Virus record (IMG/VR): IMGVR_UViG_3300042940_001755
Source: a virus
Lineage: Duplodnaviria > Heunggongvirae > Uroviricota > Caudoviricetes
Length of the DNA: 64,000 nt
Direction: 5' to 3' (one strand)
Part shown: piece by piece, positions 1 to 64,000 of the stretch
Layout: every line of letters begins with the position of its first letter
Position numbering within the stretch: position 1 is the first letter of the stretch
The notes under the pieces: model-generated
Database searches by the model: none
What the model saw: only the letters and a program-made list of their open reading frames with translations
Told to the model about the DNA's origin: nothing
Translations under genes and position numbers: made by a program

Positions 1-322
1 AAGCTCCTTTATAGATACTTTAAAGTACTTTAATAGTATATTGTAATAATTATTATCATAATTTCCATTATGGCCTTTAATGACCTTTAAAGTACCATAA
101 TAGTCTTTAAAGGCCTTTAACACCCATTATGGTTCTTTAAAGCTTCTTTTCAGTCTCTTTAAAGCTCCTTTATAGATACTTTAAAGTACTTTAATAGTAT
201 ATTGTAATAATTATTATCATAATTTCCATTATGGCCTTTAATGACCTTTAAAGTACCATAATAGTCTTTAAAGGCCTTTAACACCCATAATGGTTCTTTA
301 AAGTCAACTTTTCAGCCCTTTA
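1..322. repeat. Two tandem ~161-bp direct repeat units (1-161 and 162-322), degenerating to ~400. Each unit has ~5 palindromic CTTTAAAG octamers, CTTTAA half-sites and CCATTATGG motifs. The array runs off the left edge of the window.
   Basis: Unit 1-161 is repeated almost exactly at 162-322 (e.g. cccattatgg vs cccataatgg). CTTTAAAG is its own reverse complement. No ORF. Confidence 0.85.
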
Positions 323-1025
323 AAGATTTCCATAATAATAATTATTATAGATTTCCTAAAGGGCTTTTCAGAATCTTTAAAGAGGCTCTGGCGAGGGCGA
401 TGCCCGACCTATTCGAGGTGTGGTCTCGAAGATAGGCGCTGGTCTAGTAGTCAATAACTGACCTTAATCATTACTCTCCACCTATCTGTAAAGATCTGGC
501 GGGGGTCACTTGACAGCTTAGTCAAGAGTAATGATGAAGATTAACTATTGGGAGGGTGCTTCCTCGCCTAAAGGCACATTGCTGTACTTTTATTCTTTGT
601 GTTACTCTCATTTAGACTCGCTCATATGAAAGTTATACTCAAAGCTATCAACTGCACAATCCACATCGCTTCTGGTGGTGATACCAAAATTGATTATATC
701 GCCAATGAGGGTTGACTTCATAGGTTGCCCCTATGCCGTGATGGTATCTCTCCACCTACTCATTTGTTTGATTGCAGCAATAACAGTCTGATTAGGACTG
801 ATACACCTTAACGCAACCTACGATACCCATACCTTCTCGCTCTTCTCGAGCCTTTCTTTCGACTAGCGGGGTTGCTTGCGCTCCCCCAACCACATACTGT
901 CGCCCTCAATAAGGGTCGATATCCTAGTCTACTCAATCTCTCATCCCTTAGGCCGATTCAAGCCTAGGATAAGAGATACATAAGGGGTCTGCCGCGAATT
1001 ACTCCGCGTTTTGTGACCCATCATT

Positions 1026-1250
1026 ATGCAGGCGCACCGTTTCGCCGCCGCCACACCCGCCGCCGCCCGTTCTGCCCACCGCGCTGGCCCGACACGCCAC
1101 GCGCCGCGAAATTTTGACTCGCGCCCAGCCCCAGTTTCGTGCCACACGCGGCCAGTTTCGCGCCCCCCGCCAGCCCATGCGCCGCAAGGCCTCCGGGACT
1201 TTCCAGTGCTGGCGAGACCTGGCGCTCGTTACCTCGCGAGACCTGCGGAG
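1026..1250. repeat. GC-rich island 1 (~70% GC), member of a dispersed family (cgccgccgc ... gcgaaatt(t)tgact.cgcgc core)
   Basis: Local GC far above flanking sequence. Shares the core ccgacacg..cgccgccgcgaaatt..gac..cgcg with islands at 8268, 33395 and 50745. The ORFs that overlap it (941..1187, 1026..1442) are just translations of the repeat. Confidence 0.65.
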
Positions 1251-1330
1251 GGTAAGGTTTGGCTTACTGAGGGTAAGGTTTGGCTTACTGAGGGTAAGGT
1301 TTGGCTTACTGAGGGTAAGGTTTGGCTTAC
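1247..1330. repeat. 4 x 21-bp perfect tandem repeat GAGGGTAAGGTTTGGCTTACT; each unit holds a small inverted repeat (GTAAG..CTTAC)
   Basis: Read directly; it sits immediately 3' of the stop codon of CDS 1330..1671. Confidence 0.9.
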
Positions 1331-1671
1331 TAGATGTCTAAGTTTAAGGCATTATGGACAGCTCTGCTCGCCAAGGCATCTGCCTGCGCTTGGAGCTTCC
1401 CCTCTAGCATCTTCTCATGCTCTAGCTCCCATGCCCAATTAGTAGTATGAACTGTAATATGCTCAAATGGTTCCTTTGTCCGACCTCTGGCGTATAACTT
1501 TAGAGGTGGCTGGCTAGTGATAATCCTGATTGCCTCTTCACGTATCTTCTTCTTACTGGGAAGGTATTTATAGCCAGTGAGTATTCCGCTATCACTTCCT
1601 CCCGCCCATGCAGCGCCCCATGCAGCTACCCCTTGCTCTACTTTAACTCCTATATACACTGTCTTCATCAT
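1330..1671 (-). CDS. hypothetical protein (113 aa); start moved to MMKTVYIG
   Basis: The ORF track N-terminus (ATYFFFVRE) is a translation of the terminator A-run. An ATGATG at 1666-1671 is preceded by GGAGAGGAAG. Confidence 0.5.
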   Translation of the reverse strand: MMKTVYIGVKVEQGVAAWGAAWAGGSDSGILTGYKYLPSKKKIREEAIRIITSQPPLKLYARGRTKEPFEHITVHTTNWAWELEHEKMLEGKLQAQADALASRAVHNALNLDI

Positions 1672-1684
1672 CTTCCTCTCCCTC

Positions 1685-1738
1685 ACAAAAAAAAAATAGG
1701 TAGCAGGCACCCTCCGAAGAGAGCACCTGCCGGTAACT
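1685..1738 (-). terminator. Intrinsic terminator T1: GC-rich stem-loop followed by CCTATTTTTTTTTT on the minus strand
   Basis: rc reads GGCAGGTGCTCTCTTCGGAGGGTGCCTGC TACCTATTTTTTTTTTG. The architecture and tail are shared with 4688, 12978 and 44944. Confidence 0.7.
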
Positions 1739-1971
1739 GTTAATGTCTCACTGCTAGCGAGGCACGAGCCCCTTCAAAGAGCAATTCAGGCCTGACCCGC
1801 TTGTACTCAGCTCTGTCAGCTTCACTTTAGTACCAGCAACAAATTCTGCATCAAAGGAGTAGCGCTCGCTCACGCTCCCACATAAACACCCTGCCATTGT
1901 TATCTACTACTGACAAAGAACAATCACCACATTCCTCGATAGCTGACATGATATTCTTCAAGAGCACCATC

Positions 1972-2436
1972 TTACAACCCCTGCGCTAAAACATCGGCGA
2001 AGCTTCTAGCTGACTTCGAAGCTCTTTTATCGACCAACTCATTTCCCTCAATACCTGAATGGCCTTTGACCCACACCCACTCAATATCATGAGGAGCATG
2101 CGCGATATGCAGTCTCTCCCACAAATCAGCATTCTTGACAGGTTTCCCGTTAGCCAATTTCCAACCCTTAGCTTGCCACCCTGCTAGCCATTTAGTAAAG
2201 CCTTCAAGCACATACTTCGAATCTGTATACAACTTACGCACCACACCATCCTCTAGCGGCAATCGTTCTAAGGCGTCAATCACTGCCATCAACTCCATGC
2301 GATTGTTTGTCGTATGGTAGTCGCCACCACTGCCGAAACATACCTTTACATCACCTCTCATGAAGTCCCACGCCCATCCGCCAGGCCCTGGATTACCTAA
2401 ACAAGCACCGTCTGTGTATATCTCTGTTACCATCAT
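1972..2436 (-). CDS. rnhA: Ribonuclease HI
   Basis: IYTDGACLGNPGPGGWA .. TNNRMEL .. YTDSKYV .. VKGHSG..NE..D motifs of the RNase H fold. Confidence 0.85.
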   Translation of the reverse strand: MMVTEIYTDGACLGNPGPGGWAWDFMRGDVKVCFGSGGDYHTTNNRMELMAVIDALERLPLEDGVVRKLYTDSKYVLEGFTKWLAGWQAKGWKLANGKPVKNADLWERLHIAHAPHDIEWVWVKGHSGIEGNELVDKRASKSARSFADVLAQGL

Positions 2437-2666
2437 AAAATTGCCTCTATTGCTGCTACAAGTTTGGAAATTTCCTCAAAGGATAATCCTCGAGGAGTAA
2501 TTACTGAAAAGTCTAAATGGAAACAGCTCTCTCCCTTGTAAGGGGCTATTCGCTGGAGAGGTTCGACAATCAACACTCTGCCATTACTGCCACTGGGAAC
2601 ATCTATCTTTACCATATTAAGACATCCTGAAATTGTTAATAACTGCTTGCTTGAACGCCAACCCAC
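2433..2666 (-). CDS. hypothetical protein (77 aa)
   Basis: Co-oriented ORF whose end overlaps its neighbour (translational coupling). Confidence 0.4.
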   Translation of the reverse strand: MGWRSSKQLLTISGCLNMVKIDVPSGSNGRVLIVEPLQRIAPYKGESCFHLDFSVITPRGLSFEEISKLVAAIEAIL

Positions 2667-2901
2667 TCAACGAATCTGAAGTGGGGTAGCCGCATACTTC
2701 CACCCTGTTGGCACTAACGAAATACACAATCGTACCATCAGCACACTGCCACGATCTCTTATCAGGAGATAGTTCCCAGTCAAAACGACGAGTAGCCAGC
2801 TCGAACATCAGTTCTTCTTCTGACAAAGGAGGTACTCTTGAATACCACCAATACATCAAGATTAATGTCAACACAACAGCCAAGAAATAACTCATAATCA
2901 C
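2617..2901 (-). CDS. hypothetical membrane protein (94 aa, N-terminal TM helix)
   Basis: Hydrophobic N-terminus FLAVVLTLILMYWWY. Confidence 0.4.
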   Translation of the reverse strand: MIMSYFLAVVLTLILMYWWYSRVPPLSEEELMFELATRRFDWELSPDKRSWQCADGTIVYFVSANRVEVCGYPTSDSLSGLAFKQAVINNFRMS

Positions 2902-3281
2902 ACCTCGTACACATAGAGAGAATTCTGAGCGTCTACCGTAACTAGACGCGTTCTACTCTCGGTCCATCCAACAAACCGAAGAGGTCCTACAGTTCCCGGA
3001 AGGATCTCTAAAGCCGCTGGAAGCACTTGAGGATTCTGGCTATTTCCCCAAGCGCTAAATAACGCTTCAATGTTAGAGCGACCTTCTTCTAAATTAGAAG
3101 ACCCGATCAATGCACGATTTGGACTCACAATCAACCGCGTCTTAGCTCTTAATTGCCCTTCCTCATTACGAGTTACAAGCTGACATTCTGCCACATAGCA
3201 GAGGCCTGAAGGTAGCTGTTCTCTCTTCATTTCCCATGCCATGCTGTTTGCTACTGCTACTGTTAACGCTTCCAAAAACAT
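2898..3281 (-). CDS. hypothetical protein (127 aa)
   Basis: Co-oriented ORF tightly packed with neighbours. Confidence 0.45.
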   Translation of the reverse strand: MFLEALTVAVANSMAWEMKREQLPSGLCYVAECQLVTRNEEGQLRAKTRLIVSPNRALIGSSNLEEGRSNIEALFSAWGNSQNPQVLPAALEILPGTVGPLRFVGWTESRTRLVTVDAQNSLYVYEV

Positions 3282-3283
3282 TA

Positions 3284-4201
3284 CTATTCCTCGCCTTTAA
3301 GTAATTTAACAACACCGATATGCGACAGCTTAGCACCTGGTACAGATAGCGGCCAAGTAGTCACTTTAATATTTAGAACTTTCAAGAATACATCAGAATC
3401 TCCTCTCACCTCATAGTCCCTTTTAAGGCAATCCACACTATAATCACAGTGGAACAGTCCTAGGTTACTGAGCGCCAAATTGTTAGGATTCAAATCAATG
3501 AAGCCTACGTACATAAGAGGAGGGACTCTGCCATTGACGGAGATATAACATGTCGTTGCAATATCGTAATAGTAGCCGCCGCTTCTTTCACGTACTACAG
3601 GACGCTTATTAGTCATGTCTCTGACCCCATAGACTGAGATGTACGGTCTGCGTGAGAACAGCACACCTGTTTCTTCGTCATAATGGAACCACTCATTAAA
3701 CTTAGTAAGACTAAGAGGAGTTAGCCCTCCTGGCATGGCATTAACCGGCAATCTGTAGTCATAGAAATTACGCGCTAACGTCAACTCTAAATTACATAGC
3801 CGATTGTCGTTGACATCTCTGAAGCCCTGAGGGCCTACTTTATGGCGTACCCAATAATTAGCAGGGATTTGCCCGTTATGCTCTGTCCAGATAGCAGAGG
3901 CAACATCTAACAATAAATCTGTATAGGTCAGATATGTAGCTCTCTTGGACTCTCTGTAGTCCTCCTCGTCTACCACGCCTGGAAGTGTCTTTACTATTCT
4001 TACTTCTTCAGTCCAGTAGCGAGGATTCTGAATCCATCTTGGCGTTGTCTTGGGCGCAGTAGGAAATACAATGAGACCGTCCTCATCTTTGACCACGCCA
4101 TTTCTTAACTTCTTTGCAACCCCGACTGCGACTGCGTAACTCTTGTATCTAACATTCTGTTCACCGCCGTGGATTTCTCCTGTCACAAAATACATGCTCA
4201 T
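3284..4201 (-). CDS. Putative HNH (HNH_3-like, His-Me finger) endonuclease-domain protein, possibly a free-standing homing endonuclease
   Basis: VRHKVGPQGFRDVNDNRLCNLELT matches the H..(N/D)..DN..NLEL pattern of the HNH_3 family. The remaining ~150 aa are unassigned. Confidence 0.35.
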   Translation of the reverse strand: MSMYFVTGEIHGGEQNVRYKSYAVAVGVAKKLRNGVVKDEDGLIVFPTAPKTTPRWIQNPRYWTEEVRIVKTLPGVVDEEDYRESKRATYLTYTDLLLDVASAIWTEHNGQIPANYWVRHKVGPQGFRDVNDNRLCNLELTLARNFYDYRLPVNAMPGGLTPLSLTKFNEWFHYDEETGVLFSRRPYISVYGVRDMTNKRPVVRERSGGYYYDIATTCYISVNGRVPPLMYVGFIDLNPNNLALSNLGLFHCDYSVDCLKRDYEVRGDSDVFLKVLNIKVTTWPLSVPGAKLSHIGVVKLLKGEE

Positions 4202-4473
4202 CTCCGAGGTAGTCTAGATAATGGAATTACAGTGTTGTTCGTAATGGGCGCGTAAGAATACGGTTCGCCTGGAGGATGCATATGCAACCGGCCATGAGAG
4301 TCATATTGCTGAATCCACGATGGACCATTTTGGTAATTGCTACTTGTCGCAGTATGCCTACCAGATGCTGCGAATTTGCGAACACCACACTCATCGGTAT
4401 AGAAGCCTTCATGCGGCTGTTGCCCTATTGTACAGCAACCTGTCAAGGTTAACGCTGCTAATAAAATCTTCAT
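4198..4473 (-). CDS. Small lipoprotein (signal peptide MKILLAALTLTGC with lipobox LTGC)
   Basis: Internal Met followed by a classic SPII signal and lipobox. The upstream in-frame extension lacks an RBS. Confidence 0.5.
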   Translation of the reverse strand: MKILLAALTLTGCCTIGQQPHEGFYTDECGVRKFAASGRHTATSSNYQNGPSWIQQYDSHGRLHMHPPGEPYSYAPITNNTVIPLSRLPRR

Positions 4474-4687
4474 AGTATTGTCTCCTAAGGAAATATTACT
4501 GTATTGGTAATGCTGTCCCAAACTTCCGCTTGGGTTAATTGTCGCGCCAGCCTTAGAGCTGCATGCCGCTTAATGAAAGATACACACACTGCTACGCCCT
4601 GACAATCTGAACCCCTTGCCACATACCTTCTCGGTGCCCACTTCGTCCGAGGATCAACCACGGTAATTAACGTGCCCATACTTGCTC

Positions 4688-4738
4688 ACAAAAAAAAAAA
4701 ATAGGAAGGAGAGGACTGCCGTAATGACAGCCCTCCGG
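4688..4738 (-). terminator. Intrinsic terminator T2
   Basis: rc reads GGAGGGCTGTCATTACGGCAGTCCTCTCC TTCCTATTTTTTTTTTTTG. Confidence 0.7.
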
Positions 4739-4746
4739 TTAAAGAA

Positions 4747-4971
4747 CTACTCGCCAGTGAGACAGAGATTGACGATTGATTGCGCGTCTTTCTCAACACG
4801 CATGCAGGCCACAGCCTCCTTCAACTCAGCTAACACCCTGCTTAGCTCTGCATCGAGCTCCACAATGCGCTCAAACACTGGATCAGAGACTTCATTGCAT
4901 TCCACATCCAGCACTCGCACATCTACATTGACACGAATACAAACATTGTAATACATTTGCTGTTCTCCCAT
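4747..4971 (-). CDS. hypothetical acidic protein (74 aa)
   Basis: Co-oriented ORF. Confidence 0.4.
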   Translation of the reverse strand: MGEQQMYYNVCIRVNVDVRVLDVECNEVSDPVFERIVELDAELSRVLAELKEAVACMRVEKDAQSIVNLCLTGE

Positions 4972-4972
4972 A

Positions 4973-5554
4973 TTAGAACCCCTTTACGAATTCTTCAACA
5001 GTACCGTCAGCTACAGCTGCTTTATACAAAGCATACTTAGCGCGGCAAGCATTACCATGAGCGGCTGAGATTTCTTTAGCTGCCTTACAATCTGCCAAGT
5101 ACAGATCTCTACCAGCAGCTGCGGCTTCGTTCAATTTAGGCTTCACAGCCTCTTTAATTGCTTCGTAATTGGCAGTTACAAACACAGCTAAATCTTCATC
5201 ACCTTTCGCCAATTCTTTAACACCTGACGCAATCTTCGCAGCCAATTCAGCTGTAGAAAGCTTCGGCATTGCGATAGAAATACGGTCGGCATTGGCGATG
5301 AACCACGCGTCACCTGTAGCAGCTAAATGGTCCGCTAGCTCTTTCTTGACAGCAGCTGCATCGCTCTTAGTAATGCCCATAAGCGCAGTACGGTTGTCTA
5401 GAATCCAAGCAGTGATCTCTGCGTTGTCTTTGGTGATGATGTCTACCGCTGGCTTCAATTCAATTGCTGCTTGGGCCGCTGAGTGAGCTTTGGTAGCTTC
5501 AGCCATTGTAGAGAATTCAGTCATAACGCCGTTGATTTCGATTTTAATGCTCAT
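4973..5554 (-). CDS. Hypothetical Ala-rich protein, paralog family member 1 (start MSIKIEING)
   Basis: ~70% identical to CDS 7574..8155, including the identical C-terminus GNACR.KYALYKAAVADGTVEEFVKGF. A class A motif lies 60-80 bp upstream. Confidence 0.6.
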   Translation of the reverse strand: MSIKIEINGVMTEFSTMAEATKAHSAAQAAIELKPAVDIITKDNAEITAWILDNRTALMGITKSDAAAVKKELADHLAATGDAWFIANADRISIAMPKLSTAELAAKIASGVKELAKGDEDLAVFVTANYEAIKEAVKPKLNEAAAAGRDLYLADCKAAKEISAAHGNACRAKYALYKAAVADGTVEEFVKGF

Positions 5555-5609
5555 TGTAACACTCCTAAGGATTTGCGAGGAACGAGTCCCCATTAAATAA
5601 AGTTATGAG

Positions 5610-5632
5610 CAGTTGAAAGGCATGCTCAGGCC
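5610..5632 (-). promoter_or_regulatory. Class A conserved 23-bp upstream motif (sense GGCCTGAGCATGCCTTTCAACTG), candidate phage promoter
   Basis: One of six copies of the consensus GRCCTGRnCATGyCnyTnAACTG, each 25-85 nt upstream of a minus-strand start codon. Confidence 0.5.
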
Positions 5633-5643
5633 TTAACACAATA

Positions 5644-5829
5644 CTACGCGGGGGCACCCACTAAATTGAAGAACTTGATAAGTCTATCATAGTCCTCTTT
5701 CAACTCGATCGGACAATTGTCAGTCCCCACGAATTCCCAATCGGTCAATTTATTGACCTTCACAGTTTCGATCAGGACCAGCACGCTACCACTAAGACAC
5801 ACGATGGATAGCTCGAAGTCGCTGGTCAT
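5644..5829 (-). CDS. hypothetical protein (61 aa)
   Basis: Co-oriented ORF. Confidence 0.35.
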   Translation of the reverse strand: MTSDFELSIVCLSGSVLVLIETVKVNKLTDWEFVGTDNCPIELKEDYDRLIKFFNLVGAPA

Positions 5830-6161
5830 AATACAAGACTCCCGTACTCCTCTAGCCTGTCACTTAACATGTTCAGATTAAAGTCGTTGTCGTCTAGCTT
5901 CCACAAATAACGTACAAGTGGGCCGAGACCTTTACAATCATTCCAGCAGTACATCCAGTTGTCACCAATCCGGATGCGAGTGTCTGCTGTATTCAACATC
6001 TCGACAGACTCAATGTAGTCATCTGTTTCGAATTCTTCATAGTCGAAGGGCCCGTGCATGCGGAGCTCTTTGTCAGCCGCAGATGTAATTGACAATGTAA
6101 CGATTAGCGCTGCCATCTTAGTATCCTCCTTCGGATTTGTAAGACAAATCAAATGAACCAT
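5826..6161 (-). CDS. hypothetical protein (111 aa)
   Basis: Co-oriented ORF with overlapping stop and start. Confidence 0.45.
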   Translation of the reverse strand: MVHLICLTNPKEDTKMAALIVTLSITSAADKELRMHGPFDYEEFETDDYIESVEMLNTADTRIRIGDNWMYCWNDCKGLGPLVRYLWKLDDNDFNLNMLSDRLEEYGSLVL

Positions 6162-6774
6162 TCACTGTGTATCTCAACGCCCACTCGGACGCTTGACCTT
6201 CGTAATGGCGGCTGTGAACTAGCATTTCTGTTTGTTCAATAGCGCGGATCATGTCTTCCGATAAAGGAATGTCCATGTTTCTCCCCCACCATTCTTTCAC
6301 GTTGACCATCTTAGTAAGCGCAGCTACTTCAGAGTTAATGAACTTGGCTAAAGCGACTACTTCAGGATTCGCCGCATGTTCTGCAGAGAGGTATGTTCGG
6401 CTCGATAAGCTCAGATGGTCTACGTCTTCTAATATAACCCCAGCTTCTTCTAAGAAGTTGTTGAGAGGCCATTCAGCAGGACCATCTCCTGGCACCTTGA
6501 AGCCAGCCAACAAGGCAAATTCCAAGTCCCAAGGAACGGTCATGCTGAAGCTAACATCTTCAGCCTTAGGAAACCAGCCACCCCACTCCTTGTAACCGAA
6601 TCCAAATCCAGAGTGCTCACCGTACAGCGCCACTAACAGCTCAATCACATCACCCTGCAAGTAGCCTGGAACAGTTGCGAAGTTATCCTGAGTGATTACA
6701 ACACCTCTGTCTATACGGCGATCAGAAGGCATTGCTGCGATGATGTCATCTAATAATACGATATCGATACTCAT
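6118..6774 (-). CDS. hypothetical protein (218 aa)
   Basis: Co-oriented ORF. Confidence 0.5.
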   Translation of the reverse strand: MSIDIVLLDDIIAAMPSDRRIDRGVVITQDNFATVPGYLQGDVIELLVALYGEHSGFGFGYKEWGGWFPKAEDVSFSMTVPWDLEFALLAGFKVPGDGPAEWPLNNFLEEAGVILEDVDHLSLSSRTYLSAEHAANPEVVALAKFINSEVAALTKMVNVKEWWGRNMDIPLSEDMIRAIEQTEMLVHSRHYEGQASEWALRYTVNGSFDLSYKSEGGY

Positions 6775-7202
6775 TTTGAAACTCCTAGGTGGTTGTTAAG
6801 TGCTTTAGGCAATCGTGTAATTCTCGCAAAACAGTCAGGATCGTCAGCTTCAACATCTCCAATGTTCTCAATGTAGACGTCTACACAATACGCCAAGTCA
6901 TTGAACTGTTCAGGTGTCAAGTCTGTCAAAGAGAAGACAGTCTCAACATAAGCTGGCTCTTCCTTCTCGTAGATGCCAGGAAGCTTAGCAGGATACTCTG
7001 TGGCAAGACCTTTCAACTTGTCAAGCAGATTGTCTAGAGTGTCCACAAACTCCGCTGAGTAAGATTCCTCTTTCTCGGTGTACGCTAAATCAAACGCCAT
7101 TTCCGCTGCGTAAGCCATCATGTTGAGCTCTAACGCTGTGAATGTAGTTACCATTCTAATTCTCCTAGTTGATTGCCACGATGTTGACATAGTACTTCGC
7201 AT
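6771..7202 (-). CDS. hypothetical acidic protein (143 aa)
   Basis: Co-oriented ORF. Confidence 0.5.
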   Translation of the reverse strand: MRSTMSTSWQSTRRIRMVTTFTALELNMMAYAAEMAFDLAYTEKEESYSAEFVDTLDNLLDKLKGLATEYPAKLPGIYEKEEPAYVETVFSLTDLTPEQFNDLAYCVDVYIENIGDVEADDPDCFARITRLPKALNNHLGVSK

Positions 7203-7488
7203 CCAGATTGTCTAGCAGCGTAGGTGGGAGCAACAGCTCAATGCAACATTCGTTACAGGAATAACTTGTCACATCTGATACACGGATGTCTTCAACATGT
7301 TGCCCTTCGCACCACTGCTCCGCTCTTTCTGCGGCGGTAGTAAGCGCGAACTCCCAATCGGTCAAGGGACTGCCCATGTAAGTGTCTACAACAGCGCTGC
7401 AATATCTCGTAGTATACAAGACATGTGCCATGTATTTAGTTCCGATAGTTGCGTTGCGTACTGCGTCTTTGATAGCTTGCTCAATCAT
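7165..7488 (-). CDS. hypothetical protein (107 aa)
   Basis: Co-oriented ORF. Confidence 0.45.
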   Translation of the reverse strand: MIEQAIKDAVRNATIGTKYMAHVLYTTRYCSAVVDTYMGSPLTDWEFALTTAAERAEQWCEGQHVEDIRVSDVTSYSCNECCIELLLPPTLLDNLDAKYYVNIVAIN

Positions 7489-7518
7489 TTTGAATCTCCA
7501 CTAGTTAATTAAATACTA

Positions 7519-7555
7519 CGTTAAACGTTTAACCCCCGCAATCCATTATGGACTA
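7519..7555. other. Perfect 10-bp-stem hairpin TTAACCCCCG-(17 nt loop containing CCATTATGG)-CGGGGGTTAA in the intergenic region
   Basis: Read directly; the loop motif CCATTATGG also recurs in the left-end repeats. Confidence 0.5.
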
Positions 7556-7573
7556 CGGGGGTTAATTTGCTTC

Positions 7574-8155
7574 TTAGAAGCCTTTTACGAATTCTTCAAC
7601 AGTACCGTCAGCAACAGCTGCTTTATACAAAGCATATTTTGAACGGCAAGCATTGCCATGAGCTGCACTGATTTCTTTAGCTGCTTTAACGTCAGCTAAG
7701 TACAAGTCACGACCTGTTGTAGCTGCTTCGTTCAATTTAGGCTTCACAGCCTCACGAATTGCTTCATAATTGGTTGTAACAAACGCAGCAACTTCTGGAT
7801 TGCCAGAAGCTAAAGTTTGAATACCGGCAGCAACCTTAACAGCTAATTCAGTTGCAGTTGGTTTAGCTACAGCGATTGAAATGCGTTCTGCATTAGCAAT
7901 CAACCAAGCATCGCCTGAAGCAGCGATATGGTCAGCTAATTCTTTCTTAGCTGTTGATGTATCAACTTTGGTTAAACCAACTAAAGCAATACGGTTGTCA
8001 ATGATCCACTGGCTTAAAGCTTCGTTGTTGTTAGTCAATACGTTGACAGCAGGTAACAATTCGATAGACGCAGTGTAAGCAGAATGAGCTTTAGTTGCTT
8101 CTGCCATTGTGTTGAACTCTACCATTTCGCCATTGATTTCGATTTTAATGCTCAT
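7574..8155 (-). CDS. Hypothetical Ala-rich protein, paralog family member 2
   Basis: Paralog of 4973..5554 (same N-terminus MSIKIEING and same C-terminus). Confidence 0.65.
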   Translation of the reverse strand: MSIKIEINGEMVEFNTMAEATKAHSAYTASIELLPAVNVLTNNNEALSQWIIDNRIALVGLTKVDTSTAKKELADHIAASGDAWLIANAERISIAVAKPTATELAVKVAAGIQTLASGNPEVAAFVTTNYEAIREAVKPKLNEAATTGRDLYLADVKAAKEISAAHGNACRSKYALYKAAVADGTVEEFVKGF

Positions 8156-8267
8156 TGTAACACTCCTAAAGGATTTGGCTTTCGCCGTTTAAATAAAATT
8201 AGTTAAGATAAGTTATAGGGAGTTCAACCCCGAACACGTCAAATCCACGTCTGACGCGCTCCTATCA

Positions 8268-8400
8268 TTATGTATCGACAGCGAGGGCGCACGCCACCGC
8301 CGCCGCACACATTTCTAGCCGCCCCCGCGCCCCGACACGGCACGAACACGCCGCCGCCGCGAAATTCGCAGACGCGGGAGAGGACTTACGCGGTTACTGA
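8268..8400. repeat. GC-rich island 2
   Basis: Contains ccgacacggcacgaacacgccgccgccgcgaaattcgcagacgcgg; same family as 1026, 33395 and 50745. Confidence 0.65.
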
Positions 8401-8903
8401 ATAGCCCCGCGCTTACACTCACTTGCGGGACAGAAGGGATGTTGATCCTCCTGAACCTTAGTGTACCGCTCCTTGATGTACTGAGGAACAAAACTCTTGT
8501 TGGTCTTTAAGCGACAAAGATCCAAGCCCTCACTCTCATCAGCGTAGATTGCTTCACCGCTAGTAGACCACCGTAAAGGCAGCCACTCACCTTTGTCCAA
8601 GTACGCTCCATGTATTGCCTCATCTATTTCAGCAAATAGACGCACCGCCTTTCCACTCTTGGTTTCGCACAAGCTCTTCACAGTGAACACTTGAGTTGGC
8701 CGCAGTGACCAATCCACATTGTTAGGACTGATACCCGACAACCACCATCTGTGGATTTCAGGTACATCATCCACGAAGTCAATGATTCCGTAGATGTACG
8801 TATCATCGACTCTGAATATCTCCACAGGATGTCCAGTTGCTGTGAACATCTTTTGTGATACCTTGATAGCAGGTTTGTTCTGCCCATAATTACCCATTGC
8901 CAT
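8394..8903 (-). CDS. hypothetical protein (169 aa)
   Basis: Co-oriented ORF. Confidence 0.5.
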   Translation of the reverse strand: MAMGNYGQNKPAIKVSQKMFTATGHPVEIFRVDDTYIYGIIDFVDDVPEIHRWWLSGISPNNVDWSLRPTQVFTVKSLCETKSGKAVRLFAEIDEAIHGAYLDKGEWLPLRWSTSGEAIYADESEGLDLCRLKTNKSFVPQYIKERYTKVQEDQHPFCPASECKRGAIQ

Positions 8904-9312
8904 TGTTGCCTCCTTTGTGTGAAATATTGGCGGTTAGTGGAATTTCAGAGATGGTGTATTCCCGATCACCGACTATATAGCAGCGCATGCCTGCCAAGCT
9001 AAATAGCGCGTCGTAAGAGGTGCTTGCGGGAAATGCAAGACGCAAGTCGTCAACAGTAGGCCGTGCCTCCCAGATAGCGACCACCCCAATACTAGAGTGC
9101 AATAGCCACAATATAGCAGGCTGGGTTGAAGACATGCACTTACGAGCCTTCACCAAGCCATCGGCCACCATCGCACCTACGAGTGATTGCATGGTGCAAT
9201 CTAGCTCGCTGCGGAGAGTCTCTAACGCTGCAGGGACACGTACTGTGATACTACGTTGGTTGACACGAAGGGGTGCTCCGATTGACTTCTTGATAACGTC
9301 TTCAATGCTCAT
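8890..9312 (-). CDS. hypothetical protein (140 aa)
   Basis: Co-oriented ORF. Confidence 0.5.
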   Translation of the reverse strand: MSIEDVIKKSIGAPLRVNQRSITVRVPAALETLRSELDCTMQSLVGAMVADGLVKARKCMSSTQPAILWLLHSSIGVVAIWEARPTVDDLRLAFPASTSYDALFSLAGMRCYIVGDREYTISEIPLTANISHKGGNNGNG

Positions 9313-9509
9313 CTCAAACTCCTTGCAAAATTGCGGATAGCTACTGAGGCAGCAAATGCCTCTTCGTAGGTGTCATAACAGAAGCCATTACGGACTGCTG
9401 CTAAATACTGTGGGTCTTTCTTCATTTCAGGAGGCAAATCAGCACCTTCCACTAATTCGTCATCGTTATCAAACATTGGTGTGCAAATAAAGGTGTTTTG
9501 TTCTTCCAT
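9309..9509 (-). CDS. hypothetical protein (66 aa)
   Basis: Co-oriented ORF. Confidence 0.35.
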   Translation of the reverse strand: MEEQNTFICTPMFDNDDELVEGADLPPEMKKDPQYLAAVRNGFCYDTYEEAFAASVAIRNFARSLR

Positions 9510-9691
9510 TAGTCGATCTCCCGTATCAGAGTGTAATATATCGCACCAGGAAATAGAAGATCTGTTCCTGGCAAGTGCATAGCACCAATGATGTGCCAGC
9601 CTTCTGCCAGTTCTCTGTTAAGCGCGTTTAAGCTTATTTGCATATGTTGCACTAATACTGCTACTTTTGTTTCTTGTACCATTTTATCTCC

Positions 9692-10018
9692 TTAATTTCC
9701 AAACAGCAACATTAATGACAATGCCAAAGGATCTGTGAGATCCTTGACAGGCTCTTTTTGGTATATCCCATGCATACCTGAGTGACTTAACGTAAAACAG
9801 AACCCATCCTTACGCAATACCAATGTTTTAGTCTGGTCATTGGTGTTAGGTACATGCCCCCAAGGAGTGACAGTGTCCACAAACTCCGGAACTTGCTCAG
9901 ACAGCTCCACTGTAACCTCCCAGTCGTCAGTTAAGGCGGTATCCACTAATAAGTCCAAGAAGACTCTCCCCAACCCTGCAGGGCTATTTTGAACATAAAA
10001 CTTGATAGCGTCCCTCAT
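9692..10018 (-). CDS. hypothetical protein (108 aa)
   Basis: Co-oriented ORF. Confidence 0.45.
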   Translation of the reverse strand: MRDAIKFYVQNSPAGLGRVFLDLLVDTALTDDWEVTVELSEQVPEFVDTVTPWGHVPNTNDQTKTLVLRKDGFCFTLSHSGMHGIYQKEPVKDLTDPLALSLMLLFGN

Positions 10019-10584
10019 CAGTTTAACTCCACAATGTTTAATTGATAGCTACAGTCTACCGCAGAATGTGACACTTCTACGATATAAGTATTGCAGCCAG
10101 GGTCTAGCTCTTCCTCTCTCCATGTATTTATTTCCAGGTCCGAGCTGTCCGAGAATCCCTCCACTCGATAGAGAAGATACTCAAACCCTTCTCGTATGTT
10201 AGCTTCGTATGTCGAAGTAAAGAAAGAGTCCACTACTGACACACCATCTGGATTACAGAAGAGCACATGCGCGGCAAACTTTCCTTCACCAAGCAGCTTA
10301 TTAATGATGAAATTTTCTCTTCTCTTCAACTTCTTCCACAAAGTATCGATTTCCGCTGTAGCTGGGATTGTAAGCGCCTTGAACGCATTCGCTACTTCCT
10401 CAAGCTGCTTAATGCACAGTTCTGACTCGTGAGGAAGGGTGACAGCCAATTGCTCCGCTGCCTCCACGTCTTGCATAATAGGCGCACCTTCTAGACCTTT
10501 GAAGTACGCTACATCAACTGCCGTGGACACGATTGCGTGGAAGTCGCCTGCTTCTGAGTTGATTCTTACTAATTTTAAAGCCAT
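10018..10584 (-). CDS. hypothetical protein (start moved to MALKLVRIN, 188 aa)
   Basis: AGGAGA RBS 8 nt before the ATG at 10584. A class A motif overlaps the ORF-track N-terminal extension. Confidence 0.5.
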   Translation of the reverse strand: MALKLVRINSEAGDFHAIVSTAVDVAYFKGLEGAPIMQDVEAAEQLAVTLPHESELCIKQLEEVANAFKALTIPATAEIDTLWKKLKRRENFIINKLLGEGKFAAHVLFCNPDGVSVVDSFFTSTYEANIREGFEYLLYRVEGFSDSSDLEINTWREEELDPGCNTYIVEVSHSAVDCSYQLNIVELN

Positions 10585-10610
10585 TGTATCTCTCCTAAAG
10601 GATTTAAAGG

Positions 10611-10632
10611 CAGTTAAGAAGCATGCCCAGGC
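10611..10632 (-). promoter_or_regulatory. Class A motif copy (sense GCCTGGGCATGCTTCTTAACTG)
   Basis: Consensus match; ~30 nt upstream of the 10584 start. Confidence 0.5.
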
Positions 10633-10639
10633 TTGTAGA

Positions 10640-10831
10640 TTAATTAATGATTTCTGCCACAACCAGATCAAACAAGTAGTCACCATCTGAAATGGCTTGG
10701 AGCAGTAATAGCGCGTCGATTACCTCTGGAGGCACCCACTCTGCCAGCTCAATGCCGATAGGTCGATGCGCCCATACAGCTAGCACTTCTGCGATGCTGC
10801 TCTCCGTTCTGGTAAGAATCCAGACTTTCAT
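10640..10831 (-). CDS. hypothetical protein (63 aa)
   Basis: Co-oriented ORF. Confidence 0.35.
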   Translation of the reverse strand: MKVWILTRTESSIAEVLAVWAHRPIGIELAEWVPPEVIDALLLLQAISDGDYLFDLVVAEIIN

Positions 10832-11175
10832 CTAACCTCCTTGTAGAACTTTACGATGAGGTGGGGAGGGATCGGCGAAGATAGCTTCAGAGGGGTGATT
10901 TCAGTGTTTACACAAGCTGAAATACCGCAACAGCTACTGGCTGTCTCAAAGGAAACCCTAACTTCATCAGTCACTGGGTCCACCATTATTGTGTTCAGCA
11001 TGTCATACACGGGACCGCTAAACTCATGCGCCGCCTTGTTTTGGTAGTACACCCGCGCATGTAAGCCCAGCGTGTATACTTCCTTCGGCCCGGAGACGTC
11101 ATCTTCTTCCGTCAATGTCAAGTAGCCTATTTTCTCGTAAGCTGCCTCAAGTAACTCTTCAATCGTTGTTGGCAT
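10828..11175 (-). CDS. hypothetical protein (115 aa)
   Basis: Co-oriented ORF. Confidence 0.45.
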   Translation of the reverse strand: MPTTIEELLEAAYEKIGYLTLTEEDDVSGPKEVYTLGLHARVYYQNKAAHEFSGPVYDMLNTIMVDPVTDEVRVSFETASSCCGISACVNTEITPLKLSSPIPPHLIVKFYKEVR

Positions 11176-11176
11176 A

Positions 11177-12448
11177 CTATAACCCCTTAATATAGTCTAA
11201 TGTGTCCGCGTCATCTTTGTCAAGACGCAGTTCTTCAAAACGCGGTTGAGATAAGCTGTACTTTCCTTTCTTATCCTGAGACACCGATTCGAACTTCACA
11301 GTAATGACGTTAAACATGTAGTCATCAATATTATTCCAAATCATTTGTCGCTCAGCCTCAGTAAATCCACTCACATTCACGACGAGATCACCTTCTTCGC
11401 TGATGCATTCCAGACTTCCGAATGTAGCGGCAAAGGCACCCTTTCCAGGCTTGTAGCCTGTCACTCTGAGTTCGCAGGTCGCTTCTTTCTTGAGTTTCAC
11501 CTGATCCCTACTAGTGCCGTCTCGCCACAGAAAGTATGCCTTCTTGACGACAGAGCCTTCCCCACCAGCTGCAGTGATTTCTTTGAAGTGCTCAAGCGCC
11601 TCTGCATGACTTGCTGCCATTTTAGTAGGCACAAGACGGATAGTCTTCAATGTTGTCTTTTCGCACAATTCCTTGACGAAGTTGTAACGGTCTAAGTAGA
11701 ACATTGAAGAGTCCTTGATATCCCACAGGATAGCCACAGGCCGATAACCTTCTGGAATTCCTGTCCCTTTCTTGAGGCAAGAGTTGAAGATACCATTAGA
11801 GGTCTTCCGCGCCATGAAAGGACCTCCTACGATAGGCTCTAGCATTAGCTCGCCGTGATACTGGACACCTTCTTTTAAGACGCCCTTGATGTCATTGATG
11901 AGCTCTTTGAAATAGGCAGAGTCGAATACATGCCCTTGCCGCGTATGCAGAACGACCGCATCACCGAGATAGTCGATGTTAACAAACATGCCATCTAATT
12001 TCTCTTGGGAGAAGACCCCAGACGTCCAAGGCCACAAGCGCAAATCAACTTCATTCACAGTACTGCAGCGCATGTAAGTCGGTTGGTAAATTAGTCCTGG
12101 GATGGCACGGTTGATAAGACTGTCCCCAATGTCAGCTCGTAAGTCTTTGTTGATAACGCGACGCAATAGCTCCTGAGCGGATGGATTTAACCCCATCATG
12201 TGCTCTAGCAACTCCTTACGACCAGCCTGACGGTTAGATAATTTCGCCAACAAGCACCATGTATCATCCCCTAAGTCATGGATACCAGCGCCAGAAGGCA
12301 TCTCCGGATCGATAATGTAGTAGCGCAAGCGTGTATCGTACGCCGCGACTAAGACTCTTCTCAGCTCTTCACAGTTGTGTTGAGCTAGTAAGGCCACTTT
12401 ATCAAGTGTTCCAGGGGTTGCAGCGATTGCGTCAATTACTTCAAGCAT
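11177..12448 (-). CDS. lig: ATP-dependent DNA ligase
   Basis: KLDG adenylation motif I (QEKLDGMF), EGSVVKK motif, and a size typical of T7/T4-type ligases. Confidence 0.85.
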   Translation of the reverse strand: MLEVIDAIAATPGTLDKVALLAQHNCEELRRVLVAAYDTRLRYYIIDPEMPSGAGIHDLGDDTWCLLAKLSNRQAGRKELLEHMMGLNPSAQELLRRVINKDLRADIGDSLINRAIPGLIYQPTYMRCSTVNEVDLRLWPWTSGVFSQEKLDGMFVNIDYLGDAVVLHTRQGHVFDSAYFKELINDIKGVLKEGVQYHGELMLEPIVGGPFMARKTSNGIFNSCLKKGTGIPEGYRPVAILWDIKDSSMFYLDRYNFVKELCEKTTLKTIRLVPTKMAASHAEALEHFKEITAAGGEGSVVKKAYFLWRDGTSRDQVKLKKEATCELRVTGYKPGKGAFAATFGSLECISEEGDLVVNVSGFTEAERQMIWNNIDDYMFNVITVKFESVSQDKKGKYSLSQPRFEELRLDKDDADTLDYIKGL

Positions 12449-12698
12449 AATTTTCCTCGAATGGTCTAGGTTTGATTTCTACGACAGTGATGTTGGCTTT
12501 AACGCCAAGAGTATTGGCCTCAAAGGTTACTTTCAGTTTAGCCTTAGGATCATGAAGGCGCGAATGAATATGCGCCTCGATAATCTTGACAAGCTCTTTC
12601 TGGTCCATGACAATGTTCATCTTAGCGCACCATTTGGATGATAGGCGCTTTGTAAACTTCAGCCACAAGGAAGTTGAGTTGTAGACGGCCAGTGTCAC
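12441..12698 (-). CDS. hypothetical protein (85 aa)
   Basis: Co-oriented ORF. Confidence 0.4.
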   Translation of the reverse strand: MTLAVYNSTSLWLKFTKRLSSKWCAKMNIVMDQKELVKIIEAHIHSRLHDPKAKLKVTFEANTLGVKANITVVEIKPRPFEENYA

Positions 12699-12960
12699 TA
12701 AGTGGGATCATAAATACTCCTACATTGTTGTGGTTGGGTTCTGATTGATAGATCTCATATGTAGCGACCTGCCCATCAGTAGTGTGAATTTGGTCAGCAA
12801 TGCCGCAGAAATGACTGAATGCAGATTTGACATCAGGCATTACATTTAACACCTGTGTAATCTCTGCATCGCTGATGGTGATGATGCCCAAGCTTTCTTT
12901 ATAGACAGCCATTGAGAGGACGAATGAAGCGTAGGCTTCGCTTTGAAGAAAAGAATGCAT
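12622..12960 (-). CDS. hypothetical protein (112 aa)
   Basis: Co-oriented ORF. Confidence 0.4.
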   Translation of the reverse strand: MHSFLQSEAYASFVLSMAVYKESLGIITISDAEITQVLNVMPDVKSAFSHFCGIADQIHTTDGQVATYEIYQSEPNHNNVGVFMIPLSDTGRLQLNFLVAEVYKAPIIQMVR

Positions 12961-12977
12961 GTGGTAACTCCTTAGTA

Positions 12978-13041
12978 GAAAAAAAAAAAATAGGTGGATA
13001 GCCTCACCCTACCTCCCGTTAGGGAAGTAAGATGAGGAGGG
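12978..13041 (-). terminator. Intrinsic terminator T3
   Basis: rc reads CCTCATCTTACTTCCCTAACGGGAGGTAGGGTGAGG CTATCCACCTATTTTTTTTTTTTTC. Confidence 0.7.
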
Positions 13042-13045
13042 TGCA

Positions 13046-13297
13046 TTAACCTGCCGGTGTTGAATACTTTCCAGGCCAATCTAAGGCTTCTTGTAATGAC
13101 ATCCCGAATACCCAGGACGCCACTAGTACGTCACCTTTCCAAGCCAGTCTGACCATGTCATCCCATATAGTCAAGCCCGCTGCGTAGATTTCCTCGCTGA
13201 GTGAGAAGCGAACTTCTTCTTCCATCTCGGTAATATCTCCAGTAAAAATAAGATAACCTTGTTCTTCGTAACATAATGCTTTAATAGCTGCGTGCAT
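13046..13297 (-). CDS. hypothetical protein (83 aa)
   Basis: Co-oriented ORF; a class B motif lies ~45 nt upstream. Confidence 0.45.
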   Translation of the reverse strand: MHAAIKALCYEEQGYLIFTGDITEMEEEVRFSLSEEIYAAGLTIWDDMVRLAWKGDVLVASWVFGMSLQEALDWPGKYSTPAG

Positions 13298-13337
13298 GAG
13301 AGTATCTCCAATTTAGATTGAAACGGAATTGTTTCTT

Positions 13338-13367
13338 TCTTTCATATAAGATACCCTCATTTGCGCG
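13338..13367 (-). promoter_or_regulatory. Class B T7-promoter-like motif (sense CGCGCAAATGAGGGTATCTTATATGAAAGAAAG)
   Basis: One of five copies of CGCGCAnAAAnnnGTATCTTATATGAAAGA; CTTATATGAAAG resembles the CACTATAGGGAGA core of T7/SP6 promoters. Confidence 0.5.
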
Positions 13368-13532
13368 TCCTCTTTTAGCCCTTCAGGTCAACACTTACAT
13401 CGAACACAACTTCGTCATCGCGCAAAGACAACTGTTCACATTGCTCTGGCGTTAACTTGATGATAACATCTCTCACATCTTGGATGTGTTCAGGCTGGTC
13501 TTTTGTCACAACTACTAATCTGAACGCTGGCA

Positions 13533-13913
13533 TCATGCACCTCTCTTTTCTAGTTTATAAACAGTGTGGCCGACAGTAGTAATCTGTAGACCAGCGTAAA
13601 GGTCATCAAGATTCTGCAAGTCAATATCAGAATCAATGAAGAATATATCATCTGGCTCAGGTTCTTTGCCAATCCAGATGTTCTCTACTGCCAGCTCATT
13701 CTGCGCTGGGTTCCAGCTCAACATCACATAATTGTACTTCTCATCAATAACCACATCAACCTCCGTTGCATACTCTAAATTACAGCCATTACACTGAAAT
13801 GTCTCTTTACCTTCAAAAGGTGCTGAAGGATGAAACACATTACACCCACAATTACAGGTAAAAGACTCACCCGCGATCCTTAACATAGATTGCTGCATCA
13901 TTCTTCCACCCAT
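13533..13913 (-). CDS. hypothetical zinc-ribbon protein (CNCGCN ... CNGCN)
   Basis: Two CxxC pairs. Confidence 0.45.
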   Translation of the reverse strand: MGGRMMQQSMLRIAGESFTCNCGCNVFHPSAPFEGKETFQCNGCNLEYATEVDVVIDEKYNYVMLSWNPAQNELAVENIWIGKEPEPDDIFFIDSDIDLQNLDDLYAGLQITTVGHTVYKLEKRGA

Positions 13914-14110
13914 TCGCTGTACTCATTGAAGATACGCTCACACTCCTCAAAAGAGACTGCCAGGAAAGCAGAAGGCCCAATAGATGCTAACTCACTACCG
14001 TTAGCATTTCTAATTACCAAGCGCTGTGAGGCTGTGTTCAAGTCCATCACTGCCACGTGGTGCGGATCTATTACTAATCGCGCTGTTGCTGCTTTTATTT
14101 CTATCTTCAT
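13898..14110 (-). CDS. hypothetical protein (70 aa)
   Basis: Co-oriented ORF. Confidence 0.35.
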   Translation of the reverse strand: MKIEIKAATARLVIDPHHVAVMDLNTASQRLVIRNANGSELASIGPSAFLAVSFEECERIFNEYSEWVEE

Positions 14111-14112
14111 TA

Positions 14113-14502
14113 TCAGTGCACCACAGCAGGAGGGACATTCCCTACAATAAGGAACCCAATACCAGGCTGCACTAACAAGAAGAAGATAAGTGCTGCACCC
14201 ATGTGTGAAAGCTCCCCTGATGTATTGATCTCCATCACACCAAACTCACCAGTCTGTTGTTCTTCAATACTTGCGATAATGGCACCAAAGGCTGTTTTGC
14301 AATCAGGGTACTCCACAAGCGGACTACAGATATTCTCGCTCATGTTCAAGTACTGGATTGTCCAGCCTGCCGATTTAACAGCTGCATCTCTTGCAAGGAC
14401 TTGATCAGGCCCAAGTAACCGCCCTTGCATGAACTCCCACGTCGCCAGCGCATTGTAGCCTTCACGGAGTGACTCTGGTATTGGTTGGTAAATTATACTC
14501 AT
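14113..14502 (-). CDS. hypothetical protein with C-terminal TM segment (129 aa)
   Basis: Hydrophobic C-terminus ALIFFLLVQPGIGFLIVG. Confidence 0.45.
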   Translation of the reverse strand: MSIIYQPIPESLREGYNALATWEFMQGRLLGPDQVLARDAAVKSAGWTIQYLNMSENICSPLVEYPDCKTAFGAIIASIEEQQTGEFGVMEINTSGELSHMGAALIFFLLVQPGIGFLIVGNVPPAVVH

Positions 14503-14714
14503 TGTGCATTTCTCTCTTTACAGTGGTTAATAAATTCTGCGTGGATCTCATCACACGCTTCTTCGCTCAATAAATGGGCTATATCATAGCCCCCGATCAC
14601 TACATCCCGTAGCACTCCATCTTCCAGGGTGACTCTCATTCGGATTTCGCCGAGTTGAATAATTGCTACATCTTCGTTACGCTTATCTGCCATACCAACC
14701 TCTCTTAGGGCCAT
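14499..14714 (-). CDS. hypothetical protein (71 aa)
   Basis: Co-oriented ORF. Confidence 0.35.
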   Translation of the reverse strand: MALREVGMADKRNEDVAIIQLGEIRMRVTLEDGVLRDVVIGGYDIAHLLSEEACDEIHAEFINHCKERNAQ

Positions 14715-14770
14715 TGTGCAATGCTTCTTTGCATCTTCGTTTAAACTCCCACCATGTTAGCGGGACTTTC

Positions 14771-14959
14771 TTAGTTTGAGCAGCCATACACCGCTCCACT
14801 CAGACTTGATGCGCCACGCCATGCAGACTCTTCAAGCTGTCTACGTGTTGGTTTCTGACGCGGCTCAGGATGCGTCAACTCTGCCTTCTCGGTTCTTTGA
14901 GGTCTGATAGGCATTTCGCGTGTCCTCATCATTACTTCACAATACTGCATTACGCTCAT
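14771..14959 (-). CDS. hypothetical basic protein (62 aa)
   Basis: Class A motif ~25 nt upstream, then an AGGAGG RBS. Confidence 0.4.
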   Translation of the reverse strand: MSVMQYCEVMMRTREMPIRPQRTEKAELTHPEPRQKPTRRQLEESAWRGASSLSGAVYGCSN

Positions 14960-14982
14960 GATTCGCCTCCTGTAGTTGCGGA

Positions 14983-15005
14983 CAGTTAAGGAGCATGTCC
15001 AGGCC
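14983..15005 (-). promoter_or_regulatory. Class A motif copy (sense GGCCTGGACATGCTCCTTAACTG)
   Basis: Consensus match. Confidence 0.5.
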
Positions 15006-15012
15006 CTTGAGG

Positions 15013-15267
15013 TTACTCTTCCTCTTTCAAATAATCAATAAAATAGGACAGCTCACTTTGGAGCAGTTCTAGCTTAGCTATGAACGCAGACATCCCGAAG
15101 TTCTTATCGGCATGTAATCTCACCTTGCCATGGCAACTGGCGATCTCTACGAAGGTATATCTCTCCGCAGGCTTTCCTTGGTTGGCCACAACACCATCAT
15201 GGCACACCACTGCACCGGTGAAATGACTGTCAATCTCATTGAGCCACATTCGTGAATTGTATGTCAT
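15013..15267 (-). CDS. hypothetical protein (84 aa)
   Basis: Co-oriented ORF. Confidence 0.4.
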   Translation of the reverse strand: MTYNSRMWLNEIDSHFTGAVVCHDGVVANQGKPAERYTFVEIASCHGKVRLHADKNFGMSAFIAKLELLQSELSYFIDYLKEEE

Positions 15268-15467
15268 GACTTATTTCTCGGCCAATTGCTAAAGTCATGG
15301 TTGCACACAAGAAGAATGAGACCCGACATCGCGACCCATCTGAATCCAAACACAGTAATAGCTGCATACTGGGTCTGCCAGTGTTCTAAACTTACAAGCG
15401 CACGTAGCTCTGCGGACAACCCTAACACTTGCGCCATGATAAACGCTAACTTCAAAAACAATATCAT
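15264..15467 (-). CDS. hypothetical small membrane protein (67 aa)
   Basis: Two hydrophobic segments. Confidence 0.4.
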   Translation of the reverse strand: MILFLKLAFIMAQVLGLSAELRALVSLEHWQTQYAAITVFGFRWVAMSGLILLVCNHDFSNWPRNKS

Positions 15468-15707
15468 TTATTCCTCCAAATCTAATGCTGACATTGTGTA
15501 GCCAGCTGTTTCAATTACAACGGTTTCTTTCCAGCTCTTCTTTGACTCCCTCACAGTCACCTGCAACTTGGCGTCATAAACACCATGGAGATCACTGCAA
15601 TCCGCACATTCAAACTGAATTGTAGCATCATAGCGCTCCAAGAGATCCTTTAGTTCTGCTTTCAGATTGGTCAGGCTAGTACTCATTGTGCAAGCACTCC
15701 AGCTCAT
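15468..15707 (-). CDS. hypothetical protein (79 aa)
   Basis: Co-oriented ORF. Confidence 0.4.
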   Translation of the reverse strand: MSWSACTMSTSLTNLKAELKDLLERYDATIQFECADCSDLHGVYDAKLQVTVRESKKSWKETVVIETAGYTMSALDLEE

Positions 15708-15870
15708 CCGTATAGAACCGCTTGAACAAAGTCCCGACCTGAACTAGAACCATAAAGGTGTCTACTCCATCCTCTATGCGTAGAACAGGGAAAGGGTACG
15801 AGACACAGCGCCCCGTAGAATAGGCGCCTGCATCGGTTCGACAAGGAATCTTAACACGTAGCCCCTTCAT
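15676..15870 (-). CDS. hypothetical protein (64 aa)
   Basis: Co-oriented ORF. Confidence 0.35.
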   Translation of the reverse strand: MKGLRVKIPCRTDAGAYSTGRCVSYPFPVLRIEDGVDTFMVLVQVGTLFKRFYTDELECLHNEY

Positions 15871-16021
15871 TTCTGCACCGCCTCGGAGATGACATCTAGC
15901 ATCTTACGTTTAGCGGTTAGCTTTCTACGAAGGTGATCAGTGCGCTGCTCTGACATCTTCAACTCCCTTTTGACTTCCTCAATCTCTTCACGTAAGGCCA
16001 TCTCAGCGATATGCAACGGCA

Positions 16022-17341
16022 TTAGCATATAACACCTGCTCTTGCTCTCTTGCGAATGTCTTCAAGGGAATCATCACAGTACGGCTGACCATTGAAGTAA
16101 TAGTCAACAAAGTCTGGATGTGTCAATCTGCCGCCCTTAGAGCGCTTACCAGGGTCTGTGACAGGGTCTTTCACAGTATCCACCCATTTGCCATTGATCT
16201 CCATCGCTGAAGTCTTTTGAGCAAACTTATAGGTGTCTCTGTTTAGTTTCTGTAGCAAGCCGCCTCCAGAACCATACACGACATTCTCGGCTGCGTAACC
16301 TTCTTGTTCCACTACTTGTGTCAGCTTTACTAACGTCTCGAAGTCAATACCATCCCCTTGAATGATGCCGACATTGCTCAAGACCTTGTAGCCTTTCGAG
16401 TTAACTGTGCTTTCAAAATACGCGTCAAGTATCTCCAGGATTAGAGGGATTACTTCGACAGCATCACCACTGTCAGGGCGGATAACAGCCTTGATTTTTC
16501 TTCTCTGAATTTCTGCACCGAAGACATTACAGAACATGGAGGTATCATTGTAGATATCATATCCGTCTAACACGATTGACACTATGCCACCATCAGGGAT
16601 AGCATCTAGTACTCTACGTAAATATCCTCCCTGATTGTCCCTTCCGTACGCACATTGAACACTATGTTCCGTCGCAGGGATAGAGAAGCCAGCCATTCTG
16701 CAGAAGTAATTGTCACGCGCCATTATCAGCGCTTGCAGGTTATCAGTTCCTTGGAAGTTAACTAAATGTGCCACACCACCAATTGCAGCTGACTCTCTGG
16801 AAGTTACGCCCCTGGCACCAAAGTCATGGAGAGCGTACGCAGCCATTTCAGGTACATCTGAAGTCTGTGCATACAACGATTCCAACAGCAATCGAGCCTT
16901 TAGGCCGTTAGAGGCAATCGTTGTAGGATACCAGATAGCTCTCTGCAACGCCGTTTCAATATACGACGCTAGCCAGAACAGTCTTGGATCTGTTGTCTCA
17001 ATCACCACTAAGGGTGTCCGAGATGGTACCACAGAGCCTTCAGGTAAGCCTTGTATTAGCAGTGGCAGAAAGCCATTGTGCTCGTCCACAATAATCTCCC
17101 AACCAATCTTATTAAAGGGCACCCCATGCGCGGAGAAGAGTTTCTCCGCTTCTCTTATATCCCCGTGAGTAACAGGCGTTGAGAGATACTCACGGATGAA
17201 CATTTGAAGACCAAAGAAGCAAGTAGCTTCGTTTGCTACTCTCGCTTCGATATAGGCGAACTGGCCTGTGCTGCCTTCTGGGTAGAATGCTGCATGTGAA
17301 GCTTTGTAGCTGTCAGCGTTTAAGATTAAATTGTGACTCAT
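16022..17341 (-). CDS. nadV: Nicotinamide phosphoribosyltransferase (NAMPT/NadV)
   Basis: N-terminal ADSYKASH motif diagnostic of NAMPT, plus ~440 aa length and the GDG/GSGGGLLQ phosphoribosyltransferase core. Confidence 0.85.
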   Translation of the reverse strand: MSHNLILNADSYKASHAAFYPEGSTGQFAYIEARVANEATCFFGLQMFIREYLSTPVTHGDIREAEKLFSAHGVPFNKIGWEIIVDEHNGFLPLLIQGLPEGSVVPSRTPLVVIETTDPRLFWLASYIETALQRAIWYPTTIASNGLKARLLLESLYAQTSDVPEMAAYALHDFGARGVTSRESAAIGGVAHLVNFQGTDNLQALIMARDNYFCRMAGFSIPATEHSVQCAYGRDNQGGYLRRVLDAIPDGGIVSIVLDGYDIYNDTSMFCNVFGAEIQRRKIKAVIRPDSGDAVEVIPLILEILDAYFESTVNSKGYKVLSNVGIIQGDGIDFETLVKLTQVVEQEGYAAENVVYGSGGGLLQKLNRDTYKFAQKTSAMEINGKWVDTVKDPVTDPGKRSKGGRLTHPDFVDYYFNGQPYCDDSLEDIRKRARAGVIC

Positions 17342-17682
17342 TGTTGTTCTCCTCTAGTCAGATTAGCCGCGTTGTCTTCGGCGTAGGTGTTAGGGTTTCT
17401 TTCAGGGTAGTAGCTTTTGCTGAAGCTGCTGCAGTCAGCGACATCAACTCTTTTCTCATACCCTACAGTAGCTTCAGGGTGACTGTGTAACCAGATGTCG
17501 CCCATTCTACTAGCGCCTGTGACGCGGTAGCGATTGCCCTCGAAGGTGCAGAATAGCTTGTACTCTGCGATAAGCTCCTTGAAGGCTATCTGATTGATTG
17601 CTGGGAGCCGCATCAGTAGTAACGCAAATCTCGCATACGTCACTGTGTCTGGCCCATGATCGATAAAGTCATCTACATCCAT
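17338..17682 (-). CDS. hypothetical protein (114 aa)
   Basis: Co-oriented ORF between nadV and the NMNAT-Nudix gene. Confidence 0.45.
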   Translation of the reverse strand: MDVDDFIDHGPDTVTYARFALLLMRLPAINQIAFKELIAEYKLFCTFEGNRYRVTGASRMGDIWLHSHPEATVGYEKRVDVADCSSFSKSYYPERNPNTYAEDNAANLTRGEQQ

Positions 17683-17688
17683 TATTTC

Positions 17689-17988
17689 TTACCCCACAAA
17701 GTTGATTTGAATGGCGAAGTTAGAGCCATCATAGAATAGCCGCTCGATAACAACCTGCTCCACATCAAAAAGGCCTACATCTGTATCGACAATATAGGGC
17801 TCACTTGGTGCGTAGTTGTCATCATCTTCTTTCCACTCGGCTAGCCACTCAGCGACGGCTAGCTCGGCCACTTCCTGCGCTTTACTGAACTCGTTTCCAT
17901 GAAGGACTGCTAAAACTTCCGCTACTTCTTGCACAGCCAATACGACAATGTACTTGGCATCAGTCGGTACTTCTAACTTACTGTACAT
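17689..17988 (-). CDS. hypothetical highly acidic protein (99 aa)
   Basis: Co-oriented ORF. Confidence 0.45.
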   Translation of the reverse strand: MYSKLEVPTDAKYIVVLAVQEVAEVLAVLHGNEFSKAQEVAELAVAEWLAEWKEDDDNYAPSEPYIVDTDVGLFDVEQVVIERLFYDGSNFAIQINFVG

Positions 17989-27247: not shown

Positions 27248-28704
27248 TCCATCTCAATAAAAGTTAAGATACTTTTTGCGCGTGTGATAGCTACATACAG
27301 AAGGTTATACTCCTGTTCTACTTGCCAAGGTAGCTTGGCTGAAGCCAATGGCATATCTTGAGGATTCAGGATAAACACTCTGTCAGCTTCAAGCCCCTTA
27401 CTCTTATGGACACTGCACAAGGTAATGGTCGAGGAAGCATCAGATGTGTCGTCTGAGAACATCCCCTCTATTACACCAATCAATCCCTGCACCGTGTCTA
27501 CCGACTGCGTCTGCAGCAGCGTAGTTATACAGTTTGCCTTATCAGTGAGCTGATCAATTAGCACAGCGTCCTTCTCAGGGTCTAGATTGGCTTTCTCATC
27601 TGCCAGCCACTTGCGGAGCTTGCCCCCTAATTCTGGGAGAGATTTAGCACGTAACTTCTTGATCAGAGAGGTTAAGCCGCTAGAGATGTCTCTACCAAGG
27701 ATACGGCAGCCAACACCTGACCCGACAAGTTTCCATGCCAGCGACATTAACGGTGCGTTACGTCTGCTTACGACCATATCACCGATTGTGAATATGCCAA
27801 GTTTCCAGTCAAGTCCGTAGTACTCCACAGCACCTTCTTTGGCTGTATCGGAGAACTCGATTGCCGGCATTACCTTCTGAGCAGCTCTCACAATACTTTT
27901 AGCGCAACGGTAAGAGATTGACAAAGGAAACTTACAGGCATTAAATACCTCTGAGAAGGAATTCATTGCATCAGAGTCAGCACCTGTAAACCCATAGATG
28001 GCCTGAGAAGAGTCACCGCAGGCTACTACACGCCCTCCAGGATTCAGACTGAGTTTGGCTAACTTGATACGTGTCTTAGAGGCGTCTTGAGCCTCATCCA
28101 CAAACACCCAATCATATGTATCAGCAGCGAACCCTTTACGCATTGAAGGTATGTAGATCTGATCATCAAAATCAACTATCTTCTCATGAATAGCCATTTC
28201 TACGCTTCTGTTGAGAGCTGCTCTAGCGTAATTGATAGCCTCTTCACGAATGTCAAGTTCTATTGTGATACCGAAATGGTGCAAGACATCTTCCCACTTA
28301 GTCTCATCAGGAGAGGCAGAAAGACCAACTCTGCGAGCGAAGTTAGCCAAGGCTATGACCTCCGTTCCGAATTCAGTAAATTCTTCCTTCTCCATTGAGG
28401 CCCTCACGATGTCTCTCATTTTCCATGATGATAGCTCAAGCTTGCCTAACCGTTTACTTAGAATAGAGTGGCCTAGACCATTGAAGGTCTTTACAACTAC
28501 ATGAGGCGGCACTCTGGACTTTAGCTCATCAGCGATAGATTTATTGAAAGCTAACATCAGTACTGCAGACGTGCAAGGTATTAACTTCAGCACCTCCAAT
28601 ATTGTACTCGTCTTTCCACTGCCCGCCACGGCTTCAATTACAGCGCTGCCTTGGCCATTACCGACCCAGTCATATATTGCGCTTTGGTACTTCGAAGGTG
28701 TCAT
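27244..28704 (-). CDS. UvrD/PcrA-like SF1 DNA helicase
   Basis: AGSGKT Walker A, VDEAQD motif II, QAIYGFTGA, SVHKSKGLEADRV, YVAITRAK. Confidence 0.85.
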   Translation of the reverse strand: MTPSKYQSAIYDWVGNGQGSAVIEAVAGSGKTSTILEVLKLIPCTSAVLMLAFNKSIADELKSRVPPHVVVKTFNGLGHSILSKRLGKLELSSWKMRDIVRASMEKEEFTEFGTEVIALANFARRVGLSASPDETKWEDVLHHFGITIELDIREEAINYARAALNRSVEMAIHEKIVDFDDQIYIPSMRKGFAADTYDWVFVDEAQDASKTRIKLAKLSLNPGGRVVACGDSSQAIYGFTGADSDAMNSFSEVFNACKFPLSISYRCAKSIVRAAQKVMPAIEFSDTAKEGAVEYYGLDWKLGIFTIGDMVVSRRNAPLMSLAWKLVGSGVGCRILGRDISSGLTSLIKKLRAKSLPELGGKLRKWLADEKANLDPEKDAVLIDQLTDKANCITTLLQTQSVDTVQGLIGVIEGMFSDDTSDASSTITLCSVHKSKGLEADRVFILNPQDMPLASAKLPWQVEQEYNLLYVAITRAKSILTFIEME

Positions 28705-28717
28705 CTTTATCTCCTGA

Positions 28718-29146
28718 TCAGATATCTAAATTAACAGTGTCACGCACTACAGGGCCACCGCTGTATATGTCCATCTCACAAGCTAGCGCTACTGCCTCTG
28801 CAGCATTCTTACCGCAGCGCATAGCCGCTAACGCGATATTCTGGCCGCTACCGCCGGCCCAGGGAATACAGGTCTCAAAGATTCGTAGTTGAGATGATAT
28901 CTCAAAAAAGGTACCGTCAGGATGGACAATGATTCCATTAAGGTTGTCTCCCTCCTTGATCTCAGGCTTTACCCCACCGTCTAACCAGTCTACTACCGCA
29001 GAATAGAGACTAAGCGAACCGCACAGTGCCACAATAGCACCGCCCTTTAAATAGTACAGCTTCTGCATACTGCCAAACACAAATGCACCATCTGTGACTT
29101 GTGAATCCGTAGCGATGATTGTGCCATCGAATGCAATTGTTGACAT
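28718..29146 (-). CDS. HslV/proteasome-beta-like Ntn hydrolase (N-terminal Ser nucleophile after Met removal)
   Basis: MSTIAFDGTIIATDSQVTDG .. GGSGQNIALAAMRCG aligns with HslV TTIVSVRRNG..GDGQ and GSGGPYAQAAARAL. The protein is compact at 142 aa. Confidence 0.45.
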   Translation of the reverse strand: MSTIAFDGTIIATDSQVTDGAFVFGSMQKLYYLKGGAIVALCGSLSLYSAVVDWLDGGVKPEIKEGDNLNGIIVHPDGTFFEISSQLRIFETCIPWAGGSGQNIALAAMRCGKNAAEAVALACEMDIYSGGPVVRDTVNLDI

Positions 29147-29200
29147 CTAGTTACTCCTATTGGAAGGTTGGACGCGACGGATGTCGCGCCCTGGTTGTTA

Positions 29201-32200
29201 CTAAAATTCTACCATGTCACCATCTGGGTCAAAGTCAGCTAGCTCTAGCCGCCCTGTGTCATAATGGTATTGTGCCCCTCTGACATTCCCTGTCAGACCT
29301 GTGTAGCGCGATTTAAGTACACGCATGAGGATTGTATTACGCTCCTTAGGATCTTCAGCGATAAGATTACGAGCGAAAGAGATTATGTCGAAGGAAATCT
29401 GCTTGATAGATCCAGAGTTGTGTGTCACTGTATGATTCTCTAATAGGAACCTGCCGTTTCCGCTTAGCTGAAAGCCGAAGTAAGGCTGCACATCAAGCTT
29501 CTCAATAAGAATACCACGCTTCAAAGGATCCGTGCGACGGACCTTAGCAACAATTCTAGTGGATTTCTGTGCAGGAATCTTTTTAATATCTCCTGAGATT
29601 GCCACTTCAAAGATAGTGCTTCCGTTAGAACCTGTATAGCTACCAGAAATTATTCTAGGGTGTACAGTGGAATACAAGCCTAGTGAACGTGCAATTCTGA
29701 CCACCTTTCGAGCAGTGTCCTCACACTTCTGGTAGAAGTAGTAGGCATTGTCTTTCACATTATAACAGCCATCTGTATCAATCAAGCCAGCGAGCAAATT
29801 GTACCTTACCGCCTTAGAGTTAAATACATAGACGTCAGGTACATGCTTATTCTCCCACACGCCTAGTTGACGAAGTTTGTCAAGCATTTCACCTTTCAGT
29901 CCCGTGTTGAAGTTGAAGTACTCCCGGTTTGGATCAGAAGGCGCTAATAATTCAGCGCCAATCTCGCCAGCTACTCTGTTTGAAATACCAAGATCACTGG
30001 CATCCATTATTCGGAAGGCAGACTTCGAACCATCGCCAAGCCAAGCTCCGAATGAATACGCAGGAATCAAGACAGGGATTTCAGGCAACTCATAACCTGT
30101 AGAGTAGTGCTGTTTGCACCTAAACTGCCAATTTTCTGACTCCTTCAAAAAATCACCAAGACGGACATCTCTCATGCGATCATTGTGTGACAGAGTTAAG
30201 ATATGGTCCTCATTGCAAATGAACGAATCATTAGAGGTCTTGGTGGTGATACGGTACATCTGTTGCTCGCCATCAAATAGGCGTAACACTTCACGAGGCA
30301 GACCATCATCGCCCATTAACAGGTCGCCAACTTTGATATCCTGCACTGCCCTCGCTCTTCCATTAGATAACAAAATTCCTGTATCGTACGCTAAGCAACC
30401 TCTGATATCATCTATAGAAGGCAGTCTCCCCTCCTCGAATGACTTCTGCCCCGATTGGGCCTTTCTCAGATGGCTCACCAGCCCAATCCAGACATTGTGC
30501 TTCTTGACAATGCGCAGTAGATGATTCATGATCTTGTCAACAGCTTCGTTACCGGTGAGATCCTCCGCACCTTCTGAGACCAAAATGGTAATGTGATCAA
30601 TGAAGAGATACTTACAACCCATAAGCGCCATATACTCCAGCTGATTCACAATAGACACGTCAGCCATCGATCCTTGATGATCTAGACAGAATACTCTGTC
30701 GTTTCCGAAAACATCTTCGAAAGCTGGTTGCAAATCCTCGATGGAGATCTCTTCTGCTGCAGGGTTACGCATTAGCTGCATCCCAGCTAACTTTCTAGCG
30801 GTCTCCGCAGGCGACTCTTCTAGCGCGATAATTCCTATCGCGTCTTGTGTCGTCTGAATGATATGCAGCATTGTCTCGCGTAACATAGTAGACTTACCTG
30901 AATTGTAAGTAATAACGCCATTTCCCAGCACAAAACGGTTGTCCGCGTTAACTTCAAATCCGTAAAACTCGCCGATGCCTATTGGCTCTACTACGAAACT
31001 AAAGCCGATCATGTTGCCTGCCTTATACTGTCTGGCTTGACGGCGTTTCTTTTCGGGCCAAGTAAGATACTCACTGACTAATACAGGGAACATCTCGCCA
31101 TTGGTTCGTATAGCTAGTCGATGAGAATCGTTGCATACAAAGGAAGTGCCATCTTCCAATGTAATGCGATGCATGAGTTCTTCACCTGTAAACAGCGTCA
31201 GAACTTCGCGGGGCATATTACAAGGGCCCATTACATAGTCACCAACCTCGATGTCTTCAACGCAGGACACTCCTCCGTCTAACATCCGAATCATAGTGCC
31301 TGGCGCAAAACAGCCTGTGCCACTAATGAAGAGGGCGATTTCACCCATTCTCATGCCCTTTAACTTAGAGTTTAAGCCCCCTAGACATGGCGGGTAAGGC
31401 AAGCTCTCAGCTTCATTGTACTCGACGAGAGCTTTCCAGATCTCCTCTTTACTGACAATCCCTGCAGGTGTATATCTGCCGGCTTCGAAGATCGCTGTCA
31501 TAAGGGCTGGGGACCCTTTGGTCGTCAACATCTCAGATGCGTCTTTGACTGGGAGCTTCGCTATCTTGATCTTCTCGGCACCGATAATCTTGATACACTC
31601 TGCTAGACACTTCTGCCCAGCTTCATCATTATCTAAGCAAAGGACAACTTCAGCGAATGAGCGGACCCAGTCACGATGTTTCAGCAGCGCCTTTGTGCCA
31701 GAAGCACTTGGCAGAGATACTACAGGGTAAATCTTATTATACTTACTGTGGGCCGCTTGAGCGATACTCATCGCATCTAACTCGCCTTCTGTGATAATGA
31801 GACGTTTGCCATCACTAGAGAATTTATCACGACCGAACAGTTCATCAGATTTACCGACCCAGTAGAACTCCTTATCTTCTACAACGCGGCACTTAAAGGC
31901 TTTATCGCCATATGGGTAGAAGTGTTTTGCTACAGTACCATCTGCTGCCACCTCAGCTCTTACCCCGAAGAACTCTGTAACACTTTTGGTAATTTCACGT
32001 TCTTTAAAGCCTCTAATCGGCAGACCTTGAATGTCTGCTATTTTTTCATGCCCGCTCACATACAGCTCCTCTTCTACTTCGAAAGAATCCCTGTTCTTAC
32101 CACCAGGGCGTTTACCTTTGTTGCAGACGAAACACCACCAATCATCAGGCCCGTATTCCACCTTGCCATCACTGCTGCCACACACATCGCAGCTTACGTG

Positions 32201-32209
32201 TTTAGCCAT
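29201..32209 (-). CDS. T7 gp4-like bifunctional primase-helicase, interrupted in-frame by two inteins (extein ~538 aa)
   Basis: N-terminal zinc ribbon CDVCGSSDGKV..CFVCN. Walker A is split as ISGTG|C...N|SGKST, and helicase motif H4 as IRG|C...N|SGSIKQ. Confidence 0.9.
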   Translation of the reverse strand: MAKHVSCDVCGSSDGKVEYGPDDWWCFVCNKGKRPGGKNRDSFEVEEELYVSGHEKIADIQGLPIRGFKEREITKSVTEFFGVRAEVAADGTVAKHFYPYGDKAFKCRVVEDKEFYWVGKSDELFGRDKFSSDGKRLIITEGELDAMSIAQAAHSKYNKIYPVVSLPSASGTKALLKHRDWVRSFAEVVLCLDNDEAGQKCLAECIKIIGAEKIKIAKLPVKDASEMLTTKGSPALMTAIFEAGRYTPAGIVSKEEIWKALVEYNEAESLPYPPCLGGLNSKLKGMRMGEIALFISGTGCFAPGTMIRMLDGGVSCVEDIEVGDYVMGPCNMPREVLTLFTGEELMHRITLEDGTSFVCNDSHRLAIRTNGEMFPVLVSEYLTWPEKKRRQARQYKAGNMIGFSFVVEPIGIGEFYGFEVNADNRFVLGNGVITYNSGKSTMLRETMLHIIQTTQDAIGIIALEESPAETARKLAGMQLMRNPAAEEISIEDLQPAFEDVFGNDRVFCLDHQGSMADVSIVNQLEYMALMGCKYLFIDHITILVSEGAEDLTGNEAVDKIMNHLLRIVKKHNVWIGLVSHLRKAQSGQKSFEEGRLPSIDDIRGCLAYDTGILLSNGRARAVQDIKVGDLLMGDDGLPREVLRLFDGEQQMYRITTKTSNDSFICNEDHILTLSHNDRMRDVRLGDFLKESENWQFRCKQHYSTGYELPEIPVLIPAYSFGAWLGDGSKSAFRIMDASDLGISNRVAGEIGAELLAPSDPNREYFNFNTGLKGEMLDKLRQLGVWENKHVPDVYVFNSKAVRYNLLAGLIDTDGCYNVKDNAYYFYQKCEDTARKVVRIARSLGLYSTVHPRIISGSYTGSNGSTIFEVAISGDIKKIPAQKSTRIVAKVRRTDPLKRGILIEKLDVQPYFGFQLSGNGRFLLENHTVTHNSGSIKQISFDIISFARNLIAEDPKERNTILMRVLKSRYTGLTGNVRGAQYHYDTGRLELADFDPDGDMVEF
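29417..30397 (-). mobile_element. Full-length intein (~327 aa) with a LAGLIDADG homing-endonuclease domain, in helicase motif H4
   Basis: Begins CLAYDTGILL and ends FLLENHTVTHN followed by Ser. LAGLIDADG motifs: FGAWLGDGSK and LLAGLIDTDGCY. Confidence 0.85.
30902..31312 (-). mobile_element. Mini-intein (~137 aa) inserted in the helicase P-loop (Walker A)
   Basis: Begins CFAPGTMIRMLDG (block A) and ends FVLGNGVITYN followed by extein Ser; no endonuclease domain. Removal restores GTGSGKST. Confidence 0.75.
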
Positions 32210-32379
32210 GTCGCACTCTCTTACCTCGCCAACAAGCTTGACGTTTAGGCGCTTTGTTTCTAGCCGGTTTCACAGAGTGTGTCTTATGAGTGACGTGATA
32301 TTTCTGAAGTACAGACTTTACTACTGCGCCTGACGTTATGTCAAGAACACCGTCCAAACATCTTATACACCACCACATG

Positions 32380-32817
32380 TTAGCCCTCCAATAACGCGTT
32401 TAATCTAATAAGTTCAGCCTTGTGGGCGTCTGTTACAGGCTCTTTTATGAACCAAGAAACTTCTTCCACTCGCTTATTGATCCAGTTGGTCTTGCACGGT
32501 GCATCCACGCTACATAGAGACCAGGTCTCGGCGTAAATGAGACCGCTTGCAGTCTTGTACTCACCCAGCACATAGAAGTCGAAAGACTCCTTTCCATATT
32601 TCTCCACGGTTGCTGCGAGGTCTTTGTTACTACTGACATAGTCTCTCCACTTACTAGGAGCTCCCTTCTGAGCGCCTCTCTTAACGAAATAGTCCTTCTT
32701 CCCTATGTACATCTTATTCTCAGGAAGATCGTGGATAATGTAGACGAATCCAACATATTCAGCTCCGCCCATCTGTGTAGGGTATTGCCAGTGCCCGTTG
32801 AATGTTACTTGCGACAT
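32380..32817 (-). CDS. GIY-YIG nuclease-domain protein (possible free-standing homing endonuclease), start MSQVTF
   Basis: GFVYIIHDLPENKMYIGKK matches the GIY-(x9-11)-YIG spacing; GAGAGG RBS before the ATG at 32817. Confidence 0.45.
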   Translation of the reverse strand: MSQVTFNGHWQYPTQMGGAEYVGFVYIIHDLPENKMYIGKKDYFVKRGAQKGAPSKWRDYVSSNKDLAATVEKYGKESFDFYVLGEYKTASGLIYAETWSLCSVDAPCKTNWINKRVEEVSWFIKEPVTDAHKAELIRLNALLEG

Positions 32818-33182
32818 AGTGCACCTCTCGATTTGATAAATTTGCCGAACTCTGCAAAGGCGACAATACGGTCCACAGACCACTTATACTCGCGTAGCTC
32901 ATCTGGCTTGAAGAAGTGAGTGAGGATGCGGTGCTCATAGACGTAAGGGACCTGCGACACAAGGTAGCCACTGCAGCGCATGTACTCGACGCCTTTGTCA
33001 TCAACCTCATGACTCCAACGAGGGTGAGATGAGCCGTGAGCTTCGCTGTCCGATGTCAAGACTACATAGCATAACAGACCGATACCGCAGATCATGGACC
33101 ATTTAAGCATTATCAGGTCTCCACTCAGTGTTAACTTCCTCTGTAACTTCAACAATGTGGTATAACGTATGATCACCGTCAT
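32805..33182 (-). CDS. hypothetical protein, possible signal peptide (125 aa)
   Basis: Internal MLKWSMICGIGLLCYVVLTS hydrophobic segment. Confidence 0.4.
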   Translation of the reverse strand: MTVIIRYTTLLKLQRKLTLSGDLIMLKWSMICGIGLLCYVVLTSDSEAHGSSHPRWSHEVDDKGVEYMRCSGYLVSQVPYVYEHRILTHFFKPDELREYKWSVDRIVAFAEFGKFIKSRGALCRK

Positions 33183-33345
33183 GCCACCCTTTACCTAGCA
33201 GGGAGTTGGCTACAACAGCCTCTATATCAATGTCCGCATCACGAGCAATGTAGTTACAAAGTTCATCAACGGTGGGCATGTGGTCGAAAGACAGCTCTTT
33301 CACTACTTGATCGTTTTCATCATCTGCACTGAATAAAATAAACAT
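33103..33345 (-). CDS. hypothetical acidic protein (80 aa)
   Basis: Co-oriented ORF. Confidence 0.4.
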   Translation of the reverse strand: MFILFSADDENDQVVKELSFDHMPTVDELCNYIARDADIDIEAVVANSLLGKGWHDGDHTLYHIVEVTEEVNTEWRPDNA

Positions 33346-33394
33346 AATAGACTCCTATTAGATGAGCTGTACCGAGATTGATACAGCTGAAATT

Positions 33395-33545
33395 TTTGTG
33401 TGACACGGCAACGCGAGCGCACCAAACTGGCCACCAGACCGCGCCGCCACGCCACGTTTTTCCGCCGCCGCGCCGACAGCCACGCCGCCCCGCGAACGCG
33501 CAAATTTGACTACGCGCTTGCGGCCTAGACACGTCGAAGCAGTGC
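33395..33545. repeat. GC-rich island 3
   Basis: Contains ccgccgccgcgccgacagccacgccgccccgcgaacgcgcaaatttgactacgcgc; closest to island 1. Confidence 0.65.
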
Positions 33546-33549
33546 TAAG

Positions 33550-34467
33550 CTAGAACCACTCTTCAGTTGTAAACTTATCGTCATAGCTGCGCTTGATATG
33601 GATCAACGCTCCATTAAGCTCGAGCTGCTCCAACCATTCATCTTCCGGAAACGCCGCCATATACGCGTCAATACACGCCATGCGGTAGTCTTCGTGCGTT
33701 TTGCAGTGCGCTGTAAGTTTCTCAGCTGTCTTAGGGCCGAGTTTAGGAATTCCTTTAATACCATCTGTACTGTCCCCCATCATGATTTGTCGATAATACA
33801 ACTGCATCGCGTCCTCTTCGGTCTGATGCAGATGCGTGTTGGTCCAAGGGTTATAATGATACCCTGGAATACATTTTAAATCTTTATCAATAGACACTAC
33901 GCAGAATTCTTCACCGCGTAAACGATGCTCTTCTGCCCAGATGCGTAGGTAATCATCTGCCTCTTGTCCGTGAGCTTCAACAGCGTAGCCGTTCTCGATA
34001 GCCCACTCGCGGAGCAAAGGCACAAACTTGTTTGTCACATTGCGTGACCGGTTAGCCTTGTAGGCAGGGAACATATCTTGACGGAAATTACCTACACCCT
34101 TTGTAGCGCCCCTTCTGTGTGTGGCAAATGTAGCACTCATTGTTTGACGCACTTGGTTCTGAAACACGTCAATGATTGCGTCTAAGTACTCAGCATCTTG
34201 TGCCTCTGAGTAGACCTTTGTGCCATCCTCCTCTTGGTAGAGATGCAAATGGAGCCCATCTCTGCCGAAGCAAGACTTGTGCAGATAAACGTCAATGTCC
34301 AGCAACGCTACAATGTCGCCTGGTTTGATTGCTTCTCTTTCTTTGATGACTTCGTCGCCTTTTAGGATTCGATGCCCCCACATGTTGTGAAAGAACGCAC
34401 GTGCTTTTTCTTCGTGATCAAACAGCCCTTCAACATCTTCCCCGTGTACTACTTTAAATTCACTCAT
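33550..34467 (-). CDS. 5'-3' exonuclease / flap endonuclease (T7 gene 6-like, PIN-5'3'-exo)
   Basis: Acidic catalytic clusters (EADD, SIDKDL) and helix-3-turn-helix DGIKGIPKLGPKTA. Confidence 0.8.
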   Translation of the reverse strand: MSEFKVVHGEDVEGLFDHEEKARAFFHNMWGHRILKGDEVIKEREAIKPGDIVALLDIDVYLHKSCFGRDGLHLHLYQEEDGTKVYSEAQDAEYLDAIIDVFQNQVRQTMSATFATHRRGATKGVGNFRQDMFPAYKANRSRNVTNKFVPLLREWAIENGYAVEAHGQEADDYLRIWAEEHRLRGEEFCVVSIDKDLKCIPGYHYNPWTNTHLHQTEEDAMQLYYRQIMMGDSTDGIKGIPKLGPKTAEKLTAHCKTHEDYRMACIDAYMAAFPEDEWLEQLELNGALIHIKRSYDDKFTTEEWF

Positions 34468-34838
34468 CTTCCCACCAGTTTATTGTAAATTGAAATTGCA
34501 CATTCGTCAGCGGTTGAACCGTCTCTGAATGTACTGTTGAAATAACGCTCGAACACATAAACGGCCACTTTGACTTCATCACCACTTATTAGGGCAATGC
34601 TGTCCATATCGATATTTGATTCAGGCGGCAAGGTGCTAACACCGCAGCCTTCTTTGGCACACAACAAGGCAGTTGCATTGTTCGCTTCGAAGTACTCGAG
34701 AGCTTCCAACGGCTTCAGAAACTCCCGTTTGACGTTATTAGGCATCACAACAATATTAGTAGGCATTAGTCCACCCAGTAATAGATAAAAGAATCCCCAC
34801 CCTTCGATTCCCCAATGAAGGCAGTCAACTGTGCCCAC
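34464..34838 (-). CDS. hypothetical protein (124 aa)
   Basis: Co-oriented ORF. Confidence 0.45.
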   Translation of the reverse strand: MGTVDCLHWGIEGWGFFYLLLGGLMPTNIVVMPNNVKREFLKPLEALEYFEANNATALLCAKEGCGVSTLPPESNIDMDSIALISGDEVKVAVYVFERYFNSTFRDGSTADECAISIYNKLVGR

Positions 34839-34978
34839 ATCGTGAAATACTCATTCTCGGAGCAGTCTCCGACAGCCTTACTGAAGGCTGTGCCAAGAGC
34901 ACAACTAGAAGCGTTGACATCAACTCTGACAGCATGCGCAGGCGCCATCGATTTATACGCAGTCATTCTCAACTTCAT
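34766..34978 (-). CDS. hypothetical protein (70 aa)
   Basis: Co-oriented ORF. Confidence 0.3.
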   Translation of the reverse strand: MKLRMTAYKSMAPAHAVRVDVNASSCALGTAFSKAVGDCSENEYFTMWAQLTAFIGESKGGDSFIYYWVD

Positions 34979-35262
34979 TAATCCACCTTTATGTTAAATT
35001 TCTTAGCCAACGTAACTAGCTCCCATCTGAAATCAGAGCCAATAGTACGGTCTAGACAAGTCCGCACAGCCCTGCTAAAGAGCTGCATGTCTTCAACACT
35101 TACAGTTCTCGGCAGCTTTTCCTGAGTTAAAGGGCCGTCTACTTCTATTAAAGTAGCACCAGGAATCTTATACAGGTAAACTTCTGCAGAAAGCTGATGG
35201 CTGAAGTAGTTTACACTGCCATCAGGGCTTACTACACAGTAATTGCTGGCACCCTCACTCAT
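34978..35262 (-). CDS. hypothetical protein (94 aa)
   Basis: Co-oriented ORF. Confidence 0.45.
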   Translation of the reverse strand: MSEGASNYCVVSPDGSVNYFSHQLSAEVYLYKIPGATLIEVDGPLTQEKLPRTVSVEDMQLFSRAVRTCLDRTIGSDFRWELVTLAKKFNIKVD

Positions 35263-35558
35263 TCAATAACTCCCATGCTGCGACTGATATGCAACGTTTG
35301 GGACTTACGCCGCGCCCTGTCTAGCACGACATCGTCATCGATACTAGGCTGCTCACCTATTTCCAGCATGGCTAAGTAATACACCGCGATGAGGTCAATC
35401 ACCTCATCTTTGAGCCGGTCCAGATTAGACTCATGATAAGACGCGTAAGTGTGGTGTGGCGTAAATCTGATGCACTTACCGGCTGCTTGACCTACTTCAC
35501 AGGCCTCCTCGGCCAGCATTGAAAACAATAATTCACTGACTTGCATGTTCTTCCCCAC
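35259..35558 (-). CDS. Possible MazG-like nucleotide pyrophosphohydrolase
   Basis: LAEEACEVGQAAGK resembles the MazG EExGE metal-binding helix; weak. Confidence 0.3.
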   Translation of the reverse strand: MGKNMQVSELLFSMLAEEACEVGQAAGKCIRFTPHHTYASYHESNLDRLKDEVIDLIAVYYLAMLEIGEQPSIDDDVVLDRARRKSQTLHISRSMGVIE

Positions 35559-35736
35559 GTGTTAGTAAGTAGTGCGCTTCACCAGGCAGCTTTATTGAAG
35601 CATGCACTGATGCACCATGAGAGGCCGCACCTTGGATGATAGCAGCGACTCTATCTATCCGCCAGCCTTCTTGAAATAGCTTTGTAAGCTCAAAGCCGCC
35701 TTGCCCTTGTTGTTGTACAAACATCATAAATTCCAT
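35533..35736 (-). CDS. hypothetical protein (67 aa)
   Basis: Co-oriented ORF. Confidence 0.35.
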   Translation of the reverse strand: MEFMMFVQQQGQGGFELTKLFQEGWRIDRVAAIIQGAASHGASVHASIKLPGEAHYLLTRGEEHASQ

Positions 35737-35893
35737 AAATTACCTCTATCGGAGTGGTGCCACAGTTTCGAATAGGCCTGTGGCGGTGCCTTATGTTAGT
35801 CTTCGCTAACAGGTTCTGCGAGCTTTCTCTTGAATGCCGAGATTGCACTTTGTAGCGCTGACTTGATGCTGTTTTGAAGTTCAATCTCCGCAT
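35690..35893 (-). CDS. hypothetical basic protein (67 aa)
   Basis: Co-oriented ORF. Confidence 0.3.
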   Translation of the reverse strand: MRRLNFKTASSQRYKVQSRHSRESSQNLLAKTNIRHRHRPIRNCGTTPIEVIYGIYDVCTTTRARRL

Positions 35894-35962
35894 CCACTAC
35901 AACGAGATTCTCTTCCCAAAAGCCAATCATCAGTTCCACTTTGTCCCTCAATCGCTGATTCA

Positions 35963-37912
35963 TCAGTGAGTCTCCTGCCAGTTATGCCCAATCTTGGCCT
36001 CACCTGCCATAATCATGACGTTGAACTGTTTTGGTCCCTCTGCAAAGGCCAGCGCAGCTAGCTCTGCAGCACGCGTAGCATCCTTCTCAAGAACCATGAA
36101 TTGGCACTCATCGTGCATAATAATACACGGCTTGTACTCAATCCCTTCTTCCTCAAATTTCTGCATCATCCACGCCACAGCTGACATACAAGTAATCTTC
36201 TCAGCTGACTGTAGCAGATACACCAACAGCTTGTGTTTGCTATCTACGTAGATACGATTGCCGGCCAGTGAAGGAATGTACGGGTCTCCTTTCTTCTTAG
36301 CTTGGACAAAAGTGTCATTGAGTCGTTTCAGCAGACCCTCGAACCCTGGCACTGACTTCGTAAAACCATCCTTGAATTCATTGCCGAGAGTGCTGTCTTG
36401 AGTCCCGAAGATATAGCTCCACAACTTACCGCCTGCTGCTCCGAATAAGAAGGCATACAAGATACGCTTAGCTGCCCCTCTTTTCTTACCGAACAAGACT
36501 TCTTCCAAGGTATGCTTCTCATCCGCAGCAGCGCCCTTATCAATCAAGTATTCATCCCAGCTGATGCCCATGCCAGTCAGCACCTTGTCAATGTTAGCTG
36601 CATTAAAGGCGTGGATGTCACCGCTCAAGAGTGTGTTGGTGAAATCTTCATTGTCAAGATAATGCGCGAGAGATCGTGCTTGGTTTCCTGATGAATCAGC
36701 TCCAATGAGTACATAGCCAGGATCTGCCATAAATAACTCACGCATCTCTTTACCATAAGCGCTAGTACTTGCAGGCACGTTAACGATAATACTATGACGA
36801 CTCCGCATACTAGGAGTGCCAACCAACATGCAGTCTCCGTGAACCCTACCATTTTTACACTCCTTAATCCAAGTATTGACAACAGCATGACGTGACTTTA
36901 CAGTCAAGAAATGCATATATAACGCGCCATCTCCTCCGAGGAACTCCAAAGACTCTAGAGTGATCTTTGGAGATGACTTCTCTTTCTTTCCGGTTTCTGG
37001 ATTCATCTTATAATTCCAATCCATCGGTTTCCAACCCAGCCTGTGCAAGAAGAGCTTCACATCATACACACTATTCAATGAAAGCTTCTCTGCTACACAT
37101 TTAGTGTAGGGACCGTCCATTAGTGGATCCGGGTCATTACCTGCTATAGGGTCAATATCGAACCATTTAGCCTGATGATGATTGTAGTTCCCATTCTTGA
37201 TCCACAAAGGGTGATGCACCTTTACCTCGCCTTTGCAGGCATCTGGTGCGGTTATCTTCCACCCAAGCTTGGTCTCTAACGTAAGGTACGCGTTGTCAAG
37301 CTCTAATTGCAAACTATCGCGCAGCACAGTGGCTTTGTCCAGGTCAAACGCCCAACCAGCTTCATTCGCTCTAGACACAAAATCAGCTACTGTGTGCTCA
37401 ATCTCGAGATAACGTTTCAGCTTGCCCTTAAGTACATCTACATTCTTCTTAGCGAATTCAGCCATTAAATGTGTGTAGACCTTATGACTCACCTCTACGT
37501 CTTGCTCACAGTACGTCAACATCTCTTCTGTGTAGTGAGTCCAATCGTGGTAATCCCCTTTAGCACAGCCAAGAAACTCACCCCAACGAGCCAGAGAATG
37601 CCCGGCTCCAGGACCGAACCGCCAATAGTCTAATACCTGGCTGAGTATCAGCGTGTCAACGATTCTACAATATTTCGGAGGCGAGTAGTGGAATAACTTA
37701 CGAAGTACTGCAAGGTCATAGTTGATGATATTGTGCCCTACCAATTTCTTAGCATGATCGAGCAGTACTCTCCAGCCTTCGTCGCCCTGCAGAAAGGTAT
37801 ACTTCTCACCTGTGTCGAGGTCTTTAGCGTGAAAGATCCACATAGTTGTGACATCTTTTAAGAGGTTGTCAGTCTCTATGTCAAATAGCAAGTTCATATC
37901 TTTGCCACCCAA
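35963..37912 (-). CDS. Family A DNA polymerase (T7 gp5-like) with 3'-5' exonuclease domain
   Basis: Exo I LLFDIETD; Pol motif A IGADSSGNQARSLAH; motif B RGAAKRILYAFLFGAAG; motif C IIMHDECQF. Confidence 0.9.
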   Translation of the reverse strand: MGGKDMNLLFDIETDNLLKDVTTMWIFHAKDLDTGEKYTFLQGDEGWRVLLDHAKKLVGHNIINYDLAVLRKLFHYSPPKYCRIVDTLILSQVLDYWRFGPGAGHSLARWGEFLGCAKGDYHDWTHYTEEMLTYCEQDVEVSHKVYTHLMAEFAKKNVDVLKGKLKRYLEIEHTVADFVSRANEAGWAFDLDKATVLRDSLQLELDNAYLTLETKLGWKITAPDACKGEVKVHHPLWIKNGNYNHHQAKWFDIDPIAGNDPDPLMDGPYTKCVAEKLSLNSVYDVKLFLHRLGWKPMDWNYKMNPETGKKEKSSPKITLESLEFLGGDGALYMHFLTVKSRHAVVNTWIKECKNGRVHGDCMLVGTPSMRSRHSIIVNVPASTSAYGKEMRELFMADPGYVLIGADSSGNQARSLAHYLDNEDFTNTLLSGDIHAFNAANIDKVLTGMGISWDEYLIDKGAAADEKHTLEEVLFGKKRGAAKRILYAFLFGAAGGKLWSYIFGTQDSTLGNEFKDGFTKSVPGFEGLLKRLNDTFVQAKKKGDPYIPSLAGNRIYVDSKHKLLVYLLQSAEKITCMSAVAWMMQKFEEEGIEYKPCIIMHDECQFMVLEKDATRAAELAALAFAEGPKQFNVMIMAGEAKIGHNWQETH

Positions 37913-38085
37913 TAGCTTACAGCCCCGGCTCTTTGGCGCGTGCCATTACGGACCATGCCCATCTGATCGTCAGTCAAATCAGCTCTTAACATTCGATGTA
38001 GATTTGCCACACTAGGTCTGCTGCCTGTTTCTTTGATAAGAAAGGTTTTACCACTATCGTGGTTCTCACACATTACACAAAACAT
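37894..38085 (-). CDS. hypothetical protein (63 aa)
   Basis: Co-oriented ORF. Confidence 0.35.
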   Translation of the reverse strand: MFCVMCENHDSGKTFLIKETGSRPSVANLHRMLRADLTDDQMGMVRNGTRQRAGAVSYWVAKI

Positions 38086-38127
38086 AAAACTACTCCTATA
38101 AAGATTGCACTTCCCTGTGCAGATATC

Positions 38128-38670
38128 CTAAATTGTTGAAATGATTGTTTGAACTTCTTCAACACTCACTACACGACCAGTGTGCATACAAGCGATGAGG
38201 TAGTCGGTGTACCAGCGTGCTTTAAGTAGCTCTTGCACTCCGGCATCTTTCTTCCCCAAACGGTCTAGATACTTTCTGATCTGCAGCTCAATCGCTGCAT
38301 AGAATTTACCATTGCTGAGATCTCTGAAGTTAGGTAGATGACCCATTGTCTCCATCCATTGCATGTCCTTCACGTACCCCTTGTAATGTGAAGGATTAAC
38401 AGCAGAGGCCACTTTAGTTAGTGGTGCGATCAAATCAGCATAAGCAGTATTGTGCGCCACCATGTCTGGTTTCCACGCAAAATCACGCTCTAGCATGTCA
38501 CGCCATGTAGCGAACTGCTCAGAAGTGTCAAGAACACAAACTACTTCGCTGTTGTCCTTGCGTGTAACTGTTACAAGACCTGTAACATGATCTTCGACAT
38601 GAACGAAGTTCTCAGTAGTTTCTAAGGCACCTACACCGTTAGAATACTCATATACGAATTTACTGCTCAT
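38128..38670 (-). CDS. Hypothetical protein, possibly DUF3310-like (NPSHYKGY motif)
   Basis: The C-terminal region NPSHYKG..IE.. is recalled from phage DUF3310 proteins. This is memory only and not verifiable here. Confidence 0.3.
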   Translation of the reverse strand: MSSKFVYEYSNGVGALETTENFVHVEDHVTGLVTVTRKDNSEVVCVLDTSEQFATWRDMLERDFAWKPDMVAHNTAYADLIAPLTKVASAVNPSHYKGYVKDMQWMETMGHLPNFRDLSNGKFYAAIELQIRKYLDRLGKKDAGVQELLKARWYTDYLIACMHTGRVVSVEEVQTIISTI

Positions 38671-38700
38671 TTACTACCTCGTGGTTGAAGTTGAAAGATC

Positions 38701-39192
38701 TTAATAGTCGCCGTTGTCTTCTGGGAAGTCATCGTCATCGTCCTCATTTACTGCGAAATCAGGGTCTTCCTCGCGTACGTATTCGACAAGGTTAATGACC
38801 TTCATTGCCTCTAAGGTCGCTGCAATACCCTTCTTACCTTCAAAGTTGTATTCAAAGGTGCTGATCTTAATGAGGCCTGTTGAGCCGTTACCGATCAACT
38901 CGCCCTTTAGGATCTTGTTCTTAGCGTTCAAGATATTAGGTTTGCGGAACGGTTCACCTGTTTTAGGATTCAGGTAATTTTGTTTAGCAGTGAAGCTGTA
39001 GGTTACAGCGTCTGTGTTATCATCCACTTCCTTCTTAATGTGGATGCCCAATGCTTTGACAGTTGGCAACAATTCTTTGTCGAACTCACAACGCACAGAC
39101 CAAGCCAACTTGGAGCTTAAGTCTTTACGAGGTTTGTCAGACAAGTTAGGGAATAAGAATGTTACTGCCAAAGTTGTTGTTTCACGAGCCAT
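38701..39192 (-). CDS. T7 gp2.5-like single-stranded DNA-binding protein, copy 1 of a tandem duplicate
   Basis: Small OB-fold-sized protein with an acidic C-terminal tail ending in an aromatic residue (EDDDDDFPEDNGDY). It sits between DNAP and RNAP as in T7. Confidence 0.6.
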   Translation of the reverse strand: MARETTTLAVTFLFPNLSDKPRKDLSSKLAWSVRCEFDKELLPTVKALGIHIKKEVDDNTDAVTYSFTAKQNYLNPKTGEPFRKPNILNAKNKILKGELIGNGSTGLIKISTFEYNFEGKKGIAATLEAMKVINLVEYVREEDPDFAVNEDDDDDFPEDNGDY

Positions 39193-39290
39193 GATACATC
39201 TCCAATATAGGGTTAGAGGACGACGGGATTGCCGCCCTCACAGATACTACGGTGACACAGATTAGAGACTGCGCCTCTCTCTTTTACTGC

Positions 39291-39782
39291 TTAGAAATCA
39301 GAATCATCTTCCGGAAAGTCATCAGATTCATCTTCATTTACTGCAAAGTCAGGGTCTTCCTCGCGTACGTATTCGACAAGGTTAATGACCTTCATTGCCT
39401 CTAAGGTCGCTGCAACACCCTTCTTGCCTTCAAAGTTGTATTCAAAGGTGCTGATTTTGACCTTACCAGTCGACCCATTACCGATCAACTCCCCCTTTAG
39501 GATCTTATTCTTGGCGTCGAGGATGTTAGGTTTGCGGAACGGTTCACCTGTTCTAGGATTCAGGTAATTTTGTTTCGCAGTGAAGCTGTAAGTTACAGCG
39601 TCTGTGTTATCATCCACTTCCTTCTTAATGTGAATGCCCAACTCTTTTACCTGAGGTAACAAAGCTTTATCGAACTCGCAGCGGACAGACCAAGCTAACT
39701 TGGAGCTTAAGTCTTTACGAGGTTTGTCGCTCAAGTTAGCGAATAAGAATGTTACATCTAGAGTTGTTGTTTCACGAGCCAT
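39291..39782 (-). CDS. T7 gp2.5-like SSB, copy 2 (about 92% aa identity to copy 1)
   Basis: Same length of 163 aa; tail ESDDFPEDDSDF; long runs of identical DNA with copy 1. Confidence 0.6.
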   Translation of the reverse strand: MARETTTLDVTFLFANLSDKPRKDLSSKLAWSVRCEFDKALLPQVKELGIHIKKEVDDNTDAVTYSFTAKQNYLNPRTGEPFRKPNILDAKNKILKGELIGNGSTGKVKISTFEYNFEGKKGVAATLEAMKVINLVEYVREEDPDFAVNEDESDDFPEDDSDF

Positions 39783-39791
39783 GATAGTTCC

Positions 39792-40136
39792 TTAGTTAGT
39801 TAATTGAATTGATTCAAGGACATTTGCAGTCCAAAGTTGTTTAGGGATGAAGAAAGTGGCTCCCCCTGAGTTACTGGTAATACTTACAAATACTGCATGC
39901 TCCCCGCCTGGGAGCTCTTCCGCCACATCAAAGCCGCCAGCAGCAGATGCTAAAGTAGCACCATCACTGTCAAGATCCCACACAGCCACCTGCGCTAAAT
40001 CATCTAGTGTTTCCAACAGAAATACATCACCTCCTAGATAGTCCATGAATTTGTCTTCAGGACAGATTTGCAGCATGTGCGCCCACAAATCTTCAGGCAC
40101 TTCTGCCATTTCTGAAATATCTTTAAATACTTGCAT
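39792..40136 (-). CDS. hypothetical acidic protein (114 aa)
   Basis: Co-oriented ORF. Confidence 0.45.
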   Translation of the reverse strand: MQVFKDISEMAEVPEDLWAHMLQICPEDKFMDYLGGDVFLLETLDDLAQVAVWDLDSDGATLASAAGGFDVAEELPGGEHAVFVSITSNSGGATFFIPKQLWTANVLESIQLTN

Positions 40137-40320
40137 TTCTCACTCCATCCAATACGCCGTTAAGTGCTGAAACAGTTTCCTTAAACTGCTCCAACGTTAA
40201 GTAGTCAATGTCAATAAACACTTGCATCAACCCATCCTCGCCCACTTGCACTTCCCCCAAGTGGGTTCCGTCATTTGCCTCAAATACATACGCTTTGAGG
40301 CGTTCCTGCTTAATCACCAT
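40123..40320 (-). CDS. hypothetical protein (65 aa)
   Basis: Co-oriented ORF. Confidence 0.35.
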   Translation of the reverse strand: MVIKQERLKAYVFEANDGTHLGEVQVGEDGLMQVFIDIDYLTLEQFKETVSALNGVLDGVRNASI

Positions 40321-40534
40321 CTGTTCCTCCTTTGTTAATCAACACAGCTAAAGTGCAGAGCTGCTCCTGCGTAGTTACCTTTTGGACAATCTTACTCTTC
40401 TCAGCGAGGAGGTGGTACTTGTCGAATCCAAAGTTAGGCAGGCTGAATCTGACCATAATATCTTTGAATTCGGTTGTTTCTGCGTCCTTCTTAGAGGTGT
40501 CAGTGTCTACAACGACAAACTTCCAATCACTCAT
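40310..40534 (-). CDS. hypothetical protein (74 aa)
   Basis: Co-oriented ORF. Confidence 0.35.
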   Translation of the reverse strand: MSDWKFVVVDTDTSKKDAETTEFKDIMVRFSLPNFGFDKYHLLAEKSKIVQKVTTQEQLCTLAVLINKGGTDGD

Positions 40535-40866
40535 TCTAGCTCCTTTTCTTCTAAGCTAAGAGCCTCACCATTGACCATCACTATCTCGCCAGCACCAATG
40601 CTTCTAACAGCAGCAACGCTATCGATAAAGTCAACTAAGTCTTGGGAGAGTCTGTCTAGACTCGGCTTATTGCGGTACACTGCAATCAGGTTTACACGTG
40701 GACTCCCCTCTTCCCACTTAGTATGTAAATACCCAGAACTCAACACCCACACTGTCGTGACCGGCACAGGTGGTGTAAAATTAGGTCGTGACTCAGCTGC
40801 CAGAGCTGCGTAGTACGTATCATTTCCGCCCATTGTTTCCTCTATAATTGGATTAAGTGAAAGCAT
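40531..40866 (-). CDS. hypothetical protein (111 aa)
   Basis: Co-oriented ORF. Confidence 0.45.
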   Translation of the reverse strand: MLSLNPIIEETMGGNDTYYAALAAESRPNFTPPVPVTTVWVLSSGYLHTKWEEGSPRVNLIAVYRNKPSLDRLSQDLVDFIDSVAAVRSIGAGEIVMVNGEALSLEEKELE

Positions 40867-41617
40867 ATTCGCTCTCTAATACTGCATTGATGTCAAGTGA
40901 GCCGATTTCAAGACCTTCCCAGTTACCTGAGATATCATTCATCAGCGCTACTAGTGGATCGCTAGAGTACAGCTCAACAAACTTCTCTCTAGCGACTCTG
41001 AACAATACATCCATATCCGCACACAAACATCCGTAAGAGTCGTGGATGGTTGTCACAGGGAACTCACAGCCCACCTTAATCATCATTAAGTGTGCTGCAT
41101 CCATGCTATGAATGATATTAGGCGCTGCTCCTTGGCCTTGCTTGCGCTTAGCAGGGACTCGTTCTTCCTTGTGAAGTAGGCTAATCTTGATATCCTTGTG
41201 TCCATAAGACAGGATAACAGGCTTAATAGTGCCTTCTTCATAATGCTGAACCACTTTGAAGCCCGTTACAGGGACAGTCCAGCTGAGGAATTCACCTCTT
41301 TTCTCAGCAGCAATCCCTGCATTACTGAATATCTCAAGAAGCTTCATGGGTTTATTCATGCTATCTTTGCAGCTAGCGTAGATTAGTCTTCCCATGAATG
41401 CTCCCCATTTCCTGTCCAGGTCTAAGAGCGAATCGATGCCGTGCTTCTTGGCATCTTCTATGACCTGCTCAGACATCCCATAAGAAACTGCACCGTATGG
41501 GATAGTCATTACTCCCGCTTGTGTTCCGTAGATGTCGTTAGTTTCTACGCGTAGTTGGTCGCTTGTGTTATCTGACAAAATTGCCAAAAATCTTCTTTCT
41601 CGCTTTCTTCGCTGCAT
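40853..41617 (-). CDS. Single-subunit (T7-like) RNA polymerase, C-terminal segment (exon 2 or C-terminal half of a split gene)
   Basis: AGVMTIPYG .. APNIIHSMDAAHLMM .. VTTIHDSYGCL .. terminal EYAFT aligns with the T7 RNAP C-terminus (SVMTLAYG .. PNFVHSQDGSHL .. LIHDSFGT .. FAFA). The real 5' boundary is unresolved. Confidence 0.8.
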   Translation of the reverse strand: MQRRKRERRFLAILSDNTSDQLRVETNDIYGTQAGVMTIPYGAVSYGMSEQVIEDAKKHGIDSLLDLDRKWGAFMGRLIYASCKDSMNKPMKLLEIFSNAGIAAEKRGEFLSWTVPVTGFKVVQHYEEGTIKPVILSYGHKDIKISLLHKEERVPAKRKQGQGAAPNIIHSMDAAHLMMIKVGCEFPVTTIHDSYGCLCADMDVLFRVAREKFVELYSSDPLVALMNDISGNWEGLEIGSLDINAVLESEYAFT

Positions 41618-42008
41618 TAGCCGCAGCCTCTACCGTTGCAAAGGTACCTACAGTCTTGTTAACACCCCCTTCACAGACTCTAGCACGGTATTTACCAGAC
41701 TTCGTTGCAGTTACACCTTTAGCGCCGGTCTTCGCTCCTTTATTAGGAAGCGTGTTAATACGGTTCTCAGCCACTGAGGCTGCCCTCAGATTAGATATCT
41801 TGTTATTAGCAGGATTTCCATCCTTATGATCAACAACCTTCCCTTTCGGCACTGCTCCTTTATGCATCTCAAACACAATACGATGCACCATTGTCTTCTT
41901 GCCATTCTTCTCTACTTGCACATGCCCTTTGCTATTAGGCGAACCTGCCTTGCGGCCATTCTTGTGCAATAGCCCACCATTCTCTTTATCATAGAGATAC
42001 TCTACCAT
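41568..42008 (-). mobile_element. HNH-AP2 homing endonuclease ORF inserted within the RNA polymerase gene
   Basis: HNH motif GHVQV..MVHRIVFEMHKG..VDHKDGNPANNKISNLR and AP2 domain GVTATKSGKYRARV..TFATVEAAANA. It has its own strong RBS AAGAGGAGG and is in a different frame from the RNAP pieces. Confidence 0.8.
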
Positions 42009-42111
42009 ACAACCTCCTCTTTTGTAGCGACCAGCTACTGCTGCATATTCCGATGCAGGCCAGACTATATCACGATAGCAAATAGCTACCTCCCCCGTTT
42101 CCTGACACTTG

Positions 42112-43653
42112 TCAGTACGCCTTACGGCTAGTCGTTGAACCTTCTTTCAAACCATACTTCCCAGCATTATTTGAAACCTTGGCTGCTGATTGGCCATTAG
42201 CATCACACCATTGGGCTGTTCCAGCAATTAAAGGGATTTTACAAGCGCCTGTAATTAAACGCTTGACTATCTTTCTACGTTCTTTCTTGTCCTTGATACG
42301 ATTCCAGAATATGAAACAAGCAGAATCTTCTAGGAAATGATTTGCCTCTCTGTAGTTCTTTAGTCGTTCCCCTAAGACAACTCTGAGATCACTCCCACGC
42401 TCTGCAGCTCGCACTTCAGCCTTCATTTCTGTAACGACTGTGACGTAATTATCAGCAGCCGCCACTAATTTAGGGTCTAATTCTGCGATTGTCAGCGCGA
42501 TAAAGTTCCAGAGAGAATTTGCAACATACGCATACAAGTCACCAGGAAGTACTGATTTGACAAGATTCACATAGGGCGCAGATGTTTCATCTCTCGTCAG
42601 CATAGCTAGATGTTGACTTCCATTGGTGCTTCCGTCTATGAAGCACTCAAGATGGCTCACAAAAGTCTCTGGATTGCCACTTCGCCATGCTGCTTCATAC
42701 TCCATACAGGCTGCTAAGAACTGCCAGCACTTGTCAGCGCCCATCCACCCTTTAAAGAGCTTGGGTGATGTAGCATACGCCATGATTAGCTCATGATTAT
42801 CATCTACCCACTGCACTCTTTCCTCCAAAGGGATCTTGTCAGTCTTTGCTTTGTCTTCTCTGGCAGAAGTGCCCGCCCAGTTACTGGCAATTGATATCTT
42901 CAGCCATTTAAAGCCAATAGCTCCTAGCGGTTTTGCATCAGCTCGTAGTAGAAGGCCTTTGGCAACATCAGCGCCTTGTTCATGGAGGTAAGCAGATGCG
43001 ACATAGATACGTCCTCTGAAGTCTGTGTAGTAACCATGGTAGAAGATAGCACCTGCCAGATCTTGCGCCATTGTCAGGACTGTGTTGACTTCTCTACCTT
43101 TGGTGATTCTTGCCTCCTTTGAGACTTGTTTCCAAATATCTGAGAAGGCTTCCTCACGGTACTTATGCGCCCATATAGCAATTGCCAGCACTCTCTCGTT
43201 TACTTTCCATCCTACTGCTTGGGCACGGTTAACAGCGTCCAATACCATTGCAGGAACAGCCGGTAATACTGCTCGCGTCTTGATAAGTGGGTAAGTCAGC
43301 TGATCGTGTGTCCTAGAAGTCCAAGGAGAGTAAGGAATAAGTGAAGGGTAGACTGTAGTACTCTGTTTGGAACACTTCCGCCAAGCCTCCACAATAGCCT
43401 CATCATTCAGAACAGCCACTGTGTAGGCACTCTTCTTCCCTATACGTTCTACCTGTATCTTGAGAATCCTGGCAGCTTCAAGGTCGTAGACAAGATCTGC
43501 TGCTGCTTGTGCTCTTACTCTGGAACTGGGATCTCTGGAGAGTTTCGAGCCGAGCGCTGTCAGCACCTCTGACAACACTATTGGCTCATTATATTTAGCC
43601 CTTGTGTACAGAAACAACACCTCCGTAACAGTAGGACAAAGTTCACTAAGCAT
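42112..43653 (-). CDS. Single-subunit RNA polymerase, N-terminal segment (exon 1 plus read-through into the insertion)
   Basis: YHGYYTDFRGRIY and ECFIDGSTNGSQHLAMLTRDE align to T7 RNAP DWRGRVY and DGSCSGIQHFSAMLRDE. The last ~90 codons have no RNAP similarity, so they are probably intron or insert-derived. Confidence 0.8.
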   Translation of the reverse strand: MLSELCPTVTEVLFLYTRAKYNEPIVLSEVLTALGSKLSRDPSSRVRAQAAADLVYDLEAARILKIQVERIGKKSAYTVAVLNDEAIVEAWRKCSKQSTTVYPSLIPYSPWTSRTHDQLTYPLIKTRAVLPAVPAMVLDAVNRAQAVGWKVNERVLAIAIWAHKYREEAFSDIWKQVSKEARITKGREVNTVLTMAQDLAGAIFYHGYYTDFRGRIYVASAYLHEQGADVAKGLLLRADAKPLGAIGFKWLKISIASNWAGTSAREDKAKTDKIPLEERVQWVDDNHELIMAYATSPKLFKGWMGADKCWQFLAACMEYEAAWRSGNPETFVSHLECFIDGSTNGSQHLAMLTRDETSAPYVNLVKSVLPGDLYAYVANSLWNFIALTIAELDPKLVAAADNYVTVVTEMKAEVRAAERGSDLRVVLGERLKNYREANHFLEDSACFIFWNRIKDKKERRKIVKRLITGACKIPLIAGTAQWCDANGQSAAKVSNNAGKYGLKEGSTTSRKAY

Positions 43654-43990
43654 ATTGTCTCCAATTAGCAGTTTTACATCATGCTTAGGATATCGGAAAT
43701 GTAATGTTACCTTTTCTTGTGCGCAGGTGGCTTGCGTGGCTTGCCAGATAATTGACAGACTACTGCCGACACTAAGTAAATTACGAGGAATCTAACCAGC
43801 ATCGTGGACTCCTTTCGCTACAAGATAAATAACGCTTGATACAACGATTGCAGGGACACTAGGCCCCAATAAAACAGCACCTGCAATAACAGCAATTAAC
43901 ATAATGGTCCTCACTGTGATCGCAGATACGAACAGCTAATTTGAGTTGAATTTAAAAAGATAAAGGAAATACACTAAAGTCCCTAACAGC

Positions 43991-44209
43991 TTAACTGGGC
44001 ACTACCCTCGACACGCAGGAATGATTCGCATCCCTGTCTATGTCTTTCTTCTTAGCACGAAGCGAACGCTCCCACGCTTTCAGATATACTTCGATATCAT
44101 CTAGTTCCCACTCAGCGCGGTCAGGTATCCGACCAGAATACCTTGCACACTTCATCTGTATGCTGTCTATTCCTAGACGCCCCATCACATACGTTTCATC
44201 AACTATCAT
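43991..44209 (-). CDS. hypothetical protein (72 aa)
   Basis: Co-oriented ORF. Confidence 0.35.
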   Translation of the reverse strand: MIVDETYVMGRLGIDSIQMKCARYSGRIPDRAEWELDDIEVYLKAWERSLRAKKKDIDRDANHSCVSRVVPS

Positions 44210-44356
44210 TGGACCATTCTCTTGCTAGGAGGGTACGTCATGATTTCCTTCTCATACAACTGGAAGGCACCGATAAGCTCTCTGTACTTGAAATCGAGCT
44301 TTGTGTAATTGCGGATAACAATCACATTCACTAGAATAGAGATAACCAGAAGCGTC

Positions 44357-44563
44357 TCAGTCATCTAACGACTCCTTCAGTAAATACGCATCCTTCCAGT
44401 GATGATCGTAGGTGGCGTCTCTTAAGACTTCTCTCAAGATTTCTGTCTTATCCAAGTCAAACTCTGGGATAGTCTCTGACACATACTCCACAAAGGAGAC
44501 CGTTTCTTCTGCCATTACTCTTTCGGCGACTCTACGCGCCAACACATTATCTACCACATTCAC
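44357..44563 (-). CDS. hypothetical acidic protein (68 aa)
   Basis: Co-oriented ORF. Confidence 0.35.
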   Translation of the reverse strand: MNVVDNVLARRVAERVMAEETVSFVEYVSETIPEFDLDKTEILREVLRDATYDHHWKDAYLLKESLDD

Positions 44564-44568
44564 CCCCC

Positions 44569-44931
44569 CTAATAGAAAACTAAATCACCTGAAGCGACCA
44601 TCAAGTTCTTAGTCTTGAAGCGCTTCCCTTTCTTCCTCGTATTGAAGAATTTGAACTTCTTGCCTTTCATGCCCTTCGCTCTGGCCCCGTGTAGCGCCGC
44701 CCTGGCCGCCCTCTTAGCTAGCAACACTGCTTTTGCTTCAGCAGGATTCTTAGCCTTGAACGGCCTTAAACGATGACGCGGGTACCAAGAGAACTGCCCA
44801 GGCGCTGTAACTACGCTGCAAGGCTTTCCTCCTCTGTCTAATATTACATTCGCTACTCCTAAGTTAGTGTTAAGACCTTGATTCTGGCTTTCCATCAATA
44901 ACGCCAGTACTATACAGCCGAAATCTGTCAT
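44569..44931 (-). CDS. Putative endolysin: SleB/CwlJ-type cell-wall hydrolase (Hydrolase_2) with a cationic C-terminal tail
   Basis: ALLMESQNQG..GVANVILDR..KPCSVVTAPGQFSW matches the SleB-family catalytic region. The C-terminus KKGKRFKTKNLM is highly basic. Confidence 0.5.
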   Translation of the reverse strand: MTDFGCIVLALLMESQNQGLNTNLGVANVILDRGGKPCSVVTAPGQFSWYPRHRLRPFKAKNPAEAKAVLLAKRAARAALHGARAKGMKGKKFKFFNTRKKGKRFKTKNLMVASGDLVFY

Positions 44932-44943
44932 AAGCTTCCTGTA

Positions 44944-44992
44944 AGAAAAAAAAAAATAAGGGGAGTACAGACCACCCCGAAGGGTGGTCTGT
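44944..44992 (-). terminator. Intrinsic terminator T4
   Basis: rc reads CAGACCACCCTTCGGGGTGGTCTG TACTCCCCTTATTTTTTTTTTTC. Confidence 0.75.
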
Positions 44993-45000
44993 ATAGTCAG

Positions 45001-45345
45001 TTAAAGAGCTTTGCAACGCTCTACTAGAGCGAAGACATGAGGAACTACTAAGATGGGACGCTCTCTAGGCGTCACAGATATTGCACGATACATGCAATCG
45101 TCTAACACCACATCTCTCTCAACCAAGATAATGGTAGCGAGTGTGAGCTTTTGAGTGTCTGCGTAGTACTCCTTAGTCTTAGGGTCCCAAGACAAACAGT
45201 CCACTTGCAACGTTCCAGAGATTCTTGCTGCAGCTAAAGCCTTCTCTGTAGACTCTACTAATTCCGCTACAGTCTTGTTGTATTGTCGGGAGCACAGACC
45301 GACAACTAGAACGAACAAACCACCTACCAATAATAAAGCTGGCAT
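45001..45345 (-). CDS. Membrane-anchored protein (N-terminal TM), possibly i-spanin-like
   Basis: N-terminal LLLVGGLFVLVVGL; position next to the endolysin. Confidence 0.3.
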   Translation of the reverse strand: MPALLLVGGLFVLVVGLCSRQYNKTVAELVESTEKALAAARISGTLQVDCLSWDPKTKEYYADTQKLTLATIILVERDVVLDDCMYRAISVTPRERPILVVPHVFALVERCKAL

Positions 45346-45450
45346 ATTAACCTCCCGTCATGATTGCATAAAGGACTGCGATAAAGTACGCAAATTTCAC
45401 AGGTGCCAAAGCTGCGATAAACGCGATTAATAACATCACATGAATTAGTT

Positions 45451-45717
45451 TCATTTGTTGAACCATTTCACCAAGCTGTAAACTGTCAAGCCTACAGCGG
45501 CGCCTAAGATAATTGGATTAACCGTTACAACTGCTGCTGCTGCTGAACGGGCCACGAATGGTAATACAACTTCCATACCAAGTGCTGTCACTGCCACTTG
45601 GGTTTCTACTGCAGCCAAACCTACGCTGACGACCATTGGCGCCATTTGTGTTGCCACTGCTGTTCCTGCTGCTGCTCCGAATGCTACTGCTGCTGTGTCT
45701 TGTGTTACTACTTTCAT
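45451..45717 (-). CDS. Small Ala/Val-rich membrane protein, family A copy 1 (88 aa)
   Basis: ~85% identical to 48677..48943; 2-3 predicted TM helices. Confidence 0.55.
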   Translation of the reverse strand: MKVVTQDTAAVAFGAAAGTAVATQMAPMVVSVGLAAVETQVAVTALGMEVVLPFVARSAAAAVVTVNPIILGAAVGLTVYSLVKWFNK

Positions 45718-45733
45718 GATAATACTCCTAAAT

Positions 45734-45810
45734 TGTGTTTAAAGTAGAGAGACGGAATTGTCTCTCTACCTGAATAGACTGTGGTCTGGTAAAACGGGAT
45801 ATCCGCTGCC
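45734..45810. repeat. Post-stop hairpin-pair element copy a (AGAGAGACGGAATTGTCTCTCT plus ACGGGATATCCG)
   Basis: Perfect 8-bp inverted repeat around GGAATT plus a GGATATCC palindrome; four copies in 45.7-48.7 kb, each starting at a stop codon. Confidence 0.7.
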
Positions 45811-45814
45811 TCAG

Positions 45815-46051
45815 TTATACGTTGATGTACAGTTGAGCGTAGCCGCCCAATTCTCTTTCTTCCACGCCAACGATGTAGACAGAGTCTTCTCTGCCTTCAA
45901 CGATGCGACCGAGGGCTTCACAGCCTCCGGCAAGGTACGCAATGCCATTGTACACGTGTCCTCTTACTGCCTCATTTTCGAACACTACTGCTCCGGCTTT
46001 CGTAGTGTATGTTACGTCGAAAGTGGTACCAAATAATTTAATTGTGCTCAT
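45815..46051 (-). CDS. hypothetical protein (start MSTIKLF, 78 aa)
   Basis: AGGAGA RBS before the internal ATG. Confidence 0.45.
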   Translation of the reverse strand: MSTIKLFGTTFDVTYTTKAGAVVFENEAVRGHVYNGIAYLAGGCEALGRIVEGREDSVYIVGVEERELGGYAQLYINV

Positions 46052-46231
46052 TGCGGCTCTCCTAGTTTGATGATAAAAGTGTTCTGAAGAAGTTGTCTTC
46101 TTCACGAGCTGATTTGCGCTCTTGCGCGATTTGTTTCAATGCCATCTCGATTGTGGCATTTAAACGTTCTTCAAGACTTCTAGTGTCTTCTACTAATGGT
46201 AATTCTGTGTTCATGATAATACTCCTAAAGG

Positions 46232-46298
46232 GGATAAGGCAGAGAGACGGAATTGTCTCTCTGCAGCGGTCTGATGAAACGGGATATCCGTTACCGCA
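46232..46298. repeat. Post-stop hairpin-pair element copy b
   Basis: Same two palindromes. Confidence 0.7.
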
Positions 46299-46725
46299 TT
46301 GATACTACATAACCGCGCATTGAGCCTGTAACTGATGCACCGATTGCATCCGCTACAGCTGTTTGGCGAGCCATTGATTCTCCAGCTAGCAACTGAAGAT
46401 TTACTTCTGATACACGAATGCGAACAAATCCGTTGTTCATTAGACCTGTTTCACGGAAAGTGTTGTAGCCGTCTCTTTCAAGCTCAACACCCATTGAGAT
46501 CAACTTAAGGATGATGCGTTGCGCATCACGATTGAAGATACCTCCGACTACTTCGTCGAGACCTTCTTGATACATGTCCATGTCGATGCATACTCCTGGG
46601 TTGTTTGCGATTACTTCGCGGATGGCTGCAAACTCACCACGCATTTCAATACGGGTGCCATTGTCTTCGAAACGGATACGAACGTTGTTTGCTGTAGTTG
46701 CTGCTGTTGTGTTCAATAAGTTCAT
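46291..46725 (-). CDS. hypothetical protein (start MNLLNTTAATT, 144 aa)
   Basis: Conserved initiation context GGAGTATTACCATG shared by the module genes. Confidence 0.45.
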   Translation of the reverse strand: MNLLNTTAATTANNVRIRFEDNGTRIEMRGEFAAIREVIANNPGVCIDMDMYQEGLDEVVGGIFNRDAQRIILKLISMGVELERDGYNTFRETGLMNNGFVRIRVSEVNLQLLAGESMARQTAVADAIGASVTGSMRGYVVSMR

Positions 46726-46801
46726 GGTAATACTCCAAATAAGATAAAATAATTGTGACCGGAATTGGTCTTGAAGGAACATCTTATGATGCAGGTGCCG
46801 C

Positions 46802-47077
46802 TTACGCAGCAGCTTTAAAGAATTTGACGACAGAGTACCCAATATCAGCATCACCTGTCAACTCCATTCCACCGAACTGCTCTGCCAAATACGCAGCGCG
46901 GTCAGCGTCATAGCTGAGGACGCTTAATTGCACTTCTGTGATGCCGACACTGATACGACCCATTTCATCACGGCGACTGTCATCGTAGTTGAAGCGGTCA
47001 TAAGCCACTTCGTTAAAGACCATACCTAATTTCAACGCTGCTGCTACTACTTCTTTTGCCAATACTAATGTGCTCAT
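46802..47077 (-). CDS. hypothetical protein (start MSTLVLAKE, 91 aa)
   Basis: RBS GGAGATTCAAAATG; class B motif ~70 nt upstream. Confidence 0.45.
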   Translation of the reverse strand: MSTLVLAKEVVAAALKLGMVFNEVAYDRFNYDDSRRDEMGRISVGITEVQLSVLSYDADRAAYLAEQFGGMELTGDADIGYSVVKFFKAAA

Positions 47078-47136
47078 TTTGAATCTCCGAATAAAATAAT
47101 TGTGACCGAATTGGTCATGAAAGGATACCTTTATCT

Positions 47137-47163
47137 CTTTCATATAAGATACTGCTTTCCGCG
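47137..47163 (-). promoter_or_regulatory. Class B T7-promoter-like motif copy
   Basis: Sense CGCGGAAAGCAGTATCTTATATGAAAGAGATAAAG. Confidence 0.5.
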
Positions 47164-47173
47164 TATTTGCTGC

Positions 47174-47461
47174 TTACACTCGTGACACTGAAGAGAAAAT
47201 AGCGATGATCAACCCACACATCAACATCCACCCAACGAGATAGATTGCCATCAACACTTTGAAAGAAAGAATCGCGACTGGAAGGAATGCTGCTCCGCAG
47301 TACGCTTCTGCAATAACGCCAATAATTGAAGCAGACACTGCTGCATCAGCTGTTACTTCAACTAATTCTGCTGCTGCTGTTTTAACTTCTAATACGCTTT
47401 TTACTGCTTTGATTGCTAATGAAACTGCAACTGCTGTGCCTAAGATTGCTAATGGTAACAT
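47174..47461 (-). CDS. Small hydrophobic membrane protein, family B copy 1 (95 aa)
   Basis: Paralog of 48271..48561; multiple TM segments. Confidence 0.55.
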   Translation of the reverse strand: MLPLAILGTAVAVSLAIKAVKSVLEVKTAAAELVEVTADAAVSASIIGVIAEAYCGAAFLPVAILSFKVLMAIYLVGWMLMCGLIIAIFSSVSRV

Positions 47462-47476
47462 GATAATACTCCTGAA

Positions 47477-47552
47477 TTGTGTTTAAAGTAGAGAGACGGA
47501 ATTGTCTCTCTACCTGAATGACCAGATTGTGGCGCAGGATATCTGCTGCTGG
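47477..47552. repeat. Post-stop hairpin-pair element copy c (variant second hairpin GCAGGATATCTGC)
   Basis: Same first palindrome. Confidence 0.7.
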
Positions 47553-48023
47553 TTAGTTGATTAATTTTGCAAGCTTGTGAACGCGTATCTCGGTCATGCA
47601 CCAGACCCACATACGACGAAGTAGACTTTTTTCCGTAGTCTTAAACGTTTGATACGCTTTCTTCAAGAAATCAATACCAGCTTCTGGAGACGCACCTAAA
47701 GACATCGCAACCGCGTCAGCAGCTGGTTCATCTCGTTCTGAAATCAGACGATACCCTTCAGCGATGTGTCCGCTCAAGATATGCCCAATTTCATGCAACA
47801 CAACAAAGTTAACTTCATCGGTTGGTGCAGTTGTTACAAGTGAAATACCAAGTACTGCCACAGCTCTTTCTGTAACTACAGACGCGTTGCCTACTTCTGG
47901 TAACATTGCCCGTATTGCAGCACCACCACCAGCAACCACATCCAACTCATGGTTGGCTTCGTGATTGATCCATACTTCTACACCGTGTATCTCTGCTTGA
48001 AATACTAAATTGCCCAAGTCCAT
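47553..48023 (-). CDS. Putative Zn-metallopeptidase (HExxH, ImmA/IrrE-like)
   Basis: VVLHEIGHILSGH contains HExxH plus a downstream H; 156 aa. Confidence 0.45.
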   Translation of the reverse strand: MDLGNLVFQAEIHGVEVWINHEANHELDVVAGGGAAIRAMLPEVGNASVVTERAVAVLGISLVTTAPTDEVNFVVLHEIGHILSGHIAEGYRLISERDEPAADAVAMSLGASPEAGIDFLKKAYQTFKTTEKSLLRRMWVWCMTEIRVHKLAKLIN

Positions 48024-48049
48024 CGTAATTCTCCAAAATGTTTAATTGA

Positions 48050-48247
48050 TTAGTTGGCAGCCCTGGCTGCCATTCTTGCACGCATTGCTGCCATTTGTGC
48101 TTCACGTGCAGCTGCTTTCGCTGCATATTCAGCTTGGAATGCTTCGTGCTCTTTGTCGAGCGCATCCGCCGTTTCAAACAATTCAATGCTGAAGTCAAGA
48201 CCGGTGTTTGCTCTTAATGTTTGTAACATGTCTACTGTAGTGTTCAT
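48050..48247 (-). CDS. hypothetical protein (start MNTTVDMLQ), Ala/Arg-rich C-terminus
   Basis: AGGAG RBS before the internal ATG at 48247. Confidence 0.4.
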   Translation of the reverse strand: MNTTVDMLQTLRANTGLDFSIELFETADALDKEHEAFQAEYAAKAAAREAQMAAMRARMAARAAN

Positions 48248-48270
48248 TGTAATGCTCCTGGTAAATTGAA

Positions 48271-48561
48271 TTAAATACGTGATGATGATGCTGAAAGAAC
48301 AAAGAGAATAAATCCGCACATTAGCACCCACCCCACAAGGTACATTGCCATGAAGATTTTGAAAGAAAGAATTGCAGTTGGTAAGAATGCTGCTCCAAAG
48401 AAAGCTTCAGAAACCATACCAACGATTACTGAAGATACTACTGCATCAGCTGTTACTTCAACTAATTCTGCTGCTGCTGTTTTAACTTCTAATACGCTTT
48501 TTACTGCTTTGATTGCTAATGAAACTGCAACTGCTGTGCCTAAGATTGCTAATGGTAACAT
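48271..48561 (-). CDS. Small hydrophobic membrane protein, family B copy 2 (96 aa)
   Basis: Paralog of 47174..47461. Confidence 0.55.
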   Translation of the reverse strand: MLPLAILGTAVAVSLAIKAVKSVLEVKTAAAELVEVTADAVVSSVIVGMVSEAFFGAAFLPTAILSFKIFMAMYLVGWVLMCGFILFVLSASSSRI

Positions 48562-48573
48562 GGTAATACTCCG

Positions 48574-48597
48574 AATAATAATAATAATAATAATAAA
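48574..48597. repeat. (AAT)8 microsatellite in the 5' leader of 48271..48561
   Basis: Read directly; absent from the paralogous leader at 47461-47480. Confidence 0.9.
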
Positions 48598-48677
48598 ATG
48601 TGTAAAGTAGAGAAACGGAATTGTTTCTCTACCTGAATGGACTGCGGTCTGATGAAACGGGATATCCGTTACCGCAT
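48598..48677. repeat. Post-stop hairpin-pair element copy d (AGAGAAACGGAATTGTTTCTCT variant)
   Basis: Compensatory changes keep the stem paired. Confidence 0.7.
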
Positions 48678-48943
48678 TATCTGTTGAACCATTTCACCAA
48701 GCTGTAAACTGTCAAACCGACAGCTGCACCGAGAATGATTGGGTTAACTGTTACAACTGCCGCAGCTGCTGAACGTGCTACAAATGGTAATACAACTTCC
48801 ATACCAAGTGCTGTTACTGCGATTTGTGATTCTACCGCTGCAAGACCAACGCTCAAAACTACTGGCGCCATTTGTGTTGCCACTGCTGTTCCTGCTACTG
48901 TTCCTGCTGCTGCTGCTGTTACTTCTTGTGTTAATGCTTTCAT
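48677..48943 (-). CDS. Small Ala/Val-rich membrane protein, family A copy 2 (88 aa)
   Basis: Paralog of 45451..45717. Confidence 0.55.
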   Translation of the reverse strand: MKALTQEVTAAAAGTVAGTAVATQMAPVVLSVGLAAVESQIAVTALGMEVVLPFVARSAAAAVVTVNPIILGAAVGLTVYSLVKWFNR

Positions 48944-49004
48944 GGTAATACTCCGAATAATTTAATTGTGACCGGAATTGGTCGTTGAAGGGATATCTTT
49001 ATCT

Positions 49005-49033
49005 CTTTCATATAAGATATCCCCTTTTGCGCG
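49005..49033 (-). promoter_or_regulatory. Class B T7-promoter-like motif copy
   Basis: Sense CGCGCAAAAGGGGATATCTTATATGAAAGAGATAAAG. Confidence 0.5.
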
Positions 49034-49034
49034 T

Positions 49035-49253
49035 TTACATGTCTACCAATTTAGACTGAAACTTGTCCTTCAGCACACAATGCACGCACACATGTACATG
49101 CTTGTTTGTTGCGCTGGAGAAATGGTAAAACGAATCGTAACGCTCTACTCCACCACATTCATCACAATACCCGTGATTGCGATCTGGAGTGGTGATGACA
49201 ACTTCTTCTTTAGATTTTACTGATGACATGGTAATACTCCCAAATGGATTCAA
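49035..49253 (-). CDS. hypothetical zinc-ribbon protein (CDECG .. CVHC)
   Basis: Two CxxC pairs. Confidence 0.4.
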   Translation of the reverse strand: MNPFGSITMSSVKSKEEVVITTPDRNHGYCDECGGVERYDSFYHFSSATNKHVHVCVHCVLKDKFQSKLVDM

Positions 49254-49626
49254 TTAATTGCGTGCCCGTGGACCAACTGCGAAGTAGAGCTTGTCACGCA
49301 AGCGCCATTTCTTCGTGGCAATGAGACCTTCGTGGAACTCGTGATACAAGATCACCGCTGCATACGCTACCGTTGCAAGCAGCGTTGTCCAAATACATGC
49401 CAACCCATACGTGCTCATACGCTCATCCCTGCTAAGATTTTCTCTACCCGTTCTGCCAAAGAATTGAAATGGTCTTCGCTGTCGCCACTCAATTCTTTAA
49501 AGGCAACCCCTGCTGCTGTTAAAATCTCTGTCAAATCTTCTACATCTTGAACTTCCAATACTGCACATAGTTTTAAACTAATCATAACGCCCTCGCTAAA
49601 GTTAGGAGCAGAACCATTTCTACTCC

Positions 49627-49654
49627 TTTCATATAAGATACTGCTTTCTGCGCA
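49627..49654 (-). promoter_or_regulatory. Class B T7-promoter-like motif copy, abutting a GAAAGGAG RBS
   Basis: Sense GCGCAGAAAGCAGTATCTTATATGAAAGGAGTAGAAATG; it precedes two small untracked ORFs (11 aa, then ~56 aa at about 49415..49585). Confidence 0.5.
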
Positions 49655-49655
49655 T

Positions 49656-49928
49656 TTACACTCTTATGGAACGCACCCAACTGTTGTACTCTTCTGAACC
49701 GACAATGCCGAAGGCCTTCTCAGCTGGTGTTAACACTTTGCACCCAGCCTTCTGCCACACTGCTTTCACTTTGTTGTCTGTTGTCGGCAAGCAAGCTGCT
49801 TGTGGCTCCCCATTCTTATTCACAATATACAGAATTGCGAATTGTGATTGCCAATAACGGCTGGACAGTTCTTTTGGGGTTGCAAAGGTTGGCATCCCAG
49901 GCAATACTTCGTAAGTCTCAAATAACAT
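49656..49928 (-). CDS. hypothetical protein (90 aa)
   Basis: Co-oriented ORF. Confidence 0.4.
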   Translation of the reverse strand: MLFETYEVLPGMPTFATPKELSSRYWQSQFAILYIVNKNGEPQAACLPTTDNKVKAVWQKAGCKVLTPAEKAFGIVGSEEYNSWVRSIRV

Positions 49929-49987
49929 AATATTTACTCCACTAGATTGATAAAAGGCGCAGAACCATTCCTACGCCTGCCACTACA

Positions 49988-50485
49988 TCACAACTTAATC
50001 GCTTTGATTATTTCATTATCCGTGAGTCTACTGAGATACTTTACATCGAGACCTATAACAGTTAACTCCGCATGCACTTCAATTAGTTTAGCCCGTTCCC
50101 ACTTATGCAAAGCCTCAATAGGTGCAACTTTCAACAGTCTACCGAGAGCAAGCTTGGTGTACAGTTCCCCTCTCCTTTTTGCCTCTGCTTTTGACATACG
50201 CTTTAGCGCGGCCAGATTAGCAACTATGAAGTTAACATGGATCACTGATTTGACCCTCTCCGTCTGGAACTCAAGACTGACGGAGTTTGCGGCTTCCTCG
50301 TAAGTCCTGTATAGCTTCCCGGCTGCCAGGAATAGAGGTGTTTTAGTTGTCACCTCCATGCAGTGCTTGACTACAGCGCCAGGACCGATGTCTACTATGG
50401 GCGTAGTGGTGCAGCTGAGGTTCAGCGCACTATTGAATTCCTCTACAGAACCCTCCCATTCTTTTAGTTCGATAAAATTGTTCAT
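49988..50485 (-). CDS. hypothetical protein (start MNNFIELKEW)
   Basis: The class B motif overlaps the ORF-track N-terminus; GGAGAACTATTATG. Confidence 0.45.
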   Translation of the reverse strand: MNNFIELKEWEGSVEEFNSALNLSCTTTPIVDIGPGAVVKHCMEVTTKTPLFLAAGKLYRTYEEAANSVSLEFQTERVKSVIHVNFIVANLAALKRMSKAEAKRRGELYTKLALGRLLKVAPIEALHKWERAKLIEVHAELTVIGLDVKYLSRLTDNEIIKAIKL

Positions 50486-50524
50486 AATAGTTCTCCTAAA
50501 TGACTGAATAACGGGATTGTTATC

Positions 50525-50554
50525 CATATCATATAAGATACCTAAAAATGCGCG
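50525..50554 (-). promoter_or_regulatory. Class B T7-promoter-like motif copy
   Basis: Sense CGCGCATTTTTAGGTATCTTATATGATATGG. Confidence 0.45.
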
Positions 50555-50730
50555 AGTACAAAGTCTCGATTATTCAGTCCTATGAATCTCCACCTAGCTA
50601 TCTTCGCCGAGAAGTCAACTGCTTCGCCATTATCGTCTATTAGCACCAGCTCATCTAGCTTAACTTCATTGAGGCTTCTCAGGAACTCTGCCGCCGCCTT
50701 TACTTCGCTTATCTTGAATTCTTTATTCAT
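50542..50730 (-). CDS. hypothetical protein (start MNKEFKISEV, 62 aa)
   Basis: The longer track ORF N-terminus is a translation of GC island 4. Confidence 0.35.
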   Translation of the reverse strand: MNKEFKISEVKAAAEFLRSLNEVKLDELVLIDDNGEAVDFSAKIARWRFIGLNNRDFVLAHF

Positions 50731-50744
50731 AATTGCCTTACTCG

Positions 50745-50885
50745 TTGTTGTGAATTTTGGCGACACGCGCCCAGTCTGCCCACCACGCTGCCCCGTGACT
50801 CTCACCCGCGCCGCCGAAAAACGCGCCACACGCGCCCACAGCGGCTGCAGAACTAGTACACTCGCGTGGCTAGTCAGGAATGCCG
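50745..50885. repeat. GC-rich island 4
   Basis: Contains cccgcgccgccgaaaaacgcgccacacgcgcc; same family. Confidence 0.6.
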
Positions 50886-51127
50886 TCACCGTTACTATCC
50901 TTAGTAGCGACTAAGCCGCCGCATAGCAATACAATAACAATATTCTTAATCGCATCATATTGCTCCGGAGTCAACTCCACAAGATGGAAAGATGTTAATA
51001 AGGTCAACGTTGCAGGGAGCAATCCCATCCACGTTGACGGTTCTTTTAGTCTGTTTTTAAGATACTTCATGCACTTCTCCTGTAGTGTGTCGTAACAGCC
51101 ACCATCGTTCCTCCTCTGTCGAACCAA
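50870..51127 (-). CDS. Small membrane protein (2 TM), holin-like candidate
   Basis: GLLPATLTLLTSF and IVIVLLCGGLVA hydrophobic segments. Confidence 0.35.
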   Translation of the reverse strand: MVRQRRNDGGCYDTLQEKCMKYLKNRLKEPSTWMGLLPATLTLLTSFHLVELTPEQYDAIKNIVIVLLCGGLVATKDSNGDGIPD

Positions 51128-51549
51128 TCGTACTCCCCTAAGATTCTATTGAATACTGCGCGAGTGCTGAGAACACTATTTGCAGTGACTACTTCGTATT
51201 TCAAAGCCTCTGCGTAGTCTAGCACAAGATACTGCGCTTCTACTAGTGCCTTCACTGCCTTTCTACCGCGCAACGACGTATGGTATCCTGCCAGTGTGAG
51301 TGTCTTTCTACGGCTATATAGAGGACACCCGCCTTCCACCGCCGATAACCACCCTACTAGATCTTTACCGTCGTACTGCACCCTGAAAAGCCCTCTGCGA
51401 GATAGACCCATAAGACTCTGTAGCGAGTAGCTTTCATCTATTGGAAACTCAGGAATTTGATCTTTCTTGTATTGCGCGATAGAGATGGTCAGACAGCGGC
51501 GAAGCTCGCTAAGATTACTAAGCCGCTTAAACTCCATAATCAGCACCAA
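51067..51549 (-). CDS. hypothetical protein (160 aa)
   Basis: Co-oriented ORF. Confidence 0.45.
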   Translation of the reverse strand: MVLIMEFKRLSNLSELRRCLTISIAQYKKDQIPEFPIDESYSLQSLMGLSRRGLFRVQYDGKDLVGWLSAVEGGCPLYSRRKTLTLAGYHTSLRGRKAVKALVEAQYLVLDYAEALKYEVVTANSVLSTRAVFNRILGEYDWFDRGGTMVAVTTHYRRSA

Positions 51550-52019
51550 TTAAGGATTTCAGAAGCGCGTTCTGCTGTTAACAAATTTAGCTCTACTAAA
51601 CGGGCTACGCCGTCATTGAGAGTCTGGTCAATCTTGATCACCTTGGCTAAACGTGCATCATCAAGAATTCTAAGGAAGTCCACAACATACGCGTCAGTGC
51701 TGGCGTAAATCGCGACACGCTCGTCTGTGGTGAACCGCAGCTTGAATGCCACAGGATTTAAGGGAGAAGCCAAGGCGGTGGCAATTGCAATATCTTGAGA
51801 CGAAACAGGCGCTCCTGCCATGACAGGAGGTGGCGCTAGCATGTCCACCACCTCCTGATCTGTTTTACCAATATAGATGTCGGCCAATACACCGTTGATG
51901 ATGCGGTAGCGCTCAACAATAAGACTGTCGTTTACGCCTAATTCAAAGATGGGGAATAAGATACCATCAGCAGACGCCGATAAGTAGCCTTTATCTGGTT
52001 GTGGAAAATAAATAAACAT
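51540..52019 (-). CDS. hypothetical protein (159 aa)
   Basis: Co-oriented ORF. Confidence 0.45.
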   Translation of the reverse strand: MFIYFPQPDKGYLSASADGILFPIFELGVNDSLIVERYRIINGVLADIYIGKTDQEVVDMLAPPPVMAGAPVSSQDIAIATALASPLNPVAFKLRFTTDERVAIYASTDAYVVDFLRILDDARLAKVIKIDQTLNDGVARLVELNLLTAERASEILNWC

Positions 52020-53371
52020 TAAAAGCCTCCAATATAAAGTCGGTTACCGCTAGACGTCTTAGGCGACGCCAGCGATGTTGTTGTTGTTCCTGCAAGTAGA
52101 GCATTCTTGATATCTGTCATTGTTGCAGCAGGATGATACGCTTTGTAAAGAGCTGCAGCTCCTGTGACATGAGGCGCCGCCATAGAAGTCCCGTTAAAGG
52201 ACATATATTTTGAGCTCCACTCACGAGTCGTTGGATCGAAAGAAGGGACGGAAGAGTTGATACTGACACCGGGTGCACCAAGTTCTACACAGTTACTTCC
52301 ATAATTACTAAAGGAAGCCAAGGCGCCTGCGCTGTCGATTGCTGCAACGCCTATGACGTTTGCTTGGGAGTAACATACAGGATACACCGGCGTTGAATTG
52401 AGATTTACCGTAGAGTTACCTGCAGAAGTTACGAACAGTATTCCTGCAGAATTTATAGCATCAATAGCTGACGACAACGCAGTAGACGGTGAAGTGCTAC
52501 CTCCCCACGATGCGTTGATCGCCACGATAGGGACGCTTTTGTAGTTCTTCATGTAGGCTGCATAATTCAAAGCTCTAGCAGCTGCATCTGTGTAGCAGGC
52601 GCCTTTCTCGCAGACCTTAAGCGTCATGATCTTCGCCGTCCAACAGATACCTGCAACACCGATTGAATTCCCTCCTCTCCCTGCAATCGTTCCCGCAACA
52701 TGAGAGCCGTGAGAATTTGCAGACTGCGTTACAGACGCTCCAGTAATGTCGCTAGAGTATCGTGGCACGTAGGCAGAGCCGTTCCATGTCAGCTCCATTC
52801 CTCCTGAGTCATATATCGAGGAGTTGTTGCCATCGAAGTCCCATCCGTAAAGATCGTCTTTGTAACCATTGGCATCATCGTCATAGGTGTTAAAGCTCTC
52901 TCCAGGATTGGACCAGATGTTATCGATTAAGTCCTCATGCAGATTATACGTACCTGTATCAGTGATACCTACGACTACGCTACTACAATCTGTTCTACCA
53001 TTCGCCCACGCCGAGCTAGCACCGCTGCCGTATGTGCCGAACATGCCCCACAAATATGAACTGTTGGCGTACGTATCATTTGCAGTGGCGTCTGTCTTGT
53101 AGATCTGGTTCTTCTCTACATACTTGACGCCAGACTTTTTAAGGAGTATTCGGGACAGTAGCTCCAAATTACTACCTCTAGGGAGAGTAACAGACATTGT
53201 ATCGCCATCGATCATCGTCTTCAACTCGCCTTTAACAGACTTGAGGATACCTTCTCTATCTGCTTCTTTATGAAAGCCGATGATAAGTGTGTCTCTTTGA
53301 AAGTCAGCCGAGACATCTGCCGAGAACAGTATCAACGTCAAGAATAAAAATCTAATCATAATCATAATCAT
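52019..53371 (-). CDS. Secreted subtilisin-family (peptidase S8) serine protease with signal peptide and I9-like propeptide
   Basis: Catalytic triad contexts VGITDTG (Asp), HGSHVAGTIAG (His), GTSMAAPHVTGAAAL (Ser). N-terminal MIRFLFLTLILFSADVSA signal. Confidence 0.8.
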   Translation of the reverse strand: MIMIMIRFLFLTLILFSADVSADFQRDTLIIGFHKEADREGILKSVKGELKTMIDGDTMSVTLPRGSNLELLSRILLKKSGVKYVEKNQIYKTDATANDTYANSSYLWGMFGTYGSGASSAWANGRTDCSSVVVGITDTGTYNLHEDLIDNIWSNPGESFNTYDDDANGYKDDLYGWDFDGNNSSIYDSGGMELTWNGSAYVPRYSSDITGASVTQSANSHGSHVAGTIAGRGGNSIGVAGICWTAKIMTLKVCEKGACYTDAAARALNYAAYMKNYKSVPIVAINASWGGSTSPSTALSSAIDAINSAGILFVTSAGNSTVNLNSTPVYPVCYSQANVIGVAAIDSAGALASFSNYGSNCVELGAPGVSINSSVPSFDPTTREWSSKYMSFNGTSMAAPHVTGAAALYKAYHPAATMTDIKNALLAGTTTTSLASPKTSSGNRLYIGGF

Positions 53372-55572
53372 ACCATTAAGTAAGAGACAGGAGTCCATTG
53401 AGGGTTCACGTAGCCTTCGCCGGATTGTGCGTACACAGTAAAGCCGCAGTAGTAGCCTGTGTAGCCTGTAAAGGTGAAAGAAGTAGAGGTGGTGTTGCCG
53501 CTTGTGATTTCAACCCAAGCTGCGCCGCTCCAGTACCATGCCTTCCAGAAGTAAGTGTATGTAGCACCAGCGTAAACGCTCGACCACGAGCAAGTCACAG
53601 TTGTACCTGATTTCGACACAGCTGAGCCAGCTACACTTGTAGGCATAGCGACCAAAGGTCCTAAAGCTGTCAGCTCCGCTTCCGTGTAGAGGTACGCAAA
53701 ATTAGAGTAGTAAGACCCTGCAGCTATAATGTTGTAGTCTTGAACAGCGATGTTGCCCTTAAAGCCAGGTGCGATATCTGTGGTCGGTGACGATACGCTC
53801 CTTGCAGCATTGTTATACGAAGTGACTGAGCTCCATGATCCATTTATTCGCATATATACTTGGCGCCCAGTAGCCGAAGCATGAGCTGCAATCGCACAGC
53901 CGCACGTGCCCCCAGAGTAGTACTTGCTGGACAATACAGGGTCTAGCATGACCGACCAAGCAGAATAGCTACTAGAGTTCAGACTGTAGGAGGTTCTCCA
54001 CGCGTTATCGAGATACACTTCTCTCGCTGACTGCACATACAACTTGATCAATACACCGTCGGCGCAGTCCACTCGATACGTTGCGGACTTAGCAAGGAAA
54101 CGACTAGAACCGATCACACCGTTAGTCTCCACCCAGACGATCATTGCGGTGGCAGCTGCAGGTAGCGATGTCGTGAACACCACATAAGACGTGAAATTCT
54201 CACTGAAGCCTACAGTCGGGTCTGCAAGATAGCAATACGAATACCATTGATAGTAATACTGTGACCACGCAGTTCCATTAGCTGTAACACGCTTAGAGGC
54301 TACCGCACATTTGATAATAGCTCCCGGCGTTACTGCTCCTCGGCCAGTGCCGAATCCCGCAGAGCTGTTTATTGTTTGAGGTGAATCAGCTACTCCGTCA
54401 ATACTCCAGATGAGCTCGACATCAGTCCGATAGGCGTCACCATCTATCCACATCTGCGCACCATTCGCCGTCGGTGAAATAGTCCCGGTAACGGCAGATA
54501 GGTATGTGAAAGTGGTATACGCCATATTGTACTTCGAGTAAGACTCACCATCAGGGATAGTACGGTACGCGTACCCTGTTACTTTGACTATTGTCCCCGG
54601 GTTAAGCGTCTTAGGAATGTTAAGCTCTGAGACAGTAGGTTGTTTGACTTGAGCTGCAGCCACACCGTCAATGGTGACAACATAGTAAAAGCCGGTCTGA
54701 TTGGCCACTGCGCCTAATGAAACCGTCACAGTAGTAGTCGTCCTATTGGACTCCCCGAACACGACGTCAGCTAGCCAACAAAAGCTCCATGTAGTCCACT
54801 CTCTGGAGTTAGGAATGTTTGTTAAAGTATCTGCGTAGTACCTTAGTACTTTAACTTCAGTCCCCGCTGGCACGCCCGAGAAGTCAACGTTGACTACTCC
54901 GTTAGCAGCCACGGCAACCCCTGTGTAGCTGGCGTCAAGCACTCCATCCACCCACTTTCGGTAGAAGACCTTATTGGCTTTATTGACATTATTCGTCAAA
55001 GTGAATCTGAAAGCAGAGGTGGTTCTTTGTGCCTCCACAACTACCGCATCACCGACCGGATCATCCAAGCAAGTATAGTAGTTCGTCATGTAGAAGTAAT
55101 TCATGGAGTTACCTCTGACGGAATAGAGTTTTACACAATACTGAGTAGCCGCTGCCAACAACCACGCGCTATTGGCGTCCATAATGTTTAGATTGAACGA
55201 CGTAGCAGGCGCGATATCGGCACCTCCAATATACACGCCCCAGTCTTTGGCGTAGAACAATATCTCGTAGTAATCGGCTGCAATATCTGTTGACACACCA
55301 GAGAAGGAAAAGCCATGCGGAAAATACGACCACATATTTGACGTCAATAATTCAGCAGGCCTAGTACATCCGTATAGTTCTCTCAAGGAAATAGGGGCGC
55401 CTGCGTAACCCGCTTCGTCCCCTCCTGCGTTTCCTGTTAGAGTTGCCGATAACGCCGCCAGCCTTCGAAGATTGTCTAGAGACACCTTCGTATTGGAAGC
55501 CACACCTCTTTCAGTGTTCACTGCAGATAATGATAACGAACCGTTAAAGGGCGTTGCGACTAATGTCATCAC
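53368..55572 (-). CDS. Large virion structural protein, likely tail fibre or receptor-binding (734 aa; T/S/Y/W-rich beta repeats)
   Basis: Composition and position between the tail-fibre gene and the protease; no catalytic motif recognised. Confidence 0.45.
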   Translation of the reverse strand: MMTLVATPFNGSLSLSAVNTERGVASNTKVSLDNLRRLAALSATLTGNAGGDEAGYAGAPISLRELYGCTRPAELLTSNMWSYFPHGFSFSGVSTDIAADYYEILFYAKDWGVYIGGADIAPATSFNLNIMDANSAWLLAAATQYCVKLYSVRGNSMNYFYMTNYYTCLDDPVGDAVVVEAQRTTSAFRFTLTNNVNKANKVFYRKWVDGVLDASYTGVAVAANGVVNVDFSGVPAGTEVKVLRYYADTLTNIPNSREWTTWSFCWLADVVFGESNRTTTTVTVSLGAVANQTGFYYVVTIDGVAAAQVKQPTVSELNIPKTLNPGTIVKVTGYAYRTIPDGESYSKYNMAYTTFTYLSAVTGTISPTANGAQMWIDGDAYRTDVELIWSIDGVADSPQTINSSAGFGTGRGAVTPGAIIKCAVASKRVTANGTAWSQYYYQWYSYCYLADPTVGFSENFTSYVVFTTSLPAAATAMIVWVETNGVIGSSRFLAKSATYRVDCADGVLIKLYVQSAREVYLDNAWRTSYSLNSSSYSAWSVMLDPVLSSKYYSGGTCGCAIAAHASATGRQVYMRINGSWSSVTSYNNAARSVSSPTTDIAPGFKGNIAVQDYNIIAAGSYYSNFAYLYTEAELTALGPLVAMPTSVAGSAVSKSGTTVTCSWSSVYAGATYTYFWKAWYWSGAAWVEITSGNTTSTSFTFTGYTGYYCGFTVYAQSGEGYVNPQWTPVSYLMV

Positions 55573-58500
55573 GTAACTCCTTTATAATCGATTTAAGATC
55601 GTCAATCTCGGTCTGTTGCGCCTTGAAGCCCTCTATGAGCAGCGGGATGAGCTTCTGATACGCCACTCGTAAATACCCATCATCTTGTTGATGCACAGCT
55701 TCTGGTAGCACTGCTGCAACTTCTTGGGCAATAACAGCAACATCCTCCTTCTTGAAATACTTAGCATTTTGAGTAGAGTAATACTCATCAGACCACGTCA
55801 CAGTATTCCCTGATAAGCGCAGTAGTTTACGAATCGGATCCCTTATCGGCTGCACATTTTCTTTCCAGCGAATATCAGAGCCGTCGTAGGCAGTGACGTT
55901 GCCAGAAGCAGTGATGTTCCCGTTCGCTGAGAGTGCATCTGTTCCGTTACATAAATCGACTGACTGAGCCGCTGTAGAGAAGTAAGCTCTACCGACGCCT
56001 TTAACGGAGTATCCCGGAGTAGCGATATAAGCAGAAGTGACCACGCCACTGACAGATAATGAAAAGTAACCGCCATAGGACTGGCCAGCTCCGGTTAGGT
56101 AAGAGAGTCCTAGGTCAGCGGTGGAGTTGATGGTACCAGCGGAGTTAGCACTATAGCTTGCGAATGACTTGCTGAGAGATACTACTGGCGCTGTGATGTC
56201 TACCTTACCGTTGATCCACGCTGTTCCTGTAGTGTTCGTAGAGCCATTGAAGCTAGCTGCAAAGCTTGCACTCCCTAGTATGGTAGAGTTGCCACCAAAC
56301 TCAAAGCTACCCGCGTAACGAGTTCCAGATGAGCTATAGTTTAGATACACTAGAGTATCTGAGCCAGCAGCAGTGTCCCTCTGAGAGCCATAGAAACTAG
56401 TATGAATGTTAGGCAGGCCAGTTACGCCAGCGCCGGTCCCATCCCATCCGAGTACAGCCGCCATCAAGGTGTTGTTACTAGGGTCCCTAGACCTATGCAC
56501 TAATCCGTACGTATGGCTGTTGCTGGCATAGGTAGCGTCAATAATCAGCTCATTGAAGAAACCTACTGTTGCTCTATTGGTCGCGTGCGTTGCACTCAGA
56601 GAATATGGGTTTGCGTAAAACACTGATTCAAAAGCAGTGCCGCTAGTGGTATCCCCTATGGCGGCCATTAGACCCCCGGAGTTGCGCACCCTAAATTCGT
56701 GGGAATCACCAGCCGTACCTAAAAGTGTCCAATAGCTTGTGCCCGGTGCCTGCGTGCTAGTAGATGTAACATTTCTATAAATACTTCCGCCATACTCTAC
56801 CGTCTGATCAACCAAATATGCAACGCCATACGCCCACGTGCCTCGTGTCCCTTTGTCCTTCTCATTGATTGTCAAGTAAGAGGAATTAGAAGAAGAAGAT
56901 GTTAAGCTGCCAGTATTTACCGCCCACGCATCGAGTGAGCCTACCTTCAATGTCGACAGGTAAGGAGTGGTCCACGTAATCGCGCTACTTCCTTCAGGTG
57001 ACGTTCCGTCGCACTGATACATTACGTTATTAGCACCTAGCGTAGGCGGTTGTTGGTACCAAGTCGCCATTGACGTGCCGGATACCGAAATAGAAGCTAT
57101 CGCATTCCCATTAGCTGGCGCGGCCGGCATAATAGCGGAGTTGTTCGCTACGTAGGCGTAAATACGGTAGTTACTGGCACCCTTAGGTCCTGCCTGCGTG
57201 CTCTGCGCACCTTGCTTAGACTTAGTGACAGTGCACGTCTTAGTAAGCGTTGCGTAATTAGTACGAGAAAAAGTCCAAGTCAACGTCTCTAGCGTAGCGC
57301 CCGCACTGAATAAGGAGATAGTCTGCGACGCACTTGACCAATTCTCTGTGGTATTCAAATTAGACGTATTAGACGAAGAGACTAGGCATGACCAGTTAGC
57401 TGTATCATCTGTGCCACCTTTGATGACTTTACCAACTATGTTCTTAGAAGCAGTCGCTAATGCGTTTAAGTCCACAGTACCATCACTGCTTGCAGGTATT
57501 ACAATAGACTCTTTGGAAAGGACAAGAGAGCAACCATCAGCGCCATTATCACCTCTAATGATTGTCCAGCTATAACTGGCAGGGCTCAGTGACTCTGTAG
57601 GCGAAGCTTGATTAGTCGCAATCCCGATATACTTATGTCCAGCAGGTGCGCCTGTTGTAAAATTGGTGCTTCCAGAAGCATCATCAGCATAAGCAACCCA
57701 AGTGTATACCGGATCCCCTTGGACCCCTCTTTCTCCTTTGATCAATACGCCAGCGGGGTTGTCCCAGTTGGTGCCGTCGGTGCTAGTAAGAGAGCGCATA
57801 TACAGAGCGCCAGTAAATGGCGTATCTGACCAAGATGTATTATCTGTACTGAACTGGAATTTATGACGTGCGTCGTTAGCAATCGCAGTAGGTGTAGACC
57901 ACACAGACTGCTGAGGAGATGCGCCATCGGATGTGAAGATTCTCGTAGATTGCCATAGCTTGCCTGTACCTGCTGTTACCCCGTCTGTCCAGCCGGCTGC
58001 TGTGGCATTTGGCGAGCTAAAAGAGCCCCCAGAAGGTGCACTCGGCTGGCTGACCGAACGAGTAAATGAAACGCCCTTCACCTGCCCCTGGCCTGGATCC
58101 CCCTTGACCGATAACCCCTGCTCTCCTTTGATCTTCACCGGAATGCTAGAATCTTGCCAAGTAACATTGTCCGAGGAAGTTTGCGACTTCATCCATTCAG
58201 CACCAGCCTGCGATGTCGAGTATGCGCCGTTCTCAGTCAGACTGAAGACAACGCGGACACCCTGCCCAACGACACCATTCTTAGATATCGCCTGCGGCGT
58301 AGACCACACAGACTGCTGAGGAGATGCACCATCAGACGTAAACATCCTCGAAGTCATATAGAGTTGGCTGTCCCCAGGCGGAATGCCGTCGGACCAGTAA
58401 ATACCAGCCACATTGCTGCCACCGACCTTCACCTGCCCAGACGCGTTAGGGGAGTTGAAGGTACCATCTGATGAAGAGGGCGCATCTGGCGCAGCTGTAT

Positions 58501-58876
58501 GCCGGGTAAAGCTGATAGCCTTGACAATCCCCTGGCCCTTGCGCACGAGGATAGACCACCCACTGACGATAGACGAGTAGTACTGGGCGGTGCCAGCGTC
58601 ACAAATGTAGGCATCGCCGCCATAAGTCACCATGTCGCCTTTACTGTACAAGCCAGCGACGAATGCGCCTTTGAACTCGTTGCGAGTAGCCTTGTCCGCA
58701 GGCCTGTTTGGGTCACTAGGGTTTATTGCACTCCAATCTACCAGCTGAGTCTCCCAGTCCGTCCCGGTCCACTCATACGTTACACCGTTTTTGAGAAGAG
58801 TACCTGTAGCGGGACAGGTTAAATCCATCCCGCTATTATTAACCCATCTCTCACCTGCAGAGATGAAATCTGTCAT
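55544..58876 (-). CDS. Tail fibre/tailspike with collagen-like G-x-x tracts, an internal duplicated segment and a C-terminal intramolecular chaperone (peptidase S74-like) domain
   Basis: KGDPGQGQVKG, KGERGVQGDP and RGDNGADG collagen-like triplets. Duplicated MFTSDGASPQQSVWSTP. C-terminal GSDIRWKENV..IAQEV..LPEAV..YQKLIPLLIEGFK resembles the autocleaving ICD of endosialidase and L-shaped fibres. Confidence 0.65.
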   Translation of the reverse strand: MTDFISAGERWVNNSGMDLTCPATGTLLKNGVTYEWTGTDWETQLVDWSAINPSDPNRPADKATRNEFKGAFVAGLYSKGDMVTYGGDAYICDAGTAQYYSSIVSGWSILVRKGQGIVKAISFTRHTAAPDAPSSSDGTFNSPNASGQVKVGGSNVAGIYWSDGIPPGDSQLYMTSRMFTSDGASPQQSVWSTPQAISKNGVVGQGVRVVFSLTENGAYSTSQAGAEWMKSQTSSDNVTWQDSSIPVKIKGEQGLSVKGDPGQGQVKGVSFTRSVSQPSAPSGGSFSSPNATAAGWTDGVTAGTGKLWQSTRIFTSDGASPQQSVWSTPTAIANDARHKFQFSTDNTSWSDTPFTGALYMRSLTSTDGTNWDNPAGVLIKGERGVQGDPVYTWVAYADDASGSTNFTTGAPAGHKYIGIATNQASPTESLSPASYSWTIIRGDNGADGCSLVLSKESIVIPASSDGTVDLNALATASKNIVGKVIKGGTDDTANWSCLVSSSNTSNLNTTENWSSASQTISLFSAGATLETLTWTFSRTNYATLTKTCTVTKSKQGAQSTQAGPKGASNYRIYAYVANNSAIMPAAPANGNAIASISVSGTSMATWYQQPPTLGANNVMYQCDGTSPEGSSAITWTTPYLSTLKVGSLDAWAVNTGSLTSSSSNSSYLTINEKDKGTRGTWAYGVAYLVDQTVEYGGSIYRNVTSTSTQAPGTSYWTLLGTAGDSHEFRVRNSGGLMAAIGDTTSGTAFESVFYANPYSLSATHATNRATVGFFNELIIDATYASNSHTYGLVHRSRDPSNNTLMAAVLGWDGTGAGVTGLPNIHTSFYGSQRDTAAGSDTLVYLNYSSSGTRYAGSFEFGGNSTILGSASFAASFNGSTNTTGTAWINGKVDITAPVVSLSKSFASYSANSAGTINSTADLGLSYLTGAGQSYGGYFSLSVSGVVTSAYIATPGYSVKGVGRAYFSTAAQSVDLCNGTDALSANGNITASGNVTAYDGSDIRWKENVQPIRDPIRKLLRLSGNTVTWSDEYYSTQNAKYFKKEDVAVIAQEVAAVLPEAVHQQDDGYLRVAYQKLIPLLIEGFKAQQTEIDDLKSIIKELRDDISRNAL
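55547..55879 (-). other. C-terminal intramolecular chaperone / autoproteolysis domain (predicted cleavage before Ser in GSDIRWKEN)
   Basis: S-D-x-x-x-K-E-N-(I/V) motif and downstream conserved helices. Confidence 0.5.
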
Positions 58877-58886
58877 TCATTTCTCC

Positions 58887-61800
58887 TTAAAATAATTCGG
58901 CAGGAAAAGGCACACCTACTTCTGATGCCTTTTTGACTACCGCCTTGAAGTTAGATAGATCTACCTGGTAGAAAGGCTTCGCTACTCCATTAGGAGCAGG
59001 ACTATACCACATAGTATTATCGGTTAGATTAAACACTCTACGAATAGAAGGATTGGCAACTAGATACGCCGCATCGGGAGTTGCTGTGACTACAGCTGCC
59101 TTCGCAAACGTAAACTTAGGAGACCACTTACCACTAGCCTCTGTCATGAAGACGCTCCACCCGTTACTGTCTCTGCACAAGACGCTACAATCAGCATAAC
59201 ACGTCAAAGAAGCTACAGCAGTCTTTGCAGCGGTCTTTGCAGCAGATTCAGTCGCGGCAGTAATGCTCACTATTCGAAACTTAACATAATCGGATGGAAT
59301 ACTTATTACTCTCCAGCTACTAGCGGCGGCATCCCATATTGCTCCGTGATTCCTCTGCACACCCTCTATCGTTGTTGTCGATGAATTGACCCATACATAA
59401 TGCGGAGAAGGCGGCGTTGGCGCTGTCGAAGACGTGCGTCGGATACTAGCGTTAGTAGCTAGCTCTCCAGTGATCAGCGCGGTGGCCTCGGCATCAGAGC
59501 ATTGAACAAATCCTGACACTGTTTTAATGTTGAGGCGCCAAGTTGTCGTATTAAGCCAGCGATCCGTTAAACTTGCATTAGCTGGCTGTGTTGCACTAGC
59601 GATCAAGACTGGCTTATATGGAGTACTCGTTAGAACAGCGGAAGTAACTGGCGCAGATACTAAATACGGTGTCGACGTGGACTGCAGCTTACCTCCTGTA
59701 CTCTCTGTCACAATAGGCTGAGTAGCGACTTTCGAGCTGGCAACGCTTATTGATCGCAGCGCCCGAAGCCAGACCTTGAATACTCTTCCTTTCGGAACGC
59801 TGCGAGTAGCGGAAGTGGCAGCACCGTCTAATAAGCCTGTCCAAATATCCGCTACAGACGCATTCTTCAGCTTAGCCTCAGATACTGCAGTCTTAATGTC
59901 AAGCGCCCAGTGCGTCACATCCGTCCGTGCGTCCCACGTTACCACTACATCAGTCATTCCGTCACCATCTACGTCACCCGTTTGCGTGACAGCGAACCCT
60001 GTCGGAACTTCGACATCAGACAAGTCATCATGATTATTGGTAGGTGATTGCGTGATTGGAGGATAGTAACTAACAGGCCCTACTACATAGTTTGAAGAGC
60101 GCACCTTAGTAACAACACCGGTTACGTTATGAAGGCTCTCCAGCTTCCTCACCGCAAAAGCGTAGAATCGGAGATAACCCTTATCTGGCGCATCTTTCAC
60201 AGCATGCTGTAGGTCTGTACCGGTTGTTATCGTCGCCAGCGGCTTGGTGCTCTCCATTATCGTCTTCGGGTCTACCGGTGTCTTATCTGTCTTCCCCGAC
60301 GCAGTAACCACACCTACATACAAGTCAACATTGTCGTCAGGTGTCTCACTGCGGCTATAATTATACTGTAGGTTAAACTGTTGTGTTGTCAAAGAGAGGA
60401 TATCTCCCGCCGAAGCGGACGTTAAAACGACAGTGCCTGGGTCTTGATTGGCAATGAAGTCCACCACAGTAGAATACTTGCTAGAGATGAGATATGCCTT
60501 CTTTTTCCGCCAGAATAGCGCCTCAGGCGGCAATCCGAACGGATCCACTTCGCGCACCATTATCGCTGTGAGGCTCAATCGGGTGAAAGCGTCTACAGCA
60601 GGTGTGATTGCCGATCCGCCTATTGGAAATTCAACGACGTTCGAGGTGGCGTTAAATACCTCAATATGATTAAACGTCTCTGGAGTATCTAAGTCAACAT
60701 CTTCATATACGACGCGAATAGTTACGCCCGCCGTATCATCTCCTGCATCCGCTACTGCTGATATCGTGAAAGGTGCTGTGGCTTTCTTAGTCAGCTTGCC
60801 TCTGGTGACGGAAACTGCAGTGGGCGTATTAATAATAGTGTTGTCAGTCCACATATGCGCATCCGAACTCGCAGAAGGGCTGAAGACCAGCGAGTTGACG
60901 AGATATGGGTCCTTCGCAGCGTCATAGACAACGGTACCTGTTACCCCACGCGTCCCCTCTAGCTTTCTTACGATAGCCATCCAGAATCTGAAATACCCAT
61001 GCTCTGTGTCGCATTTCAAGCGCTGAACATGGGTGCCCACTGTTTTATCAAACGCCGTGTAATTTTGAAGCATCACTTGGCCGTCTTGAAAAACCTCTAA
61101 CCGCTTGGCAGGTGAAGCATCCTCATCGTAATCAATAAGCCCTCCGATAATCTTGACATCCGCATCAGTATTATCTGCTGAAGAACTATAATGTAACTCA
61201 CCATATACTCTATTGTTCGAATACCAAGGAGTTACATTCGTTAGAGTGAAAGTACCAGTGCTTGTCTTTATCGCAAAGCTCTTAGTGATAGAATGCACAC
61301 CATCTGTTATATACCGTTCTTCTCTACCGGCCTTGTCAAACAAATGCCACCCTGCAGGGATAACTGCGTGTTGACTAATTTGTCGCGCAACCATCCAATA
61401 CACAGTCCAGTCTTCAAAGCTGTCCACTCCCTTTACAGAACACGCAAGAGTCGCTCCATTGGTCACTGTCAATTTACCCTCGACGGTTTTGAAAAGAGTC
61501 TCTTCAGTCAAGGCAGCATCCTCAGCAGGTCTCACTGCAATGTACAGCAAATCCCGATTCAGAAGATCTAAGCTGGAGGGCTTGACGCAAGATAGGGTCA
61601 GAGCCGCCTGGACTTTCTTAGGGAGCTTCAACACCTGAGTAAAATCTGTTGCAGTAAAAGGCAAGGCAGGTGGCAGTTCTACATTAAAGTCAATAGAGTG
61701 CGCGGCCTGTGCTAGGGTGTACGCCTGTTTACCTTCTCGAACGATCGTCGCAATACCGAATTCGTTCACAGCTCTAAATACAGCCACATATACATCCACT

Positions 61801-63998
61801 TGAGCGAACGCATCGAATGTTCCAGACTCGAATGACATCGCTGTAGCTGTCATTGTCTTTGCTGCCACAGCTTTGCCTTTGGACAAGAAGTCAGCGAAGA
61901 CAGGGGCGTCCTCTCCTCTATACTGGAAGATAGCGCGGCACACCAATCCCTCCGTTGAGTACGCGCCAGAAACCGCAACTGTTGACAACAGTTTACATTT
62001 AACCACTTGCTTATTGAACGCTGTCTGCACGAGTGTAATTGCGCCAAGTGTAGGCAGTCGGCTGTCGTCCTTGATCGCGTAACAATCGTCGGCCACTGGA
62101 GGGTATGTTAGCACACTACTACATATCGCCTTCGGAAAAGACTTGACATTGTTGATGACTTTAGACTTATCTAACACGAAGCCGCGAACAGTCTGTCTCG
62201 CTACGAAAGCGTGAACGGTATAGTACGCGTAAGCATCAACACCCTTAAACGTGACAGTGACAGGTCCAGCTACGGCAGATACTTCAGCAAACATCGCAGA
62301 AGGCTTTGAGACAATCTCTTTCACTGTCATCGCGTCCACCTTACCATATCCTTCTCCGTCGCCGTCGCGCACTAGCAGCGCCATGATCTTAGTTGAGGCC
62401 GTCGTTTCACCAACCCACTCAAGATTAACAGCAACGTTAGTCTTGGCGTTAGCGATCCGACCATCGTGTGACGCAGCCTTGTCAGTTCCGTACGTGACTG
62501 GTGTAGCGGTAAACGCTAACGTCCCGAGATCCGCGTCCTCATAGATAAACGTTGAGCCTGAGTACTTGACAAGGTCATCAGCAACAAAAGGCTTCCCTGA
62601 CTGAATAGCTGGAAGACGAAGTGCGCCATCCACCAGTGCGTTCACTGTCCTGCACGCCAAGACATGGTATCCGTATACTCCGTACATATCAGGCCATTCC
62701 GGTTTGACTTCTGTATTAACAGAAGTGGTGCCGAGCCCTTTCGCAGCCAAAAAGTCAGCCACAGAGATGGTTGGAGGAATTGCGTCAGGATCAGTACTGT
62801 AGTACGGCAAATAAAGAAGAAAGCTGTTCGCAGAAGGGATTGTCCCGATTTTTGTCACCGTAAACTTTCTAGAAGTAGTTACACTTCCAGGCTGGATATC
62901 GACGACAGTGTCCAGTTTGCTGTATTCAGAAGCACTAGTAGCGATAGCCGCCTTGAGGTCCTCATCTGTATCCCCCGAAAATTGCTTAAATAGGCGTTGG
63001 AACTTAGTCTGAGTAAAAGTATCATTGCCTATGCGGTAGTGCGCGGTGAATTCTACATCAAGAGCATCCCCGCTAAATCCTGGATAGTCACCTACAACAA
63101 GCGCTGTATTCGAAGACACAAACGTAGACACAGTGCCTTGGAGGCCATCCGTAGAGAGTTCCAAAGCCCACTCGCCTGCCGCCAGCGTAGTCGGCCACAT
63201 CCCTTTACATGTCAGTAGCTTGCCTCCAGATGTGAAGACCGCTGTCGTGCCTGAGCCTACCATTGAGAGTGTGCCATTAAGCGCCGTCGGGATAGCCACA
63301 AACGAATTAGTAAGCGACAGACCGGAATCTACAACGCCTTGCATGTTAGCGCCAACCTCCACCACGTCGGCACCTAATAGCTTACCGGAAGGATTGAAGA
63401 TCTCCACCCGCACTCGTAGCGGCAACGCGAGGATATCCGTAGTTGATGTGTTAACTACCAAGGTTGTACTGCTTTCAGTCTGAAGCGTGTCATTGACGTA
63501 CCACTTGATGACAGGGACTGCCACATCACTCAACAAGATACCTAGGTCGCAAGTAAACTTAGCCGACGGTGACTCACATACAAAACTCTGCGAGAATTGC
63601 AATGAAACAGGTCCTTTTATTGAAACAGGTACTGACGCTACTCTGAAGTTTGCTAGAACAAGCTCGACATTTACAGAGGCGTACGTGGCGGCAGAAAGAA
63701 CTAGCGTAGCCTTGGCATGCTCCGTAAGGTCACCAACAGCGATCTCTCTGATGAACAATGCGCCCTCTGTGATGTCGGCTGTAATCCACGAAGGAGACGT
63801 TACCTCTAAATCTAAAGGCGCCGCCGCTAATTCGTTATTGACATACGCACGCACAGGCACCTTGATAGGCAACACCCCTGGCGCCACCACTTGCAGGCCG
63901 TCCAGCGGAACTGAAACATGGGTGTCGACGATTAATGCACGAGAGTTATCAGCTACAGATTTCACAGTAAATTCGTCAATGAGGCCATCAGCTACCAC
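58887..63998 (-). CDS. Giant (at least 1703 aa) virion fibre/adhesin-like structural protein; the 5' end may lie beyond the window
   Basis: Uninterrupted minus-strand ORF rich in T/S/V/A beta-type repeats; no enzymatic motif recognised. Confidence 0.5.
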   Translation of the reverse strand: MVADGLIDEFTVKSVADNSRALIVDTHVSVPLDGLQVVAPGVLPIKVPVRAYVNNELAAAPLDLEVTSPSWITADITEGALFIREIAVGDLTEHAKATLVLSAATYASVNVELVLANFRVASVPVSIKGPVSLQFSQSFVCESPSAKFTCDLGILLSDVAVPVIKWYVNDTLQTESSTTLVVNTSTTDILALPLRVRVEIFNPSGKLLGADVVEVGANMQGVVDSGLSLTNSFVAIPTALNGTLSMVGSGTTAVFTSGGKLLTCKGMWPTTLAAGEWALELSTDGLQGTVSTFVSSNTALVVGDYPGFSGDALDVEFTAHYRIGNDTFTQTKFQRLFKQFSGDTDEDLKAAIATSASEYSKLDTVVDIQPGSVTTSRKFTVTKIGTIPSANSFLLYLPYYSTDPDAIPPTISVADFLAAKGLGTTSVNTEVKPEWPDMYGVYGYHVLACRTVNALVDGALRLPAIQSGKPFVADDLVKYSGSTFIYEDADLGTLAFTATPVTYGTDKAASHDGRIANAKTNVAVNLEWVGETTASTKIMALLVRDGDGEGYGKVDAMTVKEIVSKPSAMFAEVSAVAGPVTVTFKGVDAYAYYTVHAFVARQTVRGFVLDKSKVINNVKSFPKAICSSVLTYPPVADDCYAIKDDSRLPTLGAITLVQTAFNKQVVKCKLLSTVAVSGAYSTEGLVCRAIFQYRGEDAPVFADFLSKGKAVAAKTMTATAMSFESGTFDAFAQVDVYVAVFRAVNEFGIATIVREGKQAYTLAQAAHSIDFNVELPPALPFTATDFTQVLKLPKKVQAALTLSCVKPSSLDLLNRDLLYIAVRPAEDAALTEETLFKTVEGKLTVTNGATLACSVKGVDSFEDWTVYWMVARQISQHAVIPAGWHLFDKAGREERYITDGVHSITKSFAIKTSTGTFTLTNVTPWYSNNRVYGELHYSSSADNTDADVKIIGGLIDYDEDASPAKRLEVFQDGQVMLQNYTAFDKTVGTHVQRLKCDTEHGYFRFWMAIVRKLEGTRGVTGTVVYDAAKDPYLVNSLVFSPSASSDAHMWTDNTIINTPTAVSVTRGKLTKKATAPFTISAVADAGDDTAGVTIRVVYEDVDLDTPETFNHIEVFNATSNVVEFPIGGSAITPAVDAFTRLSLTAIMVREVDPFGLPPEALFWRKKKAYLISSKYSTVVDFIANQDPGTVVLTSASAGDILSLTTQQFNLQYNYSRSETPDDNVDLYVGVVTASGKTDKTPVDPKTIMESTKPLATITTGTDLQHAVKDAPDKGYLRFYAFAVRKLESLHNVTGVVTKVRSSNYVVGPVSYYPPITQSPTNNHDDLSDVEVPTGFAVTQTGDVDGDGMTDVVVTWDARTDVTHWALDIKTAVSEAKLKNASVADIWTGLLDGAATSATRSVPKGRVFKVWLRALRSISVASSKVATQPIVTESTGGKLQSTSTPYLVSAPVTSAVLTSTPYKPVLIASATQPANASLTDRWLNTTTWRLNIKTVSGFVQCSDAEATALITGELATNASIRRTSSTAPTPPSPHYVWVNSSTTTIEGVQRNHGAIWDAAASSWRVISIPSDYVKFRIVSITAATESAAKTAAKTAVASLTCYADCSVLCRDSNGWSVFMTEASGKWSPKFTFAKAAVVTATPDAAYLVANPSIRRVFNLTDNTMWYSPAPNGVAKPFYQVDLSNFKAVVKKASEVGVPFPAELF

Positions 63999-64000
63999 TT

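Follow-up and report, generated by a model that had tools for sequence, protein, structure and literature searches.

The 1.3 kb without genes at the left edge of the window (the whole 64,000-nt stretch analysed, with a GC content of 46.6%) belongs to the interior of the genome of an uncultured ~107-kb phage, where it forms a spacer; the phage is siphovirus-like and carries a T7-type RNA polymerase and replisome. We read this spacer as an inter-module control region in front of the packaging and structural operon, with an array of palindromic octamers as a DNA-binding platform, in the favoured version a pac-type recognition site of the small terminase (TerS) together with one or more late promoters; the probability of this reading is put at about 0.4. 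Followed in gene sense, which is the minus strand of the window, the spacer would begin, where the last gene of the replication module has its stop codon, with a 21-nt hairpin minisatellite that is non-essential and varies in copy number; a G-rich spacer element from a dispersed family would follow. The third part would be an RNA of ~640 nt, co-transcribed with the genes and having a conserved multi-domain fold, which ends in an ACCACAC-loop hairpin and a C-rich box. The last part, the most AT-rich DNA of the window with its 9–14 CTTTAAAG palindromic octamers around pure-AT palindromes, would offer many binding sites to a DNA-binding protein encoded by the phage. The likeliest binder would be the small terminase encoded 170–510 nt downstream, marking the start of packaging there as in a pac-type site, and the late-operon promoter or promoters would lie in the same AT-rich tract.

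The setting of the spacer was established from sister assemblies, ~107.6-kb contigs that are circularly permuted relative to each other. In these it is a 1.43-kb intergenic region with the last replication-module gene on one side and the small-terminase candidate and the large terminase (TerL) on the other, the terS candidate starting 286 nt past window position 1. The spacer is interior in contigs of 107,670 and 107,624 bp at differing offsets (about 94.5 kb and 22.4 kb), and therefore the assembly closes into a circle. An earlier note on this DNA had all transcription converging on the left end of the window; the genes are in fact co-directional and run on into terS/terL, with neither convergence nor ending at this place. 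Its view that there is no credible ORF in ~1–1330 was borne out, as the long ORFs found there are only composition artefacts of a GC island and six-frame comparison of the lineages gave no consistent reading frame. The order of elements, namely G-rich island, ~640-nt core, ACCACAC-loop hairpin, AT-rich CTTTAAAG array and terS, is common to three diverged lineages, including L003 and L026, whose TerS proteins are 78% and 71% identical, respectively. DNA similarity searches against 50,697 phage records gave no match for positions 1–1400 (blastn) or 1–25000 (megablast). The layout differs in the cultured relatives, roseophages DSS3_VP1/PM1, and the paper describing them gives no packaging data. 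The part of the earlier interpretation that stands is a non-coding region with protein-binding-type repeats, and it is placed where the packaging signals of many siphoviruses sit, right before terS/terL.

The AT-rich array occupies positions 1–385, with no strand assigned, and at 24–29% GC it is the lowest-GC stretch of the window. It holds 11 CTTTAAAG palindromes, CCATWATGG motifs and pure-AT palindromic blocks (ATAATAATTATTAT). CTTTAAAG matches 16 sites over the 64 kb, where 1.44 ± 1.1 would be expected, and positions 18–382 contain 11 of them, which corresponds to a density about 340-fold (ratio about 344) over that of the rest of the window. Likewise, four of the five CCATWATGG matches in the window lie inside 65–293. 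The palindromic octamers described earlier as packed in 161-bp units are thus present where they were reported, with an enrichment far beyond chance. The suggestion that the array continues beyond position 1 was right in that the sister contigs add three octamers, one of them straddling position 1, but the extension amounts to only about 125 nt. Across the three lineages the octamer is invariant and its flanks are variable; L003 has six copies and, in addition, six of CTTAAAG, and L026 has five copies. In a second clade (L016; TerS 55% identical) the motif has shifted to the 7-mers CTTTAAG and CTTAAAG, and in more distant relatives CTTTAAAG is lost and a very AT-rich tract, down to 10–16% GC, is kept before terS. 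The octamers are spaced by 20–22 and 30 nt in the window and by 12 nt in L003, spacings that suit side-by-side or same-face binding. Because of the about 340-fold density and the varying flanks, the array is probably a multi-site protein-binding platform. It also offers a defined DNA ligand with which the recognition protein could be found. A literature search on CTTTAAAG returned nothing relevant.

Much of the array consists of two tandem 161-bp units (1–161 and 162–322, spanning 1–322), a polymorphic duplication bounded by direct repeats of about 27 nt (ACACCCATWATGGTTCTTTAAAG). TRF reported positions 1–325 with a period of 161, 2.0 copies, 96% matches and a score of 606, which agrees with the two near-identical units noted before. 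There are at least 2 copies in the window versus 1.3 in contigs L001, L012 and L013. Assembly errors or neutral minisatellites could be invoked for the 161-bp and 21-bp arrays, with the rest as decaying spacer. The copy numbers do vary by assembly, and the 21-bp array is lineage-specific. Nevertheless, the junction between two 161-bp units recurs in an independent contig, L014, the 925 nt at 323–1247 are identical to L001, and lineages that are almost saturated at synonymous sites still share the octamer, the RNA structure and the overall architecture. Neutral or artefactual origin of the whole region is regarded as very improbable, and for the core and the array the conservation already speaks against junk.

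The genes that follow the spacer bear directly on the packaging reading. The first encodes a 140-aa protein, the terS candidate, and the next encodes TerL (phrog_2, E 1.4e-33). No match was obtained for the 140-aa protein in Pfam or PHROGs. Its predicted fold has a core of two long helices, for which the best PDB matches are small terminases at non-significant values (E 1.3–4), and together with position and size these matches hint that it is TerS. The array ends about 165 nt before this candidate, leaving a leader of ~160 nt in the sister contigs, and the candidate abuts TerL, an adjacency looked for in pac and cos sites. The relatives of TerL are mixed, comprising headful-type phages and T5-type phages with long terminal repeats, and for this reason the packaging mode is not predicted.

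The closest parallels are the R-sites of lambda cosB, the pacL and pacR boxes of SPP1 and the hexamer clusters of P1 pac, all of which are terminase recognition sites next to terS. Shared features are the short repeated putative binding motifs, the bendable AT-rich DNA beside the gene for the small terminase, where the packaging module starts, and multiple sites spaced by one to three helical turns. The difference is that here 9–14 perfect 8-bp palindromes extend over about 400 nt and lie wholly upstream of the terS candidate. The pac sites characterised so far usually lie inside terS or overlap it and comprise fewer sites, and it is dimeric regulators, more typically than terminase rings, that use perfect palindromes. 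The protein that binds the octamers would be TerS, and packaging would start at the array. The frequent contig ends just before terS also speak for a packaging site, though tandem repeats and extreme AT content would give such breaks equally well. For the octamer array we favour terminase recognition and/or control of the late operon, with a T7-type origin as a live rival.

Control of the late operon could also be the whole function of the region. It would then consist of tandem promoters alternating with operator palindromes for a dimeric regulator, with no role in packaging or replication, and the core would be a long 5′ leader of the late mRNA resistant to nucleases and Rho, or a platform for its processing. 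The spacer does stand at the head of a long co-directional operon, before its first gene. Sigma-70-like hexamer pairs that overlap the repeats in gene sense number 8 against 3.0 ± 1.7 in shuffles, and CTGAAA-N16-(T/C)ATAAT pairs recur in this sense with CTTTAAAG within their spacer. Palindromic sites suit dimeric helix-turn-helix regulators, and an untranslated RNA as G-rich and highly structured as this one would be expected to resist Rho loading. Nevertheless, hexamer matches come easily in 25%-GC DNA, no regulator gene was recognised nearby, and 9–14 sites over 400 nt are far above the number in typical operators. The invariant blocks of 18–23 nt and the invariant ACCACAC loop in the core point to a specific RNA function beyond stability. 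Expression alone is therefore considered an unlikely account of the spacer, and late promoters remain in the preferred reading as companions of a terminase site.

The replication genes raise a different prospect. The phage encodes a T7-like replisome with a gp4-type primase-helicase, Pol A, two T7-type SSB paralogues and a 5′-3′ exonuclease, besides a single-subunit RNA polymerase, and an RNase H gene is located at 1972–2436, 0.6 kb upstream of the spacer. The spacer might thus be a transcription-activated replication origin of T7 type, in which a transcript running through the island and the structured RNA enters the AT-rich DNA, the duplex opens and the transcript primes the replisome. RNase H would perhaps trim the primer, and the CTTTAAAG sites and AT palindromes would organise unwinding or helicase loading. 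The primary origin of T7 comprises two phage promoters and then an AT-rich stretch, and origins commonly have repeats that are polymorphic in copy number. In keeping with such an origin are the lack of any recognised initiator protein, the array as the lowest-GC stretch of the 64 kb, the G-rich non-template strand immediately upstream and the retention of an AT-rich tract before terS in the wider family. With T7, the phage shares the single-subunit RNA polymerase, a replisome of gp4/gp5/gp2.5 type, an AT-rich tract after transcribed DNA and short repeat arrays in non-coding DNA.

Several observations speak against an origin here. No phage-polymerase promoter was identified in the spacer. No consensus for phage promoters could be defined, and just two motifs recur as candidates, ACATAATGATRG (2 sites) and one of 30 nt elsewhere. 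In T7 the origin directly follows the polymerase gene, has defined phage promoters and is without palindromic octamers, which are foreign to it. Moreover, the place at the start of the packaging module and the conservation with terS fit packaging or late expression at least equally. GC skew is uninformative because the genes all share one strand. On balance an origin of T7 type is rather unlikely, though a live rival, and a pac-type site with late promoters is retained as the preferred interpretation. The RNase H gene proved useless as a lineage marker, since a search with it brings up bacterial RNase HI sequences by the thousand.

Plasmid and phage iteron origins and centromere arrays (R1 parC, F sopC) also have tandem units with short binding sites and copy-number polymorphism, features that the array shares in putative form. 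The sites here differ in being palindromes and not direct iterons, and no Rep, ParA/ParB or ParM/ParR genes were recognised in the 64 kb scanned. An initiator domain was found neither in the flanking genes nor in the 40 window ORFs. The pairing of direct repeats with an adjacent initiator that marks iteron-type origins was not recognised here.

Between the island and the array lies a core of ~640 nt (386–1031, minus strand), homologous in L003 and L026, which is a candidate large structured RNA. In gene sense its fold gave z values of −3.5, −5.0 and −4.9 against shuffles in the three lineages, compared with −2.9, −1.35 and −1.6 in antisense and −2.6 to +1.8 for eight coding controls. Both sides changed in 39 of 128 pairs, against 18.6 ± 3.0 in shuffled data (0 of 500 reached the observed count) and 4–7 with slid partners, counts that are inflated as the structure was derived from the same three-lineage alignment. 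Paired columns contained 67 G·U cells versus 12 A·C cells, and Alifold gave −56.5 for the sense and −41.5 for the antisense strand. The sequence identity of the core between lineages is 49–57%, near that of terS third codon positions (45–49%); despite this low identity the structure is retained and an 18-nt block is invariant, the invariant blocks being 18–23 nt long. A coding reading of the core was rejected because six-frame matches between lineages jump from frame to frame.

Two local structures illustrate the pattern. The hairpin at 408–436 (minus strand; helix 20 of the covariation analysis) has the invariant 7-nt loop ACCACAC on a fully covarying stem, which is UUCGAG/CUCGAA in L001, CCUGAG/CUCAGG in L003 and UAAGUG/CACUUA in L026. 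The long hairpin domain at 452–550 (minus strand; inverted repeat I3) has a stem of about 26 bp including G·U pairs and a branched tip; its counterpart stems in L003 and L026 differ in sequence, and the G·U pairs are valid only in gene sense. Both inverted repeats are real, in line with those pointed out earlier at 430–560. For the ~900 bp described as structured non-coding DNA, a strand-specific structured RNA is the better reading in view of the fold asymmetry and the paired changes. The core would be made as RNA, in the gene-sense orientation to which this asymmetry points.

Rfam 15, including GOLLD, ROOL, group I/II introns, pRNA and tmRNA, gave no match over 1–3000 at E ≤ 1, and over 330–1340 at E ≤ 10 it gave only two chance miRNA-hairpin matches far under the gathering score. 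ARAGORN found no tRNA or tmRNA. Pattern scans for core homologues returned only the L003 contig and chance matches in viral_contigs, two chance matches within coding genes in the metagenome and none in genome_contigs. At 37 loci of TerS relatives, neither an nhmmer profile nor a covariance model built on the central 207 nt picked up a diverged copy beyond the three lineages. Judged from the alignment, the core has what is generally expected of a structured RNA in these three lineages, namely a conserved fold, compensatory changes and strand specificity. As the fold beats shuffles, compensatory changes are present and no Rfam family matches, it is put forward as a candidate new structured RNA. 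Protection of a long untranslated leader could by itself also explain why G-richness and strong folding are selected.

GOLLD and ROOL are large ornate RNAs of phages and prophages with unknown function and unknown protein partner, often located near tRNA islands (PMC12286853). The core resembles them in being phage-encoded, about 600–800 nt long and predicted to have multi-domain folds with long-range helices; it differs in that it matches neither covariance model, is known from only three lineages and lies in a spacer without nearby tRNA genes. With the pRNA of phi29 it shares the encoding of a (candidate) phage non-coding RNA beside packaging functions. However, pRNA is about 170 nt and its Rfam model gave no match here, and phi29-type phages are without a small terminase, unlike the window phage with its TerS candidate and classical TerL. 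We tentatively entertain, as a possibility that falls short of our main reading, that the core represents a novel class of large ornate RNA in phages, measuring ~640 nt, or perhaps ~900 nt should the island and the C-rich box pair, which would act in trans or in cis in packaging or replication priming. Large structured phage RNAs are few and striking, and their function is still missing; if this proposal is true, the core would be the first one linked by position to a terminase-type packaging system. Its fixed context of last replication gene, G-rich element, RNA, palindrome array and terS gives a concrete hypothesis and a testable system in an uncharacterised family of ~70–110-kb phages with single-subunit RNA polymerases.

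Upstream of the core in gene sense, the G-rich island (1029–1247, minus strand) has 45% G and 27% C and short internal direct repeats. The GC island noticed before is indeed present, with 70–80% GC over 991–1251, and belongs to a set of four G-rich elements dispersed over intergenic sites. Equivalent islands are found at the matching place in L003 and L026. As a structured RNA the island was rejected, being no more structured than shuffles (z +1.6 and +0.9, overall range +1.6 to −1.3), and canonical G-quadruplex motifs are absent from the G-rich islands, which also weakens the case for a T7-type origin. The junction of island and core is marked by the boundary motif (A)CATAATGATGG (1018–1028, minus strand), which takes the form ACATAATGATGG in L003 and ACATAAAGATGG in L026. 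The motif is found again at 8262–8272, where the 8-kb island has its 3′ end. At the 3′ edge of the core, the C-rich box (390–399, minus strand) reads CGCCCTCGCC in gene sense, CGCCCTCGCC(CTCGCCC) in L003 and CGCCCCGAGCCCC in L026. In the predicted MFE structure the element is closed via GGCGA/UCGCC, and the C-rich box may pair with the 3′ end of the island.

The left end of the window was taken earlier for a genome terminus or concatemer junction with terminal-repeat boundaries, in the manner of the repeat-rich ends of T7-group genomes. In favour of this are the abundance of repeats, the lack of coding sequence and the many contigs of the family that stop there: of 37 contigs from IMG/VR, 10 have an end ≤1.2 kb upstream of terS versus 2 with an end ≤1.2 kb downstream, and several JGI/Logan contigs likewise end just upstream of terS. 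Assemblies that close into a circle are also seen with terminally redundant genomes. However, the region is interior in the full-length contigs and is not a sequence end, no second copy of the repeats occurs elsewhere in the 64 kb, and tandem repeats and extreme AT content are an equally good explanation of the contig breaks. In T7 the terminase genes come first, then the terminal repeat, and then the early promoters with the gene for the RNA polymerase. The layout here is the opposite, as the spacer stands before the terminase genes, with the early region and RNA polymerase gene at about 40.8–50.5 kb of the window and the late-to-early junction at about 50.5–51.1 kb, some 50 kb away. A physical terminus is accordingly judged improbable, and the tempting misreading is corrected: this repeat-rich, gene-free window edge is an internal module boundary, with nothing to mark it as a genome end.

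At the other edge of the spacer, the last replication-module gene (1330–1686, minus strand) encodes a 118-aa protein with no known domain, for which no relatives were found. Upstream of it is an intrinsic terminator-like hairpin with a T run (1702–1731, minus strand), whose motif CCTATTTTTTTTTT occurs three times in the window. The stop codon of this gene is abutted and overlapped by an array of four perfect 21-nt units, GAGGGTAAGGTTTGGCTTACT (1248–1331, minus strand), each of which forms a 5-bp hairpin, GUAAG-CCAAAC-CUUAC in gene sense. The four perfect copies recorded before were recovered, and the unit occurs nowhere else in the window even at 3 mismatches. Their designation as an iteron array was not upheld, since the array is absent from L003 and L026, which conserve everything else, and the copies number 4 in the window, 3 in L001 and 2 in L012. 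The array is a polymorphic minisatellite, and some Logan contigs break within it.

Plausible genes are confined to the minus strand of the window and code for a split single-subunit RNA polymerase, Pol A, an intein-containing gp4-type primase-helicase, ribonucleotide reductase, enzymes of NAD salvage, a pair of T7-type SSB paralogues, a 5'-3' exonuclease and RNase H, with tail-fibre-like proteins at the far right. The same phage was found, via its RNase H protein, in a 107,670-bp JGI contig (L001). There, one strand carries in order the 118-aa gene closing the replication module (window 1330-1686), a 1,433-nt spacer, a 140-aa protein, the large terminase (TerL; phrog_2, E 1.4e-33) and the structural genes. 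Window position 1 corresponds to L001 12254 after allowing for the window's extra repeat copies, the ATG of the 140-aa gene is located 286 nt beyond it, and window 323-1247 is 100% identical to L001. Another contig (107,624 bp) has the spacer at about 22.4 kb, not at about 94.5 kb; these differing offsets indicate that the assemblies are circularly permuted versions of a single ~107.6-kb genome.

The left end was proposed in the earlier note to be a genome terminus, a packaging signal or an origin. The last two are possible, but a T7-like terminus is not supported: in L001 the spacer is internal and genes continue into the terminase and structural genes. T7-type ends carry a terminal repeat after the terminase genes and before the early genes. 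In the window, late genes give way to early ones, and promoter-like motifs are repeated, at 47-51 kb, against the T7 layout. Fixed ends of the T7 kind, were they present in this phage, would be expected from the layout at 50528-51066, where the last late gene meets the first early gene and the first promoter-like motif is accompanied by a G-rich island.

The sequence features described earlier (repeats, palindromes, an iteron array, a GC island and absence of ORFs) were all confirmed by repeat finding, motif counts and six-frame comparison. Tandem Repeats Finder gave a 161-bp period at 1-325 (2.0 copies, 96% matches, score 606), with copies at 1-161 and 162-322, and four perfect 21-bp units at 1248-1331; no further copy of the 21-mer was found in the window even with three mismatches allowed. 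Across the 64 kb there are 16 copies of the octamer CTTTAAAG versus 1.44 ± 1.1 in dinucleotide shuffles, 11 of the 16 falling in 18-382, while four of the five window matches to CCATWATGG are within 65-293. The window (46.6% GC) reaches its extremes in the GC island at 991-1251 (70-80%) and at the AT-rich left end (24-29%). The left-end region has no credible ORF, its long ORFs being by-products of the GC island, and matches among lineages jump from frame to frame.

Both repeats vary in copy number. The 21-bp unit is present in four copies in the window, three in L001 and two in L012, another contig of the same phage, and Logan contigs break within this array. The window contains two full 161-bp units, while L001, L012 and L013 contain one full unit and a ~45-nt partial one. 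As the junction between units is seen again in L014, an independent contig, the duplication looks like a genuine polymorphism rather than a one-off artefact, and the ~27-nt direct repeats flanking it are as expected for unequal exchange.

Relatives were retrieved through TerL and the 140-aa protein, the candidate small terminase (TerS). Two diverged lineages span the whole spacer, L003 (IMG/VR 3300037487_000817; TerS candidate 78% identical) and L026 (JGI 3300042328; 71%). In both, the order is G-rich island, ACATAA(T/A)GATGG, a ~640-nt core (window 386-1031), a hairpin, a C-rich box, the AT-rich CTTTAAAG array (window 1-385) and terS; neither relative has the 21-bp array. The 7-nt hairpin loop, ACCACAC, is invariant on a stem that is wholly different in each lineage (UUCGAG/CUCGAA, CCUGAG/CUCAGG, UAAGUG/CACUUA). 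A second clade (L015-L024, TerS 55% identical) is without the core; upstream of terS it retains an extremely AT-rich tract in which the 7-mers CTTTAAG and CTTAAAG occur. Where the core would be, this clade has a perfect 12-bp helix, AGCGTCCTCAGA/TCTGAGGACGCT, around about 170 nt (L016 4078-4273), which may be a smaller structured element; it is not picked up by models of the first clade. In 37 IMG/VR loci of more distant TerS relatives, only the very AT-rich tract is kept, down to 10-16% GC.

The conserved RNA-like core, which was passed over in the earlier note, raises the interest of the region. Its folding energy compared with dinucleotide shuffles gave z = -3.5, -5.0 and -4.9 in gene sense (the window minus strand) for the three lineages, versus -2.9, -1.35 and -1.6 on the opposite strand and -2.6 to +1.8 for eight coding windows of equal length. 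RNAalifold of the three-sequence alignment gave 128 pairs in 20 helices, long-range ones among them, at -56.5 kcal/mol, while the reverse complement gave 81 pairs at -41.5 kcal/mol. Changes on both sides were found in 39 pairs against 18.6 ± 3.0 in column shuffles (none of 500 reached 39) and 4-7 with a slid 3' partner, in a set of three lineages whose own sequences gave the consensus structure. G·U cells outnumber A·C cells in the consensus by 67 to 12. The core is 49-57% identical among lineages, about the level of third codon positions of terS (45-49%), with invariant blocks of 18 nt across all three and 22-23 nt between L001 and L003. An unusually stable fold kept in each lineage despite this divergence points to selection on the structure. 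No match was found in Rfam 15 and no further member in any search, and the core is a candidate for a conserved, strand-specific, multi-domain RNA-like element outside Rfam families. It resembles GOLLD and ROOL in size, phage origin and a role yet to be assigned (PMC12286853), but it fails both models and has no tRNA genes nearby.

Within the array, CTTTAAAG is invariant with varying flanks at 22 sites in the three lineages, and it is about 344 times as dense as elsewhere in the window. The sites, which enclose pure-AT palindromes, ATAATAATTATTAT, are spaced by 20-22, 30 and 57-67 nt in the window and by 12 nt in L003. Such an arrangement is typical of a platform with multiple protein-binding sites, which would work in the manner of the binding arrays known for terminases or regulators. 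Sigma-70-like hexamer pairs overlapping the repeats in gene sense number 8 versus 3.0 ± 1.7 in shuffles, although such matches come cheaply in 25%-GC DNA. Related near-palindromes, one per lineage (TAAAGTGCTCTTAAAG, TAAAGTGCTTTA, TTAAGCGCTTTA; L001 12480-12520, L003 3895-3915, L026 1745-1760), precede the start of terS by about 25-40 nt and may be a further site for the same protein.

Three functions fit this anatomy. One is no more than a late promoter/operator region whose long leader is protective. A T7-type transcription-dependent origin of replication fits as well, given a T7-like replisome without recognisable initiator, an array that is the most AT-rich DNA, a G-rich transcribed strand and an RNase H gene just upstream. 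Nevertheless, we favour the array as a candidate pac-type terminase recognition site that would also control the late operon, because it accompanies terS in all lineages, its motif shifts with divergence of the TerS candidate, and contigs of the family end just upstream of terS (10 of 37 in IMG/VR) far more than just downstream (2 of 37). Many JGI/Logan contigs likewise end just upstream of terS. Combined with a structured RNA in gene sense, this proposal is given a probability of roughly 0.4. The assignment of the 140-aa protein as TerS is itself weakly supported: Pfam and PHROGs gave nothing, while the AlphaFold model (pLDDT 67) has a core of two long helices whose best PDB fold matches are the small terminases of G20c, P74-26 and T6 (E 1.3-4). 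The packaging mode is not predictable from TerL as its relatives are mixed: EBPR siphovirus 1 (54%), roseophages DSS3_VP1/PM1 (50%), Pelagibacter phage Kolga (36%) and, more distantly, Dhillonvirus, Kagunavirus and T5-like phages.

Four G-rich islands (991-1251, 8251-8411, 33401-33541 and 50751-50871; G 41-45% and C 25-29% in gene sense) are all intergenic, each starting just past a stop codon. They share the short motifs GTGCGCC(C)T(C)GC and CGGCGGCG, and those at 1 and 8 kb both terminate in ACATAATGAT(G/A)G. No excess structure over shuffles (z +1.6 to -1.3) and no canonical G-quadruplex motif was found in the four; they may act as promoter, terminator or insulator. Three intrinsic-terminator-like sites with a shared tail, CCTATTTTTTTTTT, were observed on the minus strand (1700, 4705, 12994), that at 1702-1731 upstream of the last replication-module gene. 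Upstream of its own such gene, L003 has a terminator-like hairpin with a T16-17 run after it, present as two 64-nt copies in tandem (1832-1951).

A ~30-nt promoter-like motif, ...ACGCGCAnAAAGnnGTATCTTATATGAAAG, is found five times on the minus strand (50540, 49640, 49019, 47151, 13353), four of them upstream of the polymerase gene, in what is presumed to be the early region. Repeated modules at 45700-49300, namely the hairpin AGAGAGACAATTCCGTCTCTCT (three copies), CGGATATCCCGTTT (three) and the ribosome-site-plus-start GGAGTATTACCATG (four), suggest tandem paralogous small genes. The polymerase gene is interrupted (40853-43653, minus strand): 42112-43653 covers positions 1-139 of PF00940 and 40853-41617 positions 162-373, with an HNH_3+AP2 homing-endonuclease ORF (41568-42008) between them, and the locus is either an intron or a split gene. 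The 1002-aa Toprim primase-helicase (29201-32209, minus strand) contains Hint and LAGLIDADG homing-endonuclease domains, hence at least one intein. The NAD-salvage genes, NAMPT and an NMNAT-Nudix fusion, are at 16022-17341 and 18234-19193, and the two T7-type single-strand-binding protein paralogues are adjacent at 38701-39782.

Follow-up and report, generated by a model that had tools for sequence, protein, structure and literature searches.

The DNA analysed here, a 64-kb stretch hereafter called the window, is part of the genome (about 107.6 kb) of an uncultured phage. Every gene lies on the minus strand. The phage RNA polymerase is T7-like, and the replication set is of the T7/mitochondrial type (ssRNAP, family-A polymerase, primase-helicase and SSB, together with RNase H and FEN). 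Selfish elements are abundant, namely a group I intron with HNH, an intein with a LAGLIDADG endonuclease, SegE and HNH genes. The early region (45-50.6 kb) carries PeSL-like cassettes, separate from the GC-rich islands described below; the ordinary intrinsic terminators of the phage (11-13-bp stems, U8-12) also sit outside these islands.

GC content was scanned over the whole window in segments of 80 nt (mean 46.6% GC, sd 5.9%; cut-off 64%). It returned exactly the four GC-rich islands that the first-pass annotation had reported in this moderate-GC genome, and no other stretch of at least 64% GC in the 64 kb: 984/998-1263, 8248-8413, 33392-33550 and 50735-50887, designated islands 1 to 4, with maxima of 81, 79, 76 and 75%, respectively. 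All four are intergenic and non-coding, and they are non-coding in relatives as well; the open reading frames seen within them on both strands are indeed spurious. Their sequences are identical across independent assemblies (ENA, JGI, NCBI, Logan), so that they are not an assembly artefact. The sense strand of every island and orthologue is G-rich (G>C), exceeding the genome-wide skew only modestly. Reading the sequence by eye, clusters of G3 tracts are visible in islands 1, 2 and 4, and are lacking in island 3 and the two orthologues of island 2. Internal duplications and (GGC)n tracts also occur within islands.

All islands are read on the minus strand. Island 1 (998-1263) lies at the junction of DNA-metabolism genes and structural genes. 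Four perfect 21-bp direct repeats, GAGGGTAAGGTTTGGCTTACT (1248-1331; four exact copies, none elsewhere), each containing a 5-bp inverted repeat, adjoin it as previously described; their copy number varies among assemblies, with four in the window versus two in L001. This array separates the island from the upstream gene, and about 1.4 kb of repeat-rich, AT-rich non-coding DNA follows. Inside the island, degenerate direct repeats (1131-1245, families D8 and D10) form two pairs of units, one at 1131-1170 with a spacing of 21 nt and the other at 1209-1245 with a spacing of 24 nt. Island 2 lies between a 169-aa gene (8394-8903) and a 193-aa gene (7574-8155), whose product gave no informative fold match. 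Island 3 is flanked by the FEN gene (33550-34467) on one side and by an 80-aa gene (33103-33345) on the other. Island 4 marks a late-to-early junction, between the last gene of the late/lysis region (50870-51127), a small ORF that looks like a putative holin-like protein, and the first small gene of the early-type region (50542-50730). The placement described earlier, directly behind a stop codon and before the following gene, thus holds for islands 2 to 4, on the minus strand only, since all genes lie there, and fails for island 1. Nor is island 1 near the genome end: window position 1 is not that end, as the contigs of about 107.6 kb run on beyond it into further genes.

Relatedness was assessed by comparing Smith-Waterman scores with those of dinucleotide shuffles. 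Four pairs were significant (islands 1-2, z = 6.9; 1-3, z = 5.9; 1-4, z = 7.8; 2-3, z = 4.7), and pairs 2-4 and 3-4 were not. Reverse-complement pairings scored at the null level, which implies one common orientation for all four copies. Rigorous alignment therefore supports a kinship that goes beyond compositional bias, and we conclude that the islands are genuine related copies of a module of about 100 bases, in which short conserved boxes keep a fixed distance from one another. The core of island 1 (about 94 nt, 1015-1108; box pattern 1071-1101) was delimited by anchored alignment and a profile match of 60.5 bits, the score of a training member, which gives boundaries only. It reads A/T-run+GCGGCG, then CGTGGC-N21-CAGA-N42-CATAATGATGGG. 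The core of island 2 (8257-8352; 60.8 bits; box pattern 8314-8344) reads CGTGCC-N21-TAGA-N41-CATAATGATAGG. Island 3 has CGTGGC-N21-CAGT (33426-33456), with the spacing of islands 1 and 2; the pattern CGTGSC-N21-YAGW has three matches in the window, all inside islands, with 0.14 expected by chance. Island 4 (core 50739-50817; 33.1 bits; identical in three assemblies) has a 48-nt block in common with island 1. The shared blocks quoted in the first-pass annotation are present in islands 1 and 2, and only approximate in islands 3 and 4. Its view that the islands do not resemble the promoter classes has to be amended for islands 1 and 2, both of which have a conserved AT-rich box of promoter-like character at their end. 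In island 1 this box is CATAATGATGGG (1017-1028, downstream edge), of which the window holds just two exact copies, and its placement relative to the other boxes is that found in island 2 and its orthologues. The box CATAATGATRGG occurs just twice in about 77 kb, and islands 3 and 4 lack it; it cannot be the general promoter of the phage.

Island 2 is kept at one locus in three lineages, the window phage and two related phages (L027, 2016-2196; L029, 7110-7336). The three sequences are 39 to 54% identical (random, about 30%), compared with 69 to 74% for the adjacent gene; despite this drift, 64 to 74% GC and the G>C bias are retained. Their consensus, CGTGSC-N21-YAGA-N41-CATAATGATAGG, has ungapped spacing in L027 and L029; island 1 has the same layout, and island 3 the first two boxes. 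Over the 72 nt from CGTGSC to CATAAT there is no indel in the three orthologues, which are the full sample behind this spacing argument, and one in the paralogous island 1; the spacer segments flanking this stretch vary (110, 88 and 77 nt). A 14-mer, ACATAATGATAGGA (8260-8273), which may be a promoter-like or protein-binding box, is identical at 14 of 14 positions in the three phages, and was found nowhere else in about 200 kb of sequence, allowing up to two mismatches. In island 2 and both orthologues, the promoter-like box faces into AT-rich sequence. Linkage with the downstream gene is preserved in the orthologues, in contrast to the upstream gene, which has strongly diverged.

Island 3 behaves differently, as it is missing from two relatives in which the flanking genes are syntenic (L016, 62-nt spacer; L021, 58-nt spacer). 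The L021 spacer holds a small GC hairpin followed by U5 instead. Neither spacer can be aligned, and the insertion boundary cannot be placed. The insertion polymorphism suspected earlier is thus present among relatives, as an indel between conserved genes, and is compatible with a mobile or dispensable element.

When 140-nt segments are ranked by RNA stability, sense transcripts of the islands supply 15 of the top 16 (z = -3 to -5). They fold at between -55 and -68 kcal/mol per 140 nt, the mean being -35. Antisense transcripts are unremarkable, and shuffled island sequences fold equally well. No helix of at least 4 bp is common to the island 2 orthologues (82 of 200 column shuffles yield one), RNAalifold on the orthologues reaches only -13 kcal/mol, and no covariation is present in them. 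The absence of a shared helix and the weak RNAalifold score point to DNA or protein recognition rather than RNA structure. The islands resemble intrinsic (Rho-independent) terminators in their GC richness, their position directly 3' of genes and the high stability of their RNA, and a short GC hairpin with U5 behind it occurs in both island 4 and the L021 mini-element. However, they are five to eight times longer than such terminators. Searches of the islands found no conserved hairpin plus U-run, and they are not canonical intrinsic terminators. Terminal inverted repeats were likewise absent, and the islands are not palindromes, the latter in line with the initial description.

The islands most likely act at the DNA level, as putative transcription or replication control sites. 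The conserved boxes, the indel-free spacing and the lack of a conserved RNA helix fit the 'binding array' or 'origin/structural element' proposed at the outset. Our tentative choice, possible although short of an even chance, is that proteins read them as control modules at the boundaries of transcription units, islands 1 and 2 carrying a promoter-like box as well. It is favoured because the islands are unique compositional outliers, related and in one orientation; because of the retention of island 2, its spacing constraint, the invariant 14-mer and the box match of island 3; because the orthologues share no helix and island RNA is exceptionally stable in the sense direction only; and because islands 4 and 1 lie at gene-region junctions. 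Against it count the dispensability of island 3 in two relatives, the two-copy limit of the box, the small number of orthologues, the modest excess of G over C and the lack of a conserved hairpin plus U-run, ordinary terminators being located elsewhere. Nor did any candidate binding protein emerge, the 193-aa neighbour included. A parallel among phages is the PeSL of T4-type phages, in which AT-rich sigma-70 early promoters are combined with a terminator-like stem-loop (PMC2839356, PMC4122927). These are also repeated intergenic regulatory cassettes at gene boundaries of a lytic phage, with insertion/deletion differences between close relatives (PMC2839356, PMC4122927); the GC-rich islands, in contrast, have no conserved stem-loop, and the phage's own PeSL-like cassettes are distinct from them.

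A role as replication origins or primer-formation sites is unlikely, though it is the first alternative to consider. The T7-like RNA polymerase, starting at the module or passing through it, would make a G-rich transcript that stays hybridised to the C-rich template, and the R-loop would be processed to a primer, the GC tract limiting unwinding and the downstream AT-rich stretch melting, as in the T7 primary origin, ColE1, mitochondrial CSBII or yeast mitochondrial ori/rep elements. The encoded replication set with RNase H and FEN, the G-rich sense strand throughout and the G3-tract clusters seen by eye in islands 1, 2 and 4 agree with this; island 3 and two orthologues lack such clusters. In the T7 primary origin, tandem phage promoters are followed by an AT-rich region, and we know of no GC-rich tract or upstream boxes there. 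The phage shares with T7 the type of RNA polymerase, DNA polymerase and primase-helicase, and island 2 and its orthologues have the promoter-like box, then AT-rich sequence; but the islands number four, many for origins in 77 kb, they add a GC tract and upstream boxes, and the promoter identity of the box is putative. Moreover, the GC tract lies upstream, not downstream, of this box, so an R-loop would require read-through transcripts. Iteron-type plasmid and phage origins (RK2 oriV, pPS10) combine iterons, an AT-rich region and a GC-rich segment. Island 1 recalls them, lying between the iteron-like array of variable copy number and the repeat-filled non-coding region, whereas islands 2 to 4 have no iterons, no DnaA-box clustering was found, no initiator gene was identified and none of the four islands coincides with an inflection of cumulative GC skew. 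The absence of island 3 in relatives also argues against origins. In yeast ori/rep elements, GC clusters lie next to a short AT-rich promoter, ATATAAGTA, which by eye matches the phage ACATAATGA at six of nine positions; promoter and origin roles of the phage islands are, however, putative.

Somewhat more doubtful is that the islands are selfish or neutral GC-rich repeats, spread by duplication or recombination into spacers with no phage function, like MITEs or the GC clusters of yeast mitochondrial DNA. The latter are also short GC-rich islands dispersed through the intergenic spacers of a lower-GC genome (PMC4478555), with rapid sequence turnover and copies gained or lost between relatives, in a genome whose RNA polymerase is a T7-like single-subunit enzyme and whose DNA polymerase belongs to family A. 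Dispersion in multiple, rapidly diverging copies, the presence or absence of island 3 between syntenic genes, the colonisation of this genome by other selfish elements, and internal duplications and (GGC)n tracts suggestive of slippage or merging would all be expected. Yeast clusters, however, are palindromes of 30-60 nt, and in many cases putative target-site duplications flank them (PMC4478555). The phage islands (130-260 nt) have neither palindromes nor inverted repeats, a target-site duplication is undefinable at the unalignable empty sites, and the genomes differ (17% GC in yeast mitochondria versus 46%) without sequence similarity. All copies share a single orientation, and pattern scans of other phages, metagenome contigs and bacterial genomes found no copies, and so no insertion into host genomes or other phages. 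Island 2 is a stable orthologous feature whose GC content, boxes and spacing are maintained in three lineages, which would not be expected of functionless sequence decaying in a genome of 46% GC and argues against a purely selfish element.

Less probable still, G-rich tracts in polycistronic transcripts may fold into stable irregular structures, composition alone mattering, that protect upstream mRNA 3' ends from exonucleases, act as processing sites or give small stable RNAs. The exceptional stability of sense but not antisense RNA, the equal folding of shuffles, the start of every island at or a few nt from the upstream stop codon and the plain hairpin plus U5 in L021 fit this. Exact spacing and an invariant AT-rich 14-mer are left unexplained, Rfam matched no family, helix and covariation are lacking, and island 2 orthologues follow the downstream gene rather than the diverged upstream one. 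A by-product of local mutational or repair bias, such as GC-biased gene conversion at recombination or endonuclease hot spots, is very improbable: it would account for composition kept without sequence, and several homing endonucleases could create repair tracts, but not for boxes, spacing, orientation and kinship, no endonuclease gene adjoins island 1, 2 or 4, and to our knowledge such conversion is not established for phages.

What is new here is the island 2 orthologues, the indel-free box spacing with its invariant 14-mer, the absence of island 3 in relatives and the lack of a shared helix. If the islands are control modules, each would be a copy of one lineage-specific, non-coding, cis-acting DNA module of about 100 nt, whose body is a GC-rich, G-biased spacer drifting in sequence while composition and length are held. 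Its boxes (A/T-run, GCGGYG, CGTGSC, 21 nt, YAGA, 41-42 nt and, in islands 1 and 2, a closing AT-rich (A)CATAATGATRGG) would be recognised by the T7-like RNA polymerase of the phage and/or another factor. The stable GC-rich tract may hinder transcripts of the upstream gene from reading through, or insulate against them, and the AT-rich box may be a restart point. This would serve the 193-aa gene that follows island 2 and, beyond island 1, the non-coding region of 1.4 kb. We infer protein binding, promoter activity and insulation from this architecture. A T7-like RNA polymerase and a unidirectional gene order call for internal boundaries, and the modules may mark transcription-unit boundaries in a genome in which all genes point one way.

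Within the window, GC content averages 46.6% (sd 5.9%, 80-nt windows), and 64% or more is reached only at four intergenic places, 998-1263, 8248-8413, 33392-33550 and 50735-50887 (islands I1 to I4), with maxima of 75 to 81%. A family of four related GC-rich islands had been reported in the first-pass annotation, and this observation proved real and non-trivial. No further island was found in the 8.7 kb to the left or the 4.9 kb to the right of the window; GC islands are likewise lacking in two distant relatives, L018 and DSS3_VP1. Local alignment compared with dinucleotide shuffles showed that the relatedness is real for the pairs I1-I2, I1-I3, I1-I4 and I2-I3 (z from 4.7 to 7.8); none of significance was detected for I2-I4 and I3-I4. 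All four islands have the orientation of the genes, and their sense strand is richer in G than in C (skew 0.15 to 0.22), somewhat over the genome-wide bias. As the islands are identical in independent assemblies, they are not assembly artefacts.

I1 and I2 share a core module of about 100 nt, composed of an A/T-run followed by GCGGYG, then CGTGSC, 21 nt, YAGA, 41 to 42 nt, and an AT-rich promoter-like box. The layout of I1 matches that of I2, plus one extra base, and its box is CATAATGATGGG; the boxes of I3 are CGTGGC-N21-CAGT. Matches to the box pattern in the window are confined to I1, I2 and I3, against 0.14 matches expected by chance. I4 has in common with I1 a 48-nt block containing GGTGGGCAGA. 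A sequence-profile search of 198 kb revealed no extra copy of the module, and neither periodicity nor A-tract phasing within the islands was significant.

Two loci only, I2 and I3, could be compared with related phages; for I2, spacing and composition were assessed on three orthologues, those of the window, of L027 (from the lineage of L016, another related phage) and of L029 (a third lineage). In both relatives, a GC-rich island (65-69% versus 47% for the background) lies between homologues of the 169-aa and 193-aa genes that flank I2. Across these phages the 193-aa gene is 69-74% identical at the nucleotide level, and the 72 nt of I2 upstream of the conserved box are just 39-54% identical, about 30% being expected at random. 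The orthologues nevertheless hold GC at 64-74% with G exceeding C, keep the spacing CGTGSC-N21-YAGA-N41-CATAATGATAGG without indels, and contain an invariant 14-mer, ACATAATGATAGGA, which has no other occurrence in the approximately 200 kb of sequence searched. The spacer between this box and the start codon differs in length (110, 88 and 77 nt). I2 keeps its linkage to the conserved downstream 193-aa gene while the upstream gene is strongly diverged, which suggests that the module belongs to the downstream unit, as a 5' element, rather than to the upstream gene as a 3' element. The 193-aa protein is predicted to be all-helical (pLDDT 83), and its predicted structure had no significant match in the PDB.

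Our preference, a tentative one, is that the islands are a lineage-specific control module, acting at the DNA level at the boundaries of transcription units. We infer that proteins would bind the boxes of fixed spacing, that the GC-rich tract would impede or insulate read-through, and that the AT-rich box at the downstream edge of I1 and I2 would be where the phage (or host) polymerase initiates. As a candidate box for a phage RNA polymerase promoter, the 14-mer is conserved but present in only two copies. In the promoter-like box, CATAAT is a good -10 hexamer. A sigma-70 promoter was rejected for want of a conserved -35 at the proper spacing: by inspection, no conserved -35-like hexamer stands 16-18 bp upstream in I1, I2, L027 or L029, and a consensus scan of 1-10000 listed no sigma-70 site in I1 or I2. 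Sigma-54 and ECF-type motifs, seen by eye as partial matches of inconsistent spacing, were dropped.

Termination signals and coding potential were considered likewise. A consensus scan of 1-10000, which lists intrinsic terminators at 1702-1731 and 4710-4736, found none in I1 or I2, and a scan of the whole minus strand found no hairpin followed by a T-run in any island. On folding, no common hairpin/U-run geometry precedes the A/T-run of the islands, I4 alone having a weak 4-8-bp stem with U5, and the islands were therefore rejected as intrinsic terminators. The ordinary terminators of the phage, near 1.70, 4.70, 12.99 and 44.95 kb, have long stems and U8-12 tails. Protein coding, or a read-through extension of the preceding gene, was rejected because the copies differ by indels not divisible by 3 and their homologous blocks do not share a frame; the ORFs within the islands are low-complexity Gly/Ala/Arg. 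The same applies to leader peptides, whose frames are not conserved and share only the start 'MIG'; in L029, the antisense ORF beginning in the 14-mer meets a stop after one codon. Because the testable defining features of known families fail, the islands are placed in none of them; the only such feature that they display is the presence/absence polymorphism of mobile elements, at one locus. We rate them as belonging to a general kind, that of the dispersed intergenic regulatory or mobile cassette.

By exact-protein look-ups, the window lies within contigs of 107,624 to 107,977 nt assembled from several independent metagenomic samples, and these contigs end at differing positions. I1 had been placed near the genome end; this was mistaken, since the sequence runs on past window position 1, through about 1.4 kb free of genes, into structural genes. 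Every substantial ORF of the window is on the minus strand. At 40853-43653 lies a T7-like single-subunit RNA polymerase gene in two ORFs (exons 43653-42112 and 41617-40853), the two being parted by a group I intron (42041-42323, 68 bits, the sole gathering-level Rfam match in the window) that bears an endonuclease ORF of HNH-AP2 type (41568-42008); in L018 this gene is likewise interrupted, by an HNH gene. Replication and metabolism genes comprise a family-A DNA polymerase, a primase-helicase, a helicase, a ribonucleotide reductase, NAMPT, FEN and RNase H. The primase-helicase (29201-32209) is 1002 aa long versus 586 aa in a 75% relative, and since it contains Hint and LAGLIDADG homing-endonuclease domains, its gene bears an intein; the primase of an 84% relative likewise carries a Hint domain. 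For NAD+ salvage the phage encodes a pair of proteins, NAMPT and a bifunctional NMN adenylyltransferase-Nudix protein (16022-17341 and 18234-19193). An SPFH/Band-7 protein is encoded at 21492-22766 and an RNA/DNA ligase-like protein at 11177-12448. Tail-fibre and other structural genes occupy 51-64 kb. Beyond the right end of the window (L030 1-9990), the ORF that the window truncates proves to encode a 2751-aa protein; the protein encoded upstream, of 4092 aa, carries tape-measure-like and glucosaminidase domains and is of very large size for a virion component. No tRNA or tmRNA was found.

Several genes have diverged paralogues in tandem or nearby: the 193-aa helical protein (4973-5593 and 7574-8155, 72% amino acid identity), two T7-type SSBs (38701-39192 and 39291-39782, 89% at the nucleotide level over 300 nt), and small early genes (45453-45731 and 48679-48957; 47193-47472 and 48293-48572). 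These repeats coincide with contig ends in some assemblies. No cultured phage had nucleotide similarity to 1-20000 or 900-1400; judged by the polymerase, the closest cultured phages are roseophage DSS3_VP1 (Naomviridae) and Pelagibacter phage Kolga, at about 32-33% identity. No close relative by protein (FEN; alignment of the 193-aa protein) was found in IMG/VR or the JGI metagenome contigs.

With respect to gene blocks, I1 is at the end of the DNA-metabolism block, I2 and I3 are within it, and I4 separates the last gene of the late/lysis region from the small gene that opens the early-type region. The latter consists of repeated cassettes, in which a conserved promoter-like box of about 35 nt (TGTAAAcGCGCA...GTATCTTATATGAAAGAG; 13333-13373, 47131-47171, 48999-49039, 49620-49660 and 50520-50560) and a hairpin (AGAGAGACAATTCCGTCTCTCT; 45740-45767, 46235-46262, 47484-47511 and 48603-48630) lie between small paralogous genes. 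The putative box at 13.3 kb drives one 83-aa gene, followed by a terminator. Another small hairpin motif, CTG-[RRNCA]-TGYCnyTnAAC-[TGNYY], occurs five times just upstream of ribosome-binding sites, in the spacers 5594-5647, 14960-15016, 20444-20498, 20693-20755 and 23225-23295, and its stem shows compensatory changes (GAGCA/TGCTC, GAACA/TGTTC, GGACA/TGTCC, GGTCA/TGACC); it may serve for processing or as a promoter element of the middle genes.

Replication origins or primer-formation sites, an unlikely identity for the islands in our estimation, would agree with the T7/mitochondrial-type replication genes, the RNase H, the G-rich sense strand and the iterons at I1. Those iterons, a 21-bp array in four copies accompanied by short 21-nt and 24-nt repeats, precede I1, which is followed by about 1.4 kb of non-coding DNA, then structural genes; such an array and repeat-rich non-coding region are seen at I1 only, and no iteron copy was found near I2 to I4. 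DnaA-box matches are at chance level with none near an island, no initiator gene was recognised, and motifs for G-quadruplex or R-loop initiation, judged by eye, occur in I1, I2 and I4 and are absent from I3 and the orthologues. The array has four copies in the window (1248-1331) versus two in L001, another assembly of the same phage (17575-17616), so its copy number varies within the population. The gene-free 1.4 kb between the DNA-metabolism and structural genes also harbors, at 1-400 (L001 18480-18830), two tandem 161-bp repeats, 93% identical, with more than ten copies of the palindrome CTTTAAAG, which may be a protein-binding array. At about 560-1040 (L001 17846-18330), the 485 nt that follow the I1 promoter-like box contain several long perfect hairpins, no ORF and no Rfam match, and are more stable on folding than any of 100 shuffles (z = -2.8); this stretch is possibly a leader or a structured non-coding RNA.

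A second alternative, that the islands are selfish dispersed GC-rich repeats, draws on the I3 locus and on the many other selfish elements of this genome; we consider it distinctly unlikely. In the window, L016 and L021 alike, the FEN gene is followed in synteny by the 80-aa gene (the FEN of L016 being 75% identical as protein and 71% at the nucleotide level), and the spacer between them measures 204, 62 and 58 nt, respectively, so that I3 is an insertion/deletion polymorphism. The L016 spacer is AT-rich, and neither spacer can be aligned with that of the window, hence the boundaries of the insertion, and any target-site duplication, cannot be placed. The L021 spacer has a 7-bp GC hairpin, then U5, and a weak likeness to the I3 core (p about 0.008). 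Although this 35-nt GC hairpin with U5 (L021 1095-1155) could pass for an ordinary terminator, it is similar to the I3 core (GCGGTCGTGTCAGTTTCGGCGCGGC), which hints that an island may grow from, or shrink to, a simple terminator. In two other contigs of relatives, of 7585 and 1048 nt, the spacers are 548 nt after FEN and 388 nt after the 169-aa homologue, respectively. The list of possible roles in the first-pass annotation, which is supported in part, included miniature mobile elements: presence/absence polymorphism with conserved flanks, as in MITEs or yeast mitochondrial GC clusters, is found at I3 only, and terminal inverted repeats or palindromes were not found, the arms in I1 and I2 being just 9-17 nt at 71-89% complementarity and those in I3 and I4 absent. 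A host-derived repeat (REP/BIME-like) or captured host DNA was rejected as the exact-pattern scan yielded no convincing bacterial copies: the 20-base block conserved between I1 and I4 had five matches in 596 Gb of bacterial genomes, all of them in genomes of high GC, where the matching block neither stands out locally in GC nor extends into wider similarity. Other exact island patterns gave chance matches only, or none, in IMG/VR, JGI metagenome contigs and bacterial genomes.

The islands could also act as RNA 3'-end structures through their composition only, which appears quite improbable. When the sense transcript is folded in 140-nt windows, 15 of the 16 most stable fall in the islands (z from -3 to -5), and the antisense transcripts of the islands are unremarkable in folding stability. 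The stability of the sense transcripts is due to composition alone, as shuffled versions fold as well (single-sequence z-scores from -1.9 to +1.5). No helix of at least 4 bp is shared by the three I2 orthologues in ungapped register (at least one arose in 82 of 200 column shuffles), and their RNAalifold consensus is weak, at -13 kcal/mol with many broken pairs. A structured non-coding RNA was thus rejected, as was a known RNA family, Rfam having no match to an island at any threshold and E-value-mode scans of each island remaining at chance level (best E = 0.26). Short boxes at fixed spacing without conserved pairing point to a reading of the DNA by protein, to which a composition-only RNA effect might possibly be added. 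Set beside this spacing and the invariant 14-mer, a by-product of repair bias is a very improbable account of the islands.

The transcription and replication enzymes of yeast mitochondria derive from T7-like phages. The islands compare most closely with the T7 primary origin, with iteron origins that include a GC-rich segment, with yeast mitochondrial GC clusters and ori/rep elements (PMC4478555), and with the PeSL cassettes of T4-type phages (PMC2839356, PMC4122927), which the promoter and hairpin cassettes of the early region also resemble. What is unusual is the conservation of composition plus spacing, together with a possible parallel with mitochondrial ori elements. A bolder proposal, rather unlikely as it stands, is that the islands are an undescribed class of phage cis-element, in which a GC 'clamp' maintained in composition, protein-binding boxes at fixed spacing and a short AT-rich promoter for the T7-like polymerase would form a combined transcription boundary and replication-priming site, the phage counterpart of the GC-cluster/promoter ori elements of yeast mitochondria.

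If the link between GC tracts and promoters of single-subunit polymerases is real, the unexplained GC-cluster/ori architecture in the mitochondria of yeast could be compared with a phage system. On the practical side, an orthogonal polymerase might be equipped with the 14-mer as a candidate promoter and the GC tract as a candidate insulator. Should the islands be selfish repeats instead, they would be a new, non-palindromic kind of small mobile phage DNA. They exemplify elements that ordinary conservation screens overlook, since composition, length and a few short boxes are kept and most of the sequence is not. If they are control sites, they would show how a phage of about 107 kb, with a T7-like polymerase and genes in one direction, partitions its genome into units.

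What the first reader, a model, noticed from the sequence alone, without database searches (positions are those of the whole stretch)
13338..50554. Class B T7/SP6-like promoter motif (GTATCTTATATGAAAGAG) upstream of five genes
- Five intergenic copies of CGCGCAnAAAnnnGTATCTTATATGAAAGA lie at 13338, 47137, 49005, 49627 and 50525, all in sense orientation on the minus strand.
- The 3' half resembles the -8 to +6 region of T7, SP6 and K11 promoters (CACTATAG GGAGA), with a likely +1 G in GAAAG.
- In two cases the predicted transcript start runs directly into the RBS (GAAAGGAG).
- Four of the five copies serve the duplicated membrane-protein module and neighbouring small genes; one serves an early-region gene.
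- A weaker plus-strand look-alike (CGCTCATATGAAAGTTATAC at ~620) sits in the left-end non-coding region.
Basis: partly seen in the sequence, partly recalled or inferred. Interest (0 to 1): 0.6.

Follow-up and report, generated by a model that had tools for sequence, protein, structure and literature searches.

The report
Conserved early promoter of a two-polymerase phage
The repeated motif is real and is very probably the early-gene promoter of a large, uncultured phage family; it looks like a T7/SP6-type promoter but is most likely read by a second RNA polymerase carried inside the virus particle, not by the polymerase gene next to it, and the same promoter also turns up in chromosomal satellite-like islands of marine bacteria.

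Summary
There are five sense-strand, intergenic copies of YGCG(S)(R)AAA-N4-5-(G/A)TATCTTATATGA, against 0.13 expected by chance.

Comparative data make it a promoter:
- The same invariant 13-mer, GCG box and A-tract occur 1-4 times upstream of the RNA polymerase gene in nearly every related contig. I collected 139-143 distinct copies.
- All copies in the polymerase-gene loci are in sense orientation. The median distance to the next Shine-Dalgarno-led ORF is 45 nt, and a stem-loop often starts at the G of TATATG|A.
- The motif is absent from 10 kb downstream of the polymerase gene and from about 1 Mb of head-module DNA.

The layout matches SP6 (GGT at -12..-10, C at -7, G at +1).

The family has a second, T3/K11-like motif class that sits before middle and late genes. 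It also has a second polymerase: a T7-like RNAP fused to a MuF minor-head domain.

My best reading is an N4-like programme in which class B is the early promoter of the virion-borne polymerase (about 0.5). The rivals are the 750-aa polymerase encoded in the window and the host polymerase.

The fusion gene was not seen in this genome, of which 30.6 kb remains unread. Nothing here is tested experimentally.

The parts
50525..50554 (-). Class B copy 1: CGCGCATTTTTAG-GTATCTTATATGA, 3' part diverged. It is the first promoter of the early region and lies 45 nt upstream of ORF 50485..49988.
49625..49654 (-). Class B copy 2: TGCGCAGAAAGCA-GTATCTTATATGAAAGG. It lies upstream of an 11-codon mini-ORF and ORFs 49585..49415, 49418..49254 and 49229..49035.
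49004..49033 (-). Class B copy 3: CGCGCAAAAGGGG-ATATCTTATATGAAAGA. It lies upstream of the 88-aa membrane-protein ORF 48943..48677.
47136..47165 (-). Class B copy 4: ACGCGGAAAGCA-GTATCTTATATGAAAGA. It lies upstream of ORF 47077..46802.
13338..13367 (-). Class B copy 5, the distal copy: CGCGCAAATGAGG-GTATCTTATATGAAAGA. It lies upstream of ORF 13297..13046, which is followed by a hairpin plus T12 terminator-like site. DSS3_VP1 has an analogous distal copy.
50506..50525 (-). Stem-loop GGATAAC-AATCCC-GTTATTC directly after copy 1; predicted 5' leader hairpin.
49605..49626 (-). Stem-loop GGAGTAGAA-ATGG-TTCTGCTCC after copy 2. A covarying twin lies at about 49975-49955.
48970..48983 (-). Stem-loop GACC-AATTCC-GGTC in the leader after copy 3.
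47104..47116 (-). Stem-loop GACC-AATTC-GGTC in the leader after copy 4.
13320..13335 (-). Stem-loop GAAAC-AATTCC-GTTTC directly after copy 5.
40853..43653 (-). T7-like RNA polymerase gene (about 685-aa product) lying downstream of four of the five copies. It is interrupted by a group I intron that carries an HNH ORF (42008..41568).

Best explanation
Class B is the early-gene promoter of this phage lineage. It is a bipartite element of about 30 bp: AAA-YGCG-S-R-AAAA, 2-3 variable bases, then GGTATCTTATATG|A.

A single-subunit (T7-like) RNA polymerase binds it and starts at or next to the G of TATATG|A. The resulting mRNAs have leaders of about 45 nt that often begin with a stem-loop.

The most likely reader is not the RNAP encoded at 43653-40853. 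It is a second T7-like RNAP fused to a MuF (SPP1 gp7-type) minor-head domain, which relatives encode next to the portal gene. That enzyme would be packaged and ejected with the DNA.

The proposed programme resembles N4:
1. The injected polymerase fires the few class B promoters.
2. These express ORFan early genes and the 750-aa polymerase.
3. That polymerase then uses a different, T3/K11-like promoter class for middle and late genes.

Shown: the motif, its conservation, its position and orientation, its absence elsewhere, and the existence and co-occurrence of the two polymerases in relatives.

Inferred: promoter activity, the start site, packaging of the fusion protein, which polymerase reads which class, and the presence of the fusion gene in this particular genome.
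For: Reality and conservation:
- 5 copies against 0.13 expected.
- The exact 16-mer occurs in 96 IMG/VR stretches. About 35 of these, by eye, carry the same upstream box.
- In 80 loci fetched around RNAP homologues, copies with up to 2 mismatches occur 1-4 times in nearly every locus that has upstream flank. All but one are on the RNAP strand, 0.9-5.4 kb upstream of the RNAP start, and none in sense orientation lies in the 10 kb downstream.
- Across 102 distinct copies, GTATCTTATATGA is 94-100% invariant. Mismatches fall only at +3 onwards, and the GCG box and A-tract sit at a fixed distance.

Promoter behaviour:
- 129 of 139 copies have a Shine-Dalgarno-led ORF within 250 nt, with a median leader of 45 nt.
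- RNA fragments starting at -1 or +1 have their first base paired in 45-50 of 143 cases, against 6-19 for starts at -2..-6 and 16 for a start at +2.
- Many copies directly follow a terminator-like hairpin.

Not a host promoter:
- There is no -35 consensus at 16-18 bp.
- Sigma-70-like sites are not enriched in the early region (16 found, 15 expected).
- The full motif occurs in only 12 stretches among 185,579 species genomes, all in phage contigs or mobile islands.

Two classes and two polymerases:
- Relatives have a second motif, CCCGTTAAATTAACCC, after the RNAP gene and in the head module: 34 sense and 2 antisense copies in 976 kb, where true class B copies number 0.
- The cultured relative DSS3_VP1 has 3 B-like copies (GGCATCTATAATGA), two at the start of its early region and one distal. 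It also has at least 9 copies of AATAGGGTGCGTTAAAGAGGGGGA before terminase, phoH, portal, tail and middle genes.
- VP1 gene 00028 combines Phage_Mu_F with RNA_pol (27.1 bits against a cutoff of 22).
- A family of at least 342 such fusions conserves the T7 motifs (DxxGR, A, B, C), and its profile hits only T7 RNAP in the PDB (E 1.8e-7).
- At least 5 contigs carry the fusion gene, the 750-aa RNAP gene and class B together.

Covariation:
- The window's 750-aa RNAP differs from relatives in the specificity-loop region by a 12-13-aa length difference and different strand residues.
- The window also lacks CCCGTTAAATTAACCC. It has instead CCTGrN-CATGYC..TWAAC-TG in 6 copies.
- Class B is nevertheless identical in the window and its relatives.
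Against: - The MuF-RNAP gene was not seen in this genome. The window is part of a 107.67-kb contig, of which 30.6 kb could not be read. Its presence is inferred from relatives on either side of this phage.
- No data show that the fusion protein is packaged, ejected or active.
- The motif contains no N4-type hairpin.
- Assigning the two motif classes to the two polymerases rests on position and timing logic plus one covariation contrast, not on biochemistry.
- A -10-like TATCTT (TATAAT in VP1) lies inside the motif, so use by the host polymerase cannot be excluded.
- The stem-loop anchoring signal is moderate. When upstream sequence is included in the fold, many predicted helices extend into the motif itself.
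Confidence: 0.5

Rival explanations
1. Class B is read by the 750-aa T7-like RNAP encoded at 43653-40853. A little polymerase is first made by read-through or a weak host promoter. It then amplifies its own gene and the early ORFans from class B by positive feedback. The other motif class would be read by the MuF-RNAP or would be an operator or terminator.
For: - The polymerase is encoded in the window and is conserved wherever class B occurs.
- The layout is SP6-like.
- The specificity-loop region is highly conserved among relatives that share the invariant motif.
Against: - Class B is found only upstream of this gene and never before middle or late genes.
- A T3/K11-like class occupies those positions.
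- The window's polymerase has a clearly different specificity loop, yet the same class B sequence.
- This reading leaves the packaged polymerase without an early promoter class.
Confidence: 0.2
2. Class B is an unusual host-RNAP early promoter, the positional analogue of T7 A1-A3. TATCTT (TATAAT in VP1) would serve as the -10 element, and the GCG/A-tract would act as an upstream or factor-binding element.
For: - It sits where host promoters sit in T7-like genomes.
- TATCTT keeps the three key -10 positions, and VP1 has a perfect TATAAT in the homologous block.
- Chromosomal islands without any polymerase gene in view use it.
Against: - There is no -35 consensus or TG extension.
- The two candidate -10 elements are in different registers in the two clades.
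- Invariance over 13 contiguous bases, together with a GCG box at fixed spacing, is unlike sigma-70 sites.
- The motif is essentially absent from bacterial genomes outside mobile elements.
- A packaged polymerase would then have no obvious role.
Confidence: 0.17
3. It is not a promoter. It could be an RNA-level leader or processing element, an operator for a conserved DNA-binding protein, or a recombination site that moves small gene cassettes (Xer/dif-like or PeSL-like).
For: - It is associated with hairpins and with duplicated ORFan cassettes.
- There is a loose resemblance of the two halves to XerC/XerD arms (my own comparison from memory of the dif sequence, not a tool result).
Against: - Orientation is strict, and the distance to the next start codon is tight at about 45 nt.
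- Conservation ends abruptly at +2/+3.
- The motif often follows a terminator directly.
- Read as a Xer site, the central region would be 9 bp (known sites have 6-8) and would be the most invariant part.
- In the islands it lies in the control region, not at the island borders.
Confidence: 0.08

Closest known systems
T7-group phage promoters, especially SP6 (ATTTAGGTGACACTATAGAAGAG)
   Same: - One contiguous conserved block that ends a few bases past the start.
- GGT at -12..-10, C at -7 and G-A-A at +1..+3, with the same spacing as SP6.
- An A/T-rich stretch upstream and an A/T-rich melting region at -6..-1.
- Transcripts that begin with a stem-loop, as in T7 phi10.
   Different: - It extends further upstream: a GCG box at about -20..-23 and AAA at about -25..-27.
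- The core sequence is unrelated.
- It lies only upstream of the free-standing RNAP gene, where T7 has host promoters.
- It is invariant across polymerases that are only 46-66% identical.
Coliphage N4 early promoters and the N4 three-polymerase programme (knowledge from the literature, e.g. PMC4496689)
   Same: - A few early promoters are clustered before early genes that include a second T7-like polymerase.
- A T7-like polymerase is built into a virion protein.
- Different promoter classes serve different times of infection.
   Different: - N4 early promoters need a 5-7-bp stem, 3-nt loop hairpin, and class B has none.
- The N4 virion RNAP is a 3500-aa podovirus ejection protein. Here the polymerase is fused to a MuF minor-head domain (about 1400-1560 aa), in a lineage whose cultured relative is a siphovirus.
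- N4 late genes use the host polymerase. Here a T3/K11-like class covers both middle and late genes.
Helper-matched promoters in satellites (P2/P4 late promoters; virophage promoters matching giant-virus late promoters)
   Same: P4-like integrative islands of marine Gammaproteobacteria place a class B-like motif before their antirestriction, primase and integrase operon. Some also carry the second motif class. This is as if they were tuned to the helper's transcription machinery.
   Different: No helper relationship is shown. The known cases use host RNAP plus an activator (P2/P4) or eukaryotic-virus machinery, not a phage single-subunit RNAP.
PeSL (promoter-early stem-loop) cassettes of T4-type phages
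   Same: Promoter-plus-stem-loop units flank small ORFan genes in a plastic early region that contains duplications.
   Different: PeSL promoters are sigma-70 early promoters, which class B is not.

Membership tests
T7-group single-subunit RNAP promoter | Contiguous conserved block of about 20-25 bp that ends a few bases after +1 | tested here: met
   The information profile of 102 copies is high from about -27 to +2 and drops at +3/+4.
T7-group single-subunit RNAP promoter | A/T-rich upstream element, an A/T-rich melting region and a purine (G) start | tested here: met
   A-tract at -15..-19 and TTATAT at -6..-1, then G-A. The start site itself is not mapped.
T7-group single-subunit RNAP promoter | A cognate T7-like RNAP encoded by the same phage | tested here: met
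   The RNAP at 43653-40853 matches PF00940 and T7 RNAP in the PDB (E about 1e-30). A second, MuF-fused RNAP occurs in relatives.
T7-group single-subunit RNAP promoter | Located downstream of the RNAP gene, before middle and late operons | tested here: not met
   All sense-strand copies lie upstream of the RNAP gene, and there are none in head modules. The only exceptions are one distal copy each in the window and in VP1.
T7-group single-subunit RNAP promoter | Specific initiation by the phage polymerase in vitro or in vivo | not testable with these tools
   Needs transcription assays or 5'-end mapping.
N4-type early (virion RNAP) promoter | A few copies at the start of the early region, driving genes that include the second polymerase | tested here: met
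N4-type early (virion RNAP) promoter | A virion-packaged T7-like RNAP encoded by the phage | tested here: inconclusive
   The MuF-RNAP fusion is present in relatives and co-occurs with class B. It was not seen in this genome's readable 77 kb. Packaging is inferred from the MuF domain only.
N4-type early (virion RNAP) promoter | Promoter hairpin (5-7-bp stem, 3-nt loop) upstream of the start | tested here: not met
   The conserved block has no internal inverted repeat. The hairpins lie downstream and vary in sequence.
Sigma-70 promoter | A -35-like hexamer 16-18 bp upstream of a -10-like hexamer | tested here: not met
   There is no consensus at the expected positions. The early region is not enriched in sigma-70-like sites.
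Sigma-70 promoter | A -10 hexamer with T-12, A-11 and T-7 | tested here: inconclusive
   TATCTT fits in this clade. TATAAT fits in VP1 but in another register.
Xer/dif-type recombination site | Two 11-bp arms separated by a 6-8-bp central region | tested here: not met
   By inspection of the profile, the spacing would give a 9-bp centre, and that centre would be the most conserved part. The dif sequence was recalled from memory.

The most novel reading that the evidence does not exclude
A very large, mostly uncultured lineage, distantly related to the Naomviridae, may run an N4-like transcription programme with a T7-like RNA polymerase fused to the MuF minor-head protein. The lineage counts more than 500 contigs in IMG/VR. 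Its cultured relative is a siphovirus with dU-DNA.

In this reading, class B is the promoter of that injected enzyme. P4-like integrative islands in marine Gammaproteobacteria and Sphingomonadales would have copied this promoter, and the second class as well. Their antirestriction, replication and integrase operon would then stay silent until the helper's own polymerase enters the cell. That would make the promoter a polymerase-specific infection sensor.
Probability: 0.3. Interest if true: 0.85.

Novelty: new variant of a known kind. Interest (0 to 1): 0.66.

Why it matters
- It gives a defined, testable promoter consensus for a widespread phage family that has no transcription data. The full-text search found no paper containing the motif, and the Naomviridae paper does not discuss promoters or the polymerases.
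- It points to a second route by which phages deliver a single-subunit RNA polymerase with their DNA, through fusion to MuF.
- It offers orthogonal polymerase/promoter pairs for synthetic biology.
- If the island copies respond to the helper's polymerase, they would be a new way for satellites or defence islands to sense infection.

Tried and rejected
- Near-identity search of the region against INPHARED phages found no match.
- Full-text search for the motif found only unrelated hits.
- I looked for a virion RNAP in the window's giant ORF. It has no PHROG, Pfam or PDB signal and no similarity to the VP1 MuF-RNAP or tape-measure protein. It is a 2751-aa protein that follows a 4092-aa tape-measure protein.
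- I read the first A' copy plus a downstream TATTAT as a sigma-70 promoter. Only 9 of 33 upstream copies fit, against 6 of 46 downstream copies, so I dropped the idea.
- I tested covariation of the A' centre bases with the RNAP specificity loop. The loop is too conserved among relatives to be informative, and the variable base is the centre of a GTTAA-N-TTAAC palindrome.
- I tried to reach this genome's head module. Three exact-protein look-ups (a look-up of P0145, returned a different phage) and one exact-DNA walk in metagenome contigs (no match) still left 30.6 kb unread. The profile search listed only the 120 best of 342 fusion proteins, none on this contig.
- I searched for a homologue of the island ORFan in the phage loci and found none.
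- Pfam and PHROG searches of the genes downstream of class B gave no hits.


Full report
**1. The observation**

The motif is real. GTATCTTATATGAAAGA with up to 3 mismatches occurs 5 times, all on the minus strand. The chance expectation is 0.13, and none of 100 shuffles reaches 5. The 30-nt bipartite pattern gives 4 hits against 0.00 expected.

The copies are at 13338-13367, 47136-47165, 49004-49033, 49625-49654 and 50525-50554. The last one keeps GTATCTTATATGA and then diverges. All lie between ORFs and in sense with the genes, which all run on the minus strand. TATCTTATATGA is the most over-represented non-trivial 12-mer of the window.

Four details in the finding need correction:
- Only the 49625 copy reads GAAAGGAG. 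There the GGAG is paired in a 9-bp hairpin and precedes an 11-codon mini-ORF.
- The four clustered copies are the early ones, upstream of the RNA polymerase gene. The 13338 copy is the distal one.
- The duplicated 95/96-aa genes are preceded by hairpin elements, not by the motif.
- The plus-strand look-alike near 620 shares only ATATGAAAG and is at chance level.

**2. The genome**

The window is 100% identical over 18,457 nt to a 107,670-bp metagenomic contig, JGI 3300044516 Ga0453750_0000058. It has no close DNA relative among deposited phages.

Reading the minus strand, the gene order is:
1. a 2751-aa protein, a tail fibre and a protease-like protein;
2. a GC-rich non-coding block and small ORFan genes;
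3. the RNA polymerase gene;
4. T7-like DNA polymerase, primase-helicase and ribonucleotide reductase;
5. NAD-salvage genes, ligase and RNase H.

The roseophage DSS3_VP1 (Naomviridae) has the same order.

The RNA polymerase is T7-like (PF00940; T7 RNAP in the PDB at E about 1e-30). It is a single gene interrupted inside motif B by a group I intron (RF00028, 68 bits) that carries an HNH ORF. Relatives have an unsplit protein of 743-763 aa that ends in SEY(C/A/S)F.

**3. Comparative evidence that class B is a promoter**

Distribution in relatives:
- The exact 16-mer occurs in 96 IMG/VR stretches. About 35, by eye, have the same upstream TGCG(G/C)AAAA box, and the RNAP gene lies 1-3 kb downstream on the same strand.
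- An RNAP alignment retrieved at least 567 relatives. In the 80 loci kept, copies with up to 2 mismatches occur 1-4 times in nearly every locus that has upstream flank.
- All but one of these copies are on the RNAP strand, 0.9-5.4 kb upstream of the RNAP start. None in sense orientation lies in the 10 kb downstream. The single exception is a minus-strand look-alike inside the RNAP coding sequence.

Conservation profile over 102 distinct copies:
- GTATCTTATATGA is 94-100% invariant.
- The tolerated mismatches all fall at +3 and beyond.
- Upstream there are fixed-distance AAA, YGCG, S, R and AAAA elements.

Position relative to genes and structure:
- 129 of 139 copies are followed within 250 nt by a Shine-Dalgarno-led ORF. 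The median leader is 45 nt, with an interquartile range of 36-55.
- Many copies directly follow a GC-rich hairpin and T-run.
- RNA fragments starting at -1 or +1 (the G of TATATG|A) have their first base paired in 45-50 of 143 cases. For starts at -2..-6 the figure is 6-19, and for a start at +2 it is 16. This is what a 5'-terminal stem-loop anchored at the start site would give.
- The signal is moderate. When upstream sequence is included in the fold, many helices reach into the motif itself.

The downstream genes are ORFans.

**4. Not a host promoter**

- There is no -35 consensus 16-18 bp from any -10-like hexamer.
- Sigma-70-like sites are not enriched in the early region (16 found, 15 expected).
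- The full motif occurs in only 12 stretches among 185,579 species genomes. All are in phage contigs or mobile islands.

A -10-like TATCTT lies inside the motif, and DSS3_VP1 has TATAAT. They are in different registers.

**5. T7/SP6-like layout**

With +1 at the G, class B has GGT at -12..-10, C at -7 and GAA at +1..+3. SP6 has exactly these bases at these positions. Class B also has an A-tract where T7-type promoters are A/T-rich. The comparison uses the SP6 sequence from my own knowledge and the profile.

**6. Two promoter classes**

A second motif, CCCGTTAAATTAACCC(T), is almost as conserved in relatives.
- One copy lies just before the early region.
- One lies 0.4-3 kb after the RNAP gene, about 50 nt before a conserved gene.
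- Further copies lie in the head module: 34 sense and 2 antisense in 976 kb, where true class B copies number zero.

DSS3_VP1 shows the same split.
- Three B-like copies (GAGAAAACTAAGGCATCTATAATGA): two directly after the tape-measure gene at the start of the early region, and one distal.
- At least nine copies of AATAGGGTGCGTTAAAGAGGGGGA, a K11/T3-like sequence. All are in sense, before terminase, phoH, portal, tail and middle genes.

The window lacks the IMG-type second motif. It has six copies of CCTG(R)N-CATGYC..TWAAC-TG, with a covarying stem, before middle genes. The core YTWAAC matches T3 CACTAAAG and VP1 CGTTAAAG.

**7. Two polymerases**

- VP1 gene 00028, annotated 'minor head protein-like', is a Phage_Mu_F domain followed by an RNA_pol domain (27.1 bits against a cutoff of 22). 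It matches T7 RNAP residues 724-841 in the PDB.
- The family is large: 79 and then 342 proteins of about 1400-1560 aa, many with both Pfam domains on record.
- It conserves the DxxGR motif, the motif A aspartate, the motif B K...YG and the motif C HD. Its profile hits only T7 RNAP in the PDB (E 1.8e-7).
- The gene sits directly after the portal gene.
- At least five IMG/VR contigs carry this gene, the 750-aa RNAP gene and class B copies together.

MuF (SPP1 gp7-type) proteins are head-internal. Their fusion partners have been proposed to be delivered into the host (PMC5512222).

**8. Which polymerase reads class B**

Three arguments favour the MuF-fused enzyme:
- Class B is confined to the region that must be transcribed first and that contains the 750-aa RNAP gene. 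The other class sits where that RNAP's promoters are expected.
- A packaged polymerase needs an early promoter class. Class B is the main conserved candidate; the only other conserved element there is the single A' copy that precedes it.
- The window's 750-aa RNAP differs from relatives in the specificity-loop region, both in length and in strand residues. The window's second class has changed accordingly, but class B is identical.

This is an inference, and I put it at about 0.5. The 750-aa RNAP (0.2), the host polymerase (0.17) and non-promoter functions (0.08) remain possible.

The main gap is that the fusion gene was not seen in this genome. About 77 kb of the 107.67 kb could be read, and 30.6 kb could not.

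**9. Class B in bacterial islands**

About ten genome hits lie in chromosomal islands of Halieaceae/Cellvibrionales, Crenothrix, Pseudohongiella and Sphingomonadales.

In five of these hits, and in four of five further islands fetched through the ORFan's homologues, a class B-like motif lies upstream of a conserved 150-210-aa ORFan. The distance is about 50-130 nt where measured. The fifth fetched island, L191, has only a 3-mismatch variant. The motif often has a stem-loop starting at the G.

In at least three of the fetched islands (L190, L191, L194) that ORFan heads an operon with an ArdA-like antirestriction gene, a Prim-Pol/PriCT_2 primase and a P4-type integrase. Defence cargo sits beside them (type I R-M, GmrSD, Cap4 with AAA_15). 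Two islands also carry the second motif on the opposite strand.

This looks like satellites that have adopted their helper's promoters. No helper relationship is shown.

**10. Verdict**

- The promoter reading is well supported by comparative evidence (about 0.85-0.9 that it is a promoter).
- The T7/SP6-like character is supported.
- The implied reader, the neighbouring polymerase, is probably wrong.
- As a promoter it is a new consensus for a known kind of element. Two things raise its interest: the context of a MuF-fused second polymerase in an N4-like scheme, and the copies in satellite-like islands.

Noticed in passing
window 40853-43653 (intron core 42041-42323; HNH ORF 41568-42008): The T7-like RNAP gene is split inside motif B (RKIVKR | GVMTIPYG) by a group I intron (Rfam RF00028, 68 bits) that carries an HNH/AP2 homing-endonuclease ORF. 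Relatives L040 and L061 have insertions at other conserved sites of the same gene. Exact splice junctions were not determined: the Rfam 5' end lies about 64 nt upstream of the junction suggested by the protein alignment.
   Followed up: partly
window about 23250-23290, 20700-20740, 20450-20490, 14970-15010, 10600-10640, 5600-5640 (minus strand): A second repeated intergenic motif, CCTG(R)N-CATGYC..TWAAC-TG(N)(Y)C, occurs in six copies 15-45 nt before middle-gene start codons. Its stem covaries (AACA/TGTT, GTCA/TGAC, AGCA/TGCT, GACA/TGTC). Its core resembles T3 CACTAAAG and the VP1 and IMG CGTTAAA motifs.
   Followed up: partly
L195 (DSS3_VP1, MN602266) 21242-25633; P0110-P0306; L197, L198, L281: A T7-like RNA polymerase domain is fused to a Phage_Mu_F minor-head domain, encoded next to the portal gene. 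There are at least 342 proteins in metagenomes. In GenBank the VP1 protein is annotated only as 'minor head protein-like'. I found no description of this fusion in the papers searched.
   Followed up: yes
L177-L181, L184-L188, L190-L194 (bacterial chromosomal islands): Class B-like motifs head the operon of P4-like integrative islands in marine Gammaproteobacteria and Sphingomonadales. The operon runs ORFan, ArdA-like, Prim-Pol/PriCT_2, P4-type integrase, with defence cargo beside it. L190 and L192 also have CCGTTGGATTAACCC or CTGTTGGATTAACCC on the opposite strand about 140 nt upstream.
   Followed up: partly
window 29201-32209: The primase-helicase gene (1002 aa) appears to carry two intein-like insertions: Hint-type signals at residues about 295-440, and Hom_end_hint plus a LAGLIDADG homing endonuclease at about 605-880.
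   Followed up: partly
window about 45755-45780, 46250-46275, 47495-47520, 48615-48640, 18005-18030, 39205-39235, 46765-46780: A family of intergenic hairpins has variable, covarying stems and a conserved loop C-AAT(T/C)CC-G. They occur after class B copies and also alone, directly before ribosome-binding sites. Their function is unknown; they could be a processing site, a stabiliser or a protein-binding loop.
   Followed up: no
window 50740-50900, 8240-8390, 950-1200: Three GC-rich non-coding blocks share GTGTGGCG/GGCGGCGGC-type sequence. In two cases the block is followed by CCCCTTAT...TATCT. Similar blocks precede the first A' motif in relatives. They might be an origin or module-boundary elements.
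   Followed up: no
window 1260-1331 and 1-330: There are four tandem copies of a 21-bp unit (AGTAAGCCAAACCTTACCCTC). There is also a direct repeat of about 160 bp, rich in CTTTAAAG, at the very start of the window. The second copy is absent from the JGI contig, so it is probably an assembly or terminal-repeat effect.
   Followed up: partly
window 49586-49621 and about 49935-49961: Two related mini-ORFs, MVLLLTLARAL (overlapping the next start codon as ATGA) and MVLRLLSI, each lie inside a covarying hairpin (GGAG..CTCC and GGCG..CGCC). They could be leader peptides or a coincidence.
   Followed up: no
window 44932-45000, 12961-13045, 4680-4746, about 1690-1710: Terminator-like sites: a GC-rich hairpin followed by CC(T)TATTTTTTTTTT(T). 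One closes the single-gene unit driven by the 13338 class B copy.
   Followed up: no
window 16022-19193: NAD-salvage genes are present: nicotinamide phosphoribosyltransferase and an NMNAT-Nudix fusion. DSS3_VP1 also has a nicotinamide phosphoribosyltransferase gene. Whether this phage also has dU-substituted DNA was not examined.
   Followed up: no

Follow-up and report, generated by a model that had tools for sequence, protein, structure and literature searches.

The window analysed here is a 64-kb (64,000 nucleotides) stretch of a ~107-kb phage genome, and it contains on the minus strand, at positions 29,201–32,209, an ORF of 1002 aa that specifies a primase-helicase precursor of 111.9 kDa (stop codon at 29,201–29,203). 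The coding sequence consists of three extein segments separated by two insertions. The N-extein (aa 1–299; 31,313–32,209, minus strand), which aligns with residues 13–315 of T7 gp4, comprises a Cys4 zinc ribbon (aa 7–29), a TOPRIM primase domain (aa ~136–227; Pfam Toprim_2, 5.3e-12), a linker and the beginning of the helicase domain, which ends here in the first half of Walker A (..FISGTG). The middle extein (aa 437–604; 30,398–30,901, minus strand; T7 gp4 316–488) begins with SGKST, the second half of the Walker A box, and continues through motif H1a, the Walker B motif LFIDHI and the H3 motif VSHL to the first half of motif H4, ..SIDDIRG. The C-extein (aa 932–1002; 29,204–29,416, minus strand; T7 gp4 489–548) completes H4 with SGSIKQISFD.. 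and then provides VLKSRYTG, the arginine-finger segment, followed by the C-terminal tail. The exteins of a single polypeptide therefore hold the zinc ribbon, TOPRIM and RecA-like helicase domains that characterize the T7 gp4-type (SF4) primase-helicases, with the motifs CDVCG..CFVC, Toprim_2, GTGSGKST, LFIDHI, VSHL, DIRGSGSIKQ and KSRYTG all present, and on this basis the product is a T7-gp4-type bifunctional primase-helicase.

A megablast search with the gene returned no match among cultured phages, indicating that a close cultured relative is absent; the best match to the exteins is found in Roseobacter phage CRP-7 (53%). Neither a second gp4-like gene nor further inteins of the PI-SceI-like family were found within the 64-kb window. 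A SegE-type GIY-YIG gene is located directly upstream of the primase-helicase gene, and the RNA polymerase gene is split by an HNH-AP2 ORF; the heavy load of selfish elements proposed for this genome in the initial annotation is borne out in part, by these two additional elements. The DNA polymerase A gene, suspected from a partial Pfam match to be split as well, was rejected as a candidate, as its 649-aa ORF extends through motif C and the ORFs downstream of it bear no relation to it.

Boundaries of the two insertions

Insertion 1 (aa 300–436; 30,902–31,312, minus strand; 137 aa) reads CFAPGTMI...GVITYN and is followed by SGKST, and insertion 2 (aa 605–931; 29,417–30,397, minus strand; 327 aa) reads CLAYDTGI...HTVTHN and is followed by SGSIKQ. 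The precursor aligned with T7 gp4 (PDB 6n7i, 566 aa) in three pieces (E = 9e-49), with breaks falling exactly at 299/437 and 605/931. Excision of both insertions in silico produced a protein of 538 aa and 59.7 kDa with the junctions ...FISGTG-SGKSTML... and ...SIDDIRG-SGSIKQ... (the H4 site joined without the second insertion is ...GATGATATCAGAGGT|TCTGGATCTATCAAG...), and this sequence aligned with T7 gp4 in one continuous stretch (query 3–530 to gp4 13–548; E = 3.9e-65) with no gaps at either junction. The equivalent bonds in T7 gp4 are G315|M316 for Walker A (GTG|SGKST) and G488|S489 for H4 (DIRG|SGS). Each insertion is exact, in frame and absent from most orthologues, and its removal restores a host motif, as is found for class 1 inteins. 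The initial annotation had described a gp4-like ORF of unusual length compared to T7 gp4, carrying two Cys-initial in-frame insertions that end in TYN|S and THN|S and whose excision restores Walker A and H4, and the alignments agree with this description at every point.

The P-loop mini-intein

The first insertion, intein 1, lies between Gly299 and Ser437 within Walker A and is a 15.4-kDa mini-intein without an endonuclease domain. Cys1 corresponds to C300, block B reads CNDSH, blocks F/G read ..FYGFEVNADNRFVLGNGVITYN, the terminal residue is N436 and the +1 residue is S437 of Walker A. Pfam matches to Hint_2 and Hom_end_hint were obtained, and the sequence matches PI-SceI and the Prp8 inteins (domain E-value of 3.9e-10 for the first 55 residues against PI-SceI). 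The AF2 model (pLDDT 91.3) was matched by Foldseek to the Cryptococcus Prp8 mini-inteins with TM scores of 0.89–0.91 and an rmsd of 1.5 Å, so that the HINT fold is modelled with confidence. In the intein tree, intein 1 is placed on a long branch. The mini-inteins of P0001 and P0004 (the P0004/P0122 allele; GCA_041443045.1 / JGI 3300059473) are 93.4% identical, differing by 9 substitutions, all of them conservative, whereas the flanking exteins are 80–85% identical, a difference in protein identity alone which suggests that the mini-intein is under constraint.

The H4 intein

Intein 2, located between Gly604 and Ser932 within the DNA-binding motif H4, is a 36.9-kDa bifunctional intein of the PI-SceI type, with HINT and LAGLIDADG homing endonuclease domains. 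It begins with C605, contains the block B sequence CNEDH and ends in ..RFLLENHTVTHN931, followed by S932 as the +1 residue. In the precursor, Pfam detected Hom_end_hint in two stretches (3.5e-34), LAGLIDADG_3 at aa 804–857 and Hom_end within aa 790–875. The first LAGLIDADG motif is FGAWLGDGSK (aa 720–729, with WLGDG at aa 723–727; FGAWLGDGSKSAFR at aa 720–733, 30,011–30,052, minus strand), in which G-D-G-S-K is invariant among 12 H4-site inteins; the second is LLAGLIDTDGCY (aa 805–816, with LIDTDG at aa 809–814; GLIDTDGCYNVK at aa 808–819, 29,753–29,788, minus strand), in which the acidic residues are kept. The AF2 model (pLDDT 84.8) matched PI-SceI in Foldseek (E = 1.4e-23, TMq 0.76–0.81), and its fold also matches I-DmoI. 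With two motifs, acidic catalytic residues and a pseudo-dimeric alpha/beta domain set inside the HINT domain, intein 2 is predicted to carry a LAGLIDADG homing endonuclease. The contents assigned earlier to the two insertions, both LAGLIDADG motifs in the second and no endonuclease but a penultimate Tyr instead of His in the first, were thus recovered.

The H4 site is empty in the nearest relatives, P0004 (exteins 80–85% identical) and P0007 (exteins 87–93%), and 30 residues flanking the site are identical. Occupancy here and absence in these relatives fit the patchy distribution that homing is expected to leave. The complete H4-site inteins (n = 13) form one clade.

Intein occupancy among homologues

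Occupancy was surveyed in the best 120 homologue clusters. Both insertions are lacking in 67 clusters. The P-loop and/or H4 region carries an intein in 53 clusters, in all but 3 at exactly the present bonds: a Cys...Asn insertion is found in the P-loop in 47 clusters (44 of them exactly at the GTG|SGKST bond) and at the H4 bond in 14, including the truncated P0026. With 67 clusters lacking both insertions and 53 carrying a Cys...Asn insertion at one or both places, the pattern is not one of chance. Two inteins occur in 8 clusters, the present gene included, and the other 7 show all combinations of mini- and full-length inteins. The earlier claim that the double arrangement is uncommon was therefore overstated, the more so as the same combination has been published for the DnaB protein of M. 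smegmatis (PMC6195587). In marine-type phage primase-helicases, the P-loop and H4 sites are intein hot spots, with ~44% of the nearest clusters occupied.

The presence or absence of the insertions does not correlate with extein phylogeny. The catalytic blocks Cys1, CNxxH, YGF..RF and (H/Y)N|S are conserved among the inteins of this family, and the P-loop and H4 inteins are related (PI-SceI-like, class 1) while falling into separate, site-specific clades. Loss of the endonuclease, giving rise to mini-inteins, has occurred several times at the P-loop site.

Proposed splicing and homing

It is very probable that this gp4-type primase-helicase is made as a 112-kDa precursor with two class-1 inteins of the PI-SceI (Hom_end_hint) family, which excise themselves to leave the 59.7-kDa helicase. 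In each intein, an N-S acyl shift at Cys1 would be followed by transesterification onto the +1 Ser, cyclisation of the terminal Asn and an O-N shift, yielding a contiguous helicase whose ATP site and DNA-binding loop would be present only after splicing. Homing would take place during co-infection: the endonuclease of intein 2 would cleave, at their H4 codons, the alleles that lack the intein, and repair of the break would copy the intein in. Intein 1, its endonuclease lost, would be maintained by vertical descent, since the P-loop tolerates precise deletion only.

The penultimate tyrosine of intein 1

The penultimate (G:6) residue of intein 1 is Tyr435 (codon TAC, one transition from the His codon CAC), so that the penultimate His characteristic of class 1 inteins is present in intein 2 and missing from intein 1. 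Across the intein family this position is occupied by His in 227 of 243 members (93%) and by Tyr in 7. At the block-F position intein 1 has Asn, compared to His in PI-SceI (ADNRF vs SDHQF), and it therefore has neither of the two histidines that ordinarily assist cyclisation of the Asn. The Tyr is retained in an 86%-identical relative, and it is also found in an independent P-loop lineage, TGSG|C...TYN|SNGKS, whose 3 members share 32–43% mutual identity; it is a rare but recurrent variant. Phage class-1 inteins without the penultimate His have been found to splice experimentally (PMC5050341), and splicing without this residue is also documented in PMC4031507, which cites Chen, Benner and Perler (2000), so its absence does not affect the assignment of the first insertion as an intein. 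No example of Tyr at G:6 turned up in the literature searched. There is some small prospect that the TYN mini-intein has found another way to catalyse this step, with the hydroxyl of the Tyr or a residue of the extein standing in for the histidines, or that its splicing is slow or conditional and gates assembly of the phage replisome. If so, its appearance in a second P-loop lineage would mark TYN as a recurrent selected variant and not the product of drift.

The same substitutions could instead mean that splicing of intein 1 is impaired, conditional or slow, with the precursor building up and the supply of helicase being throttled or timed or, at the extreme, that the gene is a recently inactivated pseudogene. 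The rarity of Tyr and the Asn in block F are consistent with such a defect, as are the tuning of precursor accumulation by the penultimate residue in phage inteins (PMC5050341) and the possibility of conditional-switch behaviour in P-loop DnaB inteins (PMC6195587). This reading is unlikely, however, as TYN has been kept in a relative with exteins at 80–85% and an intein at 93% identity, and has been maintained among the divergent inteins of the other lineage. The ORF is also intact over 3 kb in a phage that is repeatedly seen, and a dead P-loop intein would mean loss of the sole gp4-like helicase found in the window.

Hint and LAGLIDADG domains are sometimes domesticated in other proteins, and the insertions might accordingly never be excised but stay in place as accessory domains that enlarge the primase-helicase, whether Hint-like, BIL-type or a LAGLIDADG module domesticated for DNA binding. 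Nothing specific to this protein points in that direction, and we consider it very unlikely: Walker A and H4 are each split at a single peptide bond, the splicing nucleophiles are complete (Cys1, terminal Asn and +1 Ser), and the insertions are missing from most orthologues in a pattern that is independent of extein phylogeny. Although the sequence comes from a metagenome assembly, an assembly artefact or chimeric contig is scarcely credible, as a 107.7-kb JGI metagenome contig and about 10 others (9–11 contigs over the NCBI, JGI, ENA and Logan assemblies) encode exactly this 1002-aa protein, the reading frame is kept through both insertions, and composition is uniform across the gene segments (GC 0.445–0.476). 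This recurrence in several data sources also indicates that the phage is circulating.

The preferred reading is thus that of two self-splicing inteins in one gene, an arrangement that is real but ordinary, being common among the relatives of this gene and known in bacterial DnaB helicases, and the present case leaves the current understanding of inteins unchanged. Gene callers label such proteins "hypothetical", "WhiA" or "RNase M5", and recognition of the inteins therefore corrects their annotation. For protein engineering, a candidate to test is the compact 137-aa intein, which combines Cys1 and a +1 Ser with an unusual Tyr at G:6.

Comparison with known systems

Among the closest parallels is the DnaB protein of M. 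smegmatis, which has a mini-intein in the P-loop (DnaBi1) and an intein with a homing endonuclease (HEN) in H4 (DnaBi2) (Kelley et al. 2018, PMC6195587). The two hosts are homologous SF4 replicative helicases, each with a HEN-less mini-intein in the P-loop and a HEN-bearing class-1 intein in H4, and all of these inteins have Ser as the +1 residue. DnaBi1, however, belongs to class 3 and interrupts the P-loop between the Lys and the Ser next to it, whereas the present mini-intein is class-1-like (Cys1) and interrupts G|SGKS, two residues upstream. The inteins of M. smegmatis also belong to other families, while the present pair are both PI-SceI-like, and the host there is a cellular DnaB as opposed to a phage gp4-type primase-helicase fusion.

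In DnaB, inteins are found only in the ATPase domain, at site b of the P-loop and at sites a and c of H4, which lie two residues from each other, and P-loop and H4 inteins occur together in "a number of" actinobacterial and cyanobacterial DnaB proteins (Novikova et al. 2016, PMC4760082). At DnaB-b and the "classic" P-loop site the +1 residue is the Ser/Thr after the Lys (PMC6195587, PMC5050341). The present sites fall in the same motifs as DnaB sites a, b and c, but the P-loop bond differs, lying two residues upstream at G|SGKS. By alignment the present H4 site corresponds to DLRE|SGSIEQ of E. coli DnaB and may coincide with the DnaB-a or the DnaB-c bond; the exact flanks of the DnaB H4 sites (SIEQD) were not found in the literature searched.

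The closest solved structures and sequences to both inteins are those of PI-SceI, the yeast VMA1 intein, and the fungal Prp8 inteins, which share the block B NxxH, the C-terminal YYG..F.L.N..V.HN and, for intein 2, the architecture of the LAGLIDADG domain. Both sit in other host proteins and at other sites, and intein 2 is ~125 aa shorter than PI-SceI. The yeast VMA1 intein was rejected as a parallel for the P-loop position, its insertion being at VG|CGER (PDB alignment). The non-canonical class-1 phage inteins of Kelley et al. (2016, PMC5050341) resemble intein 1 in residing in a phage replication protein and having a residue other than His at G:6, and splicing was shown there; those tested carry Gly and other residues at this position, whereas intein 1 has Tyr and also lacks the block-F His. 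Among cultured phages, the "putative helicase" of Vibrio phage RYC (BAV80986, AP014858) is a primase-helicase with a LAGLIDADG intein of the same family in Walker A, but it has a single intein, which interrupts the classic GK|T bond, and its extein shares only ~28% identity. For earlier descriptions of inteins in gp4-type primase-helicases, the literature searched gave general surveys only. To these systems the present gene adds a clean, well-bounded case in which an SF4 replicative helicase, here of the phage gp4 type, has been invaded by two inteins, mirroring the situation in cellular DnaB.

Two inteins in the primase-helicase gene

The primase-helicase precursor (1002 aa; ORF at 29201..32209, minus strand) carries two insertions, each of which begins with Cys, ends with Asn and is followed by Ser. 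Intein 1, a 137-aa mini-intein (aa 300-436; 30902-31312, minus strand), extends from CFAPGTMI to GVITYN and precedes SGKST, and intein 2, a 327-aa LAGLIDADG intein (aa 605-931; 29417-30397, minus strand), extends from CLAYDTGI to HTVTHN and precedes SGSIKQ. Pfam detected Hom_end_hint (3.5e-34) in two stretches of the precursor, plus Hint_2 and Toprim_2, with LAGLIDADG_3 and Hom_end matches at aa 790-875. Among solved structures, T7 gp4 (6n7i) aligned to the precursor in three pieces with breaks exactly at 299/437 and 605/931, whereas the 538-aa product of in silico excision aligned as a single stretch to gp4 residues 13-548, with a gap at neither junction, and the E-value improved from 9e-49 to 3.9e-65. 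In gp4 numbering, site a falls between G315 and M316 in Walker A (GTG-SGKST, the hyphen marking the insertion point), and site b between G488 and S489 in motif H4 (DIRG-SGS). The initial annotation of two inserted inteins was right in every detail; the two insertions are confirmed, and their interpretation as inteins is supported.

The identical 1002-aa protein, annotated at source as "hypothetical protein", occurs on 9-11 contigs in public assemblies, the longest being ~107.7 kb from a JGI metagenome. When the best 120 homologue clusters were aligned to the spliced sequence, 67 (551-602 aa) were insertion-free and lacked precisely these segments, which are therefore not conserved gp4 insertions. 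P-loop Cys...Asn insertions were present in 47 of the 120, 44 exactly at site a and three located two residues upstream (ISG-...HN-(S/T)GAGKS), and 14 of the 120, including the truncated P0026, had an insertion exactly at site b. The +1 residue was Ser, occasionally Cys. Seven other clusters (P0002, P0003, P0005, P0006, P0008, P0009 and P0010) have both sites filled with two full-length inteins. The arrangement had been described as uncommon, which is overstated: 53 of the best 120 clusters have an intein at these sites, and the same architecture has been published for DnaB. The upstream insertions of P0035, P0038 and P0039 (ISG-C...THN-(T/S)GAGKSS) occupy a third P-loop bond in this gene family and form a clade of their own.

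Intein family and lineages

The two inteins are members of a single family, the PI-SceI-like Hom_end_hint inteins, which has 6053 representative clusters at E<=1e-3 in a library of 1.84 billion proteins and matches 686 cultured-phage records, mostly helicases and terminases. They are 46% identical over the first ~75 residues and have four blocks in common: C-x-x-x-T, CNxxH, YGF...RF and T(H/Y)N. The confident AlphaFold model of intein 1 (pLDDT 91.3) superposes on Cryptococcus Prp8 mini-inteins (TM 0.89-0.91, rmsd 1.5 A), and also on PI-SceI domain I and the gp41-1 intein. The intein 2 model (pLDDT 84.8) best matches whole PI-SceI (E 1.4e-23, TMq 0.76-0.81), followed by archaeal VMA inteins and PI-PfuI; for the middle domain, the match is I-DmoI. 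Neighbour-joining analysis of the HINT splicing core groups the 13 complete site-b inteins in a single clade and places intein 1, with its twin from the relative P0004, on a long branch inside the site-a group; the two inteins are therefore paralogues, each of its own site-specific lineage.

Intein 2 retains the acidic residues of both LAGLIDADG motifs (WLGDG and LIDTDG), and both motif columns are invariant or nearly so across 12 site-b inteins. Deletion end points differ among the site-a mini-inteins of P0001 (the precursor itself)/P0004, P0033/P0047, P0042, P0043, P0049 and P0052, so the endonuclease has been lost more than once at this site. At site b, the P0025 intein (245 aa) has lost the first LAGLIDADG motif and in that of P0011 LIDTDG is replaced by LLDTGG; both look like endonucleases in decay, which fits stages of a homing cycle.

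By extein sequence, the nearest relative is P0007, whose exteins are 87-93% identical to those of the window; it has an empty site b and a full-length site-a intein only 45% identical to intein 1. The 30 residues flanking its empty site are identical to the joined exteins of the window, with 67 of 90 nucleotides matching. Site occupancy is thus uncoupled from extein phylogeny, as expected of mobile elements. GC content is uniform across the gene segments (0.445-0.476) and so gives no sign that either intein was acquired recently from a source of different composition. The primase-helicase gene is immediately preceded upstream by a SegE-type GIY-YIG endonuclease gene (32380-32883, minus strand; Pfam 8.7e-18), and the P0004 contig has a homologue at the corresponding position; the SegE-type gene could mobilise the adjoining gene region, the endonuclease-less mini-intein included.

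Probable splicing of intein 1

Asn cyclisation is usually helped by a penultimate His and the block-F His. Intein 1 lacks both, having Tyr435 (TAC, one transition from His) and an Asn at the position of the PI-SceI block-F His, which calls for caution about its activity. Other observations favour a functional element. P0004 (676 aa), which carries this mini-intein only, shares the GVITYN end; the two mini-inteins are 93.4% identical, with nine changes, all conservative, and identity in the three extein segments is 80-85%. The penultimate residue is His in 227 of 243 family members with a locatable C-terminus and Tyr in seven, the remainder having Ser, Arg, Lys, Ala or Glu. Of the seven with Tyr, three constitute an independent lineage in a different P-loop (TGSG-C...TYN-SNGKS), where mutual identity of just 32-43% indicates that Tyr is stably maintained. 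These are P0182, P0190 and P0205, with hosts of ~1200 aa and the junctions FWTG(S/K)G-CHS...VTYN-SNGKS. Phage class-1 inteins, which often have no penultimate His, were shown to splice nonetheless, and the penultimate residue tunes precursor accumulation (Kelley et al. 2016, PMC5050341). No second gp4-like gene was found within the 64-kb window. It is most probable that intein 1 does splice, though its kinetics may be altered.

Other genes in the window

A T7-like single-subunit RNA polymerase is encoded by two minus-strand ORFs (region 40853-43653), 42112..43653 matching positions 1-139 of the Pfam RNA_pol profile and 40853..41617 matching 162-373; the last ~75 profile positions were sought and not located. 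Between them is an HNH_3+AP2 homing-endonuclease ORF (41568..42008, minus strand), and the polymerase gene may be split or intron-interrupted. Auxiliary genes at 16022-19193 and 52019-53398 (minus strand) encode a NAMPT-type nicotinamide phosphoribosyltransferase, an NMNAT-like/NUDIX fusion (NAD salvage) and a subtilase with a fervidolysin-like prodomain, the last adjoining tail-fibre genes.

Comparison with known intein systems

Inteins specifically in gp4-type primase-helicases were not found described in the literature covered, which was incomplete, so their absence from it is not proof of novelty. Same-family inteins, unannotated, were seen in the tape-measure genes of Ruegeria phages DSS3-P1 and vB_RpoS-V7/V11/V18, which match the mini-intein over its full 137 aa (37% identical). 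The 1017-aa "putative helicase" of Vibrio phage RYC (AP014858, BAV80986), a primase-helicase, has an unannotated intein of this family at GK-T (GDTSVGK-C...THN-TT). In M. smegmatis DnaB, the P-loop holds an endonuclease-less mini-intein and the H4 DNA-binding loop an endonuclease-containing one (PMC6195587). DnaB inteins occupy three sites, of which b is in the P-loop, whereas a and c are both in H4, separated by two residues, and many DnaBs have P-loop and H4 inteins together (Novikova et al., PMC4760082). The H4 site described here aligns to E. coli DnaB LRE-SGSIEQ. The P-loop bond differs, being G-SGKS and not the "classic" one, in which the Ser/Thr after Lys is the +1 residue; the mini-intein resembles class 1, whereas that of M. 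smegmatis DnaB is class 3; and both inteins are of the PI-SceI type, unlike the DnaB pair. The primase-helicase gene is the gp4 counterpart of the DnaB P-loop and H4 double-intein arrangement and so belongs to a known type, with a mildly unusual penultimate Tyr.
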